Shown: in pieces, positions 1-64,000 of the stretch
Position numbering within the stretch: position 1 is the first letter of the stretch
Layout: every line of letters begins with the position of its first letter
NCBI GenBank assembly: GCA_026770705.1
Contig: JANJGN010000323.1
Span: forward strand, 434,001-498,000
Length of the DNA stretch: 64,000 nt
From: Isurus oxyrinchus
Lineage: Eukaryota
Direction of reading: 5' to 3'
Position numbers and translations under genes: made by a program
The notes under the pieces: generated by a model
Database searches by the model: none
What the model saw: the letters and a program-made list of their open reading frames with translations, nothing else
What the model was told of the DNA's origin: nothing

Positions 1-395
1 CCTCACTTAATAAACAGTTCCAATCTTTACCCAGAGAGAGGGGAGAATGTGGAACTCGCTCCCACAGGGAGTGGTTGAGGTGAACAGTATCAATGTACTT
101 AAGGGGCAGGAGGCTCGGTAACCAGAGGGACACAGATTGACGAACCGGAGGGGGAGATGAGGAGAATTTGTTTTGACAGAGCGAGTTGTTGTGATCTGGA
201 AGGTGCTGCCTGAAAGGGCGGTGGAAGCAGATTCAATAGGAACTTTCAAAAGGGAAATTGGATAAATACTTAAAGGAGGAAGATGGTGGCAAATTGGAAT
301 GGTGGTTATTGGATCTGATTGGATAGAACATTGAAAGACCTGGCACAGGCACAATGGACTGAATGGCCTCCTCCTGTGCTGTATCATTCTCCGTT
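1..395 (+). mobile_element. CR1-type LINE 3'-end fragments
   Basis: Reads FTQREGRMWNSLPQGVVE and ends with GAATGGCCTCCTCCTGTGCTGTAT, like the other CR1 3' ends in the window. Confidence 0.6.
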
Positions 396-1306
396 TCCAT
401 GATCTCTCCCCCAGTCAGTAACGACTCCAGATCCCTCTTGAAGGCGACAGAGAATCAGCAACCACCACACCCACTGACAGCACATTCCTGAGGATCACTA
501 CTCTTTGGGAAAAGATGAACTCCCCAACATCCAGCCTATTCCTGCTTCCCAGAGAGTGTAAACCCTTCAGGGAGGCACTGAGGAAGTTTTCAATAAAATG
601 ACATCAAATCTACCGTTTGAGAAATAATTGAATTCCAATGAACTCACAGCTTGTGGAGCAAACTGGGAAGTGGAGTTGCTTGAAAAGCTGGGAAACACAA
701 GGATTAAGTGCTACAATGCCACCACTGGTAGGAGAATGTAACTACAGCGTGATGTTTACATAGGCAATTCCCATTATGAACAAGGACATTGGACATCATG
801 TGAAATATGGGCACTGGAAAGGTGAGAACATGATGTAAGCTTTTCACCAACAGGAATTCTCCTCCTAAACCTCTCCACCTCTCTCTTACTCTCAAATACA
901 CAAAGAAAATCACACAAATCAGATAAGGAGGATTTGGGACCGGTGATTGTTCGAAGGGTGAGCTTTCAGGAAGCTTCTTAAAGGGAGAGAGAGAGTTGGA
1001 GAGGCAGAGAGTATCTGTGAGTGTCTCTATGCATCTGACTGTCTGTAATAGACTTTGTAATTTCCATATTCTTGCATAAATATGAATGGGAACACAAATC
1101 CCAGAATTCAGGCCAACTCTCCAGGGCAGTACTGAGGGAGGTCAGGTCGCCCACAGGGGAGTGTGTGTTAGTGTGTTTGTGTGTGAGTGTGTCTTTCTGT
1201 GTGGTCATATATGTGTGTCTGCATGTGTCTACTTAGATGTGTATGTTTGAGGGTGTTTGTGTCGTGTTCGAATCTGCGAGAGATGTTGAAGTCTGTGTAC
1301 ACTCAC

Positions 1307-4234
1307 GTTCCACAGTGATGGTTATGAATCCCTCCACTGCTCCATGTTCATTCTCTGCCACACAATGATGTCTCCAGTGTCCCTGGATGTAATGTGAGGA
1401 ATCACCAACCACAGCTCATTGTTGGAAGTTGTTCTGTTCATTGGGACATTAAGATGTCAGGGCAGGAATCAAGAAGCCCGTTCACAGGATTACCAACAGA
1501 AAGTGAACAACAATTTATACTTAATGGGAAGAGAGTGCTGATTGGTTGACAAGTGGTCTCTGATAGGTGGAGGTGTTGCCATGGAGAATGGTGTGTGCGA
1601 GATGTAAAGTTTAGACAGCTTGTCTCTTCATTCAGCAATAATCAAATAAAGATCAATTAACTTCTATCGACTTTGAAGCACTTAGAGAGGCCTTAGAATG
1701 TGGATACTGAGAATGGGCTGCACTGTCAGAGGGTCAGTGCTGAGGGAGTGCTGATGTAGCATGAAAGGTGTATGTAATTACCTTGCACAGTTAGTACGAG
1801 GGTCCGCTCCGATGAAACAGATGGATATCTCACTCTGCAGCTGAGAGTGTGTCCGTGGTGTTTGAGTGATGGGATCAGGGTCAGAACAGAAGTATAGGTC
1901 AGAGTGACACCATGCTGAGTTACAGTGTATGAGACTGATCCAGGGACGTCAGTGGGAGTGTCCCAGGTTAAGACAGGTGCTGCTGTTCCATTGCACGTTG
2001 TGTTGAAGGTGCAGCTTACATCCATACGCTTTCCTGCAATAATTTCAGCAGGGAATATCATGGGTTTATCTGTGAAATCTAACAGACAGAGAATGGATCC
2101 TTTTAGAGAAATATAACATGAAGCATCAGTTCAAATAGAAACCACAGTCCCACAAGAGAAAGCACTTTTACAAGGATGATATCAGAACTGAGAGGTTACA
2201 ATGATCAGGAAAGATTTTCTTGCTCTTTGGCAGTAGTGTTTCTGTCTCTCAGCTTAATACACGTTCACTCCGAGACATGTGAATTGAGAACACTGGATGA
2301 GAGAAGAGGCTCAGACCAGAGATTGGAGTTAAAAGCAGAATACTGCGGATGCTGGAAATCTGAAACAAAAACAAAAATTGCTGGAAAGACTCAGCAGGTC
2401 TGACAGTATCAGTGGAGAGGAAGACAGGGTTAACGTTTCGAGTCCGTATGACTCTTCATCAGACCAGAGGTTTGAGTTCACTGGCTTCTAATTTCCTCAG
2501 TGATCTGGGTGATTTATCACCTTGTGGTTTGTTGGATCTTGCTGTGCACAAACTGCCTGCTGTGTTTTACATCTGTGACTACAATTCAGGAATAATTTCA
2601 TTGGCTGTGAAGGGATTTGGATCCTCCTGAGGTGGTAAATTGCGCTGCAGAAATGCACATCTTTCTTTTATCGATACGTCAGACTTTTAAACAGGACAGG
2701 AGAGATTGATGGGAATGGATAACCTGATAATACAGTTAATGCTTTTCATCATTGATATTAAAGTGAGTATTAGAGGTTGCTTTAGGACTGAACTGGAAGC
2801 TATCACCAGGTTATTGAGAATCAGACAGTGTGTTATAATAAGCTGTGTTTTGTGTTAATATGTAAACGTCACAGTTAGTGTTATTTCCCATTGAGTGTTG
2901 AATGTGAATTGTTGAGTAATTATAACACAGCACTTACCAGAAACGTGAAGCCGGGTTACAGGGTAATATAAATGTCAATATTTAACTCTGGATGGTTTGT
3001 CAATCCACTAGACTTGATATCCACTCCCTCCATCACTGGGGCACAGTGGCTGCAGTGTGGACTAACTACAGGACACACAAGGAACACCCCAAGGTTTCAC
3101 AATGGATGGAAGAGAATCCTGGACACAGGAGTGGACAAGTTCATTCTACATTGGCTCATGGTCCTCAGGACTCTGTTTACTGAAGCCAGTCTTCCACCCA
3201 ACACAGTGTCTACAAGATACACAGGGAAACTGTGTAAACATCTCATCTCTCTACACCGACTGGTTTGGCTTCGGTTTAACTTTCAGTTATTTTACTTCCT
3301 TATTGTGGTTGCTATGGTGAAACTGTGCAGGAAGTGTGAGGGCTGGACTCTCTGTCTATTCTGACTGCAGCTGTGATGTGGTCGTGGTGATTCTCAGTAA
3401 AATGAAACCCTCTGATCTCCTCCATCGCCGAGGTTTAGGGAGTGAATTCCAGAGCTCAGGCCCCAGGCAGCTGAAGGCACGGCCGCCACTATTGGAGTGA
3501 TGGGAATCGGGGGATGGTCAAGAGGCCGGAATTGGAGTAACACAGAGATCTGGGAAGTTGTTTGGTTGAGTTGCAGGACGTTACAGAGATAAAGAGATAA
3601 GAATGATCTTTTACAAAAACTGTTAAACATAAATCTGTCCATACTGACGATGATATTACCTTGGAGAAGTGACAGGAGGAAGTAAGATTTCCCGATCATC
3701 GTCCACTCCCAGATATTCCATCCACTTCTCACTCTCAAGCTGTGAAAGAGAAAGGAGTTAATGAGACCTCACCTCTTGTCCGACAGCTCTCGAGAGATCA
3801 GAACTGCTTTTAGACAATGTCTTCACAGAATAGTTTGATTCTCTGTGGGATGATAGGTGCTCTGCAGAGAGTTACAAGGCTTTAAGAAAGAAAATCAATG
3901 AAGGATTTGCATTTCTATCGCACCTTTCACCACCTCAGGATGTCCCAAAGCTCATGTCTCTGCACTTCCCTCATCCCTTGAGCTAGAAAGATGTTCTGTA
4001 CAACAGACTTGAGCCTCACACCCAGATCTCAATAATCAGTAGAAATCTTTCAAAGGCATCAATCATTGGAATCTGTCTTTATAAAGTCACAACATCAACA
4101 AAGGACGGTGTTGGTCGTGGAAGTGAATTCCAATCGTTCCGTTACTTACCCAGGACCTGTCCGACTGCTCGCCTGGGGAGGAACTGCCCACACGCTCTGC
4201 TTGGGCTGAATGACCTCTTCCTGTGCTGCCCCCT
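1307..4234 (-). pseudogene. Siglec-like gene A remnant: exon 1 4150-4234, leader 3660-3699, V remnant 2938-2968, C2 1782-2078, D3 remnant 1307-1458
   Basis: The V exon is deleted except for its last 30 nt or so and the donor. D3 is 5'-truncated with a 1-nt deletion. The C2 exon is still open. Confidence 0.8.
1782..2078 (-). CDS. Open C2-set exon within gene A remnant
   Basis: 297 nt, near-identical to 22568-22864. Confidence 0.6.
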
Positions 4235-6644
4235 CTGTGTATTTAGTGAGAAAGGGTTGATGTGTCTCTGTGAGACAAAATGAGGAAGTTGGATCAAAGT
4301 GACAGAGCAGCTCATGTTTTGAGATGTTGGTGAACTTTGTGTCCTGACCCTGTGGTGATATTTCTGCTCACAGGTGGACAGTCATTGACCAGGAGTTTCT
4401 CCTGTGGGTCAGTGGGTTTCACAGCCAAATTCAGGGGGTCAGAATGTTGTGGGATTCAAGACCCGATTCAGGGGACGTCTGCCCCACAGAGTAGACTGAA
4501 ACTCCCCAGTGTCAGTACTGAGCAAGTGCTGCACTGTCGGATGGTCATTACTGAGCGAGTGTTGCACTATTGTAAGGTCAGTACTGAGGGAGATCTCCAC
4601 TGTTTGAGGGTCAGTACTGACGAGTGCTGCACTGTCAGAGGGACATTAATCAGGGAGTGCTGCAATGTTGGAGGATCAGTACTGAGGGAGTGCTGCACTG
4701 TTGGAGGGTCAGTATTAAGGTGCTGATTTACAAGACAGGACAATGGATTAGGAGCCCTCAGAACTCCCCCCATTATCACCGTCATGAATCACTAATCAGC
4801 CTAACATTCCTGTTTGCTCTTCAACACAGCTGATTAGCTAATCTGATTCAATCTGATTGGTGCACTTTGTATGTTCATTGTCTAAGGAATCTCTTTGGAT
4901 CCTCATTGTCTAAGGAATCTCTTTGGATCCTCATGTCTAAGGAATCTTTTTGGATCCTCATTGTCTAAGGAATCTCTTTGGATCCTCATTGTCTAAGGGA
5001 TTATTTCTGATCCAAACCCCATATTGTTGTATTGTTGATTCCGATGCAGCATTGTAGACTGACTTGTCCCCAAGCTCAGCACTGACCCTACTCCAGCAGA
5101 CACTGTGAAACACACTAACAAAGTGCCTCTAGCCTGAGCTCTGCATGTGTCGAGAGAAAGACAAATATGCAAACTGAATATTGACACCTTTACACACAGA
5201 CAGCTTTACCTTCCTTCTCTCTTTCAGTTATCTTGCTCTCTTCTTGAAGTTTCTAGCAAGGTGAGAATGGACAGGAAGTGTGACACTGAACAGCCTGTCT
5301 ATTCTAGGAGCTGCTGTGTTGTCTTCATGGGAAATTCTGATTAAAATCAGCAAAAGACACAAATTTCATTCCTTTGCTATCGGAGTCCAAGCATCAGGAT
5401 AGACTTCATCCCCCAGTATTTATCACTGTTTCTCAATTCAACACCTCACGCCTTCCGCCACTCGCTGACCTGCACTGGCTCCCAGTCCAGCAGAGCCTCG
5501 AGTTTAAGATTCTCATCCTCAATTTCCATTCCCTCCATTCCTCTTCTCCAATCACTTTCTCCTCCAACCATGCAAACCTCAAAGTCCTCTGCTATCCTCC
5601 AATTCTGCTGTCAGACAGGGAGTCAGTGTATATCAGTGAGCACAGGGGTGATGGGTGAATGGGACTTGGTGTGAGTTTGTACACTGGCTCACTGCTGAAT
5701 CTGTTCCCAATCAGAGCTCAATAAGAATTATGTTTTACAAAGATGATTAGCCATAAATCTGTCCGAGCTGACAATGATATTACCTTGGAGAAGTGACAGG
5801 AGGAAGTAAGATTTCCTGATCATTGTCCACTCCCAGGTATTTCATTGGTTCTCAAGCTGTGAAAGAGAAAGGAGTTAATGAGACCTCACCTCTTGTCTGA
5901 CACCTCTCGAGAGATCAGAACTGCTTTTAGACAATGTCTTCACAGACTAATTTCATTCTCTGTGGGATGATATGTGCTCTGCAGAGAGTTACAAGGCTTT
6001 AAGAAAGTAAAACAATGAAGGACTTGCATTTCTATATCGCCTTTCACCTGCTCAGGACATCCCAAAGCTCATGTCCCTGCTCTTCCCTCATCCCTTGAGC
6101 TAGAAAAATGTTCTGTACAACAGACTTGAGCCTCACACCCAGATCTCAATAATCAGTAGAAATCTTTCAAAGGCATCAGTTATTGGAATCTGTCTTTATA
6201 AAGTCACAACATCAACAAAGGATGGTGTTGGTCGTGGAAGTGAATTCCAATCGTTCCCTTACTTACCCAGGACCTGTCCGACTGCTCGCCTGGGGAGGAA
6301 CTGCCCACACGCTCTGCTTGGCCTGAATGACCTCTTCCTGTGCTGCTCCCTATTTGTGTTTAATTAGAAAGGGCTGATGTGTCACTGTGAGTAAAATCAG
6401 GAATTGGGGAACAATTGTGAAAACCCTTTCACTGAAACGTAGGGCCTTAGTGTTGTGTTGTAAACAAACTGTTAACCCTTTGTGTCCTGACTCTGTGACG
6501 TGATTCCTGTGTAAAGCTGAGCAGTTGGTGAGCGAGTTGCAATTCACTGCTCACTCCAGGTGTTGAGGTGGATCTTCTGAAGGAGCAGATGTTGCTCAGC
6601 GCTCCTTAAAAATGTGAGATACTGAACATTGTGTAAGAGGACGA

Positions 6645-6955
6645 GAGAGAGAATGAGAAGGAGAGCATTAGTGGAGATTGGAGAGAGAGTGAATGAGAGA
6701 GAGAATGAGAAGGAGAGCATTAGCGGAGATAGGAGAGAGAGTGAATGAGAGAGAGAATGAGAAGGAGAGAATTAGTGGAGATAAGAGAGAGAGTGAATGA
6801 GAGAGAGAATGAGAAGGAGAGCATTAGTGGAGATTGGAGAGAGAGTGAATGAGAGAGAGAATGAGAAGGAGAGCATTAGCGGAGATAGGAGAGAGAGTGA
6901 ATGAGAGAGAGAATGAGAAGGCGAGCATTAGTGGAGATAAGAGAGAGTGAATGAA
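6645..6955. repeat. GA-rich tandem repeat of about 52 bp
   Basis: About 6 units here versus about 2 in the inverted paralog near 27220-27325. Confidence 0.8.
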
Positions 6956-7589
6956 ACATGGAAAAAGGAAAGAGATTGCATTCACTAACAAAAGAAAGGT
7001 TTTCATTTATATAGCACATTTCACATCCTCAGTAGGTCACAAGGTATCTTATGGTCCGGGTCAACACTGCCTGTTACAGGACTGAGTTGTCAAACAGGGA
7101 GTGTAGGATGAGATGTAAAATACTGATTGAACATCAAAGCTCTTCAGGGGCTGTGAAGGGTTTGGGATTGTAAAAGGTGCTATAGAAATGCAAGTTCTTT
7201 CTATAAGGGGAGAAGTTTGAAGAAAACATTTTCGAAAACAACCAATTAAACCTTCACACTTACTTTCTCACACACTTGAAGATGAAGAATCCACTCAGTC
7301 CAACACTCAAACAGATTCCAGCTCCAAGCAATCCTGCTTTCCATTCATTGGAATCTCGCCCTGTAAAATCAGCCAATGAATGACTCCGGTACAGTTTGAG
7401 AATGGTTCCCTATGTACATGTAGTAATTCTGAACTTGTGAAGTGATATTGTCTATGCATGAAAGGTCTATACAAATAACATTTATCTATGTAATATTTAT
7501 TGATAATATCCATGTACATGCAGGTTTCTATAAGGAGGATTCACATATAACAGAGGTGCCAAGCTGCTGAGGTGACACACAGGACTACA

Positions 7590-8600
7590 TACACACCAAA
7601 CAGCGGAAACAACATGCTATAGACAGAGCAAAATGATCCCACAACTAACGGGTCAGATCTAAGCTCTGCAGTCCTGCCACATCCAGTCATGAATGGTGAT
7701 GGACAATTAAAGATCTAACAGGAGGAGGATGTTCCACAAATATCCCCATCCTTAATGATGGGGGAGCTCAGCACATCAGTGCAAACGACAAGGCTGAAGC
7801 ATTGGCAACCATGTTCAGCCAGAAGTGCTGAGTGGATGCTCCATCTCGGCCTCCTCCAGAGGGTCCCAGCATCACAGATGTCAGCTTTCAGACAATTCGA
7901 TTGACTCCACGTGACATCAGGAATCAGCTGATGATACTGGATACAGCAAAGGCTATTGGCCCTGGCAATCACCTGGCAACAGGAAATAATGTGGCTACAA
8001 GAGCGGGTCAGAGGCTGGGAACTCTGCGGTGAGTAACTCACCTCCTGACTCTCCAAAGCCTGTCCACCATCAACAAGGCACAAGTCAGGAGTGTGATGGA
8101 ATAATCTCCAATTGCCTGAATAAGTGCAGCTCCAACAACACTCAAGAACCTCAACACCATCCAGGAGCAGCTTGTTTGATCGACAGCCCATCCACCAGCA
8201 TAAACATTCATACCCTCCACCACTGGCACACAATGGCAGCAGTGTGCACCATCTACAAGATGCGCTGCAGCAACACACCAATGCTCCTTCGACAGTACCT
8301 TCCAAAATCTTAACCTCTTCCACCAAGACAGTTCCAAGTCAGTATGGTGTGTGACTTGGAGGTGAACTTGAGGTGGTGGTCTGCCCTGGGACTTGGAACC
8401 ACATCGGCCGTTCCTTCACCGTCACTGGGACAAAATCCTGGAACTCCCTCCCTAACAGCACTGTGGGTGTACCTACACCACAGGGAATGTAGTGGTTAAA
8501 GAAGGCAACTCACCACCACCTTCTCAAGGGGCAGTTACAGATGGGCAATAATTTCTGGCCTTGTCAACAATGCCCACATCCCATGAGCTAACAACAAGAG
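7590..8600 (+). mobile_element. Degenerate non-LTR retrotransposon (CR1-group) fragment
   Basis: ORF2-like pieces (LDTAKAIGP, KAQVRSVME) and the family 3' tail. Inverted copy at 25590-26590. Confidence 0.65.
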
Positions 8601-9599
8601 AACGTTCAATTCTGTGTAACTCACGTTCTACAGAGATGGATATAAATCCCTCCAACGCTCCACGTTCATTCTCTGCCACACACTGATATTGGTGCAGCAC
8701 TCATTTAATTCATGTCGTTGTTTCAATGCTACAAAACCACAGTGCATTCTGGACTATTTCTGCCTGACCTGCTGTCAGATACACACAGTCTGACAGAGAG
8801 GAGGAAAAGTGGTCCCTAGCAACGTGTGAAACTGTGAACTCANNNNNNNNNNNNNNNNNNNNNNNNNNNNNNNNNNNNNNNNNNNNNNNNNNNNNNNNNN
8901 NNNNNNNNNNNNNNNNNNNNNNNNNNNNNNNNNNNNNNNNNNNNNNNNNNNNNNNNNNNNNNNNNNNNNNNNNNNACACACTCTTTTGCACAAACACTTT
9001 CTCTTTCACGCACACACATACACACACACACTCTCTCACACACATGTTCTCTCTCACTCCCTCTCTCAAATGCACAATCTCCCTCTCTCGCAAACACACA
9101 CACCCTCTCTCAAACACACACACACACGATCTCACACACACACTCTCACATACACAAACACACTATCACATACACGCTCTTTCACAAACGCACTATCTCA
9201 CGCACACATTCTCTCATTATCTTTATCTCTCACAGATAAACTCACTCTCACTCTCACATACACAAACACTCTCTCACAGACACACACTCTCTTTTGCACA
9301 CACACTATCTCACACGCACATTCTCTCTATCTTTCTCTCTCACACATAAATTCTCTCTCACTCTCACAGACGTTCTCTTTCTCTCACACACACTCTCTCT
9401 CTCACACACACAAGCTACCTCCCTCTCTCATGCACACACACTCTAACTCTCTTTTGCTCCCTCACACATACACACTCTCAGTCTCTCACACATACATTGT
9501 CTCTCTCTCTCACACAAACGCACTCTCTCTCTCCGAGATGGAAGGTTGGGATTTTGAGACCATCTCAAGGTTTCAGCTCAAAATGCGGATGGACTCGCC

Positions 9600-10430
9600 C
9601 CAGTGAGGGAGTGCTGAGGGAGTGCTGCACTGTTGGAAGATCAGTACTGAGGGAGTGCTCACTGTCGGAGGGTCAGTACTGAGGGAGTGCTTCACTCCCA
9701 GAGGGTCGGTACTGAGGGAGTGCTGCACTCCCAGAGGGTCAGTACTGAGGGAGTGCCACACTGTCAAAGGGTCAGTGCTGAGGGAGTGCTGCACTTATGG
9801 AGGGTGAGTGTTGAGGAATTGCTGCACTGTCAGACGGTCAGTGCTAAGGGAGTGCTGTACTGTCAGAGGGTGAGCACTGAGGGAGTGCTGCACTGTCAGA
9901 GGGTGAGCACTGAGGGAGTGCTGCACTGTCAGAGGGTGAGCACTGAGGGAGTGCTGCACTGTCAGAGGGTCAGTACTGAGGGAGTGCTGCACTGTCGGAG
10001 GGTCAGCACTGAGGGATTGCTGCACTCCCAGAGGGTCAGTACTGAGGGAGTGCTGCACTCCCAGAGGGTCGGTACTGAGGGAGTGCTGCACTATTGGAGG
10101 GTGAGCATTGAGGAATTGCTGCACTGTCAGACGGTCAGTGCTAAGGGAGTGCTGCACTGTCAGAGGGTGAGCACTGAGGGAGTGCTGCACTGTCAGAGGG
10201 TCAGTACTGAGGGAATGCTGCATTGTCAGAGGATCAGTGATGAGGGAGTGCTGCACTGTCGGAGGGTGAGCACTGAGGGAATGCTGCACAGTCAGAGGGT
10301 CAGTGATGCGGGAGTGCTGCACTGTCAGAGGGTGAGCACTGAGAGAGTGCTGCACTGTCAGACGGTCAGTGATGAGGCAGTGCTGCACTGTCAGAGGGTG
10401 GGCACTGAGGGAATGCTGCACTGTCAGACC
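9600..10430. repeat. 30-bp minisatellite (GGTCAGTACTGAGGGAGTGCTGCACTGTC..); also at about 4505-4720, 18495-18720, 23085-23870, 24765-25190, 52130-52215 and 62135-62197
   Basis: Direct tandem repeats; they explain the repetitive pseudo-ORFs in the ORF track. Confidence 0.9.
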
Positions 10431-10609
10431 TGCCATATTTCAGATGATGTTTGAAATTAGCAACATGCCTCATGTATAATTATATATCATCAGCTCAAAA
10501 TAGATTATTCCTGTACGTTTCACTATGCTGTAAATTGTTTGCAGTTTCAGTTCCTTAGAAACCAGGCTTGTGTGATCACTATTTTTAAATAACATTTATA
10601 ATAAAGATG

Positions 10610-10907
10610 NNNNNNNNNNNNNNNNNNNNNNNNNNNNNNNNNNNNNNNNNNNNNNNNNNNNNNNNNNNNNNNNNNNNNNNNNNNNNNNNNNNNNNNNNNN
10701 NNNNNNNNNNNNNNNNNNNNNNNNNNNNNNNNNNNNNNNNNNNNNNNNNNNNNNNNNNNNNNNNNNNNNNNNNNNNNNNNNNNNNNNNNNNNNNNNNNNN
10801 NNNNNNNNNNNNNNNNNNNNNNNNNNNNNNNNNNNNNNNNNNNNNNNNNNNNNNNNNNNNNNNNNNNNNNNNNNNNNNNNNNNNNNNNNNNNNNNNNNNN
10901 NNNNNNN
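10610..10907. other. Assembly gap; other gaps at 8843-8975, 13149-13343 and 45519-45768
   Basis: N runs. Confidence 1.
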
Positions 10908-10909
10908 TT

Positions 10910-13050
10910 AGAGTCCAATAACAATGTAAAAGAATATATGATTAATACCTTTGCTTGTCTTTGAGAAATACATTGTTGACGTTTGCATCTGTTCAAAGTT
11001 AATTGGTTTCCTGTGTCATCCTGGTGGTGATTTGATTCAGATTTGCACTTTGTTGAAGATGCTCTGTTAGCTTCAGAAAGAGAGAGAGAGGGAGAATTTC
11101 TGCTTTTTTCCAGCAGTGTTTTTGAGTGACTGCCATCTTTCTTTTTCCTCCTACTTTCTCTTATATCTGCTTGACAGAACCTGTTGTTAAACTCCTGTCT
11201 GTATATTCCCAAAGGGAATTCGATCAGCATGTCTTGCATTCATAGTTGCAGACCAAGTAATCCCTTTTTTGATCTTTGCATCTCTGAAACATTTGATGCT
11301 TTTCAAGATATAAATCTACAGGAGATGGAGGCATTTCATCCTCCACAAGGGGTTTTGAATGATTGATGAATATCTGCATGGTGAGCAGTTCCCATTACCT
11401 TGATAGACCTACAGTGATCAAAGTCCAGCGCTTTGCATTTTTAAGGGAACCCCTGTTTCAAGTGGACCCTGACACACCTCAGTGAGAACTTTCATGCAAC
11501 ATGTCTGTAGTGCAATTCATTTGAAGCTTTCCAGAGAAGTGATCAAGTTTGCAGTATCAGCAATCAGGTGACTCATGACAGCCATTTTTGATCAGAGCCT
11601 AATCTTGTACTTTTAAAAAACAGGTCTCCTTTAAACAGTTCAATACGTTTTTGGCTCGTTGGTTAAGTTGAAGGAAGCTCTGTTATGACATAACAGATGG
11701 TAAATGCTGAGCTGTTCAAATCCTGGAGGGAAACTTGAAACAACTGTCACAACTAATTTCCAACTTGTATGTTTTGAGATGTGGGCTTTGAATTCAGTAG
11801 TAATGAGGTTAAGAGGTTTAACAGGTAATTATGGTTGGTTGAAAGAAAGGGTTTAAAATATATTTTCCCCCAAATGCAATTTGCAAAACAAGTGTCTTTG
11901 GTTGTTAAGAATGAACCAATTAAACCATGTTTGGTTGAGTCAAAGAAAGAGTCAGTTTATTAGTTACCTAACTGGAGAAAAAATAATAAAAATGGGACAC
12001 ATTTTAATTTTTTAATTACACACACATACACACACTCACACAGACAGGTGCACAGACACACACACAGACAGGCTGACACGCACACACAGGCAAATGCACA
12101 CACACAGACACGCTCACACAGACACAACACACACACACACAGACAGGCACACACACACACACAAACAGACACACAGGCACACACAAACAGACACACACAT
12201 AAACATACACACAGATATCAGAGGTAAAATAATTATAGAGTCCAATAAAAAATTAAGAGTCATTTGCTTGTACTGCAGCTTAGGCTGTGAAGTTTGAAGC
12301 TGTTTTAAATTAGTTGGTTTTCAGCAGATTCCTGTATTTCATCTGGCTCAGACTTGCACGTTGTTGAAGACTGTCTGTTAGCTTCAGACAGAGAGAGACA
12401 GAGAGAGAGACAGAGATGGACAGAACGAGAGGGAGGGAGAAGTCATTTCTGCTCTTTTCCAGCAGTGTTTGTGGAAGACTGTCATATTTCTTTTTCCTCC
12501 TCCTTTCTCTTATATCTGCTTGGCAGAACCATTTGTTTGACTCCTGTCTGTATATTCCTGAAGGGAATTCAATCAGCATGTTTTGCATTCATTGTTATAG
12601 ACCAAGTATTCCCATTTTTTATCTTTGCATCTCCAAAACATTTGATGCATTTCAAGATATAAATCAACAAGAGACGGGGGTATTGCATCCTCCACAGGGA
12701 GTTTTGAATGGCTGATGATTATCCGCTTGGTGAGCAGTTCCTACTGTTTTGATAGAACTACAGCTGATCAAAGTCCAGCACTTTGCATTTTAATGCCTTC
12801 CTTTTAAGAGTGTCCCTGTTTGAAGTGAACCCTGACACACACCAGGCATGAACTTCCATGCAACAGGTCTGCATTGCAATTCATTTGAACCTTTCCAGAG
12901 AAGTGATCAACTTCACAGTATCAGCAATCAGATGACTTGTGTCAGCCATTTTGATCTGTGTACAATCTTGTATTTCTTTGAAAAACAAGTCACTTTCAGA
13001 CAGTTCAATATGTCTTTGGTCTGTTAGTTAAGTTGTAGGAAGCTCTTAAT
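10910..13050. repeat. Diverged direct duplication (about 10910-11680 versus 12235-13045) of an LTR-like non-coding element
   Basis: Both copies start TAGAGTCCAATA and are colinear through GGAAGCTCT. Confidence 0.65.
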
Positions 13051-14039
13051 CGCAGTTTGCTGTCAGGATATTTGTGTGTGTGTTTGCCTGTGTGTGAGTG
13101 AGTGTGTGTGTGTAAGTATGTGTGTATGTGTGTATGTGTGTCTGTCTGNNNNNNNNNNNNNNNNNNNNNNNNNNNNNNNNNNNNNNNNNNNNNNNNNNNN
13201 NNNNNNNNNNNNNNNNNNNNNNNNNNNNNNNNNNNNNNNNNNNNNNNNNNNNNNNNNNNNNNNNNNNNNNNNNNNNNNNNNNNNNNNNNNNNNNNNNNNN
13301 NNNNNNNNNNNNNNNNNNNNNNNNNNNNNNNNNNNNNNNNNNNAACCTCCCTGAGTGTGGCCGGTGTGTTTAACATTTAAGCCACACAGACAGGATGTGG
13401 TTAAAAGGTGAAACCACAAGGAGTGAGTGTGTTTCCCGGTGACTGTCTCTCTGTGGGTTTCCTGTGGGTTTCTGTGAACTGCCTGTGGTTTTAAAAATAA
13501 TCTTCCAACCCCACATGCACGGCATCAAATAAGGATTTGGAAGCTGCAGCTCAGAGAGTAACTAGTCCCCCGAGAATTCACAGCCCCTCAAACACAGATT
13601 AACAGCATTAATCCTGACCGTCAGCCCACTCACTCATTGCCTCTTGTCTCAGACACTAGAAAGTGGAAGTTAAGGCCGGATTTTCACTCCCGGGTCGGGG
13701 GACACAGAGACGGCAGGAAAAAATAACAAAATATGTCTCGAGCACACAGAGCTCCAAGGGAAGGGTCGTGCTGCAGCTAAGGTGTGAGACATGGCACATT
13801 CCCCGGATGCAGCATTGAGGCTTGTATGTCTACACAGCTGATGTAGGTGCACATGGAACACATGTGAATGAGCACTGTGATGCACACACACCCTGGAGAG
13901 TAATATCCCTCCATGCACTACATATCAGGCTAACATCAACTCATGTTGTCATTGCTGACTCACAGGGTTGAAGCAGGTCACAGAGACGGCTGCGTCTGGG
14001 GTTGGGCCAGCCTCCCTGAGACTCACCGTCCTAACATTT

Positions 14040-14620
14040 GATTGGATCACGTCCGATCTGTATCTTAACCCCATCCACCCGCCTCGGTTCTGTAACCCTT
14101 AACCCCCGACCCAACAACAATCTCCCAATCTCAGTTTTGAAATTTACAATTGACCCCTCCCAGTCTCGACAGCTTTTTCTGGGGGAGAGAGTTCCAGATT
14201 TCCACCCCCGCTTTGTGTGAAGAAGTGCTTCCTGACATCACCCCCTGAACGGCCTGGCTCCAATGTTAATGTTCTGCTCCCTTGTTCTGAACCCTCCTCA
14301 CCTCACCCTCACCCCCCAGCCCCACCCCCACCCTCACCCCCACCATCCGGGGAAATAGTTTCTCTCTATCGACCCCATCGAATCCTTTAATCATCTTAAA
14401 CCCCTCGATTAGATCACCCCTTAATCTTCGAGACTTCAGGGAACACAAGCCTGGTCTGTGCAACCTGTCCTCGGGATTTAACCCTTTCAGCCCCGGGATC
14501 GTTCTGGTGACTCTGCACAGCACCCCCTCTAAGGACAATATATCCTCCCTGAGGTGCGGTGTTCTGGACTGAACCCAGTGACTCCAGATTGGGTGTGAGG
14601 GGACCTTCATAAAACTGTGC
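14040..14620 (-). mobile_element. CR1 LINE 3' fragment
   Basis: RRLRGDLIEGFKMIKGFD motif of the CR1 ORF2 C-terminus. Confidence 0.8.
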
Positions 14621-15019
14621 CAGACACTTCAAAAATCTCTTCAATTCAACCTTGTAAACGCAGTAGGAAAAATCCTACGGGGCCATTGTATCTTAGCAAC
14701 ATCATAAACTTGGCCAAAAGAATCTCCCTGGTCACTCCTGAGTGTTACTAATATTGTAAACAGAAAGTATACAGCTCCTCCAGTCTCTGAGAAGCAAAAC
14801 TAGGACACTAGAGCACCACCACTGGTAGGAGGCTGTAATTACAGTGTGACATGTTTACATGGGAATGTTCCATTACCAATGACACAGGAATTTAAATAAT
14901 CAGAAGGGCATGTGGCAACAGGAAGTGGTGCCTTGGAGAATGGAATTATTCACTAGAGTACGTATTTAATTTGATAAAAATGTACAGAAATGTCAGGGCA
15001 TTTTAATTGCTTCTTTTTT

Positions 15020-17085
15020 GTATTCATTCACTGACACTGGCTAGGCCAGAATTTATTGCCCATCCCTAATTGTCCTTGAGAATATGGGGGTGAGCTGCCT
15101 TGTTGAGCTGCTGCAGTCCCTGTTGTGTATGTACACCCACAGAACTGTTTGGGAGGGTGTTGCAGGATTCTGACCCAGCGACAGTGAAGGAACGGTGATA
15201 TATTTGCAAGTCAGGATGGTAAGTGACTTGGAGGGGAACTTCCAGGTGGTGGTATTCCCATGTGTCTGCTGCCCTTGTCCTTCTAGATGGTAGTGATCAT
15301 GTGTTTGGAAGGTGCTGTCTAAGGAGGCTTGGTGAATCCCTGCGTTGCATCTTGTAGATGGTACACACACTGCTGCCACTGTGCATCAGTTGTGGAGGGA
15401 GAGAATGTTTGTGGATGGGGTGCAAATCAAGCGGGGCTGCTTTGTCCTGGACGGTGTCGAGCTTCTTGAGTGTTGTTGGAGCTGTACTCATCCAGGCTGC
15501 TGGAGAGTATTCCATCACACTCCTGACCTGTGCCTTGAGGTTGGTGGACAGGCTTTGGGGAGTCAGGAGGCGAGTTACTCACCACAGGATTCCCAGGCTC
15601 TGGCCTGCTCTTATAGTCACAGTTTTTATATGGATAGTCCAGTTCAGTTTCTAGTCAATGGTAACCCCCAGAGTGTTGATAGTGGGGGATTCAGCAATGG
15701 TGATGCTATTTGACATTAAGGGGAGATGGATATATTCTCTCTGGTTGGAGATGGTCATTGCCTGGCACTTGTGTGGCATGAATGTTACTTGCCACTTGTC
15801 AGGCCAAGCCTGGATATTGTCCAGGTCTTGCTGCATTTGGACATAGACTGCTTCAGTATCTGATGAGTCATGAATGATGTTGAACATTGTGCAATCATCA
15901 GCGACCTTCCATAATTCTGACCATCTGATAGAATGAATGTCATTGATGAAGCAGCTGAAGATGGTTGGGCCTAGGACACTACACTGAGCAACTCCTGCAG
16001 TGATGTCCTGGAACTGAGATGACTGACCTCCAACAACCACAACCACCTTCCTTTGTACTTGGTATGAATCCAACGAGTGGAGAGTTTTCCCTGTGACATG
16101 ACATGGCAGATGATGTGTGCTTGGTGCTCCAAATCCACAAGGGAAAATTGGTCATGCTATCACAATAGTTTTGTAATTTGTATTTATTACAAGAAGCGTG
16201 CACTGAATTCAGGAGTAATGAGTTGACCACAACCTTCAGAGATTTAAAAAATTCGATTAAGATATTTATTAACAAAATAAAAGATTTCAAGCACAGACAT
16301 AATACCACAGTTAGTTACAACTAAAATATATTCTCAAATTCCTAATTAACCTGACTCCCAGTTACAGAGCCCGTTTAAGGCAACAGTCCAAAATAAGATT
16401 TTAGATTAAAAACAAATCCAGCGAGTTAACACAGCACACACTTGACACTGGAATTCTAAATGGATTTCTCCAACTTTATTTACTGAACATAACAGACTTA
16501 TGCACAAATGCCTGGAGGCTTCTTCAAGCCTGTTTCACACACTCCTGTTAGATCTTACATGGCCCCCAACATAGCCTTTCATTCTCCTTTATACATGTTT
16601 CTCTCTCTTTGATGTGTAAATTCTTTGGAACTGTACCTTTCCCATAATATAAACTTTCATGTTGCCAATATTGTCAATGAAGTTTGGGTAAAATTTAAAA
16701 AAAAACTCCTTAGCTTTGCTTATTGGGCTTGTCCTAAACAGACCAACATCCCTTTGAAATCTAAACAACCCCTTCACACCTTACATGTTAACACAGCCTC
16801 CATGTGTTCTCATTAGCATTTAAAGTACATTTCTACATCTAGCTTCTTTTGATAATCTCAAACTTGCAGTCTACCTGACTCCAGGTGTAATTAAACCACA
16901 CAGACAGACCCATCTACACTCACACCCATAAACCTAGTTTACAACAAACCAGGAAAATATTAAGCAAATTATTATACTTTCGTACCACCCCTGATTCTCA
17001 TTGACTCCAGTTATGCTCGGGCTCCTAGATGCCACACTCGGTCAAATGCAGCCTTAATGTTAAGGGCAGTCACTCTCACCTCACC
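15020..17085 (-). mobile_element. CR1-group LINE RT fragment interrupted by an insertion
   Basis: AGVAQCSVLGPTIFSCFIND..ADDC RT motifs. The LINE sequence resumes at about 16988. Confidence 0.75.
16092..16987. mobile_element. Solo-LTR-like insertion (TG...CA); partial relative at about 37080-37480
   Basis: AT-rich block of about 0.9 kb that splits the LINE at a C-run. No ORF. Confidence 0.5.
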
Positions 17086-17277
17086 TTGTATTAACAGATG
17101 TAAAATTATACATAACCCATAAGCTTCTCGCAATCTTTTACAGCATGGAAAAAGGTGCAGCATTCAGAAAGCTCACTCAGAACCAATAAAAAAAGTTGAG
17201 CAACATCATATTTGTGTTCATTACTATTTGGCCATGTTGGCTGCACACACCCCACAGCCCCGCTCCCTGTTTCACAC

Positions 17278-17526
17278 TCAGTTTTTCTGGAACCTGATCT
17301 GTGCGTATTCCGTGTCCTCGCTCCTGTGCACAGTCCTGTCACCGCCGGGCAGATTTGAAAAGTTGATGTTGGCGTAGAGAAGCTCGTCGGTATTGTCGGG
17401 GTTCCCATGTCCAACATCGCCTCCCACTGGACCTTCAGAGAGACCCCGGGGAGCTGGGGTCTCCCCCTCACTAGTTGTGTCTCTGGTTGTTTCCCGGGGC
17501 TCAGAAATCAGCAAGTTCTGTTCATC
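17278..17526 (-). pseudogene. Orphan Siglec terminal exon with canonical ITIM (LLYANI) and ITSM-type TEYAQI
   Basis: 249 nt, open, paralog of 52359-52607 including the upstream intron. No upstream minus-strand exons were found in the window. Confidence 0.7.
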
Positions 17527-20500
17527 CTACAGAGAAATGGAAACAGAAGACATCCTCACATCATTTACTGGCACTGATAGGGTTAAATTATTGTGCAGCC
17601 TCATTAGTGTCAGTCGTGTCTCAGTGGGTTTAACCCTTTTTTCACTCTCTTTCTCTGTCTCTCTTTCTCTTTCTCTCTCTTGTCACCCGCCCGAGAGGGC
17701 AGACGGGGGACTCGGTTTAGTGTCTAATATTGGACTAATCTCCAGGCGAGGTTGGCTGGATGGATTATTGACAAGGTCCATTCACCCTGTAAAGAGTTTC
17801 TCTGGTTTGAAATACCCGATCAAACATCGAGTTCTGTGTCTAAACCTTGTGTTGAAAAGACACCTTTCCAGCTCTTCACCTGCCATTAGCTTGTTGAGTC
17901 TTCACATGCTCCGTCTGTCCGTGACCAACCCCTCTTAGCTCATCCTTTCCTTGTCGTACATCGAGCTGTTCATCCTGACGGGTTCCCTCCTTCCCAGTAA
18001 CACTCCAACTCCGACATCAAACTAACTCCCAACACATTGATGAATTGTATGGATTCCAGCGTCAGTTGGTTCTGTCTGAGGCTGTTTCTCTGATCAGGGA
18101 CCGAGCTGTTCTGAACGGACATTGTGTTCAGCAGTTCTTATTGCAGATCAGGCTGTTCAACCAATGCTGCTGTTCACTGAGGTGACTCCGATTCTACATT
18201 CACACATTAATGATCTCATGTCCAGCAGCAAACATCTGAATGAAGCCAGGTTCAAGAAAAATCCCAGCTGCTTGATCCGACAGTTATCTGTTCAGGCATG
18301 GCCCCTTGTTCCAAATAACAAACATTATTTAAAAATAGTCATCACATGAGCCTGGTTAACAAGGAAATGAAACCATGAACAATTTGCAGTAAAGTGAAAC
18401 ATACAAGACTAATCTATTTATATTGAGCTGATGATATAGAATTTTACACGAGGCATGTTGCTGATTTCAAACATCATCTGAATTACGGCAGTTCTGACAG
18501 TGCAGCACTCCCTCAGTACTGACCCTCTGACAGTGCAGCACTCCCTCAGTACTGACACTCTGACAGTGCAGCACGCCCTCAGTACTGACCCTCTGACAGT
18601 GCAGCACTTCCTCAGTACTGACCCTTTGACAGTGCAGCACTCCCCCAGTACTGACCCACTGACAGTGCAGCACTCCCCCAGTACTGACCCACTGACAGTG
18701 CAGCACTCCCTTGGTACTGAATCCAGAGATACAAGGAAGAGACTGAAGAGCTGACGATTCAGCTGAATTAAAAAACAGAGGCAGTTACAGAATCACAACA
18801 AGTTTACAGAGCAGAAGGAGGCTATTCAGCCCCTCGAGCCTGTTGCACAGGAGAGGCCATTCAGCCCCCTCGAGCCTGTTACACAGGAACAGGAAGAGGC
18901 AATTCAACCACATTCTTGATACCAAAGGGGTTACCAGTTTGCTTACGGTGGAAGACAAAGAGTTGGTTTCTCAAATTCACACAAACCAACTCACATTTTG
19001 ACTCACAGAGACACATTCACCCTTTCTAATTAAATACACAGAGGGAGGAGCACAGGAAGAGGTCATTCAGCCCAAGCAGAGCGTGTGGGCAGTTCCTCCC
19101 CAGGCGAGCAGTCGGACAGGTCCTGGGTAAGTAACGGAACGATTGGAATTCACTTCCACCACCAACACCGTCCTTTGTTGATGTTGTGACTTTATAAAGA
19201 CAGATTCCAATGATTGATGCCTTTGAAAGATTTCTACTGATTATTGAGATCTGGGTGTGAGGCTCAAGTCTGTTGTACAGAACATCTTTCTTGCTCAAGT
19301 GATGAGGAAAATGGGATGCCCTGAGCTGGTGAAAGGTGCTATAGAAATGCAAGCCCTTCATTGTTTTTCTTTCTTAAAGCCTTGTAACTCTCTGCAGAAC
19401 ACCTATCATCCCACAGAGAATCAAATTAGTCTGTGAAGTCATTGTCTAAAAGGAGTTCTGATCTCTTGAGATCTGTTGGTCAAGACGTGAGGTCTTATTA
19501 ACTCCTTTCTCTTTCTGAGTTTGAGAGTGAGAAGTGGATGGAATATCTGGGAGTGGACAATGATCGGGAAATCTTACTTCCTCCTGACACTTCTCCAAAG
19601 TAATATCATCATCAGATTTAATGTTAATAATCTCTGTAAAGGATCATTCTTATTGAGCTGTGATTGGGAACCGATTCAGCAGTGAGCCAGTGTACAAACT
19701 CATACCAAGTCCCATTCACCCATCACCCCTGTGCTCACTGATATACACTGATTCTCTGTCTGACAGCAGAATTGGAAGTGATCAGAGATCTCAGAGAGTT
19801 GTAGGGACTGGAGGACGTTACAAATTTAAGCAGAATTGTAGCAGCGAGAGCAGAATCTTAAAATTCAGGTGCTATCGGTTGTTGGTCAGTGAGCGATGGG
19901 GAGTGATGGGTTGAGTAGAGAAGCAAAGATAAAAACTGGGGGATGAAGTCTATCCTGCTGCGAGGTCTCCGATAGCAATGGCCTGAAATTTGTGTCCTTT
20001 GCTGCCTTTATTCAAAATTTCCCATGAAGACAGCACAGCAGCTCCTAGAATAGACAGGCTGTTCAGTGTCACACTTCCTGTCCATTCACACCATGCTAGA
20101 TACTTCAATAAGGGAGCAAGATAACTGATAGAGAGAAGGAAGGTAAAGCTGTCTGTGTGTAAAACTGTCAAATATTCTGAGTTATCATGAGTGTCTCTGA
20201 TCTGCTGCAGAGTTTAAATTTCACAGAATCTGAGCACTTTGCAGCTCAGAGAGAGACCATTGACTCACTGCCTGAAAGGCCGGTGGAAGCAGATTCAACA
20301 GGAACTTTCAGAAGGGGAACTGGATAAATACTTGAAGGGAAATTTGCAGGGATGTGTGAAAGGTGCTGGAGAGGAATTGGGAAAGAGCCAGCACATGCAC
20401 GATGGGTCAAATGAGCTCCTCCTGTGTTGTATCATTCAACAATCAGACAATTTAAGACCCTTGTCAGCAAATCTTCAGAATCCTGCTGAATCACAGATGT

Positions 20501-20777
20501 TTCAGAAGGACAGGGAACAAAAAGTTTCTGGTATCAGCGTTTCATGTGGGGCCCAGTTCAGTTTGAACAAATAAACAACACCATCTTTGAAAGTCATGAA
20601 CCCAACACAGCGGCACCTCCGACACATGCAGAGCTCAGGCTAGAGGCGCTTTGTTAGTGTGTTTCACAGTGTCTGCTGGAGTAGGGTCAGTGCTGAGCTT
20701 GGGGACAAGTCAGTCTACAATGCTGCATCGGAATCAACAATGCAACAATATGGGGTTTGGATCAGAAATAATCCATT

Positions 20778-21045
20778 AGACAATGAGGATCCAAAGAGAT
20801 TCCTTAGACAATGAGGATCCAAAGAGATTCCTTAGACAATGAGGATCCAAAGAGATTCCTCAGACAATGAGGATCCAAAGAGATTCCTCAGACAATGAGT
20901 GTCCAAAGAGATTCCTTAGACAATGATGGTCCAAAGAGATTCCTTAGACAATGAGGGTCCAAAATGATTCCTCAAACAATAAGGATCCAAAGAGATTCCT
21001 CAGACAATGAGGATCCAAAGAGATTCCTTAGACAATGAAGATACA
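20778..21045. repeat. 28-bp tandem repeat (AGACAATGAGGATCCAAAGAGATTCCTT), about 9-10 units; shorter arrays at about 4876-4997 and 58200-58310
   Basis: Head-to-tail units without spacers. Confidence 0.9.
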
Positions 21046-21798
21046 AAGTGCACCAATCAGATTGAACCAGATTAGCCAATCAGCTGTGTTGAAGAGCAGA
21101 CAGGAATGTTAGGCTAATTAGTGATTCATGACGGTGATAATGGGGGGAGTTGTGAGGGCTCCTAATCCATTGTCCTGTCTTGTAAATCAGCACTGAATGG
21201 ATCTCAATTGGTGGGTCTTGTAGAGTCTGTGTTGGGTGGAAGACTGGCTTCACTAAGGGGAAGCGGTAGCAGAGAGTATTGTCACTGGGCTAGTATTCCA
21301 GAGGCCCAGGTTGATGCTCTGGGGCCCTGGGTGTGAATCCTATCACAGCAGATGAATGGGATTAAAAAGCCTGGTTCACTGATCACCTATAGGGAAGGAA
21401 ATCTCCACCCTTACCCAGTCTGGCCTACATGTCACTCCAAACCCACAGCAATACAATTGATTCTTAAATGCCTCTGATGGACATGGGATGGGTAATACAT
21501 GCTGGGCACATCCCATGAACGGATAATTTGAAAAACACATGACTTGGAGACACTGTGTTGGGTGGAAGACTGGCTTCACTAAACAGGGTCCTGAGGACCA
21601 TGAGCCAATGTAGAATGAACTTGTCCACTCCTGTGTCCAGGATTCTCTTCCATCCATTGTGAAACCTTGGCAGATCCCTGTTTGTCCTGTAGATGGTCCA
21701 CACTGCAGCCACTGTGCCCCAGTGATGGAGGGGGTGGATACCGAGTCTAGTGGATCTACAAACCATCCAGAGTTAAATATTGATATTTCTCTCCCCAG

Positions 21799-22167
21799 TT
21801 GGACTGTCACAAGAGTGGAAAGGTGACACTCCACGAGAGGTGACAGCGCAGGAAGATTCGTGTGTACAGATTCCATGTCATTACAGTTATCCATCACATT
21901 TGGAAAGCCGACCATGAGTCGGAGTCTGGTTTAATAACGAGAATCAGATTCCTGGATCTCCCATTGCCTTTCACTCCAAGGACCACAGTCACGAGTTACC
22001 ACGGTTCCACCATCGGACCCGGCTGTCTGGAGACCTGAAAGATGGCGACTGTTCCCTGATTATAAACAACATCAGACGGGAAGATGCAGGACCTTATTTT
22101 TTCAGGATAGAATTTGACAGCAGAAATAGATACAGCTACTATCCTGTAACCCAGCTTCACATTTCTG
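21799..22167 (+). pseudogene. Gene B V-set exon with nonsense codon
   Basis: 369 nt; reads ..HLESRP*VGVWFNNE..YFFRIEFDSRNRYSY. Confidence 0.85.
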
Positions 22168-22567
22168 GTAAGTGCTGTGTTATAATTACTCAACAATTCA
22201 CATTCAACACTCAATGGGAAATAACACAAACTGTGACGTTTACATATTAACACAAAACACAGCTTATTATAACACACTGTCTGATTTTCAATAACCTGCT
22301 GATAGCTTCCAGTTCAGTCCTAAAGCAACCTCTATTACTCACTTTAATATCAATGATTAAATATATTGACTGTGTCCATCAAAGTTATCAGGTTATCCAC
22401 TCTCATCGATCTCTCTAATCCTGTTTAAAATAATTTCCTGATCATTGTAATCTCTCAGTTCTGATATCATCCTTGTAAAAGTGCTTTCTCTTGTGGGACT
22501 GTGATTTCTATTTGAACTGATGCTTCACGTTATATTTCTCTAAAAGGATCCATTTTCTGTCTGTTAG

Positions 22568-22864
22568 ATTTCACAGATAAACCCATGATATTCCCTGCTG
22601 AAATTATTGCAGGAAAGCGTGTGGATGTAAGCTGCACCTTCAACACAACGTGCAATGGAACAGCAGCACCTGTCTTAACCTGGGACACTCCCACTGACGT
22701 ACCTGGATCAGTCTCAAACACTGTAACTCAGCATGGTGTCACTCTGACCTATACTTCTGTTCTGACCCTGATCCCATCACTCAAACACCACGGACACACT
22801 CTCAGCTGCAGAGTGAGATATCCATCTGTTTCATCGGAGCGGACCCTCGTACTAACTGTACAAG
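22568..22864 (+). CDS. Gene B first C2-set exon (open)
   Basis: 297 nt, AG/GT intact, but downstream of a nonsense codon. Confidence 0.7.
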
Positions 22865-23084
22865 GTAAGTATGGACATCCTTCATTATACATTCGCTGGA
22901 ACAGTCTAGATTATGCACAGCAGGATCCCTTAGAAAGGTATTCTGATGAGAACCAGATTATCTGTAGTTTAGGGAAAAACACTGACCAGAAAACAGTCAA
23001 TGACAGTTTCTGAACATTAACACTGGAGCTTTTTTTTCCAGCCAAGAAGCTGACAGAGCAGAGCATCACTCACAATATACTAAC

Positions 23085-23870
23085 CCCCTGACAGTGCAGC
23101 ACTCCCTCAGTACTGACCGCCTGACAGTGCAGCACTCCCTCAGTACTGACCGCCTGACAGTGCAGCACTCCCTCAGTGCTGATCCTCCAACAGTGCAGCA
23201 ATCCCTCAGTACTGACCCTCCAACAGTGCAGAACTCCCTCAGCACTGACCCTCTGACAGTGTAGCACTCCCTCAGTACTGACCCTCTGACAGTGCAGCAC
23301 TCCCTCAGTACTGACCTGCTGAAATTGCAGCTCTCCCTCAGTACTGACCCTCTGACATTGCAGCACTCCCTCAGTACTGACCCTCCAATAATGAAACAAT
23401 CCCTCAGTACTGACTCTCCAACAGTGCAGCACTCCTTCACTGCTGACCCTCCAACTCTGCAGTGCTCCCTCAGGACTGAAAATCCAACATTTCATATCTC
23501 CCTCCTGACCGACCCTCTGAAAATACAGCAGATCCTCGGTCGAGACTTTCAAACAGTGCAGCACTTCCACAGTACTGAATCTCCCCCCCACCCACAGTGC
23601 AGCACTTCCAAAGTACTGAACCTCTGACAGTGCAGCACTCCCTCAGTACTGACCCTCCCACCTGCAGCACTCCCTCAGTACTGACCCTCCCACCTGCAGC
23701 ACTCCCTCAGTACTGACCCTCCCACAGTGCAGCACTCCCTCAGTACTGACCCTCCCACATGCAGCATTCCCTCAGTACTGACCCTCGCACATGCAGCACT
23801 CCCTCAGTACTGACCCTCCCACATGCAGCACTCCCTCAGTACTGACCCTTTGACAGTGCTGCACTACCTC
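23085..23870. repeat. 30-bp minisatellite array
   Basis: Tandem CAGTGCAGCACTCCCTCAGTACTGACCCTC units. Confidence 0.9.
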
Positions 23871-24096
23871 ACTATTGGCTTTAAACTAAATAGAGTGTGG
23901 GGCGAATGTTTCTGGAGAGGGTATATGTACAGTTACAAACCAAAAGGATTTATTAGCATTGCAGGATAGCTGTTTTGGCAACGATACCCAGTGTGTGACA
24001 GGAAGGGACACAGTGTCCAAACATAAAAATACATCAGCAAATAGTGTCAGAGGGGAGGGAATGATAAAAAGACAAAATTAATGGCTCTTTACTTAA

Positions 24097-24760
24097 ATGC
24101 ACATAGTATTTGGAATGTTGGCCTTTATTTCAAAGGGAATGGAGTATAAAAATAGGGAAGTCTTGCTAAAACTATACAAGGCACTAGTTAGACCACACCT
24201 AGAATACTGTGAGCAGTTTTGGTTCCCTTATCTAAGGAAAGATGTACTGGCATTGGAGGCAGTCCAGAGAAGGTTCACTAGGTTGATCCCAGTAATGGAG
24301 GGATTTTCATATGAGGAGAGGTTGAGTAGGATGGGCCTGTACTCATTGGAGTTTAGGAGAATGAGAGCTGACCTTATTGAAACATATAAGATTCTTAGGG
24401 TGCTTGACAGGGTAGATGCTGAGAGGTTGTTTCCCCTTGTGGGAGAGTCTAGGACCAGAGGGCATGATCTCAGAGTAAGGGGTCACCCATTTAAGACAGA
24501 GATGAGGAGTTTCTTCTCTCAGAGGGTAGTGAATGTGTGGAATTCTTTACTGCAGAAAGCTGCAGAGGCTGGGTCATTAATTATATTCAAGGCTGAGATA
24601 CACAGTTTTTTAATCAGTCAGGGAATCAAAGGCTATGGGGAAGAGGCAGGAAAGTGGAGTTGAGGATTGTCAGATCAGCCATGGTGTCATTGAATGGCGG
24701 AGCAGAGTTGATTGGCCGAATGGCCTCCTTCTGCTCTGACGTCTTGTGGCTTATGGTCTT
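24097..24760 (+). mobile_element. CR1 LINE 3' end (ORF2 C-terminus and 3' UTR)
   Basis: LYKALVRPHLEYC..QRRFTRLIP..RRMRADLIETYKI..FFSQRVVNVWNSL. Confidence 0.9.
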
Positions 24761-25315
24761 ATCACCCTCCAACAGTGCAGAGCTCCCTAATTACTGACCC
24801 TCCGACAGTGCAGCACTCTTCCAGTACTGACCCTCCGACAGTGCAGCATTCCCTCAGTACTGACCCTCCAACAGTGCAGAGATCCCTAATTACTGACGCT
24901 CCGACAATGCAGCACTCTTCCAGTACTGACCCTCCGACAGTGCAGCATTCCCTCAGTACTGACCCTCCAACAGTGCAGCACTGCCTCAATACTGACCCTC
25001 CAACAGTGCAGCACTCCCTCAGTGCTGACCCTCCGACAGTGAAGTACTCGCTCAGTACTGACTATGCGGCAGTGAAGCTTTCACAGTACCCACCCACCAT
25101 CAGTACAGCAGGTCCTCAGTACTCACCCTCCAACAGGGCAGCACTCCCTCAGTACTGACCCTCCAACAGTGCAGCACTCCCTCAGTACTGAACTGAAGAG
25201 TCTGCCTGAATTATGTGCTTTGTGGTGAAGGATTGATATTACACCTTTAACATTGTCAGGGTCTCTGAAAGTGCTTCACAGTCAATGTAAGTAACTGATC
25301 TTTATTTGTTTTTAG

Positions 25316-25583
25316 ATGCACCACAGAATCTCTCAATTACTTTTCATGATATGATTAACACTTCATGGATCAATATAATTGAGGGGAATTCTGCAGTGAT
25401 AATCTGCTCTGTCAAGAGCTTCCCAGCTTCTAACCTGACGTGGCGACATCTTAATGTCCCAATGAACAGAACAAGTTCCAACAATGAGCTGTGGTTGGTG
25501 ATTCCTCACCTTACATCCAGGGACACTGGAGACTATCAGTGTGTGGCAGAGAATGAACATGGAGCAGTGGAGGGGTTCATAAA
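25316..25583 (+). pseudogene. Gene B D3-type exon, donor deleted
   Basis: DAPQNLSI..YQCVAENEHGAVEGFI then diverges. The inverted paralog near 8625 keeps the GTGAG donor. Confidence 0.75.
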
Positions 25584-25589
25584 CATTCT

Positions 25590-26590
25590 GTTTTTATTAG
25601 CTCATGGGATGTGGGTAGTGTTGACAAGACCAGAAATCATTGCCCATCTGTAACTGCCCCTTGAGAAGGTGGTGGTGAGCTGCCTTCTTTAACCACTGCA
25701 GTCCATGTGGTGTAGGCACACCCACAGTGCTGTTAGGGAGGGAGTTCCAGGATTTTGACCCAGCGACGGTGAAGGAACGGCCGATATATTTCCAAGTCCC
25801 AGGGCAGACCACCACCTCAAGTTCACTTGCAAATCACACACCTCACTGACTTGGAACTGTCTTGGTGGAAGAGGTTAAGAGTTTGGAAGGTGCTGTCGAA
25901 GGAGCCTTGGTGAGTTGCTGCAGTGCATCTTGTAGATGGTGCACATTGCTGCCATTGTGTGCCAGTGGTGGAGGGTATGAATGTTTATGCTGGTGGATGG
26001 GCTGTCAATCAAACAAGCTGCTCCTGGATGGTGTCGAGCTTCTTGAGTGTTGTTGGAGCTGCACTTATCCAGCCAAGTGGAGATTATTCCATCACACTCC
26101 TGACTTGTGCCTTGTCCGATGGTGGACAGGCTTTGGGGAACCGCAGAGTTCCCAGCCTCTTACCCGCATTTGTAGCCACACTATTTCCTGTTGCCGGGAT
26201 GTTGCCAGGGCCAATAGCCTTTGCTGTATCCAGTATCATCAGCTGATTCCTGATGTCACGTGGAGTCAATTGAATTGTCTGAAAGCTGACATCTGTGATG
26301 CTGGGACCCTCTGGAGGAGGCCGAGATGGAGCATCCACTCAGCACTTCTGGCTGAACATGGTTGCCAATGCTTCAGCCTTGTCGTTTGCACTGATGTGCT
26401 GAGTTCCCCCATCATTAAGGATGGGGATATTTGTGGAGCATCCTCCTCCTGTTAGATCTTTAATTGTCCATCACCATTCATGACTGGATGTGGCAGGTAT
26501 GCAGAGCTGAGATCTGACCCGTTGGTTGTGGGATCGCTTTGCTCTGTCTATAGCATGTTGTTTCCGCTGTTTGGCGTGTATGTAGTCCTG
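25590..26590 (-). mobile_element. Degenerate CR1-group LINE fragment
   Basis: Reverse complement of 7590-8600. Confidence 0.65.
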
Positions 26591-26809
26591 TGTGTCACCT
26601 CAGCAGCTTGGCACCTCTGTTATATGTGAATCCTCCTTATAGAAACCTGCATGTACATGGATATTATCAATAAATATTACATAGCTATATGTTATTTGTA
26701 TAGACCTTTCATGCATAGACAATATCACTTCACAAGTTCAGAATTACTACATGTACATAGGGAACCATTCTCAAACTGTACCGGAGTCATTCATTGGCTG
26801 ATTTTACAG

Positions 26810-26906
26810 GGCGAGATTCCAATGAATGGAAAGCAGGATTGCTTGGAGCTGGAATCTGTTTGAGTGTTGGACTGAGTGGATTCTTCATCTTCAAGTGTGT
26901 GAGAAA
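26810..26906 (+). CDS. Type-B transmembrane exon (RDSNEWKAGLLGAGICLSVGLSGFFIFKCVRK)
   Basis: 97 nt, phase 1-2, homologous to 50225-50321. Confidence 0.75.
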
Positions 26907-27614
26907 GTAAGTGTGAAGCTTTAATTGGTTGTTTTTGAACATGTTTTCTTCAACGTTCTCTCCTTATAGAAAGAACTTGCATTTCTATAGCAACTTTTCC
27001 AACCCAAAACCCTTCACAGCCCCTGAAGAGCTTTGATGTTCACTCATTGTTTAACATCTCATCCAACATTCACTGTTTCACAACTCAGTCCTGTAACTGA
27101 CAGTGTTGACCCGGACCATAAAATACCTTGTGACTTCCTGAGGTTGTGAAAGCTGCTATACAAATGAAAACCTTCCTTTTGTTAGTGAATGCAATCTCTT
27201 TCCATTTTGCATGTTTCATTCACTCTCTCTTATCTCCACTAATGCTGGCCTTCTCATTCTCTCTCTCTCTCATTCACTCTCTCTCCAATCTCCACTAATG
27301 CTCTCCTTCTCATTCTCTCTCTCATCCTCTTACACGTTGTTCAGTATCTCACATTTTTAAGGAGTGCTGAGCAACATCTGCTCCTTCAGAAGATCCACCT
27401 CAACACCTGGAGTGAGCAGTGAAATGAAACTTGCTCAACGACTGTTCAGCTTTACACAGGAATCACGTCACAGAGTCAGGACACAAAGGGTTAACAGTTT
27501 GCTTACAACACAACACTAAGGCCCTACATTTCAATGAAAGGGTTTTCACAATTGTTCCCCAATTCCTGATTTGACTCACAGTGACACATCAACCCTTTCT
27601 CATTAAATACACAG

Positions 27615-27699
27615 AGGGAGCAGCACAGGAAGAGGTCATTCACCCCAAGCAGAGCGTGTGGGCAGTTCCTCCCCAGGCGAGCAGTCGGACAGGTCCTGG
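27615..27699 (+). CDS. Type-B cytoplasmic exon 1 (GSSTGRGHSPQAERVGSSSPGEQSDRSW)
   Basis: ACACAG acceptor, GTAAGT donor, phase 2-0, open. Bridges the TM exon to the phase-0 tail exons. Confidence 0.6.
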
Positions 27700-28210
27700 G
27701 TAAGTAACGGAACGATTGGAATTCACTTCCACCACCAACACCGTCCTTTGTTGATGTTGTGACTTTATAAAGACAGATTCCAATGACTGATGCCTTTGAA
27801 AGATTTCTACTGATTATTGAGATCTGGGTGTGAGGCTCAAGTCTGTTGTACAGAACATCTTCCTGGTTAAATTATGCAGACAGGTTACACACAGTCTACG
27901 ATTATATTCCCTCAGGTCTAGAAGATTAAGGAGTGATCTAACTGAGGGATTCAAACTGATTAAACACTCGATAGGGTCGACAGAGAGAAGCTATTCCCTC
28001 GAGTGGGGGTGGTTGGTGGGGGTCGGGTGGAGTCCAGAACAAGGGGGCCGGAACTTCAGATTGGAGCCAGGCCGTTCAGGGGTGATGTCAGGAAGCACTT
28101 CTTCACACAAAGGGGAGTGGAAATCTGGAACTCTCTCCCCAATAATCAAACCCAACACCGAATACACATCATGTTGATTGTCACTCTGTCCATTTCCATC
28201 TCTATTACAG

Positions 28211-28315
28211 AAGAGAGGCGAGGGGAAAGCAGGAATCAAATCGAACCATCGTGTTGATGAATATCAAGGTCCTGTTTATGAAAACTGTGAGCGTGGTTGG
28301 GCTTTGAGGAATCAG
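28211..28315 (+). CDS. Type-B cytoplasmic exon 2 (KRGEGKAGIKSNHRVDEYQGPVYENCERGWALRNQ)
   Basis: TTACAG acceptor, CAG|GTGAGT donor, phase 0-0. Confidence 0.55.
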
Positions 28316-28450
28316 GTGAGTCACACACCACAGGATCCCCAGCCTCTCAGCTGCTCCAGTAGCCTGGTTATTGATATGGCTGCTCCAGTCCTGTATCTGC
28401 ACTGTTTTATACAGTCACTCCCAAACCCAACCAAACTCACACCCAACACC

Positions 28451-28635
28451 ATTCAGAATCAATAATCAAACCCCGATCAGAATCAATAATCAAACCCCGT
28501 TCAGAATCAATAATCAAACCCCGTTCAGAATCAATTATCAAACCCCGTTCAGAATCAATAATCAAACCCTGTTCAGTATCAATAATCAAACCCCGTTCAG
28601 AATCAATAATCAAACCCTGTTCAGTATCAATAATT
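28451..28635. repeat. 24-bp tandem repeat (TTCAGAATCAATAATCAAACCCCG)
   Basis: About 7-8 direct units between the two tail exons. Confidence 0.9.
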
Positions 28636-28732
28636 AATGTATGTATTGTGGGTGGAATTTTCGATTTGGATCAATAATACTAAACACTGATCACTCTGAT
28701 TGTCACTCTGATCATTTCTGTTTCTATTACAG

Positions 28733-28849
28733 AAGAAAGATGAGAAGGATCTGGAAATGAAATCTAACCGCGGAGTCAATCCTGATACAGATGATGATCT
28801 TTACGCAAACTGTGATTTTGCCAAGGATTCTGTTTATGGGAATTTATAA
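28733..28849 (+). CDS. Type-B terminal exon (KKDEKDLEMKSNRGVNPDTDDDLYANCDFAKDSVYGNL*)
   Basis: TTACAG acceptor, TAA stop, two Tyr motifs after an acidic stretch. Confidence 0.65.
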   Translation, partial: KKDEKDLEMKSNRGVNPDTDDDLYANCDFAKDSVYGNL

Positions 28850-30189
28850 ACTGAGCAAGAATGAGACACACACAGTGTGGGGAGAATACAGAACGGGAGA
28901 ATCATTCAAAACTCCAATTTACCTTCCTAATATCCACAGGAACTCACTCCCAGGAAATAGATTTAAACCTCTCGTTACAATCTGATGGAATTTCTTCGGA
29001 ATGATCTATCCAGGATGATTGTCTGTGGGTTTCAATTCGAACATCCTCCTTCAGAATTGTCCCTCCCTGTTGGAAACATCCTTCTCTCCATTCTGATTGT
29101 AAATGTCTTTAGATATCGTTCGATGATGTACCAGGACAGAACGGACAAATTCAATCCCGTGTCCATGATTATGAGTTAATTTTCATTCTGTTATTCACCT
29201 TCCTGTCAGTCAGTGTTTACAGAATATTCATCAGCCAGTGTAGACTTCAGGAAATGCAGGATCGGTGGATAATTGGAGCAGAGGAGATAGGCAAAATTTA
29301 CTCAGCATTTTGTAATCAAATGTATTTTTAGATATATATTTGGATTTTACACTTCATCGTTAAACAGCAAAACTAACAGCAATCTGGGAAACAGGGAAAC
29401 AATTTGTTTGGAGATTTGAGAAATTCTCTGCAGCTCAGAGGAGAACAGATGTGCTACAGTGCCACCACTGGTGGGAGGACATCATTTCAGCGTGACATGT
29501 TTACATTGATGTTGCCAGTGAACATAGGAAATTATGATGTGAAAAATTGGTTGCAGGTTTACCTTCTTCAGAAGTTCATGGATGGATGAGACAGCTTTGA
29601 TAACAGAATGAGATATAGCTGCAATAAACCTCAATTTTAGTCTTTCACACTTGGAGAGTACAATTAGCATCCATTCTGAAGGCTGAGTGGATGGGTGGAC
29701 TGTGCGATGTGTTTCAGATCACAGAGACCAACATCCTTGATCCTGGTTCTGCTCTATGTTTGATGACATTCTTGGATAAAAGATTGGGAAAATAAATAAT
29801 CCTCCTGCATTGATCTGTAACTGGTCTCTCCATCTGTCAATGTCCTGAGGAGAGAATTGGGTTTGAGGTCCAAAATCAGATGCATACTTTGACTGCCCAT
29901 TGAATAGGAACAGGAGGAGGCCATTCAGCCCCCTCGAACCTGCTACACAGGAACAAGAGAGCACCTGAAATAAAAACAGAAAATGCTGGAGAAACTGAGT
30001 AGGTCTGGCAGCATCTGAGGAGAGATAAACAGAATTAACATTTCGAGTCCGTATGACCCTTCTTCAGAGTCTATATGCAAAAACTCTGTTTCTCTCTCCA
30101 CAGCTGCTGCCAGACCTGCTGAGTTAAGGCAACATTTTTCATTTTTATTGAAGATTTACAACATCTGCAGTATTTATTTTTAATGAGAG

Positions 30190-30810
30190 GAGGACATTCA
30201 GCCCCGCGACCCTGTTACACAGGAACAGGAGGAGGCCATTCAGCCCCCTCGAGCCTGTTACACAGGAACAGGAGGAGGCCATTCAGCCCCATGAGCCTGT
30301 TATACAGGAAAAGGAGGAGGCCTTTCAGCCCCTCAAGCCTGTTACACAGGAACAGGAGGAAGCCCATTCAGCACCTCGAGCCTGTTACACAGCAACAGGA
30401 GGAGGCCCATTCAGACCTTCAAGCCTCTAACACCAGAACGGAATGAGGTCATTTCAGCCCCATGAGCTTGATGAACAGGAACAGGAGGAGGTCCATTAAG
30501 CCCCTCAAGTCAGTTACATAGGAACAGGAGAAGTCTCATTCAGCCACACGAGCATCTTATATAAGAACATGAGGGGGCCCAAACAGACCCTCAAGCCTGT
30601 TACACAAGAAGCGGAGGAGGAGGTTCATTCAGTCCCTCGAGGCAGTTTTACAGGAACAGGAGGAGGCCCATTCAGCCACACAAGCCTCTTACACAGGAAC
30701 AGGAGGAGGTCCATTCAGCCCCTCAAGCCTGTTACACAGGAACACGAGGAGGCCCGTTCAACCACCTCGAGCTTAAAGCATGTGAACAGTCGATGGCCCT
30801 TCAGCCACAT
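30190..30810. repeat. Tandem repeat of about 43 bp (ACAGGAACAGGAGGAGGCCATTCAGCCCCTCGAGCCTGTTAC); short version at about 18805-18910
   Basis: Degenerate tandem units just upstream of exon-1 modules. Confidence 0.85.
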
Positions 30811-30938
30811 TCTTGGCACACAAAGGGTTAACAGTTTTCTAACTGTGCGAGGCAAAGAGTTGCTTTCTAACTTGGGACTAACCACTTCCTCATTTTGTCT
30901 CACAGTGACACATCCACCCTTTCTATTTAAACACACAG

Positions 30939-31023
30939 AGGGAGCAGCACAGGAAGAGGTCATTCAGCCCAAGCAGAGCGTGTGGGCAGTTCCTCCCCAG
31001 GCGAGCAGTCGGCCAGGTCCTGG
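30939..31023 (+). other. Gene C putative non-coding exon 1 (85-nt module)
   Basis: Ends at CCTGG|GTAAGT. The same module lies about 0.43-0.45 kb upstream of all five leader exons. The 5' boundary is uncertain if this is a first exon. Confidence 0.6.
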
Positions 31024-31473
31024 GTAAGTAACGGAACGATTGGAATTCACTTCCACGACCAACACCATCCTTTATTGATGTTGTGACTTTATAAAGACAG
31101 ATTCCAATGATTGATGCCTTTGAAAGATTTCTACTGATCATTGAGATCAGGGTGTGAGGCTCAGTTCTGTTGTACAGAATATCTTTCTAGCTCAAAGGAT
31201 GAGGGAATATCAGGGGTATGAGCTTTGGGACATCCTGAGGTGGTGAAAGGTGCTATAGAAATGCAAGTCCTTCATTGATTTATTTTTTTAAAGCTTTTTC
31301 ACTCTCTGCAGAGCACCTATCATCCCACAGAGAACCAAATTAGTCTGTGAAGACATTGTCTAAAAGCAGTTCTGATCTCTCGAGAGCTGTCGGACAAGAG
31401 GTGAGGTCTCAATAACTCCTTTCTCTTTCAGAGTTTAAGAGTCAGAAGCTAAAGGAATATCTGGGAGTGGACA

Positions 31474-31513
31474 ATGATCGGGAAATCTTACTTCCTCCTG
31501 TCACTTCTCCAAG
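31474..31513 (+). CDS. Siglec/MAG-like gene C, signal peptide exon (MIGKSYFLLSLLQ)
   Basis: ATG at 31474, donor CAAG|GTAATA in phase 1. Joined to the V exon it reads ...LLQVGLS/QEW, a plausible cleavable leader. Acceptor TTTCAG ends at 31431. Confidence 0.8.
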
Positions 31514-32519
31514 GTAATATCATCGTCAGCTTGGACAGACTTATGGCTAATAGTCTTTGTAAAAGAACATTCTTACTGAGCTCTGATAGGGAACTGATTC
31601 AGCAGTGAGCCAGTGTACAAACTCACACCAAGTCCCATTCACCCATCACCCCTGTGCTCACTGATATACACTGACTCCCTGTCTGACAGCAGAACTGCAG
31701 GACAGCAGAGACCTCAAAGGGTTTCAGGGCTGGAGGAGGTGACAGTGATAGGGATTAGAGAGGGAGGATGGAGGGATAAGGAATCAATGAAGAGATTTTG
31801 AAAATTGAGTCATTGCTGGACTGGGAGCCAGCGTAGGTCAGCGAGTGACAGGGGAGCAATCGGCTGAATAGAGAAGCAGGGATAAAAACTGGGGGATGAA
31901 GTCTATCCTGATGCAAGCACTCCGATATCAATGCCCTGAAATTTTTCTCTCTTGCTGATTTTCATCAGAACTTCCCATGAAGACAACACAGAAGCTCTTA
32001 GATTAGACAGGCTGTTCAGCGTCACACTTCCTGTCCCTTCTCACCATGCTAGATACTTCAATAAGGGAGCAAGATAACTGATAGAGAGAAGGGAGGCAAA
32101 GCTGTCTGTGTGTAAAACTGTCAAATATTCCGAGTTATCATGATTGTTTCTGATCTGCTGCAGAGTTTATATTTCATTGAAACTTATCACTTTGCAGTTC
32201 AGAGAGAGACCATTGACTCACTGCCTGAAAGGCCGGTGGAAGCAGATTCAACAGGAACTTTCAGAAGGGGAACTGGATAAATACTTGAAGGGGACATTTT
32301 GCAGGGCTGTGGGGGAGAGAGCAGAGGTGAGAGTGGGACGAATTGGACAGATCTTTCAAAGGCGCAGCACAGGCTCGATGGGCCAAATGGCTTCCTTCAG
32401 TTCTGGATCATTCTACAATCCGATAAATTAAATCTCTTATCAGTAACTCTTCAGGCTCCTGCTGCAGGAATGGATCTTTCAGAAGGGCAGGGAACAAGCG
32501 GTTTCTCATATCATGTTCA

Positions 32520-35500
32520 TATTTATTGACAATTACATAAGTGTATGGAACTGTTGAATATTTGACTCTCTAAAGTGTGGATTTAACCTTCTGGTCCACC
32601 CAGATCTTGTGCTGGTTACCTTGTCTGGAGGTGTCTTTAACTGCTCACAGTGATCTGTGGGATTGTCACCCTTGGATGTTGTTCCTGATTTCATGTGGGA
32701 TCTTCTCCTCGATGAAATAGGAGCGGGAATGGATCTGATTTATCCTCGGTTCCACCTCACCGCTGTGCCCTTGTGTGTTTGACTCCATAGGCCCTTGGTT
32801 CTGAACAAATCCTTGTCACCTCGGCTGGTGGTCATGAACCTTCTGTGGGATCCTGGATGTGAACTTGTCCCAACTGTAAACTTGGCAACTCTGCACCTCC
32901 ATTTTTATCATGAACATTCCTTATCTTCTCTTGTAGTTTTAAAAGTTGCCCTCTGGTTTCTGAGAGAGTAGAATGGGTAAGAGTAGCGAAATTGGTCACT
33001 ACTGGCCCACCAAACATGTTCTCTGTCAGTGATGGAATAAGGTGAGGTGATGGTGTAGTGGTATTGTTGCTAGATGAGTAATTCAGACACCCAGGGTAAT
33101 GTCCTGAGAATATGGGTTCAAATCCGACCATAATAGATGATGAAATTTGAATTTAATAAAAAGATGAAATTCAAAGTCTAGTGATGACCACAAAACCATT
33201 GTTGGAAATCCCACCTGGTTCACCAGTGCCATTTAGGGAACAAAATTGTCTGGCGGACATGTGACTCCAGACTCCACGTCAATGTGGTTGACTCTTACAT
33301 TAGGGATGGGTAATAAATCCTGGCCTGACCAGTGACTCCCACATCCCATGAATGAATTTAACAAAGTTGCAGTTGTAGGTGTCGATCTCAGATGTAACAT
33401 TGCAATGTGTGGATCTTGTTTGGTCTGTCTACATTTGAGAATTAGGGATTTCACTGTGTGAATCATTCATTCAGCTAGGCTGTTAGATCTGGGGTAATGA
33501 GGAGAAGAAGTAGTGTGATTGATATTCCAGATTATCTGTAATCATGAACCTAGGTTCACCAAATAAACTGAAAATAGTGCTCAGAGTGTGTGCACCAGTT
33601 GTGCTCGGTGTGTTGTGCTATTTTTGAATAATGGGATATCTGGTAAAGCTGTCGACGATGACGATGAAGTCAGTGACATGGACATGAAAGGATTCAGATG
33701 TGATTTTGGACTAAGAATAGGCAGGAATTTCCTGTGGAATCAATGTTTCTTTGTGTTGACTTGGCTCATCCTCTTGACAAGCCTCGTACTTCACTACAAC
33801 AACTTCAAGGTCATTGTTCATACCCGGCCAGGGACTGTATCTCTTGTGAGTCTCCTTGTGTGATCTGTGCCCATGTGTGAGGGATGAAGTTGTTGAAGAA
33901 TATAGGATCACAAATGTGCCAGTATGATGCCCTGCCTGCCATTAAAAATGACTCCCTGGGAGATGCCTCGCTTATCTCGATGAGGTCAAGTTGAATCAGG
34001 CCACCCTTTCAATGATATTTCCACAGTTCCTGCAGAATTTTTCACTGTTCCCTCTTGTAGCTGCTGGCATTTCTGTTGTGCTAAATGTACTGGATCAATT
34101 GACAGACTTGCATTCTCCTGCAGGTGTAATGTAGCAGCTCCCTTGAAACTGACAATACTGTTGAAACTTTCTGCATATTTCAATGTTATGTCCATGAACT
34201 GAGTTGATGGGGTAGTTTCTGCATTTGACCCATGTGAAGTCTGACAGATTCCATGCATTGTCACTAGTGTGAGGTCACTGCATGCCGGTAGACTTGCAAT
34301 TGCTCAGCCTTTAGTCTCCACGATGTAGAACATCTGTGACACCCAGGAGGATTGATTGTATTTGCACCCCAGGACTATGGATTCTGCACATGGAGTTGAA
34401 GTGTTGTACACAGCAGTAGGTTTCCCCATGGCCTCCCATGTCCTTGGATACATGTCTTTGAAAATTTGCTGGGGTGGGCTGTGGGAGGGGAATGTTGGCA
34501 CTTGCCCCTGTGTCAATCTTGGTCAATAAAGGGGAGGTTGCAACTTTCTCAGGGCAGAAAATTGGAATCTTGGCCAATAGTGCAGGTGATGTGACAGCAT
34601 CTGTTCTCCGTGAGATTGATGGTGTAAAAGGTTTGAAATTGTTCAACAATTGTACAATACGTTGAGCACAACTGTTGCACAAACTCTAGGTTGGGGTTTT
34701 CCGGCACAGTCATGATGGGCCCTGCCGTGGGAGATTGGACAAACATTGGCTTTCGGCTGGACCGGACAATCCTGGCAGTGGGTGGGGCCAGAAAATCCCA
34801 CCCCTATGGGACATTTTCAGTTTATTTGATGTGCCCAGAGAGATCTTTAAAGACAACAATCCACAATTTATTGGCAAGCCACGCCAGGATATGTGTGAGA
34901 GGTGGAATATCGATCAGCGCTCCTCGTCTCACCGTGTACATCATCGCCATTTCCTGGTTTGTCAGTCACCACATGTATATGTTCCTGATGGAATAGCGGA
35001 TGGTCATTCTTATTGCTTGAAGGTTCCCCGTTGTGTAGGGTCTGTTTGGATCAGTGCACGGCTCTTTGTAGCTGCATGAGCCTTTGCTCTAGTGCCCTGC
35101 CGCTGTCAATGGCCCTTTCTGCCACAAGCCTTGCAGGATTGGTGGAAAGCTGGGCATTTCCTTGGTGCCTGCAGAAGGCCACACCTTCCACATGTCTCAC
35201 TAGGTTTGGATGTTCTAGTCAGTGTGTCAACAATTGATGTTGTACTGAGGACCTGTAAGCTTCGTTGACCTGCGAGGATCACTTCGTATTTATGTCGATC
35301 CTTGAGTAGCTCTTCAATGCTATAGGTTTTGGTCTTATCTAGCAGATCTCACCACGAGGGATCCGTTTGCTCCCCAGCTCTTTACTTGAGCTCTTTCCCG
35401 TCACTGTGTCTTCAAAGGTTTCCTGAGCAGTCAGTACACTGCGATTTCAACCCTCTCTGATGCTGTGTCTCTGTTATGGTCTGACCAAAGCGTTGAGGGT

Positions 35501-35830
35501 CGTCTCATGTCATGTAGCTCGATCTCAGGCTGTTCACCACGTCATACCTGTACTGAATCTTGCTGCCAGAATGTTTGGCCACCGCTGATCACCATGTTGT
35601 GTTTTTATAATGATATAAAGGCACCAGCCACTGATACGGAATTAGGTAAATACATTGTGGATTCATTTATTTAGAATAGTGACATGAGAACAGATACACA
35701 AGGATAGAAACTGGGAGACACCTGCAGCCAAACTGTGTGAGCTGTGTTCTGCTCACAGGCCAAAGTGAAACTTGGACTGGATGGTGTTATCATCCCAGCT
35801 GATGTTACTACTGGGCAAGTCAGATCCCAG
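32520..35830 (-). mobile_element. Decayed Ty3/gypsy LTR retrotransposon in gene C intron
   Basis: Protease KIDTGASANI (about 34500), integrase-like WPGMNNDL and IHTVKSLILKC..LHLRSTP pieces, and a PBS-like TGGTGATCAGCGGTGG directly after ...CAACA at about 35595. Confidence 0.7.
33045..33358 (+). mobile_element. tRNA-derived SINE nested in the gypsy element; degenerate relatives at about 21262-21530 and 60003-60260
   Basis: A box TGGTGTAGTGG, B box GGTTCAAATCC, and a 3' tail ACATCCCATGAATGAAT shared with the LINE family at 15-16 kb and 50.5 kb. Confidence 0.65.
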
Positions 35831-37703
35831 GGTGGAGCTCAGCTTGATAGGTCCTAACTTTTATTTTTTATTTTGGAATGTGGAGTGCGGCTACTGAACA
35901 GAGTCACAGGAGTCATCTGATGAACGTCTAACAAAAGAATAAAACATTTATTAAACTAGGAAAGACAAACTATATGACATTACTCCTTCACCCAGACCTA
36001 TACCTTTACAGATACATAAGTAGAACACAAATTACGATAACTATCTTATATTCTCATGTTCACACTAAGTACACAGTCCGTGTAAACCAATAGACGACCT
36101 GTGGTCAGGGACACAACATTCTGAAAGCAAGTGGCAGAGCCCACTTGAAACAACTTCTATGTCTCATCTGTCCCCAGACGCTTGTTACACTGTGAGCCAA
36201 CCAGTCTCACTGAAAAGCTTCTTTCATATGAGAGTTTCCAATCTCCACTCTCCAAGAACTCTCTTTGGAATCTCCTCCAACATGACACTTTCACTCAGAC
36301 ACCTTCCACAAGGGTCCACTTTCACTATTTCAAACTCTCCTTCCCATGTTCCTGCCCCCTGGATCGCCACGTGCATTCAGCCTTCCTTCCACGCCCTGTC
36401 TCTCCAAAGCTCAGCCATGTCAATGGAACACCATGGCTTCACATGGCCGTAGTAATGAGTCACCAACCTGTGGTGTCTCCCAGGATCTTCTGGCTTCTCG
36501 CAAGCCTATTTTGCTTTAGGCCTGTGTCCTGCTGCTTTCTCCCTTTATGCTTGAAGCCTTCTTCTGCTCCTCACTCTTAACTTCACTTTACAGGGCCTTT
36601 TCCAGATTTGACGAGAAGGTTTTCTTGGGCCCTTTCTCCTGTCAAACTCGATGGTTTTTGCTTCTTCTTTACTTTGGGACTGACTATCTGTCCCGCTCCT
36701 TTGCTGCTTCTCCTGGCAACTCCTTTCAACAGAACTGAAAGTACTTTTCTGTTTTTCTCTGTCTCTGTGGGTCCTTCCCTCTGGATCACTGTTGCTAGGC
36801 AACAGCACAGTTTCTTACACCTTGTATTTGTTTTGACTTCCCTTCAACAGTCATAAAACCTCAAAGGAATGCTGGCTTCTTTTAAAGTCAAATTCTATCT
36901 TTTCAAAACACCTAAACACAAAAATACAAACTAAACTTGAACTTAAAGATAGACCTTATGCCTAACACACAAATAGACACATAGAACTGACTTAAGCCAT
37001 CCGCCGTTCCTATAGATCACATGACACACTTCCCCTCGAGTGATGTCATGCTGCTGTCCCTGAAAGGCATATTACAATAGTGTTATCACTTGGCAGGTGA
37101 TGTGTGCCAGGCAGACCAAGTCCATGAGAGAAAGGTGGTCACACTATCATAATGATTTTGCAATTTGTATTTATTATGAGATGTGTGCACTGAATTCAGA
37201 AGCAATAACTCCACCAAGAAAATTAGAGAATTAAAAAATAAATTAAAATATTTGTCATCAAAATAAAAGATTTCAAGCACATACATAAGACTACAATGAC
37301 TGTTATAATAACTCCTCGAATTCCTAATTAACCTGATCCCCAGTTACACTCATTTTAAAGCAACAGACCAAAAATAGATGTAAGATTTAAAACAAACTCA
37401 GCAAGTTAACCCAATGCCCTGGACAGTGGAATTCCAAATGGATTTTCCCCAACTTCAGTTCTGTTGGATAGCAGGCTTGTGCACAAACAGGGTCCTGAGG
37501 ACCATGAGCCAATGTAGAATGACCTTGTCAACTCCTGTGTCCAGGATTCCCTTCCATCCGTTGTGAAACCTTGGGGAGTTCCATGTGTGTCCTGTAGATG
37601 GTCCACACTGCAGCCACTGTGCCCCAGTGATGGAGGGAGTGGATATCGAGTCTAGTGGATCTACAAATTATCCAGATTTAAATATTGATATTTCTCTCCC
37701 CAG

Positions 37704-38072
37704 TTGGACTGTCACAAGAATGGGAAAGTAACACTCCACGAGAGGTGACAGCGCAGGAAGGTTCATGTGTACAGATTCCATGTCATTACAATTACCCATC
37801 ACATTTGTTAGAGAAAACACGTGTCGGAATCTGGAATATGAGGAGGGACAAATGGAATACATTGTCTACAGCCTTTCACTCCAAGGATCACAGTCACGAG
37901 TTACCACGGTTCCACCATCGGACCCGGCTGTCTGGAGACCTGAAAGATGGTGACTGTTCCCTGATTATAAACAACATCAGACGGGGAGATGCAGGATTTT
38001 TTTTTTTCAGAATAGAATTTGACAATGGTCGGAGCCACAACTATTATCCTGTAACCCAGCTTCACGTTTCTG
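37704..38072 (+). CDS. Gene C V-set Ig domain exon V1 (Siglec-type)
   Basis: CCCCAG acceptor, G|GTAAGT donor, 369 nt, phase 1-1, open. Siglec hallmarks EGSCVQIPC, GDCSL and FFFRIE (F-strand Arg). Confidence 0.88.
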
Positions 38073-38419
38073 GTAAGTGCTATGTTATAATTACTCAACA
38101 ATTCACATTCAACACTCAATGGGAAATAACACAAACTGTGATGTTTACATATTAACACAAAACACAGCTTATTTTAACACATTGTCTGATTCTCAATAAC
38201 CTGGTGATGGCTTCCAGTTCAGTCCTAAAGCAACGTCTAATACTCACTTTAATATCAATGATGATGAACATTAACTGTATTATCAGGTTACCACTCCCAT
38301 CAATCTCTCCTGTCCTGTTTAAAAGTCTGACGTATCGATAAAAGAAAGATGTGCATTTCTGCAGCGCAATTTACCACCTCCCTATTACAGTAATCTCCTC
38401 CTTTATCTTCATCCACGGC

Positions 38420-39378
38420 AACATTCCCTATCTCAGGAGCCTCCTCCAGTCCCTACAACCCTCTCTATCTCAGGAGCCTCCTCCAGTCCCTACAACCCTC
38501 CCTATCTCAGGAGCCTCCTCCAGTCCCTACAACCCTCCCTATCTCAGGAGACTCCTCCAGTCCCTACAACCCTCCTATCTCAGTACTCTCTTCCAATCCC
38601 GAAAACCATTCCTATCACTGCAAACTCCTCCGGACCCAACACCCCTCCCTATCTCTTTAACCTCCTCAAGCCCCAATAACCCTCGCGATATTTGTTGCCT
38701 CCTCCAGTCCTAACAACCTCCCCTATCTCTGCAACCTCCTCCAGACCGAATACCTCTCCCTATCTCTGTAAGCTGGTCCATCTCTTACAACCCTTCATAT
38801 TTCTGTAACCTCCTCCAGCCCACTACAACCCTCCCTATCTCTGTAACCTCCTCCAGTCCCTAAGAGTTTCCTTTATCTCTGTAACCTCCTCCAGCCATTA
38901 TAACCCTCCCTATCTCTGTAGCCTCCCTCAGCCCCAGCCACACTCCATATCTATGTAACCTCGTCCTGCCCTTACAACCCTCCCTATCTCTGTAACCCCA
39001 TCCTGCCCCAAAAACTCCCCCATCTCTGTAAACTCCTCCAGTCCCTGCAACCTTCCCTACCTCTGAAACCTCCACCAGCCTTTCCAAGCCTCCCTACCTC
39101 TGCAATCCGTCCAGCCCCTACAACTCTTCCTATCCCTGTAAACTCCTCCAGACCCTAAAACCCTCTCTGCCCTTGCAGCCTCCTCCAGTCCCTACACGCT
39201 CCCCATCTCCATAAACTCCTCAAATCCCTACAGCCCTCCCTATCTCTGCAACCTCCTCCAGGTCCTACCACCCTCCCTCTCTGCGTAACCTCCTCCAGTA
39301 TCTACAGCCCTCCCTATCTCTGTTACCTCCTACAGCCCCCACAAACCTCCCTATCAGTGTAACCTCCTCCAGCCCCTG
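38420..39378. repeat. 37-bp minisatellite (CCCTCCCTATCTCTGTAACCTCCTCCAGCCCCTACAA)
   Basis: Tandem units; an opposite-orientation array lies at 47995-48520. Confidence 0.88.
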
Positions 39379-39439
39379 ATGGAAGGTGGGTCGAGCGGGT
39401 CAGTCACTTGCATGTTTATTCTGCAGCTTTAATATTTTA

Positions 39440-40246
39440 AGAAGGTAAGAATGTAGGAACATAAGAAATAGGGACAGGAGCAGGCCATTCGGCCCCTCAA
39501 GCCTGCTCTCACTGATCTGGTTGTGGCCTTAACTCCATTCTCCTGCCTGTCCCCCAAACCCTTGACTCCCTTGTCGATCAAAAACCTGCCTCACTCAGCC
39601 TTGAGTCTATTCAATGGCCCAGCCTCCACTGCTCTCTGGGGAAGAGAATTCCACAGGCTAGCGCCCCTCTGAGAGAGGAAATTCCTCCTCATCTCAGTCT
39701 TAAATGGGAGAGGCCTCATTCCGAAACTGTGCTCCCTGGTTCTAGATTCCCCCACGAGGGGGAAACATCCTCCCAGCATCCACCCTGTCAAGCCCCCTCG
39801 GAATCGGATATGTTTCAATAAGGTCACCCCTCATTCTTCTAAACTCCAATGGATACAGGCCCAACCTGCTCAACATTTCCTCACAGGACAAACCCTTTAA
39901 TCCCAGGAATCAGCCCAGTGAAGCTTCTCTGAACTGCCTGTACACAATGATCCTGTTACAATCTCACTAACGCCCTGTGCAGCTGTTGCAAGACTTCCCT
40001 CCTTTTATACTCCATCCCTTTGCAATAAAGGCCAACATTCCACTTGCCTTCCTCATTCCGTGGTGTTCCTGAATGCTGACTTTCTGTGATTCATGTACAA
40101 GGACACCCAGATCCCTCTGTACTGCATTCTGCATCCTGTCTCCATTTAAATAATATCCTGTTTTTCTATTCTTCCTGCCAAAATAATTTGTTGCCATTCT
40201 CCTCAGTATTGACCATCCCCCCAATTCAGCCTCATCAGTAAATTTT
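39440..40246 (-). mobile_element. CR1 LINE 3' fragment between V1 and V2
   Basis: QRDLGVLVHESQK..GMLAFI and FKTEMRRNFLSQR..WNSLP. Confidence 0.85.
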
Positions 40247-40302
40247 GAGTCTAGTGGATCCACAAACCATCCAGAGTTAAATATTGATATTTCTCTCCCC
40301 AG

Positions 40303-40671
40303 CTGAACCCTCACAAGAGTGGAAAGGTGACACTCCACGAGAGGTGACAGCGCAGGAAGATTCGTGTGTACTGATTCCGTGTCATTACAGTTATCCATCG
40401 TGTCTGGAAAACCAACCGCGAGGTGGAGTCTGGTTTAATAATGAGGAACAGATTTCCTGGGCTCCCATTGCCTTTTACTCCAAGGATCACAGTCACGAGT
40501 TACCACGGTTCCGCCATCGGACCCGGCTGTCTGGAGACCTGAAAGATGGCGACTGTTCCCTGATTATAAACAACATCAGACGGGAAGATGCAGGACCTTA
40601 TTTTTTCAGAATAGAATTTGACAATGGTCCGAGCCATAACTATTACCCTGTAACCCAGCTTCACGTTTCTG
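40303..40671 (+). CDS. Gene C V-set Ig domain exon V2 (Siglec-type)
   Basis: 369 nt, phase 1-1, open, canonical AG/GT. Motifs EDSCVLIPC, GDCSL and YFFRIE. Confidence 0.88.
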
Positions 40672-41484
40672 GTAAGTGCTGTGTTATAATTACTCAACAA
40701 TTCACATTCAACACTCAATGGGAAATAACGCAAACTGTGACGTTTACATATTAACACAAAACACAGCTTATTATAACACGCTGTCTGATTCTCAATAACC
40801 TGCTAATAGCTTCCAGTTCAGTCCTAAAACAACCTCTAATAATCACTTTAATATCAATGATTAAATGTATTGACTGTGTCCATCAATGTTATCAGGTTAT
40901 CCACTTACATCAATCTCCCTAATCCTGTTTAAAATTCTTACATATCAACAAATGAAAGATTTGCATTTCTATAGCGCCTTTCAACACCTCTGGACGTCGC
41001 AAATGGATTCACAACCATTGAAATAATTCTTGAAATGTAACCCTTGTTGTAATATAGGAAACACAGCAGCCAATTTGTGCACAGGAAGCTCCCAGAAACA
41101 GCAATGTGATCAATAACCTGATCATCTGCTTTAGATGCCGGTTCAGTGATTGGTTCAAATGGATTCTCTCCTGGTGGCGACAGGATAGAATTTAAATCTG
41201 GCAGATTTCAGAGAAAGTAACAAGCCAGTGTGTCAGGAACTGTGAGCTGCTCCCCCGCCCTCACCTGGGATTGTCAATTCAATTGTCTCAAAGTGGAAGT
41301 GAATTCATCTGAGAGACAGAAATTCCACTAAGTCTGAAAATAGGAAATTCTCTCCTGATCATTGTAACCTCTCAGATCTGATATCATCCTTGTAAAATTG
41401 CTTTCTCTTGTGGGACTGTGATTTCTATTTGAACTGATGCTTCATGTTATATTTCTCTAAAAGGATCCATTCTCTGTCTGTTAG

Positions 41485-41781
41485 ATTTCACAGATAAACC
41501 CATGATATTCCCTGCTGAAATTATTGCAGGAAAGCGTGTGGATGTAAGCTGCACCTTCAACACAATGTGCAATGGAACAGCAGCACCTGTCTTAACCTGG
41601 GACACTCCCACTGACGTACCTGGATCAGTCTCAAACACTGTAACTCAGCATGGTGTCACTCTGACCTATACTTCTGTTCTGACCCTGATCCCATCACTCA
41701 AACACCACGGACACACTCTCAGCTGCAGAGTGAGATATCCATCTGTTTCATCGGAGCAGACCCTTATGCTAACTGTAAAAT
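41485..41781 (+). CDS. Gene C first C2-set exon (Siglec domain-2 type)
   Basis: TGTTAG acceptor, T|GTAAGT donor, 297 nt. DFTDKPMIFP..VSCTFNTMCNGTAAPVLTW..LSCRV carries the extra Cys used for the V-to-D2 disulfide in Siglecs. Confidence 0.88.
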
Positions 41782-42149
41782 GTAAGTATGGATTCCCTTC
41801 ATTCTATATTAGCTGTAATAGGATACAATGTGCAGAGCAAGATCCCACAAACATCACTGGGTTGAAGACAAAACAGGTCCTTTTTTATTAGTGATATTGA
41901 CCAGGGAGAGCTCTTCCTGTATTGAGCCTTGGGATTGTTTATGCCTACCTGATAGGGCAGAGGGGGCCAAGGTTGAACTTAAAAGACAATATAGGATAAT
42001 ATAAATATTGTCTTCATTGATGTCAAAGATTTTGGGGGAGATGTAGTATAAAAGTTTAATATTAACAATGTAAATAGATAGTATTTATCATCAGTTACTC
42101 AAGGTCACATGAGAATAGAACACGGAGAGAGATAGTTCTATAGATACCT

Positions 42150-44215
42150 AGGTACATAGAAACTAGGAGCAGGATTAGGACATTCAGCCCTTCAAGCCTT
42201 CTCCGCCATTCAATATGATCAAGGCTGACCCTCTATCTCAAAGCCTTATTCCCGCTTTCTCTCCGTACCCTTTGATGCCCCTAATATCAAAATATTTATC
42301 AGTTTCTTTCTTGAATACACTCAGTGACCCGGCCTCCACAGCCTCTGTGATGGAGAATTCCACAGATTGACCACCCTCTGAGTGAAGAAATGTTTCCCTA
42401 TCTCAGTCCAAAATGGCCTGCCCTGTATCCTGAGATTGTCGCCCTTGGTTTTAGACTCCCCAACCAAGGGATGCATCCTCCCTCCATCCAGTCTGTCTAT
42501 CTCTGTTAGAATTTCTTACGTTTATTCAGGTCTCCTCTCATTCTTCTAAACTCTAGTGAATACAGACCCAGTCGTACCAATTCTCCTCATACGACAGTCC
42601 TGCCGCCCCTGGTATCAGCCTAGAGAACCTTCTCTGCGCTCTCTCGACGGCAAGTCTATCCTTTTTTAGGGAGGGAGACCAAAACGGCACGTAGTACCCC
42701 ATGTGCAGTCTCACCAAGACCTTGTATAACTGCAGTAAGACATCCCTACTCCTGAACACAAATCCTCTTGCAATGAAGGCCAACATACCATTTGCCTTCC
42801 AAATTACTTGCTGCACCTGCCTGTTTACTTTCATTGGCTAGTGCACAAGGACACCCAGATCCCTTTGTACATCCACATTTCCCATTATATCACCATTTAA
42901 ATAATACTCTGCCTTTCTGTTTTTCACACCAAAGCCTACAATGTCACATTCATCCACATCATCTGCCATGTGTTTGCCCACACACACAACATGTCTAAAT
43001 CGCCTTGAAGTCTCTTTGCATCCTCCTCACAGCTCACACCCTTACCCAGCGTTGTGTCATCAGAAAACCTGGAAATATTGCACTTGGCTCCCTCACCCAA
43101 GTCATTTAAATATATCGTGAATAGTTAGGTCCCAAGCACGGATCCCTGTGGTACACCACTAGTCACTGCCTGCCACTCAGATAAAGACTAATTTATTCTG
43201 ACCCTCTGTTTCCTGTCTGTTGACCAATTCTCAATCCATGCCAGTAAATTACCCCCAATCCCATGGGCTTTAATGTTGCCCACTAGCCTCTTATGTGGGA
43301 CCTTATCAAAAGCCTTCTTGAAATCTAAAAACACCACATCCACTGGTTATCCCTTATCTATTCCACAAGTTACATCCTCAAAATCTCCAGTAGATTAGTT
43401 AAGCATGATTTTCCTTTCATTAACCCATGCTGACTTTGTCTAATCCCATTAATGCTTTCCAAGCGTTCCGTTAGCACACCTTATATAATAGGCTCTAGCG
43501 TTTTCCCCATGACTGATGTTAGACTAACTGGTCTGTAATTCTCTGATTTTTCTCTCCCTTCTATTTTAAATAGTGGGGTTACAATTGCCACCCTCCAATC
43601 TATAGGAACTGCTCCAGAGTCTATAGAATTTTGGAGGATGACCACCAGTGCTTCCAATATTTCCAGGGTCACTTCCGTTAGTCTCTGGGATGTAGATTTT
43701 CAGGCCCTGGGGACTGTTCAACTTTTAACCCATTAATTTCTCCAGCTCCATTTTTTAAAACTAATCCTGATTATCTTCAATTCCTCCCTCTCACTAGACA
43801 CTTGGTTCCCTAACATTCCTGGGAAATTATTTGTGTCCTCTTTTGTGAAGACAGAACCAAAATATATGTTCAGTTCTTCTGCCATTTCTTTGTTTCTCAT
43901 TAGAATTTCCCCCATTTCTGACTGCAAGGAACCTACATCGGTCACTGCTAATCTTTCTCTCTTCACATATTTATAGAAGCTTTTACAGTCGGTTTTTACG
44001 TTCCCTGCAAGTTTACTCCCATGTTCCATTTTCCCCTTCTTGATCAATCTTTTTGTCCACTTTTGCTGAATTCTAAACTGCTCCCAATCCTCAGCATTGC
44101 TGCTTCCCCTGGCAATTTTATGTCTCCTCTCTGGATCTAATACTATCCCTAATTTCTTTTGTAAGCCCTGGTTGAGCACCATTTCCTGACTTATTTTTAC
44201 GCCAGACAGAAATGG
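42150..44215 (-). mobile_element. CR1 LINE ORF2 fragment (about 2 kb, frameshifted)
   Basis: KSFYKYVKR, DWRVAIVTPLFK..NYRPVSLTS and ANGMLAFIARG motifs. Confidence 0.9.
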
Positions 44216-44339
44216 ATAATTGTTGTAGCAAATGCTTCAGCCTTATCTTTTGCCCTGATGTGCTGGGCTCCCCCTTCATTGAGAATGGGGATATTTGTGG
44301 ATTCCCCTCCTCCAGTGAGTTAATTGTCCGTTACCATTG

Positions 44340-45335
44340 GATACGAGCATTAGTGGACTGTATTAGACCATTATCGAAAATGAAAGCTGGACTCCAGTAT
44401 GGCCTCACTATGATGGATATGACAACTCGATTTCCAGAGACCATCCCTTTAGGAACAATTACAGCTAAAGTAGTAATAGGGAAGTTAACCCAATTTTTTA
44501 CCCATTATGGATTACCGCTGGAGATCCAGTCAGATCAAGGTTCCATCTCTATGTCTTAAAATTTTCCGAACATAATGAGTAATTTGGGTATAAAACAGTT
44601 AAAGTCCACAGCATATCATCCATAGACACAGGGATCTTTAGAGAGGGACCAACAAACCCTCAAAACAATGATTGAAGCTATTGTCATGATCTCCCCATGA
44701 CTGGGACAAAGGACTGGATTTCTTGTATTTCCCACATGAGATTCACCAACTGAATCGGCAGGTTTTAGTCTTTTTGGAATAACTTATGGACACGAGATAA
44801 GAGGCTGTTTGAAATACATCAAAGAAAGATATTCCGGACAGAGGGATGAATCCTCTATTTCAGATGATGTGTCCATGTTTCAGGAACGGCTCATGGGAGC
44901 CTCCAAAGTGGCACAAGAACATCTTATAGTTTCTCAAACAGAAATGAAGGAATGGGGCAGACAGGCAAGCTGTGACCCGAACATCACAACCAGGGGGATG
45001 ACGTGTTAGTATCATTGCCTTGGCAGGGGGAGCCTCTGAAAGCGCGGTTCAGTGGTCTCCACAAGGTAATTAGGAGGGTTGGTCAAGTAAATTATTTGAT
45101 AGACACCCCAGATTGTAGAATAAAGAATCGGCTGTGACACATCAATATGTTAAAACGATACCATCGTAGGGAGGGAGGTAAAAAGGAGCAGGTATTTCAT
45201 TTCCAACCAGATTCTGCATAGATTACAGAAAGGTTAATGCAGCAATAAAACCAGATTCCTACCCAATCCCCTGTTTAGAAGATGGTATTGACGAGGTTGG
45301 CAGTGCCATGTTCCTTACTGAGATAAATTTGTTGG
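44340..45335 (+). mobile_element. Gmr1-type gypsy fragment (integrase upstream of RT)
   Basis: Integrase TRFPETIPL..YGLPLEIQSDQGS is followed on the same strand by RT N-terminal RFCIDYRKVNAAIKPDSYPIP (about 45209). Confidence 0.75.
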
Positions 45336-46183
45336 TAGTGGGGGGTGTTCGTGACCATCAGTGTGGAAGGGTTAGGTTTACAGGTTACACAGACCAGACA
45401 CACACCAACAGACACACACACACATGTAAGCACGCACATTCACACGCACACGCGCACACACACAACACACACACGCACACGCACACACACACACACACAC
45501 ACACGTAAGCACGCACATNNNNNNNNNNNNNNNNNNNNNNNNNNNNNNNNNNNNNNNNNNNNNNNNNNNNNNNNNNNNNNNNNNNNNNNNNNNNNNNNNN
45601 NNNNNNNNNNNNNNNNNNNNNNNNNNNNNNNNNNNNNNNNNNNNNNNNNNNNNNNNNNNNNNNNNNNNNNNNNNNNNNNNNNNNNNNNNNNNNNNNNNNN
45701 NNNNNNNNNNNNNNNNNNNNNNNNNNNNNNNNNNNNNNNNNNNNNNNNNNNNNNNNNNNNNNNNNNNNCACTCAGTGCTGCACTGGAGTCTCGGTGTCAG
45801 CTCCGATTCTGTGTTGAAGGAAGGTAAACTCCGGATCAACAAGACCCTGAATTGGATGGAGCAACCTCCTTAACAGAGAATTGTAGATTTACCCCTCAGT
45901 GCTCCATCGATCAAATATAATTCATTGCCTGTCAAGCCCTTGGGGACATCCTGAGGATGTGAAAGGCAGTTTCTTTAAATCTGGATGGGCAGCGTCTCTG
46001 GTGGGAGAATGCTCCTGCAGTGTGACAGTTTACATAGGCAGTGCCCATTGTAAATGTGACATAGGAACTTATCTTGAGAGAAGGTGCCTAGAAATGCACA
46101 CAGGCATCAGTTACAGCGAGATGATACAGGAAGTTTTGCTGTGCACTGTGTTTGCTCACATTAAAATCTTTATATATTTTTAG

Positions 46184-46465
46184 ATGCACCACAGAATCTC
46201 TCAATTACTTCTCTTGATATGATTAACGCTTCATCGATCAATATAATTGCGGGGAATTCTGCAGTGATAATCTGCTCTGTCGAGAGGTTCCCAGCTTCTA
46301 ACCTGACGTGGCGACATCTCAATGTCCAAATGAACAGAACAAGTTCCAACAATGAGCTGTGGTTGGTGATTCCTCACGTTACATCCAGGGACACTGGAGA
46401 TTATCAGTGTGTGGCAGAGAATGAACATGGAGCAGTGGAGGGGTTCATAACCATCACTGTGGAAT
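46184..46465 (+). CDS. Gene C second C2-set exon (D3 type)
   Basis: TTTTAG acceptor, T|GTGAGT donor, 282 nt. YAPQNL..IICSVERFPASNLTW..DTGDYQCVAENEHG. Confidence 0.88.
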
Positions 46466-46469
46466 GTGA

Positions 46470-46795
46470 GTGTGGAGATACATTTGTTTGTTTGTTGTCT
46501 CCGTGGTCTCCGTGGAGCCATTGGGATCGTGTTGTTTTTAATCCAGTTTTCTTCAATCCTCGCTCAGTCCACGTTATCCACACATCCAATTTTTCCTCTC
46601 CCTTTCTGTTTTTGGTCTCAGTTTCTCCTTCAATGGTTGTCAGGACAAGGCTGTCAGGTCTTCGTTTCCAATCTCCATACTTGACGACCTTTCTCTCTCT
46701 AACTGTCCTGAACAACCCTTTTAATTGCTGAACATCTCCTCTTGATCTAAGCCACTCATTGGTCTTTCTGTCCATCCAGCTGATTCTGAGCATCT
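46470..46795 (-). mobile_element. RTE-like LINE 3' fragment
   Basis: MLRISWMDRKTNE motif resembles the RTE-clade C-terminus. Confidence 0.5.
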
Positions 46796-47850
46796 GGCAG
46801 CATCTGTGGAGAGAAAGACAGGGTTAGCGTTTGGAGTCCGTAAGACTCCTCTTCAGAGCTAAAGGGAAGTAGACATGTGGTGAAATATATCCTGTCTAAG
46901 GGGGGGCGATGGGACAGGTGGAGCTGGATAGAAAACCAGCGATAGGTGGAGGCAATGGAGAGATTGTGAAAAATGTCATAAACAAAAGGTCAAAGGGTTG
47001 TTAACAGTGGTGGTATTGGATAAAGGAGGTGCTAATGGTGACATTAAGCAGAGTGTGATAATGGGCGGACCAGGGTAAGCACTCTGGAAAGAGACAGATG
47101 GCCCTCGTGGGGGTGTGGCAGGGGGAGGGGACGGTGGAGGGAATAAAGATCGAAAATAGACTAAAATCTGCGGATAAAACAATCAATAAAAATGGAAATG
47201 AATTTCAAATAATAATAATAAAAATAAGTGGAAAACAGTTAACAAAAAAAACAATTAAAATGAATACATTAAAAAAGGGTTCAAAAAGCAGTGAAGATCG
47301 AGGAGAGAGTTCATGATCTGAAATTGTTGAATTCAATATTCAGTCCGGAAGGCTGTAAAGTGCCAGGTCGGAAGATGAGGTGCTGTTCCTCCAGTTTGTG
47401 TTGGGCTTCACTGGAACAATGCAGCAGGCCAAGGACGGACATGTGGGCATGAGAGCAGGGTGGGGTGTTAAAATGGCAAGCGACAGGGAGGTCTGGGTCG
47501 TTCTTGCAGACAGACTGAAGGTGTTCATCAGAGCGATCACCCAGTCTGTGTTTGGTGTCTCCAATGTAGAGGAGACCACATTGGGAGCATTGAATGCAGT
47601 AGATTAAATTGAAGGAAGTCTGCATGAAGCGCTGCTTCACCTGGAAGGAGTGTTTGGGTCATTGGACAGTGAGGGGGGAGGAGGTAAAGGGGCAGGTGTT
47701 GCACCTTCTGTAAATACATGGGAAGATGTCATCGGAGAGGGTTGAGGTGCTAGGGGTGATGGAGGAGTGGACCAGGGTGTCCTGGAGGGAATGATCCCTG
47801 TGGAATGCCAACGGGGTGGGGGTGAAGGGAAGATGCTTTTGATGGTGGTC
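46790..47850 (-). mobile_element. Penelope-like element fragment with GIY-YIG endonuclease
   Basis: NLIYCIQCSQCGLLYIGDTKHRL..EH..HF..GLN. Confidence 0.85.
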
Positions 47851-47994
47851 AGATTTTGTCCAAAGGAGGTGAGAAATGAGGGAGGGAATTCCAGAGGTTA
47901 GGATCCAGGCAGCTGAAGGCACGGCTGCCAATGGTGGAGCGATAGGAATCGGGGGAAGGTCAAGAGGCTGGAATTGGAGGTGCATCGAGATCTC

Positions 47995-48520
47995 GGAGGG
48001 TTGTAGAGGCTGGAGGAGTTTACAGAGATAAGGAAGGTTGTAGGGGCTGGAGGAGGTTACAGAGATAGGGACGGTTGTAGGGGCTGGAGGAGGTTACAGA
48101 GATAGGGAGTGTTGTAGGGGCTGGATGAGGTTACAGAGATAGTGAGGGTTGAAGGGTCTGGAGGAGGTTACAGAGATAGGGAGGGTTGTAGAGGCTGGAG
48201 GAGTTTACAGAGATAGGGAGGGTTGTGGGGGCTGGAGGAGGTAACAGAGTTAGGGAGGGTTGTGGGGGCTGGAGGAGGTTACAGAGATAGAGAGGGTTGT
48301 GGGGGCTGGAGGAGGTTACATAGATAGGGAGGGGTGTAGGGATGGAAGGTGGTTGCGGAGTTAGCGAGTTTTATAGGGGCTGTAGGAGGTTACAGGGATA
48401 GGGACGGTTGTGGGGGTTGGAGGAGGTTACAGAGATAGGGAGGGTTATAGGTGCTGAAGGAGGTAACAGAGATAGGAAGGGTTATAGGGGCTGGAGGAGG
48501 TAACAGAGATAGGGAGGGGG
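47995..48520. repeat. 37-bp minisatellite, reverse orientation
   Basis: GGAGGAGGTTACAGAGATAGGGAGGGTTGTAGGGGCT units. Confidence 0.88.
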
Positions 48521-48828
48521 TAAGGAGGGATTTGAAACGATGTGAATTTTAAAATTGTGGCATTGTCGGACCGGGAGCCAGTGTAGCTCAGTGACCAACA
48601 GGGAGTGATGTGTGAACAGGACTCGGTGTGAGTTAGGACATGGGGACAGCAGAGTTTAGGATGAGCTGATGTTTATGGAGAGTGGAAGATGGGAGGTCGG
48701 GCAGGAGAGTGTTGGGATAGTTGAGTGCAGAGGTAACAAAGGCAGGAATGAGTGTTTCAGTGTGAAGATTCTATCTTACGCTCTAACTTTGCTATGACGT
48801 TGTCTCATTGTTGTCCTTACCTCCTCAG

Positions 48829-49122
48829 ATAAGCCGGAGATTTCCCAGCAGTCGGAGTGCACTCGGAGATCAGAGGGGGTCACCTGCGTCTGTGTGACCA
48901 CCTCCAACCCACCGGGAGACCTCACCTGGCACCTGCCCAGTGCCAACATCAGTGGTAACCAAACACACGGAGATTTTGTGTCGTGGCAGGTCAGAGATGG
49001 GCATCTGGTGACTGGTTCCCTCACCCTGATGAGACCTCAGGATGAGGGGGGAGTGATTGCATCCTGCTTGGTTCAAAACCCACATGGGGAAGCCATGTTC
49101 AAGGTGTATCTGTGGGTCAAAG
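48829..49122 (+). CDS. Gene C membrane-proximal Ig exon (MAG domain-5-like)
   Basis: CCTCAG acceptor, AAG|GTGAGA donor, 294 nt. YKPEISQQSECTRRSEGVTCVCVTTSNPPGDLTWHLPSANIS..SCLVQNPHG shows the C-x-C..SNP pattern I recall from the membrane-proximal domain of MAG and CD33-related Siglecs. Confidence 0.85.
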
Positions 49123-49469
49123 GTGAGAGACTCGCTCAGGATCGATCTCCACTCAGCTGGATTGATCCCTAAACTCGAGAATTCCCTCCCTCAACCTCTC
49201 CACCTCTCTCTCTACCTCCTCTAAGATGCTGTGTACAACTTCCCCCTTTGACCAAGCTTTGAATCACCTGACCTCATGTGACAATGGCAACACTTGGTCA
49301 AATTGGAGCCAGGCCGTTCAGGGGGTGATGTCAGGAAGCACTTCTTCACACAAAGGGGAGTGGAAATCTGGAACCCTCTCCCCCAGATAAGCTGCTTCAT
49401 TGGGTGCAAGACAGAAAGCTTTGACAAAATGTCCTTTCTCAGCAATACTCAGGTTCTCCTCCCAAACGA

Positions 49470-49730
49470 CGAAATATTATATATAAACATTACATAGATT
49501 ACATCGAGAAACATTATATATAAATATTACATAGATTACATCGAGAAATATTATATATAAATATTACATAGATTACATTGATAAATATTATATATAAATA
49601 TTACATAGATTACATCGAGAAAAATTATATATAAATGTTACATATATTACATTGCTAAATATTATACATTAATGTTATAGGGATCACATTGATAAATATA
49701 TATAAATGTTAAATTGATTACATCGAAATG
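49470..49730. repeat. AT-rich tandem repeat of about 38 bp
   Basis: ATATTATATATAAATATTACATAGATTACATCGAGAA units. Confidence 0.8.
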
Positions 49731-50224
49731 CAAGACTCGATAACCAATGAAGCAGTTTCGAAGTGAGCTCACTGTTGTCATGTAGGAAACGCAACAGTTG
49801 ATTTGTACACAGCAAGATCCCACAAACAACAGCGTGAAATTGAGGTGATAATTGATTATTTTAGTGAGGTTATTTGATACATATATATATAGAAATTACA
49901 TATATAATGTGGGTCACTAATGACCCTTAAGGGAGGGAAACCTGTCCATTTTAACAGGTCTGGGTGTATATGTGACTCCAGTCTCAGACACCATCATGGT
50001 TAACTCTTACCTGCCCTCTGAACTGGTCTCCCAGTTTGGGACAAACCAGTGGTTCAGGAGGAAGACTCCCCACCAGCTTCTCAAGGGGAAACTAGGGATG
50101 GACAATAAATGTCAGCATTGCCCGAGAATGAGTATTTAAACACTGAGTGAGTGTATCGCTTCTCGAGATACATCGGAGCATCATTGTAAACCTGTAGTGC
50201 AGTAATTAATGGCTGTTTTTACAG

Positions 50225-50321
50225 GTAGAGACTCCAGTAAATGGACAGTAGGATTGTTCACGGCTGGGATCATGTTGAGTGTTTTCCTGGCTGGAATCTT
50301 CATCTTCATCTGTGTGAGAAA
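50225..50321 (+). CDS. Gene C transmembrane exon (GRDSSKWTVGLFTAGIMLSVFLAGIFIFICVRK)
   Basis: TTACAG acceptor, AA|GTAAGT donor, 97 nt, phase 1-2. Uncharged hydrophobic span followed by basic stop-transfer residues. Confidence 0.85.
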
Positions 50322-50459
50322 GTAAGTCTGAAGATTTAACTTGATTTTAATATAAACATTTGTTGAGGACTAATTGGACAGTTTTTACAAAGGGCCAGCA
50401 CAGGCACGATGGGCTGAGTGGCTTCCTCCTGAGCTGTGAGATTTTAAATTCTTTAATCA

Positions 50460-50895
50460 AATGTGACTGTCACTGGTGAGGCCGTTATTAACTTGCCCAT
50501 CTCTAATTGCCCCTTGAGAAGGTGGTGGTGAGCTGCCTTCTTGACCCGCTGCAGTCCATGTGGTGTAGGTACACCCACAGTGCTGTTAGAGAGGGAGTTC
50601 CAGGATTTTGACCCTGCGACAGTGAAGGAACGGTGATATATTTCCAAGTCAGGATGGTGAGTGACTTGGAGGGGAACTTCCAGGTGGTGGTGTTCCCATG
50701 TGTCTGCTGCCCTTGTCCTTCTAGATGGTAGAGGTCGTGGTTTTGGAAGGTGCTGTTGAAGGAGTCTTGCTGAGTTGCTGCAGTGCATCTTGTAGATGGT
50801 ACACACACTGCTGCCACTGTGTGTTCATGGTGGAGGGAGTGAATGTTTAATGTGGTGGATGGGGTGTCGATCAATCGGGCTGCTTTGTTGTTGAT
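50460..50895 (-). mobile_element. CR1-group LINE 3' fragment
   Basis: Same family as 15020-16090 (CTIYKMHCSN..SWNSL). Confidence 0.7.
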
Positions 50896-51044
50896 GGTGT
50901 CGAGATTCTAGATTCTGTGCTTTGTGCAGTAGTGATTTAAAGAGACAGTCCCAGTCATTGGTGTAAGTTACAGTGGGCTCTGTGTCTGTGCTGCACTGAC
51001 TCTCTGCTATATGATAACCACAGTGTGATATTGTGTTATTGCAG

Positions 51045-51126
51045 GAGAAGGACAGCAATGGAGGAGAGAGTTTCAGGGACCAGAGACATTGCATTGACCC
51101 TCAGTTCACTCTCTGTGAACCACCAG
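51045..51126 (+). CDS. Gene C cytoplasmic exon 1 (RRTAMEERVSGTRDIALTLSSLSVNHQ)
   Basis: TTGCAG acceptor, CAG|GTACAG donor, 82 nt. Phase 2-0 exactly bridges the TM exon and the terminal exon. Confidence 0.75.
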
Positions 51127-52358
51127 GTACAGGAGCTGTTTACACTCACTCCAAAGCTTCAATCTCAGTGTGTAGACAACACATGTCCCAGATTCCCAGC
51201 CCAGTTACCCACTGATTTGTACCTGTGGAGTCAGCAATGGTTCAGTATCATGCTGTCTTTCTGTTATGACACAGCAACTGGTAAAGGCTGTTGTTTAAAA
51301 TCCCAGAGGAAACTTTAAACAACTGTCATAACCTATATTTCCCAGTGGAATGTTTGAGATGCAGCTCTAAATTCAGGAATAAGAGCACCAGTTCTCGACA
51401 TGGGTGTTATATCAAACTACATGAGACATTTATTAATTTACACAAGTTAAACATATGCACATGGCTACAAGCGAGTATTATCATAACTTTTTAACAAATT
51501 CCCAAACTAATCTCCTCTAAGACAACCCATAGACTTTAAGCAGACACCAGGCAAAGCATTTTCACCTCACAAATTCCAAATGAGGTTCCTTTCACTTTGG
51601 TTCCTTTGCAGACAGATGTAGGCTTACAGCTGCTTTGATGTTACAAGCCTCTGCTCTGCACACACAAAACTGCTCAAGTTATACCCAATGCTTCTCTTTG
51701 AATGTAAATTCTCACTGAATCATCAGGACCTTTGAACTCCACCCTTCATCGTATCAATTTTATTAGTAATATAAACATTGATTCGTTTAAGATTTCACTC
51801 CCAGACATTGAATGCTCTGTTTAAAAATGGAAATTACCCCTTTACCTCTTTGTTTACATCTCAAAACTACTTGACATCAAAGTACCCGGACTGGCTGGCT
51901 TTAATCCAATTAAAACACTCACACACACACACCCACAGACTAAACCTCTGTTTAAAAAGACAATTTCCAATTACATTACATACATTAATAGATTAATAAC
52001 ACCCTATCTCTATCCCTTTCTCTCTTTCTCTTCCCTCTCATCTTCTCTCTGATTACAAGGTTCTTGTTAATGAGCCTCACGTCAGGTACCTGAATGCAGA
52101 ATCCAAGCCGGCACTCGCCAGAGACATTACCGAGGGAGTGCGAGACTGACAGAGGGTCAGTCCTGAGGGAGTGCTGCGCTGTCGGGGGTCAGTACTGAGG
52201 GAGTGCTGCCCTGTCATAGGTGGTTTCTTTTTTATGATATGAGAGAGAGAGTAAAACCAACTGAGACACGACTGACACTAATGAGGCTGCACAATAATTT
52301 AACCCTATCAGTGCCAGTAAATGATGTGAGGATGTCTTCTGTTTCCATTTCTCTGTAG

Positions 52359-52607
52359 GGTAAACAGAACGTGCTGATTACTGAGCCCCGGAACACAACC
52401 AGAGACACAACTAGCGAGGGGGAGACCCCAGCTCCCCGGGGTCTCTCTGAAGGTCCAGTGGGAGGTGGTGCTGGACATGGGAACCCTGACAATCCCAACG
52501 ACCTTCTCTACGCCAATCCCCAAGTCTTCAGGGTGCGCAGTGGTGATGGGACTGTCCACAAGGAAGAGGAGACGGAATACGCACAGATCAGATTCAAGCG
52601 AAACTGA
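52359..52607 (+). CDS. Gene C terminal cytoplasmic exon with degenerate ITIM (LLYANP) and ITSM-type motif (TEYAQI)
   Basis: CTGTAG acceptor, phase 0, TGA stop. Two-tyrosine layout typical of CD33-related Siglec tails. Confidence 0.85.
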   Translation, partial: GKQNVLITEPRNTTRDTTSEGETPAPRGLSEGPVGGGAGHGNPDNPNDLLYANPQVFRVRSGDGTVHKEEETEYAQIRFKRN

Positions 52608-54329
52608 GTGTGAAACGGAGAGAGGGGGTGAGGAGGTTTGTGGGTGGAGGCAGGGATTGTGATTCCTTGGAACATGAGACAACCCACTGGGGGAGAGGGG
52701 GAGAGAGGGAGGAAGGGACTGAATGGGTCTGTGGTTGGTGAGGTTTGGAATGAAATGTTTCCCCAGAGACGACTTGATGCTGAGTCATTGGGGACAGAGA
52801 TTCAGTGTCTCTCTCTCTCCCAGTCTGTCTCTCTATCTCTCTCTCCTTCTCTGTCTGTCTCTCTCTGTCTCTCTCCCTCTGCATCTCTGTCTATCTCTCT
52901 CCTCCTTTAACATAGTCCTTATTAACTGGTTTTGTTAACTCAGCTTTTTGTCACCTGTCCCTTATATCTCATTATTTGTCTCAGAGATGGATTTATATGT
53001 GGTTAACAATCCCCTGAAGAGCTTTGGGACAGTGTGCTACTTTAAGTGTGATATATAAATGCAAGTTGTTGTAGTAACGTTGATCTGCCTCGATTCAGAA
53101 TGGAAACACGGAGAATCCTTCGACAGGGCGTGTGTGCAACAGGCTCGCAATAAATGCATTGCACGGCAACAACTAAGCATGTCCTTTGATGCTGATGCAT
53201 CCCAGTCCTGCTGTGTGGACACATCACAACCGAGGGACTGCCTGACTGCGTGCAGCTAACATGGCAGAGTAGTAATTAGCAGAAATGTGACGTCACTGAA
53301 CTTTGTTAACATTTCAGAATGTGCTTTCTGAATTCTGCAACTTGTTTATTCTGTGATAGATTAAAAGAAGCTTTTGCATTTTCTATAATATTACATTTAT
53401 TGTCACAAGGGATTGAAATGCCCAGACAACACTGTACAGATATATTTTTATTAAACAGCTTACTCTGGGACAACCCCCCTGCTCCAATCTGTTAATTCAT
53501 GTCATTGCATTTCCCCACCAAATTATGTAAATTCATGTGTCCACATTTATCATGAAAATTTCCCATGTAAACATGTCACACTGTACTTACACTCTCTTGC
53601 CAGTGGTGGTGCTGTAAGCACACCAGATACTTTCTCAGCGATTGCAGGACATCTCCGAGTTGTCTTTACAATATTATTAAGATACAGGGAATGGGGACAA
53701 TCTTCACACTGTGGTTACGATGTTGTTAAGACAGATAGCTGGTGAAACCTCCTCCCCCCACTCCCGAGGCAGAATCTGTTCTGGCTGTGAGACCCCCACA
53801 CTTATCCCATGCCCCCTGTTCATTTCTCCATCCCTGCTCAAACTTAGCGCTTTTGGACATGAAGGGCGGGGCCCACAGGAAAGTGTGGAAGGGCTGCCCA
53901 TCGCAGCTGGAACAAGGATCCTGGCAGGTCTCCCAGGACAGAATGGCGGAGTGGGGGAGGGGGAGCAGTGGGGTCAATATCCACACCCTCCAGGAGGGCA
54001 GCATCATTCATCAGGGAAACGCAGGGCCGAATGCCCCTCCACCCGGAACGCTGTCCACCATGATTTCAACGTCCTTCACCGGAAGCCTTTTGAAGGTTGC
54101 CGTGGCCAGATTTCAATCGGCCGCTTGGTCACCATTGGTCCAAGCAGTCACTAAGCACCCACCTCTGCCCGCCCCTTTGCACTCATTCTGCAGCCACATC
54201 TTATGCGGGCAGGCCTTAATTAGCCCGGCCGCGTAAAATCGCAGCGCGGAGCTGATCGCGGGCAATAGTCGGATTCCTCACCGCCCCCAGCCCTGTGCAC
54301 CCCTGCCGAGGGCAAAAATCTGACCTGAA

Positions 54330-56340
54330 GGATCCCAGCAGAATAATAAAGAGGCAGAAATGATAATATGAGAGTAAACTAGCAAGAACCATAAACAATG
54401 ACAGTGAGATGTTGTACATTAAAATAAGAGAGAAGCTACAGTAATAATGGGACATATAGAAAATCAGACTGGGGAATTAATAATGGGAAACAAGGAAATG
54501 ACAGAGACTTTCAACAAGAATTTTGTGTCTGTCTTCACAGTAAAAATCTCTAAAACCATCCCAATAGCAGGAGAAAGTCACGGTGCAACAAGGAGGGAGG
54601 AACATAAAACAATCACTATCACCAGAGAAAAAGTATTAAGAAAACTAATGAGACAAATGCTGACAAGTCCCATGGAGCAGACGGCCTGAATGTGAGGGTC
54701 TGAAAGGAAATGGCTGCAGAGACAGTGGATGCATTGGTTGTAATCTTCCAGAATTCCTTAGATTATGGGAAGGTCCCAGCGGATTGGAAAAACATAAATG
54801 AAACATTTCTGTTCAATAAAGGGAGGATGCAGAAAGCAAGAAACTACAGGTCAGTTAGTCTAATATCTGTCATTGGGAAAATACCAGAATTCATTATGAA
54901 GGAGGGAGCAGCAGGACATTTAGAAAACCATAATTCAATCAGACAGAGTCAACATGGGTTTGTGAAAGGGATATCATGTTTGAAAAAATAATTAGATTTC
55001 CTCGAGGATGTAACAAGTGGATTGGATAAAGGGGAACCTGTAGATGTGGTGTATTAGGGACTATGACACAGCCAAGGATAAAGGCCGAGTTGTTCAAATC
55101 CCAGAGGGAAAATTGAAATAACTGTCATAACCTAATTTTGCTATTTGTAATTTCGAGATGAAGACTTTGAATTCAGTAGGAATAAGACCACGGAGGCTTG
55201 TGGGTTTTTTTATATAAAACTAAATAAACCATTTATTAATTTAACAACAAAATTAACACATACACATTGGCTACAAATAACTATTATAATAACATTTTAA
55301 CAAATCCCCCAATTAATCAACCCCACGTAAACCTCTACTAAGGCAACAATGAACCATTGACATAATATAGACACCAGGCAAAGCACATTTGACGTTACGA
55401 ATTCCGAATGAGGTTCCTTTGCAAGTTGGTTGGAGGCTGCAGGCTGGTTAGGTCTGAAATGCTCCTGCCTCACACACACAAACTCCTTCCTTTATATAGC
55501 TAGCTTTCCCTTTGAATGTAAATTTTCCATTGTATCACTCGGACTTCTGAAGTCCAGCTCTTCGAACAATAAAACCCCCTTTCATAGCACCAATTTCATT
55601 AGTAAGTTCAAGAAAAAACACATCTTTTGGCTCCTTCTAACTAGGTGCAAGATTTTACCCCCAGTCTGGAATGGTTTATTCAACAATTGCAAATGAACAA
55701 TTTACTGTTCTCCTCACAATTCACCCAATTAACATCTCAAAACTACTAAACATCAAAGCACACAGACCAGCTGGCTTTAATCCAATTAAGACACACACAG
55801 ACACACACCTATACATGGACCACCACTAGAATTCTATTTGAAAATATAATTTCCAAGCACATTTTACACACAAATATCTCTTCATGACACTGGATTTCCA
55901 AAAGGCATTCGATAAGTTGCCACATCAAAGGATACTGCACAGGGTGAAATTGGATGGTGTTGGGGGGGATATATTAATATGGATAGAGGACTGGCTAACT
56001 GACAGGAAACAGAGAGCCAGGATAAATGGGTGATTTTCAGCTTGGTAAACTGTAACTAGTGGAGAGCCACAGGGATCAGTGCTGAGGCCTCAACTATTCA
56101 CAATCTACATTAGTGACTTGGATGAAGGGACTGACTGTACTGTAGGCAGATTTTCTGACTGTGCGGTGAAGATAGGTAGGAAATATATAAGCTGAGCAGG
56201 AAAGCAAATTATGAGGAGGACACAAAGAGGCTGCAGAGGGAGATAAATAGTTTCAGTGAGGGGATAAAAAAATGAGTGGATGGAATATAAGGAATATAAG
56301 GGTGTCCAGCTGATCTTACTTGTTCTGTTCTTATATTCTT
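54330..56340 (+). mobile_element. CR1 LINE ORF2 fragment with nested insertion
   Basis: KVPADWK..NYRSVSL..QHGFVKG, then VDVVY, the insertion, and LDFQKAFDK. Confidence 0.85.
55058..55889. mobile_element. LTR-like non-coding insertion; relatives begin at about 51262 and 11681
   Basis: Shared 5' sequence (ATGACA..AAATCCCAGAGG..AACTGTCATAACC), ends CATGACA, and splits the CR1 RT motif. Confidence 0.55.
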
Positions 56341-56397
56341 ATACAGACACAAGGTTTACTGACAGTGCACAGCAAAGTGCTGTTCTCTCACTTTGTT

Positions 56398-56422
56398 CCA
56401 ACTTCCTCATTTTGACTCACTG
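56398..56422 (+). promoter_or_regulatory. PU.1/ETS-like (ACTTCCTCATT) plus AP-1 (TGACTCA) sites upstream of gene D exon 1
   Basis: Motif match only. ACTTCCTCATT recurs at the same position upstream of the modules at about 30884 and (minus strand) about 4279. Confidence 0.4.
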
Positions 56423-56455
56423 AGACACATCAACCCTTTCTAATTAAACACACAG

Positions 56456-56540
56456 AGGGAGCAGCACAGGAAGAGGTCATTCAGCCCAAGCAGAGCGTGT
56501 GGGCAGATCCTCCCCAGGCGAGCAGTCGGACAGGTCCTGG
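56456..56540 (+). other. Gene D putative non-coding exon 1 (85-nt module)
   Basis: Same module and GTAAGT donor as 30939-31023. Confidence 0.6.
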
Positions 56541-56973
56541 GTAAGTAACGGAACGATTGGAATTCACTTCCACGACCAACACCGTCCTTTGCTGATGTTG
56601 TGACTTTATAAAGACAGATTCCAATGATTGATGCCTTTGAAAGATTTCTACTGATTATTGAGATCTGGGTGTGAGGCTCAAGTCTGTTGTACAGAACATC
56701 TTTCTAGCTCAAAGGACATGAGCTTGGGGACATCCTGAGGTGGTGAAAGCGGCTATAGAAATGCAAGACCTTCATTGTTTTTCTTTCTGAAAGCATTGTA
56801 ACTCTCTGCAGAGCACCTATCATCCCACAAAGAATCAAATTAGTCTGTGAAGATATTGTCTAAAAGCATTTCTGATCTCTCGAGAGCATTCAGACAAGAG
56901 GTGAAGTCTCATTAACTCCTTTCTCTTTCAGAACTTCAGAGTTAGAAGCTGAGGAAATATCTGAGAGTGGACC

Positions 56974-57013
56974 ATGATTCGGAAATCTTACTTCCTCCTG
57001 TCACTTCTCCAAG
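56974..57013 (+). CDS. Gene D signal peptide exon (MIRKSYFLLSLLQ)
   Basis: ACCATG start, CAAG|GTAATA donor, paralog of 31474-31513. Confidence 0.8.
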
Positions 57014-60000
57014 GTAATACCATCGTCAGCTCAGACAGATTTATGGTTAATAGTCTTTGTAAAAGAACATTCTTATTGAACTCTGATAGGGAACTGAATC
57101 AGCAGTGATCCAGTGTACAAACTCACACCAAGTCCCATTCACCCATCACCCCTGTGCTCACTGATATACACTGAATCCCTGTCTGACAGTAGAATTGGAG
57201 GACAGCAGAGGTCTTGCAGGGTTGTAGGGGCTGGAGGGGTTTGCAGGGATAGGCAGGTTTGTAGCAGCTAGAGCAGAATCTTAAAATTCAGTTGCTGTCG
57301 GACGTTGGTCACTGAGCGATTGGGATTGATGGGTTGAGTAGAGAAGCAGGGATAAATACTGGTGGATGAAGCCTATCCTAATGTGAGGTCTCCTATAGCA
57401 ATGGCCTGAAATTTGTGTCCTTTCCTGCCTTTATTCAAAATTGCCCATGAAGACAACACAGCAGCTCCTAGAATAGACAGGCTGTTCAGTGTCACACTTC
57501 CTGTCCATTCTCACCTTGCTAGATACTTCAATAAGGGAGCAAGATAACTGAAAGAGAGAAGAAAGGTAAAGCTGTCTGTGTGTAAAACTGTCAAATATTC
57601 TGAGTTATCATGAGTGTCTCTGATCTGCTGCAGAGTTTAAATCTCACAGAATCTGAGCACTTTGCAGCTCAGAGAGAGACCATTGACTCACTGCCTGAAA
57701 GGGCGGTGGAAGCAGATTCAACAGGAACTTTCAGAAGGGGAACTGGATAAATACTTGAAGGGAAATTTGCAGGGCTGTGTGAAAGGTGCTGGAGAGGAAT
57801 TGGGAAAGAGCCAGCACATGCACGATGGGTCAAATGAGCTCCTCCTGTGTTGTATCATTCAACAATCAGACAATTTAAGACCCTTGTCAGCAAATCTTCA
57901 AAATCCTGCTGAATCACAGATGTTTCAGAAGGACAGGGAACAAGAGGTTTCTGGTATCAGCGTTTCATGTGGGGCCCAGTTCAGTTTGAACAAATAAACA
58001 ACGTCATCTTTGAAAGTCATGAACCCAACACAGCGGCACCTCCGACACATGCCGAGCTCAGGCTAGAGGCACTTTGTTAGTGTGTTTCACAGTGTCTGCT
58101 GGAGTAGGGTCAGTGCTGAGCTTGGGGACAAGTCAGTCTACAATGCTGCATCGGAATCAACAATACAACAATATGGGGTTTGGATCAGAAATAATCCCCT
58201 AGACAATGAGGATCCAAAGAGATTCTTCAGAAAATGAGGATCCAAAGAGATTCCTTAGACAATGAGGATCCAAAGAGATTCCTTTGGCAGTAAGAATCCA
58301 AAGAGATTTCTCATTCCATCGGTTGTCTAACTGGGGTCCATAATTTTCCAAGGGGTCCTTGGCAGAATCAAATTATCGAGCAATAGTGTGTAAAATACCG
58401 GAGAGAACGGGAAAGGTGGGATCAATGGAAAACTGTTCACTCTGTTTACACTAATGGGAGTTAGTCTCAGTAATGGAGACCATGAAACTATCATCGATTG
58501 TCATACACACCCATCTGGTTCACTAATGGCCTTTAGGGAAGGAAATCTGCCGTCTATATCTGGTCTGGCCTACATGTGACTCCAGACTCATAGCAACGTG
58601 GTTCCTCTGAAATGTCCGAGCAAACCATCCAGTTCTCACCATGCTAGAAACTTCAATAAGGGAGTAAGATAACTGAAAGAGAGAAGGAAGGCAAAGCTGC
58701 TCATGTGGATAGATGTCAAATATCCTGAGTGATCATGATTGTCTCTACTCTGCTACAGAGATTATGTCACGGGACATTAGAGATGGGCAGCAAATGCTGG
58801 CCTTGGCAGCGACGCCCACATCCCATGAATGAATACATTTACAAAATCTTATTACTTGGAAGGTGCAAGTGCAGGTTGTTATGATCCTTGAGCAGACCCT
58901 CTCAGCACTGACCCTACTCCAGCAGACCCTGTGAAACACACTAACAAAGCGCCTCTCGCCTGAGCTCTGCATGTGTCGGAGGTGCCGCTGTGGTGGGTTC
59001 ATGACTTTCAAAGATGGTGTTGTTTATTTGTTCAAACTGAACTGGGCCCCACACAAAACGCTGATACCAGAAACCTCTTGTTCCCTGTCCTTCTGAAATA
59101 TCCGTGACTTCAGCAGGATTCTGAAGAGTTGCTGATGGAGGAACAGAAACCCAATTTTTTTTGATAATTTACAGTTAGGAACCAATAATATTTTGTTTCA
59201 AGTAGACGAGGTTTGAGATTTAAGACGCTTGCAAAGAGAATAAAGCTACAAGATTCCATGGCTTTTAAACAAACAAAAATAAACTTTACCAGCTCAGAAA
59301 GATAAAATAATTCACAATATCCACCTTATACCCTAACATTCTGGATTAATATGAGCTCATGTGAATTAACAGGCAAACTGTGGTCTCACAGCCACATTAC
59401 TCATTAAATTGTAAACGCAACCAAGATAGAGCCCATGGATTTCACAACAACCCACCCGGACATCAGTGAACACTGTCAGTCAACCAATCTCACTGAAACT
59501 CTGTTTCTCTCATGAGGGATTCCAATCTTCAACTTCGAAGATCTTGCCTTGGAATTCTCTCCAAAAGTCGCTTCAACTCGGATGGCCTCAGTGACGTTCC
59601 ACCTCACAGGGTTTCCATCTCTTCTCCTGAGGCTCCATTGCCCTGGATTCCCGACTATATACTCAAGCACCACTAGGTTTAGATGAAAGGTTTTGATTGA
59701 CTGGGTAGAGAGAGAATGTTGCCTCTTGTGGGCAGGAGAATAACTAGAGGCCGAGTGATTGGTGATTCCTTAAACATTGAAGAGGGAATGAACACCAATC
59801 AGATTGAATCAGATTAGCCAATCAGCTGTGTTGAAGAGCAGACAGGAATGTTAGGCTAATTAGTGATTCATGACGGTGATAATGGGGGGAGTTCTGAGTG
59901 CTCCTAATCCATTGTCCTGTCTTGTAAATCAGCACTGAATGGATCTCAATTGGTGCGTCTTGTAGACACTGTGTTGGGTGGAAGACTGGCTTCACTAAGG

Positions 60001-60492
60001 GGAAGCGGTAGCAGAGAGGTATTGTCACAGGGCTAGTATTCCAGAGGCCCAGGGTGATGCTCTGGGGCCCTGGGTGTGAATCCCATCACAGCAGGTGAAT
60101 GGGATTAAAAAGCCTGGTTCACTGATCACCTATAGGGAAGGAAATCTGCCACCCTTACCCAGTCTGGCCTACATGTCACTTCAAACCCACAGCAATGTGG
60201 TTGACTCTTAAATACCTCTGATGGACATGGGATGGGCAATAAGTCCCATGAATGAATAATTTGAAAAAATTCTAAACAGAGTCCTGAGGAGCATGAGCCA
60301 ATGTAGAATGAACTTGTCCACTCCTGCATCCAGGATTCTCTTCCATCCATTGTGAAACCTTGAGGAGTTCCTTGTGTGTCCTGTAGATGGTCCACACTGC
60401 AGCCAATGTGCCCCAGTGATGGAGGGGGTGGATATCAAGTCTAGTGGATCGAAAAAACATCCAGAATTAAGTATTGATTTTTCTCTCCACAG

Positions 60493-60858
60493 TTGGACTG
60501 TCACAAGAGTGGAAAGGTGACACTCCACGAGAGGTGACAGCGCAGGAAGGTTCGTGTGTACAGATTCCATGTCATTACAGTTATCCATCACATTTGGAAA
60601 AGCAACCACGAGTTGCAATCTGGTTTAATAATGAGGAATGGAGAACATCGTCTATAGCCTTTCACTCCAAGGATCACAGTCACGAGTTACCACGGTTCCA
60701 CCATCGGACCCGGCTGTCTGGAGACCTGAAAGATGGTGACTGTTCCCTGATTATAAACAACATCAGACGGGAAGATGCAGGACCTTATTTTTTCAGAATA
60801 GAATTTGACAGCAGAAATAAATACAGCTACTATCCTGTAACCCAGCTTCACGTTTCTG
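60493..60858 (+). CDS. Gene D Siglec-type V-set exon
   Basis: 366 nt, open, phase 1-1. EGSCVQIPC, GDCSL and YFFRIEFDSRNKYSY (Arg plus G-strand aromatic residue). Confidence 0.88.
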
Positions 60859-61716
60859 GTAAGTGCTGTGTTATAATTACTCAACAATTCACTTTCAACA
60901 CTCAATGGGAAATAACACAAACTGTGACGTTTACATATTAACACAAAACACAGCTTATTATAACACACTGTCTGATTCTCAATAACCTGGTGATAGCTTC
61001 CAGTTCAGTTCTAAAGCAACCTCTAATACTCACTTTAATATCAATGATGAAAAGCATTAACTGTATTATCAGGTTACCACACCCATCAATCTCTCCTGTC
61101 CTGTTTAAAAGTCTGACGTATTAATAAAAGAAAGATGTGCATTTCTGCAGCGCAATTTACCACCTCAGGAGGATCCAAATCCCTTCACAGCCAATGAAAT
61201 TATTCCTGAATTGTAGTCACAGATGTAAAACACAGCAGGCAGTTTGTGCACAGCAAGATCCAACAAACCACAAGGTGATAAATCACCCAGATCACTGAGG
61301 AAATGAGAAGCCAGTGAACTCAAACCTCTGGTCTGATGAAGAGTCATACGAACTCGAAACGTTAACTCTGGCTTCCTCTCCACTGATACTGTCAGACCTG
61401 CTGAGTCTTTCCAGCAATTTTTGTTTTTGTTTCAGATTTCCAGCATCCGCAGTATTCTGCTTTTAACTCCAATCTCTGGTCTGAGCCTCTTCTCTCATCC
61501 AGTGTTCTCAATTCACATGTCTCGGAGTGAACGTGTATTAAGCTGAGAGACAGAAACACTACTGCCAAAGAGCAAGAAAATCTTTCCTGATCATTGTAAC
61601 CTCTCAGTTCTGATATCATCCTTGTAAAAGTGCTTTCTCTTGTGGGACTGTGATTTCTATTTGAACTGATGCTTCACGTTATATTTCTCTAAAAGGATCC
61701 ATTCTCTGTCTGTTAG

Positions 61717-62013
61717 ATTTCACAGATAAACCCACGATATTCCCTGCTGAAATTATTGCAGGAAAGCGTGTGGATGTAAGCTGCACCTTCAACACAACGT
61801 GCAATGGAACAGCAGCACCTGTCTTAACCTGGGACACTCCCACTGACGTACCTGGATCAGTCTCAAAGACTGTAACTCAGCATGGTGTCACTCTGACCTA
61901 TACTTCTGTTCTGACCCTGATCCCATCACTCAAACACCACGGACACACTCTCAGCTGCAGAGTGAGATATCCATCTGTTTCATCGGAGCGGACCCTCATA
62001 CTAACTGTGCAAG
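61717..62013 (+). CDS. Gene D first C2-set exon
   Basis: 297 nt, open, AG/GT, near-identical to 41485-41781. Confidence 0.88.
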
Positions 62014-62232
62014 GTAAGAATGGACACCCTTCATTCTACATTAGCTAGAAAGCTCTACATAGTACATTGCAAGATCCCACAACTGCATTGTATTTAGCAA
62101 CAAATCAATAGTCTTTAACTGATACAAATTCACCTCTGACACTGCAGCAGTCCCTGAATACTGATTCTCCAACACTGCAGCACTCCCTCAGTACTGAGTC
62201 TTGTTCACAATGAAATCTTTAATTGTTCTTAG

Positions 62233-62325
62233 ATGCACCACAGAATCTCTCATTTACTTCGCTTGATATGATTAATGCTTCATCGATCAATATAATTGAG
62301 GGGTTCATAACCATCACTGTGGAAT
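62233..62325 (+). pseudogene. Internally deleted D3-type exon (93 nt, in frame); pseudo-exon or mini-exon of gene D
   Basis: Start and end of the 282-nt exon are joined at GAGGGG, with 189 nt missing. Donor is GTGACT. Confidence 0.7.
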
Positions 62326-62351
62326 GTGACTTAATGCAAACTTCAACATCA

Positions 62352-62353
<2 letters not shown>

Positions 62354-62434
<81 letters not shown>
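62354..62434. repeat. (CA)n microsatellite; also 63348-63408 and CA/CT-rich tracts at 8976-9530, 12018-12212 and 45390-45518
   Basis: Direct observation. Confidence 0.95.
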
Positions 62435-62437
<3 letters not shown>

Positions 62438-63037
62438 CAGAAACATACACAATCTCAACTCACACAAGCACACACACACACATGCATAGACAGACACACG
62501 TGCGCACACACACACAAACACACATGAGTGCGTGCACACACACAGATCCTTATTTTACAGAAACATACACACACAAGCCAACACACACATACACACACAA
62601 AAACATGTGGGTTCCTTCTCCTCTCCCAGTGCTGCACTGGAGTCTCAGTATCAGCTCCGAATCTGTGTTGAAGGAAGGTAAACTCCAGATCATCAAGACA
62701 CTGAACTGCATGGAGCAACCTCCTGAACAGTGAATTGTAGATTTACCCCTCAGTGCTCCATTGATCAAATACAATTCATTGCCTTTGAAGCCCTTGCGGA
62801 CATCCTGAGGATCTGAAAGGGAGTTTCCTGCATTCTAGATGGACACCTGCACTGGTGGGAGAATGTAACTGCAGTGTGACAGTTTACATAGGCAGTGCCC
62901 ATTGTAAATGTGAAATAAGTTCTTATCCTGAGGGAATGTACCTGGAAATGCATTCAGACATCAGATACAGAGACATGATGCATGGAGTCTTGCTGTGCAC
63001 TATATTTGCTCATATTAAAATCTTTCTATGTTTATAG

Positions 63038-63319
63038 ATGCACCACGGAATCTCTCAATTACTTCTCTTGGTGTGATTAACGCTTTATCGATTGATGTAA
63101 TTGAGGGGAATTCTGCAGTGATAATCTGCTCTGTCGAGAGCTTCCCAGCTTCTAACCTGACGTGGCGACATCTTAATGTCCCAATGAACAGAACAAGTTC
63201 CAACAATGAGCTGTGGTTGGTGATTCCTCACGTTACATCCAGGGACACTGGAGACTATGAGTGTGTGGCAGAGAATGAACATGGAGCAGTGGAGGGGTTC
63301 ATAACCATCACTGTGGAAC
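63038..63319 (+). CDS. Gene D D3-type C2-set exon; gene continues beyond the window
   Basis: TTATAG acceptor, C|GTGAGT donor, 282 nt, open. Confidence 0.87.
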
Positions 63320-63345
63320 GTGAGTTACTGCAAACTTCAACATCA

Positions 63346-63412
<67 letters not shown>

Positions 63413-64000: not shown

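What the first reader, a model, noticed from the sequence alone, without database searches (positions are those of the whole stretch)
19042..52607. Candidate paired-receptor Siglec system: near-identical ectodomains wired to two different TM/tail cassettes
Seen: genes B and C share leader, V, C2 and D3 exons and intron flanks at very high identity, but they diverge in the TM exon and have unrelated tails. C has a MAG-D5-like domain, a neutral TM and LLYANP/TEYAQI. B has no D5-like exon, a Gly-rich TM flanked by Lys (WKAGLLGAGICLSVGLSGFFIFKC) and a YENC/YANC/YGNL tail. The type-B TM occurs twice (26810 and 7264) and the ITIM tail twice (52359 and 17278). Established: mammalian SIGLEC5/14 and SIGLEC11/16 are inhibitory/activating pairs homogenised by gene conversion. 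Inference: an independently evolved paired Siglec family in a probable cartilaginous fish.
Basis: partly seen in the sequence, partly recalled or inferred. Interest (0 to 1): 0.8.

Follow-up and report, generated by a model that had tools for sequence, protein, structure and literature searches.

The report
Shark Siglec genes with two tails
Two neighbouring shark immune-receptor genes of the sialic-acid-sensing (Siglec) type share very similar outer parts but end in different signalling tails; the second tail type is kept across sharks and rays, though the copy carrying it here looks broken.

Summary
The sequence facts mostly hold. Genes B and C share leader, V, C2 and D3 exons at 89-98% nucleotide identity, which is high but not near-identical. 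Similarity stops at the end of D3.

Gene C (31474-52607) is an open, phase-consistent nine-exon model. It has two V exons, a MAG-D5-like domain and an LLYANP/TEYAQI tail.

Gene B is defective as assembled. It has an in-frame TGA in its V exon (21915-21917) and has lost the D3 exon end with its splice donor (25586). The second type-B TM and the second ITIM exon are orphan fragments.

The two TM exons are homologous (66% amino acids). Both TM cores are uncharged, so nothing points to DAP12-type pairing.

The type-B cassette is TM, a frame-keeping 85-nt exon and two tail exons. It appears in annotated models of 11 shark, ray and skate species. Contigs from public runs show it spliced.

Its C-terminus is YxNC-x7-YxN(I/L/V). 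That is ITAM-spaced but not a canonical ITAM, and it is Grb2-type by motif.

V-domain trees mix the tail types, which fits exon exchange or gene conversion.

Whether type B activates is unknown. The scan found the same system on other pieces of this genome. I found no paper on it.

The parts
19042..19126 (+). Copy of the 85-nt exon upstream of gene B's leader. It is part of a ~300-bp unit found 6 times in the window.
   Evidence: Alignment of six copies, mean column identity 92%; tblastn of P0160/P0159.
19560..19599 (+). Gene B leader exon (MIGKSYFLLTLLQ, phase 0->1).
   Evidence: It matches the N-termini of P0015 and P0002.
21799..22167 (+). Gene B V-set exon with an in-frame TGA at 21915-21917.
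   Evidence: The three paralogous V exons are open at this point.
22568..22864 (+). Gene B C2-set exon (297 nt, phase 1->1), intact.
   Evidence: Pfam PF08205 E 7e-9; splice sites.
25316..25586 (+). Gene B D3 Ig exon. Its 3' end and splice donor are removed by a ~34-bp deletion.
   Evidence: Four-copy alignment. The remaining 271 nt would shift the phase.
26810..26906 (+). Type-B transmembrane exon (…EWK-AGLLGAGICLSVGLSGFFIF-KCVRK), phase 1->2.
   Evidence: A contig in run X7 covers exactly 26810-26906 with foreign sequence on both sides, and run X1 has the joint 26906->28211.
27615..27699 (+). 85-nt juxtamembrane exon (GSSTGRGHSPQAERVGSSSPGEQSDRSW), phase 2->0. It is needed to keep the tyrosine tail in frame.
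   Evidence: The same 28-aa segment sits between the TM and tail in P0160, P0159, P0165, P0007 and P0015.
28211..28315 (+). Type-B tail exon 1 (…VDEYQGPVYENC…), phase 0->0.
   Evidence: 94% to P0160. Spliced to tail exon 2 in X5 contig record 23 and in X1 loose ends.
28733..28849 (+). Type-B tail exon 2 with stop (…DDDLYANCDFAKDSVYGNL*).
   Evidence: Contigs continue into the 3' UTR.
31474..31513 (+). Gene C leader exon.
37704..38072 (+). Gene C first V-set exon, open, Arg kept.
   Evidence: It pairs with Cetorhinus P0002 V1 at 99/94 support.
40303..40671 (+). Gene C second V-set exon, open, Arg kept.
   Evidence: It pairs with P0002 V2 at 97/95 support.
41485..41781 (+). Gene C C2-set exon.
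45519..45768 (.). Assembly gap inside gene C's C2->D3 intron, within a (CA)n tract.
   Evidence: Not filled.
46184..46465 (+). Gene C D3 Ig exon (282 nt, phase 1->1).
48829..49122 (+). Gene C MAG-D5-like Ig exon (294 nt).
   Evidence: MAG residues 396-479, E 3.6e-11.
50225..50321 (+). Gene C transmembrane exon, homologous to type B (25/38 aa).
51045..51126 (+). Gene C 82-nt juxtamembrane exon (RRTAMEERVSGTRDIALTLSSLSVNHQ).
   Evidence: It matches P0010 and P0155.
52359..52607 (+). Gene C tail exon (LLYANP … TEYAQI, stop).
   Evidence: 88% identical to C. carcharias P0010.
7264..7360 (-). Second type-B TM exon, in a remnant. Only the last ~70 nt of a D3 exon lie upstream (8688-8620), next to an N gap. 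No tail exons follow; the next gene's 5' unit does.
17278..17526 (-). Orphan ITIM-type tail exon (LLYANI … TEYAQI), open. No TM or Ig exons lie upstream of it on its strand.

Best explanation
The window is part of a tandem and inverted cluster of Siglec-type (CD33/MAG-like) receptor genes in a shark close to Lamniformes.

Two gene kinds share ectodomain exons. I infer that they are kept similar by unequal crossing-over or gene conversion.

Kind one is gene C. It has two lectin V domains, three Ig domains, an uncharged TM and a tail of the CD33-related-Siglec pattern: a proximal LLYAN(P/I) motif and a distal TEYAQI motif. I infer that it recruits SHP-type phosphatases.

Kind two is type B. It has a homologous but diverged TM, an 85-nt frame-keeping exon and two paralogous tail exons. 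The tail ends in YxNC-x7-YxN(I/L/V).
- I infer that this tail docks Grb2-family adaptors after tyrosine phosphorylation.
- That would give a signal different from the ITIM kind, most likely co-stimulatory.
- Skipping the 85-nt exon would give a short tail without tyrosines.

The type-B copy in this window (gene B) is a decaying copy, with a nonsense codon in V and a lost D3 donor.

Shown here: gene structures, the lesions, homology, conservation, splicing, and V domains not sorting by tail type. Inferred: all signalling roles.
For: - Siglec nature: Pfam V-set and Ig_CD22 hits. PDB hits are Siglec-5 at 2.3e-15, then Siglec-7, CD33, Siglec-8 and MAG, with the FFRIE arginine aligned.
- Gene C: all nine exons are open, with consistent phases and splice sites. 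Its two V exons pair with those of Cetorhinus XP_078389734.
- Shared exons are 89-98% nt identical, and similarity ends at D3.
- Type-B cassette in annotated models of 11 elasmobranch species. Of 17 models, 16 end in Yxxx-x7-Yxxx and 12 fit YxN[CW]-x7-YxN[ILV]. All 13 shark models keep the TM-B sequence.
- Splicing in public runs: joint 26906->28211 with GT..AG ends in X1; the TM exon at its exact bounds in X7; tail1->tail2->3'UTR in one 1131-nt contig of X5.
- Exchange: the V exon is a mosaic. Tail types are intermixed on the V tree, with 8 changes where 2 is the minimum. The AU test rejects one clade for ITIM-type V domains (p 6e-62) and marginally for type B (p 0.044).
- P0160 carries a type-B tail 90-94% like gene B's on a V domain only ~30% like it.
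Against: - No binding or signalling data exist.
- Type B has no charged residue in the TM core, and 0 of 17 models has a canonical ITAM.
- YxN/Grb2 sites act in inhibition in CD22 (PMC5302901).
- SVYGNL also fits the broad ITIM pattern and the YxxØ sorting pattern.
- Gene C's proximal motif LLYANP fails the ITIM +3 rule, so its inhibitory role rests on TEYAQI alone.
- The RNA/DNA nature of the runs is a guess by the tool. Contigs were accepted from 90% likeness, so they may come from paralogues.
- The X1 joint is marked 'between: not known', so inclusion or skipping of the 85-nt exon is unresolved.
- The gene B lesions were not checked against reads.
- The type-B AU test is marginal, and the group was named after the first tree was seen.
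Confidence: 0.45

Rival explanations
1. Type B is not an opposing partner. It is a second inhibitory or endocytic Siglec variant. Its YxN sites would recruit Grb2 into inhibitory complexes as in CD22, and the C-terminal Y-G-N-L/I/V would act as an ITIM or as a YxxØ sorting signal.
For: - SVYGNL in the window fits [S/I/V/L]xYxx[I/V/L] and YxxØ.
- CD22 uses Grb2 in an ITIM-independent attenuation of calcium (PMC5302901, abstract and passages).
- The TM core is uncharged.
- A weak alignment ties the first tail tyrosine to the ITIM region of the other tail.
Against: - The -2 position of the last tyrosine varies (S, A, P, M) across the 17 models, so it is not a consistent ITIM.
- The conserved features are N at +2 and C at +3, which are not ITIM features.
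- The conserved 7-residue spacing suggests a two-tyrosine unit.
Confidence: 0.25
2. In this window there is no functional pairing at all. Gene B and the other type-B and ITIM fragments are debris of segmental duplication. The similarity of B and C ectodomain exons only reflects recent duplication followed by decay.
For: - B has a stop in V and a lost D3 donor.
- The minus-strand gene A has a truncated V exon, and A0 is a D3-end-plus-TM remnant. The ITIM exon at 17278 is an orphan.
- A 300-bp unit carrying the 85-nt exon sits before every leader, which marks repeated unequal crossing-over.
Against: - The type-B cassette exons in B are all open with good splice sites.
- Matching spliced contigs exist.
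- The cassette is conserved over 11 species, so the gene kind is functional even if this copy is not.
- Mosaic V exons and intermixed trees argue for exchange, not only decay.
Confidence: 0.2
3. The type-B tail is a true ITAM. It would recruit Syk-family kinases directly, making type B a self-contained activating receptor.
For: Two tyrosines with ITAM spacing (Yxxx-x7-Yxxx) at the C-terminus in 16 of 17 models, preceded by acidic residues.
Against: The first tyrosine has C or W at +3 in every model. 0 of 17 fit Yxx[LI]-x6-8-Yxx[LI]. N at +2 on both tyrosines points to Grb2-type SH2 domains instead.
Confidence: 0.1

Closest known systems
Human SIGLEC5/SIGLEC14 and SIGLEC11/SIGLEC16 paired receptors
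   Same: Neighbouring Siglec genes with very similar ectodomain exons and different signalling ends. There are signs of sequence exchange between paralogues. Papers seen as search listing and abstracts only: PMC4042635 and PMC5701461.
   Different: The mammalian activating partners have a charged TM residue and signal through DAP12 (as stated in PMC7226832, passages). Type B has an uncharged TM core and its own tyrosine tail. Ectodomain identity here is 86-95% aa. The type-B copy in this window is defective. Opposite signalling is not shown.
CD33-related Siglec inhibitory tails (ITIM plus distal ITIM-like TEYxxI/V)
   Same: Gene C and the orphan exon end in LLYAN(P/I) … TEYAQI. The spacing and the distal motif resemble the mammalian pattern as I recall it. 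The V domain's best solved relatives are Siglec-5, Siglec-7 and CD33.
   Different: Gene C's proximal motif has P at +3. The membrane-proximal Ig domain is MAG-D5-like. The V domain is almost as close to MAG and sialoadhesin. Orthology to the mammalian CD33 cluster was not tested. Bony fish are reported to lack CD33-related Siglecs (PMC7226832, passages), and that paper does not mention sharks.
CD22 (Siglec-2) cytoplasmic tail with a Grb2 site
   Same: A Siglec whose tail works with Grb2 besides its ITIMs (PMC5302901, abstract and passages).
   Different: CD22 also has three ITIMs. Type B has only YxN-type tyrosines.
Grb2-docking YxN tails: immunoglobulin tail tyrosine motif of mIgG; also DAP10 and CD28 (those two recalled)
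   Same: Short cytoplasmic tails whose tyrosine with N at +2 recruits Grb2 to amplify signalling (PMC4263166, search listing and abstract).
   Different: Those have one YxNM motif. Type B has three YxN sites. The last two are fixed 11 residues apart at the C-terminus, with C at +3 of the first.
RefSeq/GenBank models such as XP_041037180 (C. carcharias 'CD33-like'), the C. maximus 'Siglec-13' models P0158/P0159 and the R. typus 'Siglec-13' model P0165
   Same: Same exon order and the same TM, 28-aa segment and tail. P0160 is 90-97% identical to gene B's cassette exons.
   Different: These are automatic predictions with mammalian-derived names. No function or tail class is described.

Membership tests
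Siglec (I-type lectin) | N-terminal V-set Ig domain of the Siglec type | tested here: met
   PF07686 and PF24518 (Ig_CD22) are above cut-off for the three V exons scanned: C's two and D's. Best PDB relatives are Siglec-5/7/CD33/8, MAG and sialoadhesin, E 2e-15 to 1e-11.
Siglec (I-type lectin) | Conserved arginine on the F strand that binds the sialic acid carboxylate | tested here: met
   The R of YFFRIEF aligns with the R of Siglec-5 YFFRVE. It is present in all four V exons. That this is the essential Arg is recalled.
Siglec (I-type lectin) | Actual sialic acid binding | not testable with these tools
   Needs glycan binding assays.
Siglec (I-type lectin) | V domain followed by C2-set Ig domains and a single TM | tested here: met
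CD33-related inhibitory Siglecs | Membrane-proximal ITIM [ILVS]xYxx[LV(I)] plus distal ITIM-like motif | tested here: inconclusive
   Gene C has LLYANP, which fails at +3, plus TEYAQI, which fits. The orphan exon 17526-17278 has LLYANI plus TEYAQI, and both fit. The consensus is as quoted in PMC7226832.
CD33-related inhibitory Siglecs | Orthology with the mammalian CD33 cluster | not tested
   The V domain is similarly close to CD33-related Siglecs, MAG and sialoadhesin. One domain is MAG-D5-like.
Paired activating/inhibitory receptors | Adjacent genes with highly similar ectodomains | tested here: met
   89-98% nt in four shared exons plus flanks.
Paired activating/inhibitory receptors | Activating partner with a charged TM residue for DAP12/FcRγ-type adaptors | tested here: not met
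   The type-B hydrophobic span AGLLGAGICLSVGLSGFFIF has no charge, and the Lys residues flank it. Arg-TM relatives exist in other species (P0006, P0024, P0076) but not in this window.
Paired activating/inhibitory receptors | Both partners intact | tested here: not met
   Gene B has a TGA in V and a lost D3 donor. Intact type-B models exist in other species.
Paired activating/inhibitory receptors | Opposite signalling outputs | not testable with these tools
   Needs biochemical and cell assays.
Paired activating/inhibitory receptors | Ectodomain homogenisation (ectodomain tree incongruent with tail type) | tested here: inconclusive
   Mosaic V exon. Tail types intermixed on the V tree. AU p is 6e-62 for ITIM-type and 0.044 for type B, on a 122-column alignment.
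ITAM | Yxx[L/I]-x6-8-Yxx[L/I] | tested here: not met
   0 of 17 type-B models fit, and gene B does not fit. The spacing is met in 16 of 17.
Grb2-SH2 docking site (pYxN) | Asn at +2 of the tyrosine | tested here: met
   YENC, YANC and YGNL in gene B. 12 of 17 models have N at +2 of both terminal tyrosines together with the rest of the strict pattern. Binding itself is untested.

The most novel reading that the evidence does not exclude
Elasmobranchs have a third, undescribed signalling class of Siglec-type receptors. Its own C-terminal double YxN motif (YxNC-x7-YxN[ILV]) has been kept since before sharks and rays split. Inclusion or skipping of an 85-nt exon would switch it between a tyrosine-bearing and a tyrosine-free tail. 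It is shuffled onto the same lectin ectodomains as ITIM-type and Arg-TM-type partners. That would be a three-way paired-receptor system older than, and mechanistically different from, the primate Siglec pairs.
Probability: 0.3. Interest if true: 0.7.

Novelty: new variant of a known kind. Interest (0 to 1): 0.45.

Why it matters
Paired Siglecs are described in mammals, and bony fish are reported to lack CD33-related Siglecs (PMC7226832). My searches found no paper on shark Siglec pairs.

If confirmed, this would be a large CD33/MAG-like Siglec family in cartilaginous fish, with exchangeable ectodomains and a conserved non-ITIM, non-DAP12 tail. It would push the paired-receptor design back to early jawed vertebrates. 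It would also add a new tail type that can be tested directly with phosphopeptide pull-downs.

For this window alone the gain is smaller. One partner is broken, and databases already list the family under borrowed mammalian names.

Tried and rejected
- DAP12-type activating TM: rejected. No charge lies inside the type-B hydrophobic span.
- Canonical ITAM: rejected (0 of 17 models).
- 'Unrelated tails': softened only. In the window, tail exon 2 scores against the orphan ITIM exon with z 5.1 (1 of 2000 shuffles reach it) and against gene C's exon with z 3.5 (12 of 2000). Tail exon 1 scores no better than shuffles. At DNA level nothing is significant. hhalign of 6 type-B against 5 ITIM-type tails aligns 18 columns, P 0.0065, probability 5.8%. 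So this is at most a hint.
- MIDAFERFLLIIEIW as the leader: rejected. It has no phase-1 donor. The real leader is MIGKSYFLL….
- Reading the TM exon as ending in phase 0, so that the 85-nt exon would shift the frame: corrected. The donor is AA|GTAAGT, so the exon ends in phase 2.
- Bridging of the D3 deletion by independent contigs could not be read. The bins there are swamped by a repeat element.
- Joined models: I searched exon by exon and left out any search with a joined spliced model.
- Supplementary files of papers were not asked for. The whale shark paper's Siglec gene lists are in supplements I did not see.
- Rows left out: P0160's V domain was left out of the second tree because of its long branch. 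P0070 has no full V domain and gave no row in the V trees. P0005 and P0017 were left out of the tail alignment.

Full report
WHAT THE WINDOW HOLDS

A self-comparison and tblastn of exon peptides show a cluster of duplicated Siglec-type genes.
- Gene B lies on the + strand, with exons from 19560 to 28849.
- Gene C lies on the + strand, 31474-52607.
- Gene D lies on the + strand from about 56400 and runs off the window's end.
- Remnants lie on the - strand below 8700.

A ~300-bp unit that contains an 85-nt exon-like stretch occurs six times. It sits before the leader of B, C and D, twice on the minus strand, and once after gene B's TM exon. Mean column identity is 92%.

There are four N runs. 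Only 45519-45768 lies inside the finding.

THE ASSEMBLY GAP

The gap lies in gene C's intron between the C2 exon (ends 41781) and the D3 exon (starts 46184).
- Its left edge is a (CA)n-like tract. A remnant of a D3 exon end lies just before that tract, near 45345-45375.
- Its right flank is colinear, at 90%, with the sequence that follows a (CA)n tract upstream of gene D's D3 exon.
- No exon abuts the gap.
- The flanking exons are both phase 1->1, so the reading frame does not depend on the gap.
- A further phase-1/1 Ig exon could be hidden there.

THE SIGLEC CLAIM

The V exons of C and D pass the Pfam cut-offs for V-set and for the CD22-like first Ig domain. Gene C's second V exon finds Siglec-5 (E 2.3e-15), then Siglec-7, CD33, Siglec-8, MAG, Siglec-10 and sialoadhesin among solved structures. 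The arginine of YFFRIE lies on the arginine of Siglec-5 YFFRVE. That this is the sialic-acid-binding arginine is from memory. All four V exons keep it.

MAG residues 396-479 score E 3.6e-11, and the next hit scores 2.7e-6.

GENE C

With splice sites and phases worked out, gene C has nine open exons:
- leader 31474-31513
- V1 37704-38072
- V2 40303-40671
- C2 41485-41781
- D3 46184-46465
- D5-like 48829-49122
- TM 50225-50321
- tail 52359-52607

The phases run 0->1, then 1->1 five times, then 1->2, 2->0 and 0->stop.

The two V exons pair with the two V domains of a Cetorhinus maximus model, XP_078389734 (support 99/94 and 97/95). The tail is 88% identical to a Carcharodon carcharias model, XP_041037179.

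The proximal motif LLYANP does not fit the ITIM consensus at +3. The same P is in the Carcharodon model. The distal TEYAQI fits TxYxxI.

The orphan exon at 17526-17278 has LLYANI and TEYAQI.

GENE B

Leader, C2, TM, 85-nt exon and both tail exons are open and have good splice sites. There are two lesions.
1. The V exon has TGA at 21915-21917, where the three paralogous V exons are open.
2. The D3 exon lacks its last ~12 nt and its donor. A four-copy alignment shows a ~34-bp deletion at 25586. The 271 nt that remain would shift the frame.

Skipping D3 would keep the frame, and D3-less type-B models exist in Carcharodon and Cetorhinus. The stop in V remains.

As assembled, B cannot encode a complete lectin receptor. 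I could not check the two lesions against reads. In one search the bins around 25586 are dominated by a repeat element.

THE TWO SIGNALLING ENDS

The TM exons of B and C are homologous: 25 of 38 residues and 75 of 96 nt match, with the same length and phases. Both hydrophobic cores are uncharged. In B the two Lys residues flank a 20-residue span.

After the TM, B needs the 85-nt exon (27615-27699) to stay in frame, because the TM exon ends in phase 2 (donor AA|GTAAGT). Its 28 residues are found at the same place in models from Carcharodon, Cetorhinus, Rhincodon and Chiloscyllium.

The two B tail exons are paralogues of each other (z about 5; 1-2 of 2000 shuffles reach the score).

Between the B tail and the ITIM-type tail, only a stretch around NPDxxDxLYAN aligns.
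- Within the window: z 5.1 against the orphan exon and z 3.5 against gene C's exon. Tail exon 1 scores no better than shuffles. Nothing is significant at DNA level.
- hhalign of 6 type-B against 5 ITIM-type tails: 18 columns, P 0.0065, probability 5.8%.

I treat this as a hint of common origin, not a result.

IS TYPE B A REAL GENE KIND?

A full HMMER search with gene C's second V exon gave 1209 proteins at E up to 0.001, of which the best 150 were listed. Two searches with the tail regions of database proteins gave 10 and 17 hits.

Models with the type-B tail exist in 11 species:
- Carcharodon carcharias
- Cetorhinus maximus
- Rhincodon typus
- Stegostoma tigrinum
- Chiloscyllium punctatum
- Chiloscyllium plagiosum
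- Mustelus asterias
- Mobula hypostoma
- Mobula birostris
- Hypanus sabinus
- Rhinoraja longicauda

They carry names such as 'CD33-like', 'Siglec-12', 'Siglec-13' or 'MAG-like'.

Of the 17 models examined (some are isoforms of one gene):
- 16 end in Yxxx-x7-Yxxx;
- 12 fit YxN[C/W]-x7-YxN[I/L/V], and gene B fits too;
- none fits a canonical ITAM;
- all 13 shark models keep the TM-B sequence, and the 4 batoid models have another TM.

In C. carcharias, the type-B model XP_041037180 and the ITIM-type models XP_041037177-79 have consecutive accessions and lie on one 1.8-Mb contig.

Among the 150 listed hits there is also a third kind, with an Arg in the TM (P0006, P0024, P0076). None is in this window.

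RNA EVIDENCE

The run search listed 20 runs, all held as contigs. For most of them 'RNA' is the tool's guess. I laid four runs on 25250-29400 at 90% likeness.

For the model:
- X1 has a joint 26906->28211 with GT..AG ends.
- X1 has loose ends that join 28315 to the start of tail exon 2.
- X7 has a 162-nt contig that matches exactly 26810-26906, with 1 other letter and foreign sequence on both sides.
- X5 has a 1131-nt contig that joins 28210-28312 to 28730-29400.
- X7 has an 839-nt contig that enters at 28729.

Against, or open:
- The X1 joint is marked 'between: not known'. It may skip the 85-nt exon, which would give a short tail without tyrosines by my own translation.
- X7 has no depth on tail exon 1.
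- X1 and X17 also cover introns.
- Contigs at 90-99% likeness can come from paralogues.
- Contigs cannot show expression level.

EXCHANGE BETWEEN GENE KINDS

B and C are 83-85% alike in the 5' region, 88-92% around the V exons and 94-95% around C2 and D3. Nothing beyond 25586/46454 aligns except a repeat element.

In 50-column windows the B V exon is closest to C's second V exon in the C-C' part (0.80-0.86 against 0.74-0.80 for D). It is closest to D further on (0.96 against 0.72).

On a tree of 27 V domains the three tail kinds need 8 changes where 2 is the minimum. A clade of 9 lamniform-like rows holds 4 type-B and 4 ITIM-type rows, with support 82/80, which is not starred. A Scyliorhinus ITIM-type V domain pairs with an Arg-TM V domain at 100/97.

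With P0160 left out, the AU test rejects one clade for the ITIM-type V domains (p 6e-62). It is marginal for type B (p 0.044). The groups were named after the first tree was seen, and the alignment has only 122 columns.

P0160 carries a tail 90-94% like gene B's on a V domain only about 30% like it.

Together this fits exon exchange or conversion, but it is not a formal test of conversion.

LITERATURE

I found no paper on shark Siglec pairs.
- Searches for Siglec with shark (325 papers hold both words, 15 listed) and for Siglec with elephant shark and evolution gave nothing on the subject. The same was true for Siglecs with cartilaginous fish and CD33-related.
- The whale shark genome paper names Siglecs once, in a list (PMC8455134, one passage).
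- A paper on fish Siglecs states that fish genomes lack CD33-related Siglecs. It does not contain the words shark or cartilaginous (PMC7226832, passages).
- Mammalian pairs: PMC4042635 and PMC5701461 (listing and abstracts).
- Grb2 docking at YxN: PMC4263166 (listing and abstract).
- Grb2 with CD22 in inhibition: PMC5302901 (abstract and passages).

Subscription journals are largely outside the library, so 'not in print' holds only for these searches.

EARLIER NOTES OF THE SCAN

The scan has noted this kind of cluster many times on other pieces of this genome: 422 notes hold the word Siglec. Follow-ups there reached similar readings, including the YxN tail as a Grb2-type site. I used them as leads only.

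VERDICT

The reading as a shark Siglec family with exchangeable ectodomains and two tail kinds holds at family level.

In this window the type-B copy is broken. The TM difference is divergence of one homologous exon. The activating role of type B is unproven.

Noticed in passing
18997-19288, 27570-27861, 30885-31185, 56395-56700, 3950-4295 (-), 6065-6410 (-): A ~300-bp unit holds the 85-nt type-B juxtamembrane exon, its donor and a TATAAAG ~90 nt downstream. It sits before every leader exon. This suggests the array grew by unequal crossing-over with a breakpoint just after that exon (19288/27861). Some RefSeq models in Carcharodon and Cetorhinus (P0161-P0163, P0010) run from this exon into the next gene's leader exon read in another frame.
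   Followed up: partly
1750-2968 (-) versus 60828-62045 (+): A 1.2-kb inverted pair at 97.5% identity, 58 kb apart, covers C2 and part of a V exon. The minus-strand V exon is cut off at 2968. It could be a recent inverted duplication or an assembly problem.
   Followed up: no
37704-38072 and 40303-40671: Gene C has two intact V-set exons in tandem. Multi-V models (2-4 V matches per protein) are common among the top database hits.
   Followed up: partly
9605-10428, 18467-18754, 23053-23871, 24764-25191: 33-nt minisatellites with long open frames on both strands (VSTEGVLHCQR… and its reverse) lie in introns and between genes.
   Followed up: no
38409-39377 and 47995-48518 (inverted): A 37-nt minisatellite is present in two introns of gene C in opposite orientation.
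   Followed up: no
62223-62300 and 63028-63310: Gene D has a D3-type exon with an internal deletion, followed by an intact D3-type exon. Each is followed by a (CA)n tract. The unit of exon, (CA)n and intron is tandemly repeated (62298-62996 vs 63292-63971, 81%).
   Followed up: no
24097-24663, 42553-42834 (-), 43733-44182 (-), 15651-16073 (-): Retroelement-like open frames (reverse-transcriptase-type fragments) are scattered in introns and spacers. One element next to gene B's D3 exon (25640-26460) gave very high contig depth in all four runs.
   Followed up: no
P0006, P0024, P0076 (not in the window): Close V-domain relatives in Scyliorhinus torazame and Chiloscyllium punctatum have a TM with a central Arg (VILILGIRA…). 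This is a third, DAP12-style kind, absent from this window.
   Followed up: partly

Follow-up and report, generated by a model that had tools for sequence, protein, structure and literature searches.

Mosaic loop versions in Siglec-type V exons of Isurus oxyrinchus, probably exchanged between genes by short conversion tracts

The window, by which we mean the whole stretch of 64,000 nucleotides analysed, contains four V exons that share most of their sequence and differ mainly in three patches, and these patches group the exons in conflicting ways. How can a single exon be so uniform in its frame and so discordant in its loops? The reading that we favour, with a probability of about 0.7, is that these are germline Siglec-type V exons from a family of several hundred genes, in which a few divergent loop versions have likely been moved by short conversion tracts and the framework has been homogenised. 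All four exons and every peptide quoted in the earlier note were confirmed, on the plus strand, and belong to three of the four genes listed here.

1308..3702, minus strand: gene A; leader ~3661-3702, C2a 1783-2079, partial C2b; an Arg-type TM3 exon lies just beyond the window at G000:C323:433492-433629
19560..28846, plus strand: gene B; leader 19560-19599, V exon with a stop, C2a 22568-22864, C2b ~25318-25590 (3' end truncated), TM1 ~26812-26907, cytoplasmic exons ~27617-27700, 28211-28315 and 28730-28846 (tyrosine motifs LYANC, VYGNL)
21799-22167, plus strand: V exon of gene B (single V, pseudogene); patches B-C 21900-21914, C-C' 21930-21965, F-G 22116-22139; essential Arg 22104-22106
31474..52607, plus strand: gene C; leader 31474-31513, V1, V2, C2a 41485-41781, C2b 46184-46465, C2c 48829-49122, TM2 50225-50321, cytoplasmic exons 51045-51126 and 52359-52607 (LLYANP, TEYAQI)
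37704-38072, plus strand: V1 exon of gene C (distal V); patches B-C 37805-37819, C-C' 37835-37870, F-G 38021-38044; essential Arg 38009-38011
40303-40671, plus strand: V2 exon of gene C (downstream V); patches B-C 40404-40418, C-C' 40434-40469, F-G 40620-40643; essential Arg 40608-40610
56974..64000, plus strand, continuing past the window: gene D; leader 56974-57013, V, C2a 61717-62013, a C2b copy with an internal deletion near 62235-62325 and another C2b at 63038-63319; beyond the window, seven further C2b exons, TM1 (G000:C323:506198) and tail exons
60493-60858, plus strand: V exon of gene D (single V); patches B-C 60594-60608, C-C' 60624-60656, F-G 60807-60830; essential Arg 60795-60797

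Pfam matches were to V-set and Ig_CD22, and PDB matches included Siglec-5 (E=2e-16) and, with a basking shark homolog, the V+C2 domains of CD33 (E=1.5e-24), with sialoadhesin and MAG also among the best. In exon order, a V-set domain homologous to Siglec domain 1 is followed by C2-type domains. A midpoint-rooted phylogeny of 38 rows put the elasmobranch proteins in a clade of their own (94/91), next to that of the tetrapod CD33-related Siglecs (98/94), with both standing apart from the MAG-like and CD22-like rows (100/96). Judged by sequence, the four exons are Siglec V-set exons; related sharks carry these genes under the automatic annotation Siglec-12/13-like. Cysteines occupy alignment columns 21, 26 and 93 in 192, 191 and 192 of 194 exons, the C2a partner cysteine aligns with that of CD33, and the alignment predicts the Siglec pattern of bonds, with one pair inside the sheet (B-E) and a disulfide from the V domain to the next domain. 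In Siglecs, aromatic residues of strands A and G contribute to the ligand site; here the A strand carries Trp in 191/194 exons and the G-strand position carries His in 126 and Tyr in 64. A fold search matched multi-Ig proteins in general, along with CD33, MAG and Siglec-10, and the fold models (single domain, pLDDT 64; V-V-C2, pLDDT 72 and pTM 0.51) gave no Cys-Cys distance.

Gene C is intact, with an open frame for an inhibitory-type receptor of 692 residues and AG/GT at all introns. The V exon of gene B contains an in-frame TGA directly 3' of LESRP (21915-21917) and V2 of gene C has an extra cysteine before its B-C patch (PSCLENQP, 40401-40403), both absent from the earlier note, while gene A has no V exon and retains the 3' intron of one. 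AG/GT sites flank 244 of 252 V exons in the family. The family's splice joints, including those of the kind found in gene C and V-to-V joints between tandem V exons, are present in contigs from sequencing runs, no source run being recorded as RNA, and these joints can neither be assigned to particular genes nor used to rank expression. V(D)J-type rearrangement was considered and rejected: no recombination signal abuts a coding end, and the V exons have their own AG/GT sites and are spliced in tandem. The one signal-like motif is a weak inherited intron site (heptamer 5/7, nonamer 7/9) ∼80-100 nt into the intron, and at least five of the 11 lax matches in the window are copies of it (shuffled sequences gave 0-5).

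Among the four exons, the contrast that the earlier note had drawn between a near-invariant framework and 3' intron and three variable patches is borne out. Variable alignment columns number 19/30 from B-C to the C strand, 28/44 in C-C' and 14/24 in F-G/G, as against 5/125 in the C''-E framework, 1/24 at the G end, 14/96 in A-B and 16/191 in the first columns of the 3' intron. The claim that variation is confined to these patches is too strong, since a larger sample shows further variation in the C strand, in the F strand and in C'-C''. The reported groupings are likewise correct, with C-C' uniting B with V2 and V1 with D, and F-G uniting B with D and V1 with V2. There are 32 informative sites or indels: of the 13 that lie 5' of the F-G patch, 11 support B+V2|V1+D and two B+V1|V2+D; within the patch (columns 483-502) ten consecutive sites support B+D|V1+V2, in conflict with both flanks; and in the 3' intron eight of nine return to B+V2|V1+D. 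No such run of ten appeared in 100,000 permutations (p<1e-4; runs test p=9e-5).

The same discordance pervades the family, as sampled by up to 194 fetched V exons (a set skewed to contig C52 and to matches of three queries, with patch-allele frequencies that describe this sample and not the genome). Among 178 intact unique exons the PHI test gave p=0.002, and p=0.002-0.004 inside the distal, downstream and single classes; it was not significant inside half-exons of the pooled set. A single congruent tree along the exon was rejected by AU tests on 30 thinned exons, in which the tree of each segment failed on the other (p=5e-10 and 3.5e-4). On the tree of the remaining sequence the F-G allele needs at least 15 changes and the C-C' allele 10, where clonal descent would need one. 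The F-G haplotypes are bimodal, with 133 exons 0-4 nt from the H version, 60 at 10-14 nt and none at 5-9, and all four combinations of C-C' (WAP or xxSS) with F-G (H or Y) occur in the downstream class and again in the single class. One pair of exons (C52:892408 and C189:266032) differs at 20 positions over ∼1190 nt, 13 of which fall inside 23 nt. All tests run thus favour the patchwork gene conversion proposed earlier, although they do not separate conversion from double unequal crossing-over. The variation is germline, since the differences lie between genomic copies.

Exact V-framework matches in the shark genome number 647, and the 538 transmembrane exons comprise 90 of TM1 and 219 of TM2 (the ITIM-tail types, 309) and 229 of the Arg-type TM3; one transmembrane pattern search gave no matches. 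The cluster exceeds 10 Mb across at least 16 contigs, V exons stand in tandem arrays of up to seven and 32 of 210 unique V exons are broken. Distal and single V exons precede all three transmembrane types. Near-identical ectodomains (C2a pS 0.021 across genes) are joined either to ITIM-type tails or to charged transmembrane segments, as in paired receptors, where the charged residue goes with a short tail.

Could ongoing, pathogen-driven positive selection create the loop changes, with conversion merely spreading them? We regard this as possible, if rather unlikely. Support for diversifying selection on the patches, which the earlier note had inferred, is weak. The three patches, picked post hoc after the data had been seen, have an omega of 1.46 (LRT 4.7 against omega 1, p ∼0.03); elsewhere it is 0.69. 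With one tree per half-exon, M2a is significantly better than M1a, assigning omega2 of 2.2-2.5 to 18-22% of sites, the majority of them in B-C, C-C' and F-G. Counts of nonsynonymous and synonymous changes on a spanning tree give omega 1.9 for B-C across the pooled exons (p=0.011); among downstream exons the C strand is borderline (p=0.0498), the other patches not being significant, and in the F strand of distal V exons pN is 0.176 against a pS of 0.046. However, with block-specific trees the comparison of M2a with M1a is not significant (p=0.11), saturation between old alleles limiting the test; no individual block has omega significantly above 1 and the internal-branch omega in the patches (1.38) is not significant. 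One-tree codon site models were rejected as proof of selection because the near-invariant C2a exon, with omega near 1, also passes (LRT 19.4, apparently spurious) and because block trees erase the signal. Moreover, synonymous divergence in the patches (pS 0.32-0.39) is about as high as nonsynonymous divergence (pN 0.21-0.39), whereas pS is 0.04-0.09 in the framework and the intron median is 0.042, and the main alleles predate the species. Because pS in the patches is as high as pN, the patches are best read as old cassettes in a homogenised frame. The C2a omega near 1 and the broken V exons point to many copies of the family drifting.

A second alternative, about as doubtful, is that the patches represent position-specific structure, the B-C and F-G head loops packing on the preceding V domain and swaps being for the most part neutral by-products. 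Downstream V domains keep the B-C cysteine together with NGPSH, and the cysteine follows position almost perfectly, being present in 100/102 downstream, 1/74 distal and 5/53 single fetched exons and in 38/49, 0/27 and 1/68 database domains, respectively. His occupies the G-strand aromatic position in 87 of 102 downstream exons, and in MAG the head loops of Ig2 touch the A2-B side of Ig1 (PMC5150538). Against this, the C-C' loop lies at the side of the domain, where it forms the ligand site, and is dimorphic even within downstream exons (pS 0.34, pN 0.26), and distal and single domains, which no V precedes, include both F-G versions. The description of the three patches as ligand-facing stands in part: C-C' and F/G agree with the ligand site described for MAG, along with its Ig1-Ig2 disulfide (PMC5150538), while B-C tracks the position of the domain in the protein. 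By eye, none of 16 non-shark multi-V proteins showed the B-C-loop cysteine of the downstream V. The essential F-strand Arg is present in all four exons of the window and, in the family, in 101/102 downstream, 50/53 single and 45/74 distal exons; it is thus lost in 29 of 74 distal V exons. It is also lost in human Siglec-XII. The distal V1 of gene C, which retains it, has a C-C' loop of a basic/aromatic MRR type.

The further proposal that pseudogenes or non-expressed tandem V exons serve as a bank of donors, as in chicken immunoglobulin genes and possibly somatically, is improbable. The number of broken exons, the patch shared with an intact exon by 8-11 of 16 in-frame broken exons, the long tandem arrays and the conversion of human SIGLEC11 by SIGLEC16P, a pseudogene allele (PMC5701461), would suit it; but most V exons are intact, sharing gives no direction of transfer, tandem V exons retain their AG/GT sites and are joined V-to-V by splicing, and in each of the 12 closest pairs with swapped F-G both members are intact, leaving the pseudogene donors of the earlier note without support. 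Still less probable is an artefact of assembly, from haplotypes left uncollapsed or from chimeric contigs, as the source of the copy number and the mosaics. In its favour, the cluster is scattered over many contigs, 93 of 252 V exons lie within 1 nt of a twin and one block is repeated at five places. Against it, contig C52 alone carries 158 transmembrane exons, RAG1 is found once, 178 exons yield 98 distinct amino-acid patch triples and the same mixed combinations recur independently in proteins of white shark and basking shark.

Proteins from several orders of sharks carry loops of the PWAP, xxSS, GPSH and NxY types, and PWAP is found in a ray too. In lamniforms, frameworks with different loop types lie nearer to one another than to the frameworks of other taxa that carry the same loop (0.07 versus 0.17; 0.10 versus 0.18). 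This contrast is limited to lamniforms: loop type still follows framework lineage in catsharks, smooth-hound, carpet sharks and rays. The heavy shuffling may be lineage-specific.

MHC class I and II genes offer a parallel, in that micro-conversion moves linked changes between paralogs in short tracts, old trans-species motifs outlive species and the binding site is surrounded by elevated synonymous diversity; they differ in fold and ligand, and their diversity lies among alleles of a few loci, whereas that of the shark family lies among hundreds. Chicken and rabbit immunoglobulin V genes undergoing conversion, and shark immunoglobulin and T-cell receptor V genes, share V-type exons, patchwork loops and tandem V arrays; unlike them, the Siglec-type exons lack a recombination signal at the coding end, have their own splice sites and are mosaic in the germline. 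Mammalian CD33-related Siglecs comprise about ten genes, as against hundreds in the shark. Conversion in paired immune receptors is already known, and CD33-related Siglecs are clustered, pair ITIM-type with charged-transmembrane partners and convert repeatedly (PMC6288428, PMC5701461, PMC13358205). The shark family resembles them (Siglec-5/14, Siglec-11/16) in these respects and in its V-set, F-strand Arg and Cys pattern. In the mammalian pairs, conversion spans ∼2 kb or several exons and makes the binding domains of a pair alike; in the shark, the frame is homogenised and the loop versions stay distinct, probably moved as tracts of tens of bases. Conversion here would both homogenise and diversify one 370-nt exon. 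Two or more successive V-set domains also occur in Siglec-12 (PMC6288428) and in tandem-V Siglec-like proteins of primates, turtles, frogs and teleosts, although shark arrays reach seven V exons. Teleosts have a smaller Siglec repertoire, according to one preprint. A full-text search found no titles or abstracts on shark Siglec expansion or loop-level conversion, subscription papers lying outside its coverage; the family may be catalogued in material accompanying genome papers, such as Supplementary file 9 of PMC8455134.

Under short-tract conversion, the near-identical framework flanks (the C''-E core and the 3' intron) would seed the exchange, and tracts down to ∼23 nt would bring an entire F-G or C-C' version into another gene. 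The versions may have begun as marks of the ancient distal, downstream and single V lineages, and the force maintaining them would be selection of a balancing or position-specific kind, not rapid and continuing amino-acid replacement. The choice of ligand, sialylated or mimicking, is likely tuned by the C-C' and F/G versions, and the B-C cysteine of a downstream V is predicted to accept an inter-domain disulfide from the preceding V, in gene C from the A'-B cysteine of V1. Genes with ITIM tails and genes with Arg-type transmembrane segments, sharing one pool of V exons, would act as inhibitory/activating pairs. A bolder extension, tentative and in our view unlikely, is that lamniforms possess a germline combinatorial repertoire of some 300-550 paired activating and inhibitory Siglec-type receptors, with three exchangeable cassette loops at the tip and disulfide-stapled poly-V stalks, whose Arg-less outermost domains, with long basic/aromatic C-C' loops, have abandoned sialic acid and recognise pathogen surfaces. 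If true, these sharks would possess an innate, anticipatory system of receptors larger by far than every described Siglec family.

Near-twin exons that differ almost solely in the 23-nt F-G patch or in C-C' amount to a natural loop-swap experiment on which of the loops determines glycan specificity. The likely copying of patches between genes would yield a large mix-and-match set of sensors without antibody-style rearrangement. Siglecs are usually described as a small family that expanded mainly in mammals; a shark in which paired receptors number in the hundreds, in a cluster exceeding 10 Mb, revises this small-family, mammal-centred picture.

The four V exons of the window lie where an earlier note had placed them, with the peptides that it quoted. 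They match the Pfam families V-set and Ig_CD22 and the solved structures of Siglec-5, sialoadhesin, CD33, Siglec-8 and MAG; the nearest database proteins (up to 89–91% identity) come from gene models of the white shark and the basking shark, automatically named Siglec-10/12/13, CD33-like or MAG-like, which identifies the window as lamniform DNA. A tree of 38 rows (midpoint root) places the shark proteins in a clade of their own next to the tetrapod CD33-related Siglecs, and they resemble the CD33-related paired receptors in build, orthology aside. The window contains the following features.

21799–22167, +, V exon of gene B (leader-V-C2a-C2b-TM1-tail), with a stop codon inside V
37704–38072 and 40303–40671, +, exons V1 and V2 of gene C (leader-V1-V2-C2a-C2b-C2c-TM2-tail; open frame of 692 residues, two tyrosine motifs)
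60493–60858, +, V exon of gene D (leader-V-C2a, then a C2b series; the TM1 end lies outside the window)
1308–3702, −, gene A, V exon missing; leader, V 3′ intron and C2a kept
19044–19127, 27617–27700, 30941–31024 and 56458–56541, +, and 4149–4232 and 6266–6349, −, copies of an 84-nt exon
7263–7358, 8626–8688 and 17281–17523, −, orphan exons of broken copies (TM1, partial C2b, ITIM-tail)
9610–10428, 23078–23871, 24764–25191, 38425–39377 and 47995–48518, both orientations, intronic 33-bp and 37-bp minisatellites
22258, 38163, 40762 and 60949, +, and 2847, −, weak 23-spacer RSS-like motif (5/7 heptamer, 7/9 nonamer)

The exon order of gene C places V1 and V2 in a single protein, as two of its domains. 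Gene A ends just outside the window, with an exon for an Arg-centred transmembrane segment and a short tail. Between genes, C2b exons number from 0 to about 8 (in gene D from window position 63038 to position 504931 of the contig), so that stalks differ in length as well. A near twin of gene B, 78 kb upstream (contig position 377505), carries the identical stop codon; gene B was therefore duplicated already as a pseudogene. The 84-nt exon lies about 0.5 kb upstream of nearly every leader and recurs in TM1 genes, where it is the first of the cytoplasmic exons, apparently an upstream exon co-opted into the signalling tail.

The family is large. A 29-base V-framework pattern, present in 219 of 252 fetched full exons, has 647 exact matches in the genome, which also holds 90 TM1, 219 TM2 and 229 Arg-type TM3 exons (28, 66 and 64 on the 4.17 Mb contig C52 alone). 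RAG1 was found once, so duplication does not extend across the whole assembly; the receptor cluster may nevertheless hold both haplotypes, and halving the transmembrane-exon count accordingly leaves about 270 loci. Matches to the pattern on large contigs off the main cluster lie at C34:15138064, C34:15163702 and C25:36073483; the two on C34 have diverged further, and theirs may be the ancestral locus. Our non-random sample of 160 stretches (1.6 Mb), drawn from search match lists and window neighbours, yielded 257 V matches and 252 full exons, the latter with 210 unique sequences (32 broken); 195 unique exons were in frame and, after removal of one mis-cut exon, 194 were aligned, of which 178 are intact. 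Arrays contain one to seven V exons. Those with seven (C52:1871386–1887044, C52:3539150–3554806 and C189:689532–705200) have one distal V and then six downstream V exons ∼2.3 kb apart, several of them protein-identical. Among single-V genes seen before TM3, the V exon is broken in 11 of 13; this broken V with an Arg anchor forms a widespread lineage (e.g. C323:512500, C52:396987 and C52:943309), reminiscent of the frequent nulls of human activating Siglecs.

Variation among the four V exons is concentrated in the B–C, C–C′ and F–G patches, as the earlier note described, and the conflicting groupings are real: of the 13 informative sites upstream of the F–G patch, 11 join B with V2; ten consecutive sites within it join B with D, and 8 of 9 sites in the 3′ intron return to B with V2. 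No such run of ten arose in 100 000 permutations, and the other topology on both flanks marks conversion or double crossover. By the PHI test, clonality fails for the exon as a whole (p = 0.002) and in each position class (p = 0.002–0.004), though the half-exons of the pooled set show no significant signal, and in AU tests on 30 thinned exons the tree of each segment is rejected on the other. The F–G patch exists as two discrete versions (133 of 193 exons differ from the NGPSHNY version at no more than 4 nt, 60 at 10–14 nt and none at an intermediate number), which change 15 times on the tree of the remaining exon and flanks (180 exons; shuffled mean 43); C–C′ versions change ten times (128 exons; shuffled mean 38). 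In one near-twin pair, 23 nt hold 13 of the 20 differences over about 1190 nt. The 178 intact exons combine 43 B–C, 49 C–C′ and 33 F–G peptides in 98 ways. Patchwork gene conversion is thus well supported. Conversion in the MHC and chicken immunoglobulin genes offers a comparison.

Recurrent point mutation is ruled out, since 10–13 linked changes, silent ones included, would need to arise 15 times. Whole-gene duplication alone is likewise ruled out by the very different silent ages of adjacent parts of one exon: synonymous diversity is 0.32, 0.39 and 0.34 in the B–C, C–C′ and F–G patches, 0.04–0.09 in the framework and 0.021 in C2a. The first 120 intron bases have a median diversity of 0.042 and a mean of 0.14, the latter raised by structurally different copies. 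Pseudogene donors, proposed earlier, find no support: the 12 closest F–G-swapped pairs are all intact–intact, and the patches shared by broken and intact exons are common ones. Such donation may occur, with a precedent in SIGLEC16P (PMC5701461), but is not needed to explain the mosaics.

No RSS was found at the V-exon coding end. The RSS-like motif is a single inherited site in the conserved 3′ intron, some 90 nt past its start, and no recurring 12-spacer partner was seen within the window. AG/GT splice sites flank 244 of 252 full V exons. Leader–V, V–C2a, C2b–TM2 and TM2–tail joints occur in contigs of public sequencing runs that we guess to be RNA, as do V-to-V joints with short overhangs (three contigs in one presumed RNA run, one in another), although the joints may come from paralogs rather than the window genes.

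Diversifying selection, the other part of the original proposal, fares less well. M2a improves on M1a with one tree per half-exon (p = 0.005 and 0.0002; 60 exons each), but the near-invariant C2a exon also passes the one-tree test (LRT 19.4) and the gain with five block-specific trees is not significant (p = 0.11). A fixed-site model gives ω = 1.46 in the patches, which were picked from the same data (LRT 4.7), and 0.69 elsewhere (LRT 14.4 below 1), a weak indication.

Nor is variation confined to ligand-facing loops. PMC5150538 places the MAG ligand site at the C–C′ loop and strands F and G, with Ig2 head loops touching Ig1 and Cys37–Cys165 joining both domains; C–C′ and F–G are therefore ligand-facing and B–C lies outside the canonical site. 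The B–C patch tracks V position: a Cys seven residues past the B-strand Cys occurs in 100/102 downstream, 1/74 distal and 5/53 single exons (38/49, 0/27 and 1/68 domains in other sharks and rays), and visual inspection of 16 non-shark multi-V proteins revealed none. In C2a the partner Cys follows the B-strand Cys by six residues, so a downstream V domain likely accepts the disulfide of the V before it. The essential Arg is lost in 29/74 distal, 1/102 downstream and 3/53 single exons, and the C–C′ loops of most distal domains are long, basic and aromatic. Variation is thus not restricted to three loops. These tallies take in related copies and do not represent independent observations.

No paper on this shark expansion was found among the titles and abstract openings examined. 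PMC8455134 has a single mention of Siglecs, PMC13262535 assigns the family to the tetrapod level, and the repertoire of teleosts is described as small in a preprint passage. Gene conversion among paired Siglecs is established (PMC6288428, PMC13358205, PMC5701461). In mammalian paired Siglecs conversion equalizes whole binding domains, unlike the loop-level tracts of the shark.

The loop versions are also present among catshark, smooth-hound, carpet shark and squalomorph proteins; the PWAP type extends to a ray. Lamniform frameworks group by taxon irrespective of loop, whereas in other taxa the framework still groups by loop type. The framework has been overwritten while the loops retained old versions, which would have originated as lineage markers and then been shuffled during the lamniform expansion. 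Their long survival would imply balancing or position-specific selection. Ligand tuning is a candidate role of the C–C′ and F–G versions.

Follow-up and report, generated by a model that had tools for sequence, protein, structure and literature searches.

One 85-nt exon serves two roles in a family of shark Siglec-like receptor genes: it is spliced as the first cytoplasmic exon of one kind of receptor tail and as a 5' exon ahead of the signal-peptide exon. This double use is real at the family level. We consider it probable that one exon fills both roles, that its 5' copies likely come from the tail exon and have likely been matched to it by repeated exchange, and that genes fused head to tail are derived from this arrangement.

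Judged from exon homology, the window, the 64-kb stretch of Isurus oxyrinchus DNA analyzed here, is a section of a huge array of shark Siglec-like immune-receptor genes. Its exons match the Pfam V-set, Ig_CD22 and C2/I-set families. The best PDB matches of the V-set domain are Siglec-5 (E 2e-16), sialoadhesin and CD33, and the nearest named proteins are 'Siglec-like' models of the white shark and the basking shark, whose V domain is 77-91% alike. The F-strand arginine is present, as the YFFR of the array aligns with the YFFR of Siglec-5, and its motif is found in 35 of 44 open V exons (54 V exons examined). The gene plan further includes C2-type domains, a single membrane segment and tyrosine motifs in the tail. 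The ectodomains are very variable, one gene having up to 11 C2 exons in tandem and another having seven V exons in tandem (G000:C52:1703000-1717000, 1871000-1887000). An intronic segment that follows the signal-peptide exon recurs in every module (window:3387-3253, minus strand; related segment at window:31880-32140); it contains what we take to be ETS-, RUNX- and IRF-like words and is a possible enhancer.

The window genes have 3' ends of two kinds. In type A, a 97-nt membrane exon (50225-50321) is followed by an 82-nt exon of phase 2-0, and in type B, the membrane exon (26810-26906) is followed by the 85-nt exon and then by two exons with tyrosine motifs. Type-A genes often carry two to three repeats of the tail-exon pair, which would make alternative tails available (G000:C52:1155000-1165000, 1509000-1518000; C52:1085000-1091000). 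The features of the tails are as follows:

21799..22167, plus strand: V-set exon of the gene with the 27615 copy, in-frame stop at 21915-21917
26810..26906, plus strand: type-B transmembrane exon, 97 nt, phase 1-2, junction 26906>27615 in X1 and X5
27615..27699, plus strand: 85-nt exon, tail-type copy in a broken gene, phase 2-0, 28 codons, first cytoplasmic exon of type B
27558..27864, plus strand: shared tract, from about -57 to +165 (intron), tail and 5' copies 97% alike from -40 on
27865..28140, plus strand: repeat fragment that borders the shared tract on its 3' side in tail copies, presumably a CR1-like LINE; matches 14182-14483, in 29 of 30 loci
28211..28315, plus strand: second cytoplasmic exon with YEN motif, phase 0-0, RNA-contig junctions
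28733..28849, plus strand: last coding exon with LYAN and SVYGNL, the latter taken by us to be ITIM-like, RNA-contig junctions
51045..51126, plus strand: first cytoplasmic exon of type A, 82 nt, phase 2-0, in the slot of the 85-nt exon and of different sequence

The preliminary description had reported six copies of the 85-nt exon in the window, and all six are present, each of the others two mismatches from the 27615 copy. The remaining copies and the features around them are as follows:

3660..3739, minus strand: signal-peptide exon of the tandem module
4150..4234, minus strand: 85-nt exon, 5' copy of the second, tandem module
5784..5856, minus strand: signal-peptide exon downstream of the fusion copy, 5' part 33 nt long, with 4 codons before an in-frame stop
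6267..6351, minus strand: 85-nt exon, fusion-type copy, tail-type sequence upstream and 5'-type downstream, CAG lost
7264..7360, minus strand: type-B transmembrane exon ahead of the fusion copy
19042..19126, plus strand: 85-nt exon, 5' copy without ETS motif, at the head of the gene ending at 28849
30884..30894, plus strand: ETS/PU.1-like motif ACTTCCTCATT (binding putative), specific to 5' copies
30906..30938, plus strand: 33-nt extension that arises when splicing from a preceding signal-peptide exon uses an alternative acceptor further upstream; seen as joints in X2 and X5 and in basking-shark model P0141
30939..31023, plus strand: 85-nt exon, 5' copy, spliced to the signal-peptide exon, junction 31023>31432 (GT..AG) in X6 and X7
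31432..31513, plus strand: signal-peptide exon, 42 nt of 5' UTR and 13 codons, phase 1 end
56456..56540, plus strand: 85-nt exon, 5' copy

Five of the copies had been placed about 0.43-0.45 kb ahead of a leader; they stand 433-450 nt before the signal-peptide ATG, and no such ATG lies within 800 nt of the 27615 copy. As described, the 27615 copy follows a type-B membrane exon that ends in phase 2, has CAG and GT ends, is open and has phase 2-0, and skipping it puts the next tail exon out of frame. The gene that contains it is broken, with a stop in the V exon and a C2 exon that lacks a donor, and the statements on use made below thus hold for the class and not for the 27615 copy. Openness of the exon in all three frames is unremarkable (17% under random synonymous codons), and its likeness to the type-A first tail exon is weak, as 22 of 500 shuffles score as well. 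The PU.1-like ACTTCCTCATT is found, as claimed, at about -55 in three leader-proximal copies (4150, 30939 and 56456) and is absent from the 19042 copy; the two TM-proximal copies, 6267 and 27615, carry AATTCCTGATT at that upstream position. The 6267 copy indeed has both a type-B membrane exon upstream and a signal-peptide exon downstream, and its CAG acceptor is replaced by AAT. The piece shared among the copies extends beyond the exon itself to about 290 bp.

Bases 7-33 of the exon (window:27621-27647) match a common shark repeat in 25 of 27 letters, with 93 short hits in 1 Mb. A satellite of similar unit lies upstream of several 5' copies (window:30187-30809, 18800-18900), and in two copies (G000:C52:1012623, 1764783) the 5' part is replaced by satellite, with the acceptor and the ETS motif gone. 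The exon may thus be partly repeat-derived, or its likeness to the repeat may be due to chance.

The exon is abundant in the genome. An 18-mer from the exon end has 634 exact matches and its reversed control has none, which shows that the copies are not due to chance. Exact matches number 462 for the ETS-bearing upstream motif, 328 for a signal-peptide motif and 91 for a type-B membrane motif; such exact-pattern counts are lower bounds, and the assembly may include allelic duplicates. A repeat-junction pattern for counting tail copies was too specific, with three matches. Contexts were surveyed in a contiguous 1 Mb chosen regardless of content, which contains 55 exon copies: 44 5' copies, 4 in type-B tails, 3 fusion copies, which lie between an upstream membrane exon and a downstream signal-peptide exon, and 4 others. 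An 85-nt exon lies upstream of 47 of the 48 signal-peptide exons, the sole exception being one at which satellite is joined directly to the intron. The exon follows all 7 type-B and none of the 16 type-A membrane exons, and type-A genes therefore have it only at the head. For 8 of the 44 5' copies, another signal-peptide exon lies within 1.7 kb upstream.

Is the exon spliced in both positions? Junctions were mapped in the assembled contigs of 7 of 21 runs, presumed to be RNA, over 26750-28900 (X1, X2, X5 and X18) and 30790-31640 (X2, X5, X6 and X7). The contigs are family-level, are not assignable to single copies and show neither starts nor strand. In the tail region, X1 and X5, which come from two studies, join the membrane exon to the 85-nt exon by GT..AG, and X1 has GT..AG joints that link the 85-nt exon with either of the two tail exons behind it, the second and the last. 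Among the loose ends listed, those of X2 fit the splice from the 85-nt exon to the second tail exon, and X2 also contains an out-of-frame joint between membrane exon and second tail exon that skips the 85-nt exon. None of these joints occurs in the DNA-like X18 over 26750-28900, and the base private to the 27615 copy is absent from all four runs on this region. The depth of X2, in which the exon stands far above the membrane exon, was set aside, since depth in contigs is no basis for ranking parts. At 27363, a candidate for a short terminal exon had no junction in the four runs and was rejected.

At the head of the genes, the 85-nt exon is joined to the signal-peptide exon in X6 and X7, with variant forms in X2, and loose ends of X2 and X6, among those listed, fit the splice from the signal-peptide exon to V. 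X2 and X5 also join a signal-peptide exon to the 85-nt exon, both at the CAG acceptor and at the acceptor 33 nt upstream, and the basking-shark models P0138 and P0141 hold both junctions. These joints are explained by tandem modules, in which a signal-peptide exon precedes the 5' copy; back-splicing is another possible source. An 89-nt candidate exon with good AG/GT ends (31311-31399) showed no junction in the four runs and intron-like cover and is not a regular exon. The preliminary description had allowed that the module might never be spliced or might serve in one role only. At the family level, the GT..AG junctions in RNA contigs remove the first possibility and the occurrence of both tail and 5' junctions removes the second.

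The 5' copies differ from the tail copies upstream of the exon. An ETS core is present in 40 of 44 5' copies versus 1 of 30 tail copies and, on these counts of the motif, is a clear class marker of the 5' copies. We infer that the 5' copy would act as a first exon with its own promoter. In X6 and X7, contig cover begins at the exon and the intron behind it is covered, among the loose ends listed, which gives a weak hint of a transcription start at the exon. Only a weak TAATTAAA-type element was found in place of a TATA box before the exon, and no TATA box is claimed. The part of the signal-peptide exon that precedes the ATG is 32-42 nt long and often contains an in-frame stop, and the 5' use is therefore mostly non-coding. 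In the white-shark models P0044, P0123, P0124, P0126, P0128 and P0129, an exon variant provides an ATG in frame with the signal peptide and adds 28 N-terminal residues; the ATG-creating variant (exon base 44 G>A) occurs here in 3 of 49 tail and 1 of 44 5' copies.

Alternatively, the 5' copy could be an internal UTR exon that is reached from upstream starts or by read-through of the previous gene or module, with the ETS motif being an enhancer or incidental. The acceptors of the 5' copies are largely intact, CAG being kept in 39 of 44 and used after an upstream signal-peptide exon, and five basking-shark models (P0001, P0038, P0039, P0138 and P0141) join tail or signal exons to the exon. However, a signal-peptide exon within 1.7 kb upstream is limited to the 8 copies counted above, no other common upstream exon is seen, the ETS core is class-specific and the cover in X6 and X7 weakly points to starts at the exon. 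We therefore regard an internal UTR exon as improbable and prefer a putative first exon.

The tail use of the exon is old. Of 120 homologous proteins, 20 have the tail-frame peptide immediately behind their membrane segment; they belong to 11 shark genera, Heptranchias and Pristiophorus among them, and tail use thus predates the split of the two main shark groups, which took place about 250 million years ago. The 5' use is seen in RNA or models only in lamniforms; its age may be deep as well. Searches for the other reading frames of the exon returned basking-shark models only, and a HMMER search with the frame-0 peptide found a single low-complexity frog protein, which was discarded as spurious. 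In 20 of the 44 5' copies, an older, diverged homology to the tail intron reaches up to about -185 and scores above every shuffle, which favors an origin in which the tail exon and its flanks were copied to the head of the gene. Two origins had been offered at the outset. Reuse of a tail exon as a 5' exon fits better, given the frame kept in 11 genera and the tail-intron homology; head-to-tail fusion is real, as the 6267 class attests, but as an origin it fails, being a derived by-product.

In the opposite direction of origin, the exon would have begun as the first exon of the family and entered the type-B tail through an ancient fusion, head to tail, in the shark ancestor, with its conservation reflecting selection on a regulatory element. 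Such a capture might account for the ratio of 5' to tail copies of about 11 to 1 (44 versus 4) and for the absence of the tail peptide from all 32 ray and skate proteins, and head-to-tail fusions do occur in the array. Yet in length and phases the exon is like the usual first exon of a tail (that of type A has 82 nt and phase 2-0 and also follows a 97-nt membrane exon), its tail frame is kept across the 11 genera, and present fusions lose tyrosine exons rather than create a tail. The capture scenario consequently seems to us highly implausible.

Tail and 5' copies are alike within a sharply bounded tract that is more alike than its flanks and includes non-coding sequence. Identity between the classes is 0.92 at -40..-1, 0.97 in the exon, 0.97 at intron +1..160 and about 0.5 outside, in a comparison that uses 33 tail copies mostly picked by likeness to the shared tract and thus biased upward. 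Among the 5' copies, identity is 0.96 in the tract versus 0.58-0.63 in the upstream and 0.82-0.86 in the downstream flanks. No fixed difference separates 49 tail copies from 44 5' copies. The classes have 25 variants in common versus 9.6 expected (transversions, 9 versus 3.8), on the assumption that sites are equally mutable and copies independent. The tail copy L194 is a mosaic, in which the upstream sequence changes over to the ETS segment of the 5' type. The class label changes 6-7 times in a tree of 77 copies, and 0% of bootstrap trees have a single change.

The likeness could also stem from one recent lamniform duplication from tail to 5' position and expansion of the array, with both uses real, no long-running exchange and an independent duplicate in the sevengill. 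It is consistent with an AU test on the 77-copy tree, which does not reject tail copies as one clade (p 0.166), with the restriction of 5' use in RNA and models to lamniforms and with the tail genes, which are all young duplicates with flanks 94-98% alike. A single recent event is, however, at odds with the contrast between the tract and its own flanks among 5' copies, with the upstream tail-intron homology, which is visibly more diverged than the core, and with the shared variants, the L194 mosaic and the interleaved tree. We thus judge it unlikely, and repeated exchange remains our preferred explanation. A cross-species check bears on the same question; it is a two-frame compatibility test on predicted proteins of three species, with one model outside the lamniforms. 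The upstream copy of the Heptranchias (sevengill) model P0085 is one base change from the Heptranchias tail, three from the tail of this genome and 4-12 from 12 others. The 5' frames of the basking shark and of this genome are 0-3 changes from the closest lamniform tails and 4-5 from that of Heptranchias. These distances hint that tail/5' matching recurs in the sevengill lineage, although the sevengill upstream copy might be the decayed tail of a neighbor.

Within this genome, lesions that disable coding are not significantly rarer in the tail class (1 of 30 tail versus 6 of 44 5' copies, p 0.14 one-sided). Synonymous and non-synonymous counts in the tail frame, a dN/dS check, are 6/8 distinct variants for 30 tail copies chosen by the downstream exon, 3/9 for 33 copies chosen by the tract itself and 12/22 for the 44 5' copies (0.23 expected), too few variants to show any selection. 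At exon base 81 (window:27695), a C>A change from Ser to Tyr is carried by 27 of 49 tail versus 1 of 44 5' copies; it is a new tail tyrosine that is spreading in the coding class.

The 6267 copy represents a class of fused genes, with at least 12 loci at which the exon is preceded by tail-type sequence and followed by signal-peptide sequence. In 11 of these 12, the signal exon is of the 33-nt type found in the 5' module behind an intact type-B tail, and the spacing of 432 nt is the same where measured. The undeleted parental order exists at C52:1246611-1255327, and the three fusion copies of the 1-Mb set form one clade. By its arrangement, the 6267 class is best explained by deletions that run from a tail copy to the 5' copy following it. 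Two of the 12 loci lack CAG and three have a stop in the exon; the other seven predict a tail of 28 plus 4 residues without tyrosine motifs, and transcripts of this short-tail kind are possibly subject to nonsense-mediated decay. In the basking shark, the predicted models P0038 and P0039 run from a tail copy to a second copy and then to signal and V exons.

In tandem modules (window:5856-3660, minus strand; G000:C52:1050403, 1253171, 1808444), a signal exon is followed by the 85-nt exon, read in its third frame, and by a signal exon of the 40-nt type, and the whole series is open in frame. This frame predicts a double signal peptide, a form that also occurs in the basking-shark P0138 and P0141. 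The copies in such modules might be true hybrid exons, with both uses at one locus. The module behind fusion-class copies goes from the signal exon to C1 with no whole V exon (window:3660-1780, minus strand; G000:C52:1050926-1052558).

Thus, we propose that the tail exon would have been duplicated with its flanks into the head position, where the duplicate would have gained, or kept, an ETS site at -55 and become a first exon whose transcription would start at the former acceptor or close to it. Because the tail and the head of neighboring genes share the tract, gene conversion that mixes the two classes and unequal crossover are both possible. If a tail copy crossed over with the 5' copy that comes next, the exons with tyrosine motifs would be lost and the two genes joined head to tail, and a fused gene of the 6267 class would then encode a predicted receptor tail without tyrosine motifs. 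It is likely that the shared piece lets neighboring genes trade sequence and fuse in this manner. A more far-reaching reading, which we advance tentatively and consider somewhat doubtful, is that a copy of the tail exon has served as first exon throughout the array since before the main shark lineages split and has been continually rewritten from the tail in each lineage. The 290-bp tract would then be a head-to-tail recombination cassette that yields fused genes, tyrosine-less receptors and stacked signal-peptide modules, and the evolution of the promoter would be tied to that of the tail protein.

Siglec pairs are already known to undergo conversion and fusion, and exons that can be first or internal have also been described. 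The present findings suggest a concrete sequence cause for the instability of an immune array of several hundred genes, namely that each head matches the tail of a neighbor; they also predict a receptor class without tyrosine motifs, offer an explanation for the odd fused RefSeq models of the basking shark and warn that short reads are not assignable to genes in the array. In searches of open-access text, we found no account of an exchange between a tail exon and a 5' exon across a receptor family, nor of this exon. The whale-shark genome paper, in its excerpted text, mentions Siglecs once, without gene structure.

The shark genes resemble CD33-related Siglecs, sialoadhesin and MAG in having a signal peptide, a V-set domain with the F-strand arginine, C2-type domains, a membrane exon and a tail with tyrosine motifs. 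This likeness is one of sequence only, and unlike the CD33-related Siglecs, the shark array is far larger, with at least 328 signal-peptide and at least 91 type-B membrane exons.

The double use of the exon is reminiscent of hybrid first-internal exons. According to excerpts of their description, one such exon is used as an internal or a first exon, with starts centered around the 3' splice site, and an internal exon often becomes usable as a first exon by gaining transcription-factor sites in the intron upstream of it (PMC11797052). Likewise, internal use of the shark exon is seen, and its ETS motif would act as a factor site in the upstream intron. However, hybrid exons, as those excerpts present them, are one locus with two isoforms, whereas the roles of the shark exon are split between duplicates at opposite ends of paralogs and its use as a first exon is putative.

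The exchange itself is best compared with primate paired Siglecs. In the excerpted text of two studies, SIGLEC11/SIGLEC16 and SIGLEC5/SIGLEC14 evolve in concert by repeated conversion that includes upstream sequence, and a deletion between look-alike parts joins neighbors in the SIGLEC14-SIGLEC5 fusion allele (PMC5701461, PMC6288428). Like these pairs, as far as those excerpts describe them, the shark Siglec-family genes appear to be kept alike within each lineage, with upstream sequence converted and deletions fusing neighbors. The primate pairs, on the same excerpts, exchange equivalent parts of two genes, 5' with 5'. In contrast, in the proposed shark exchange, which would involve hundreds of copies, a tail exon that is coding would trade sequence with a non-coding exon from the opposite, 5' end of the gene.
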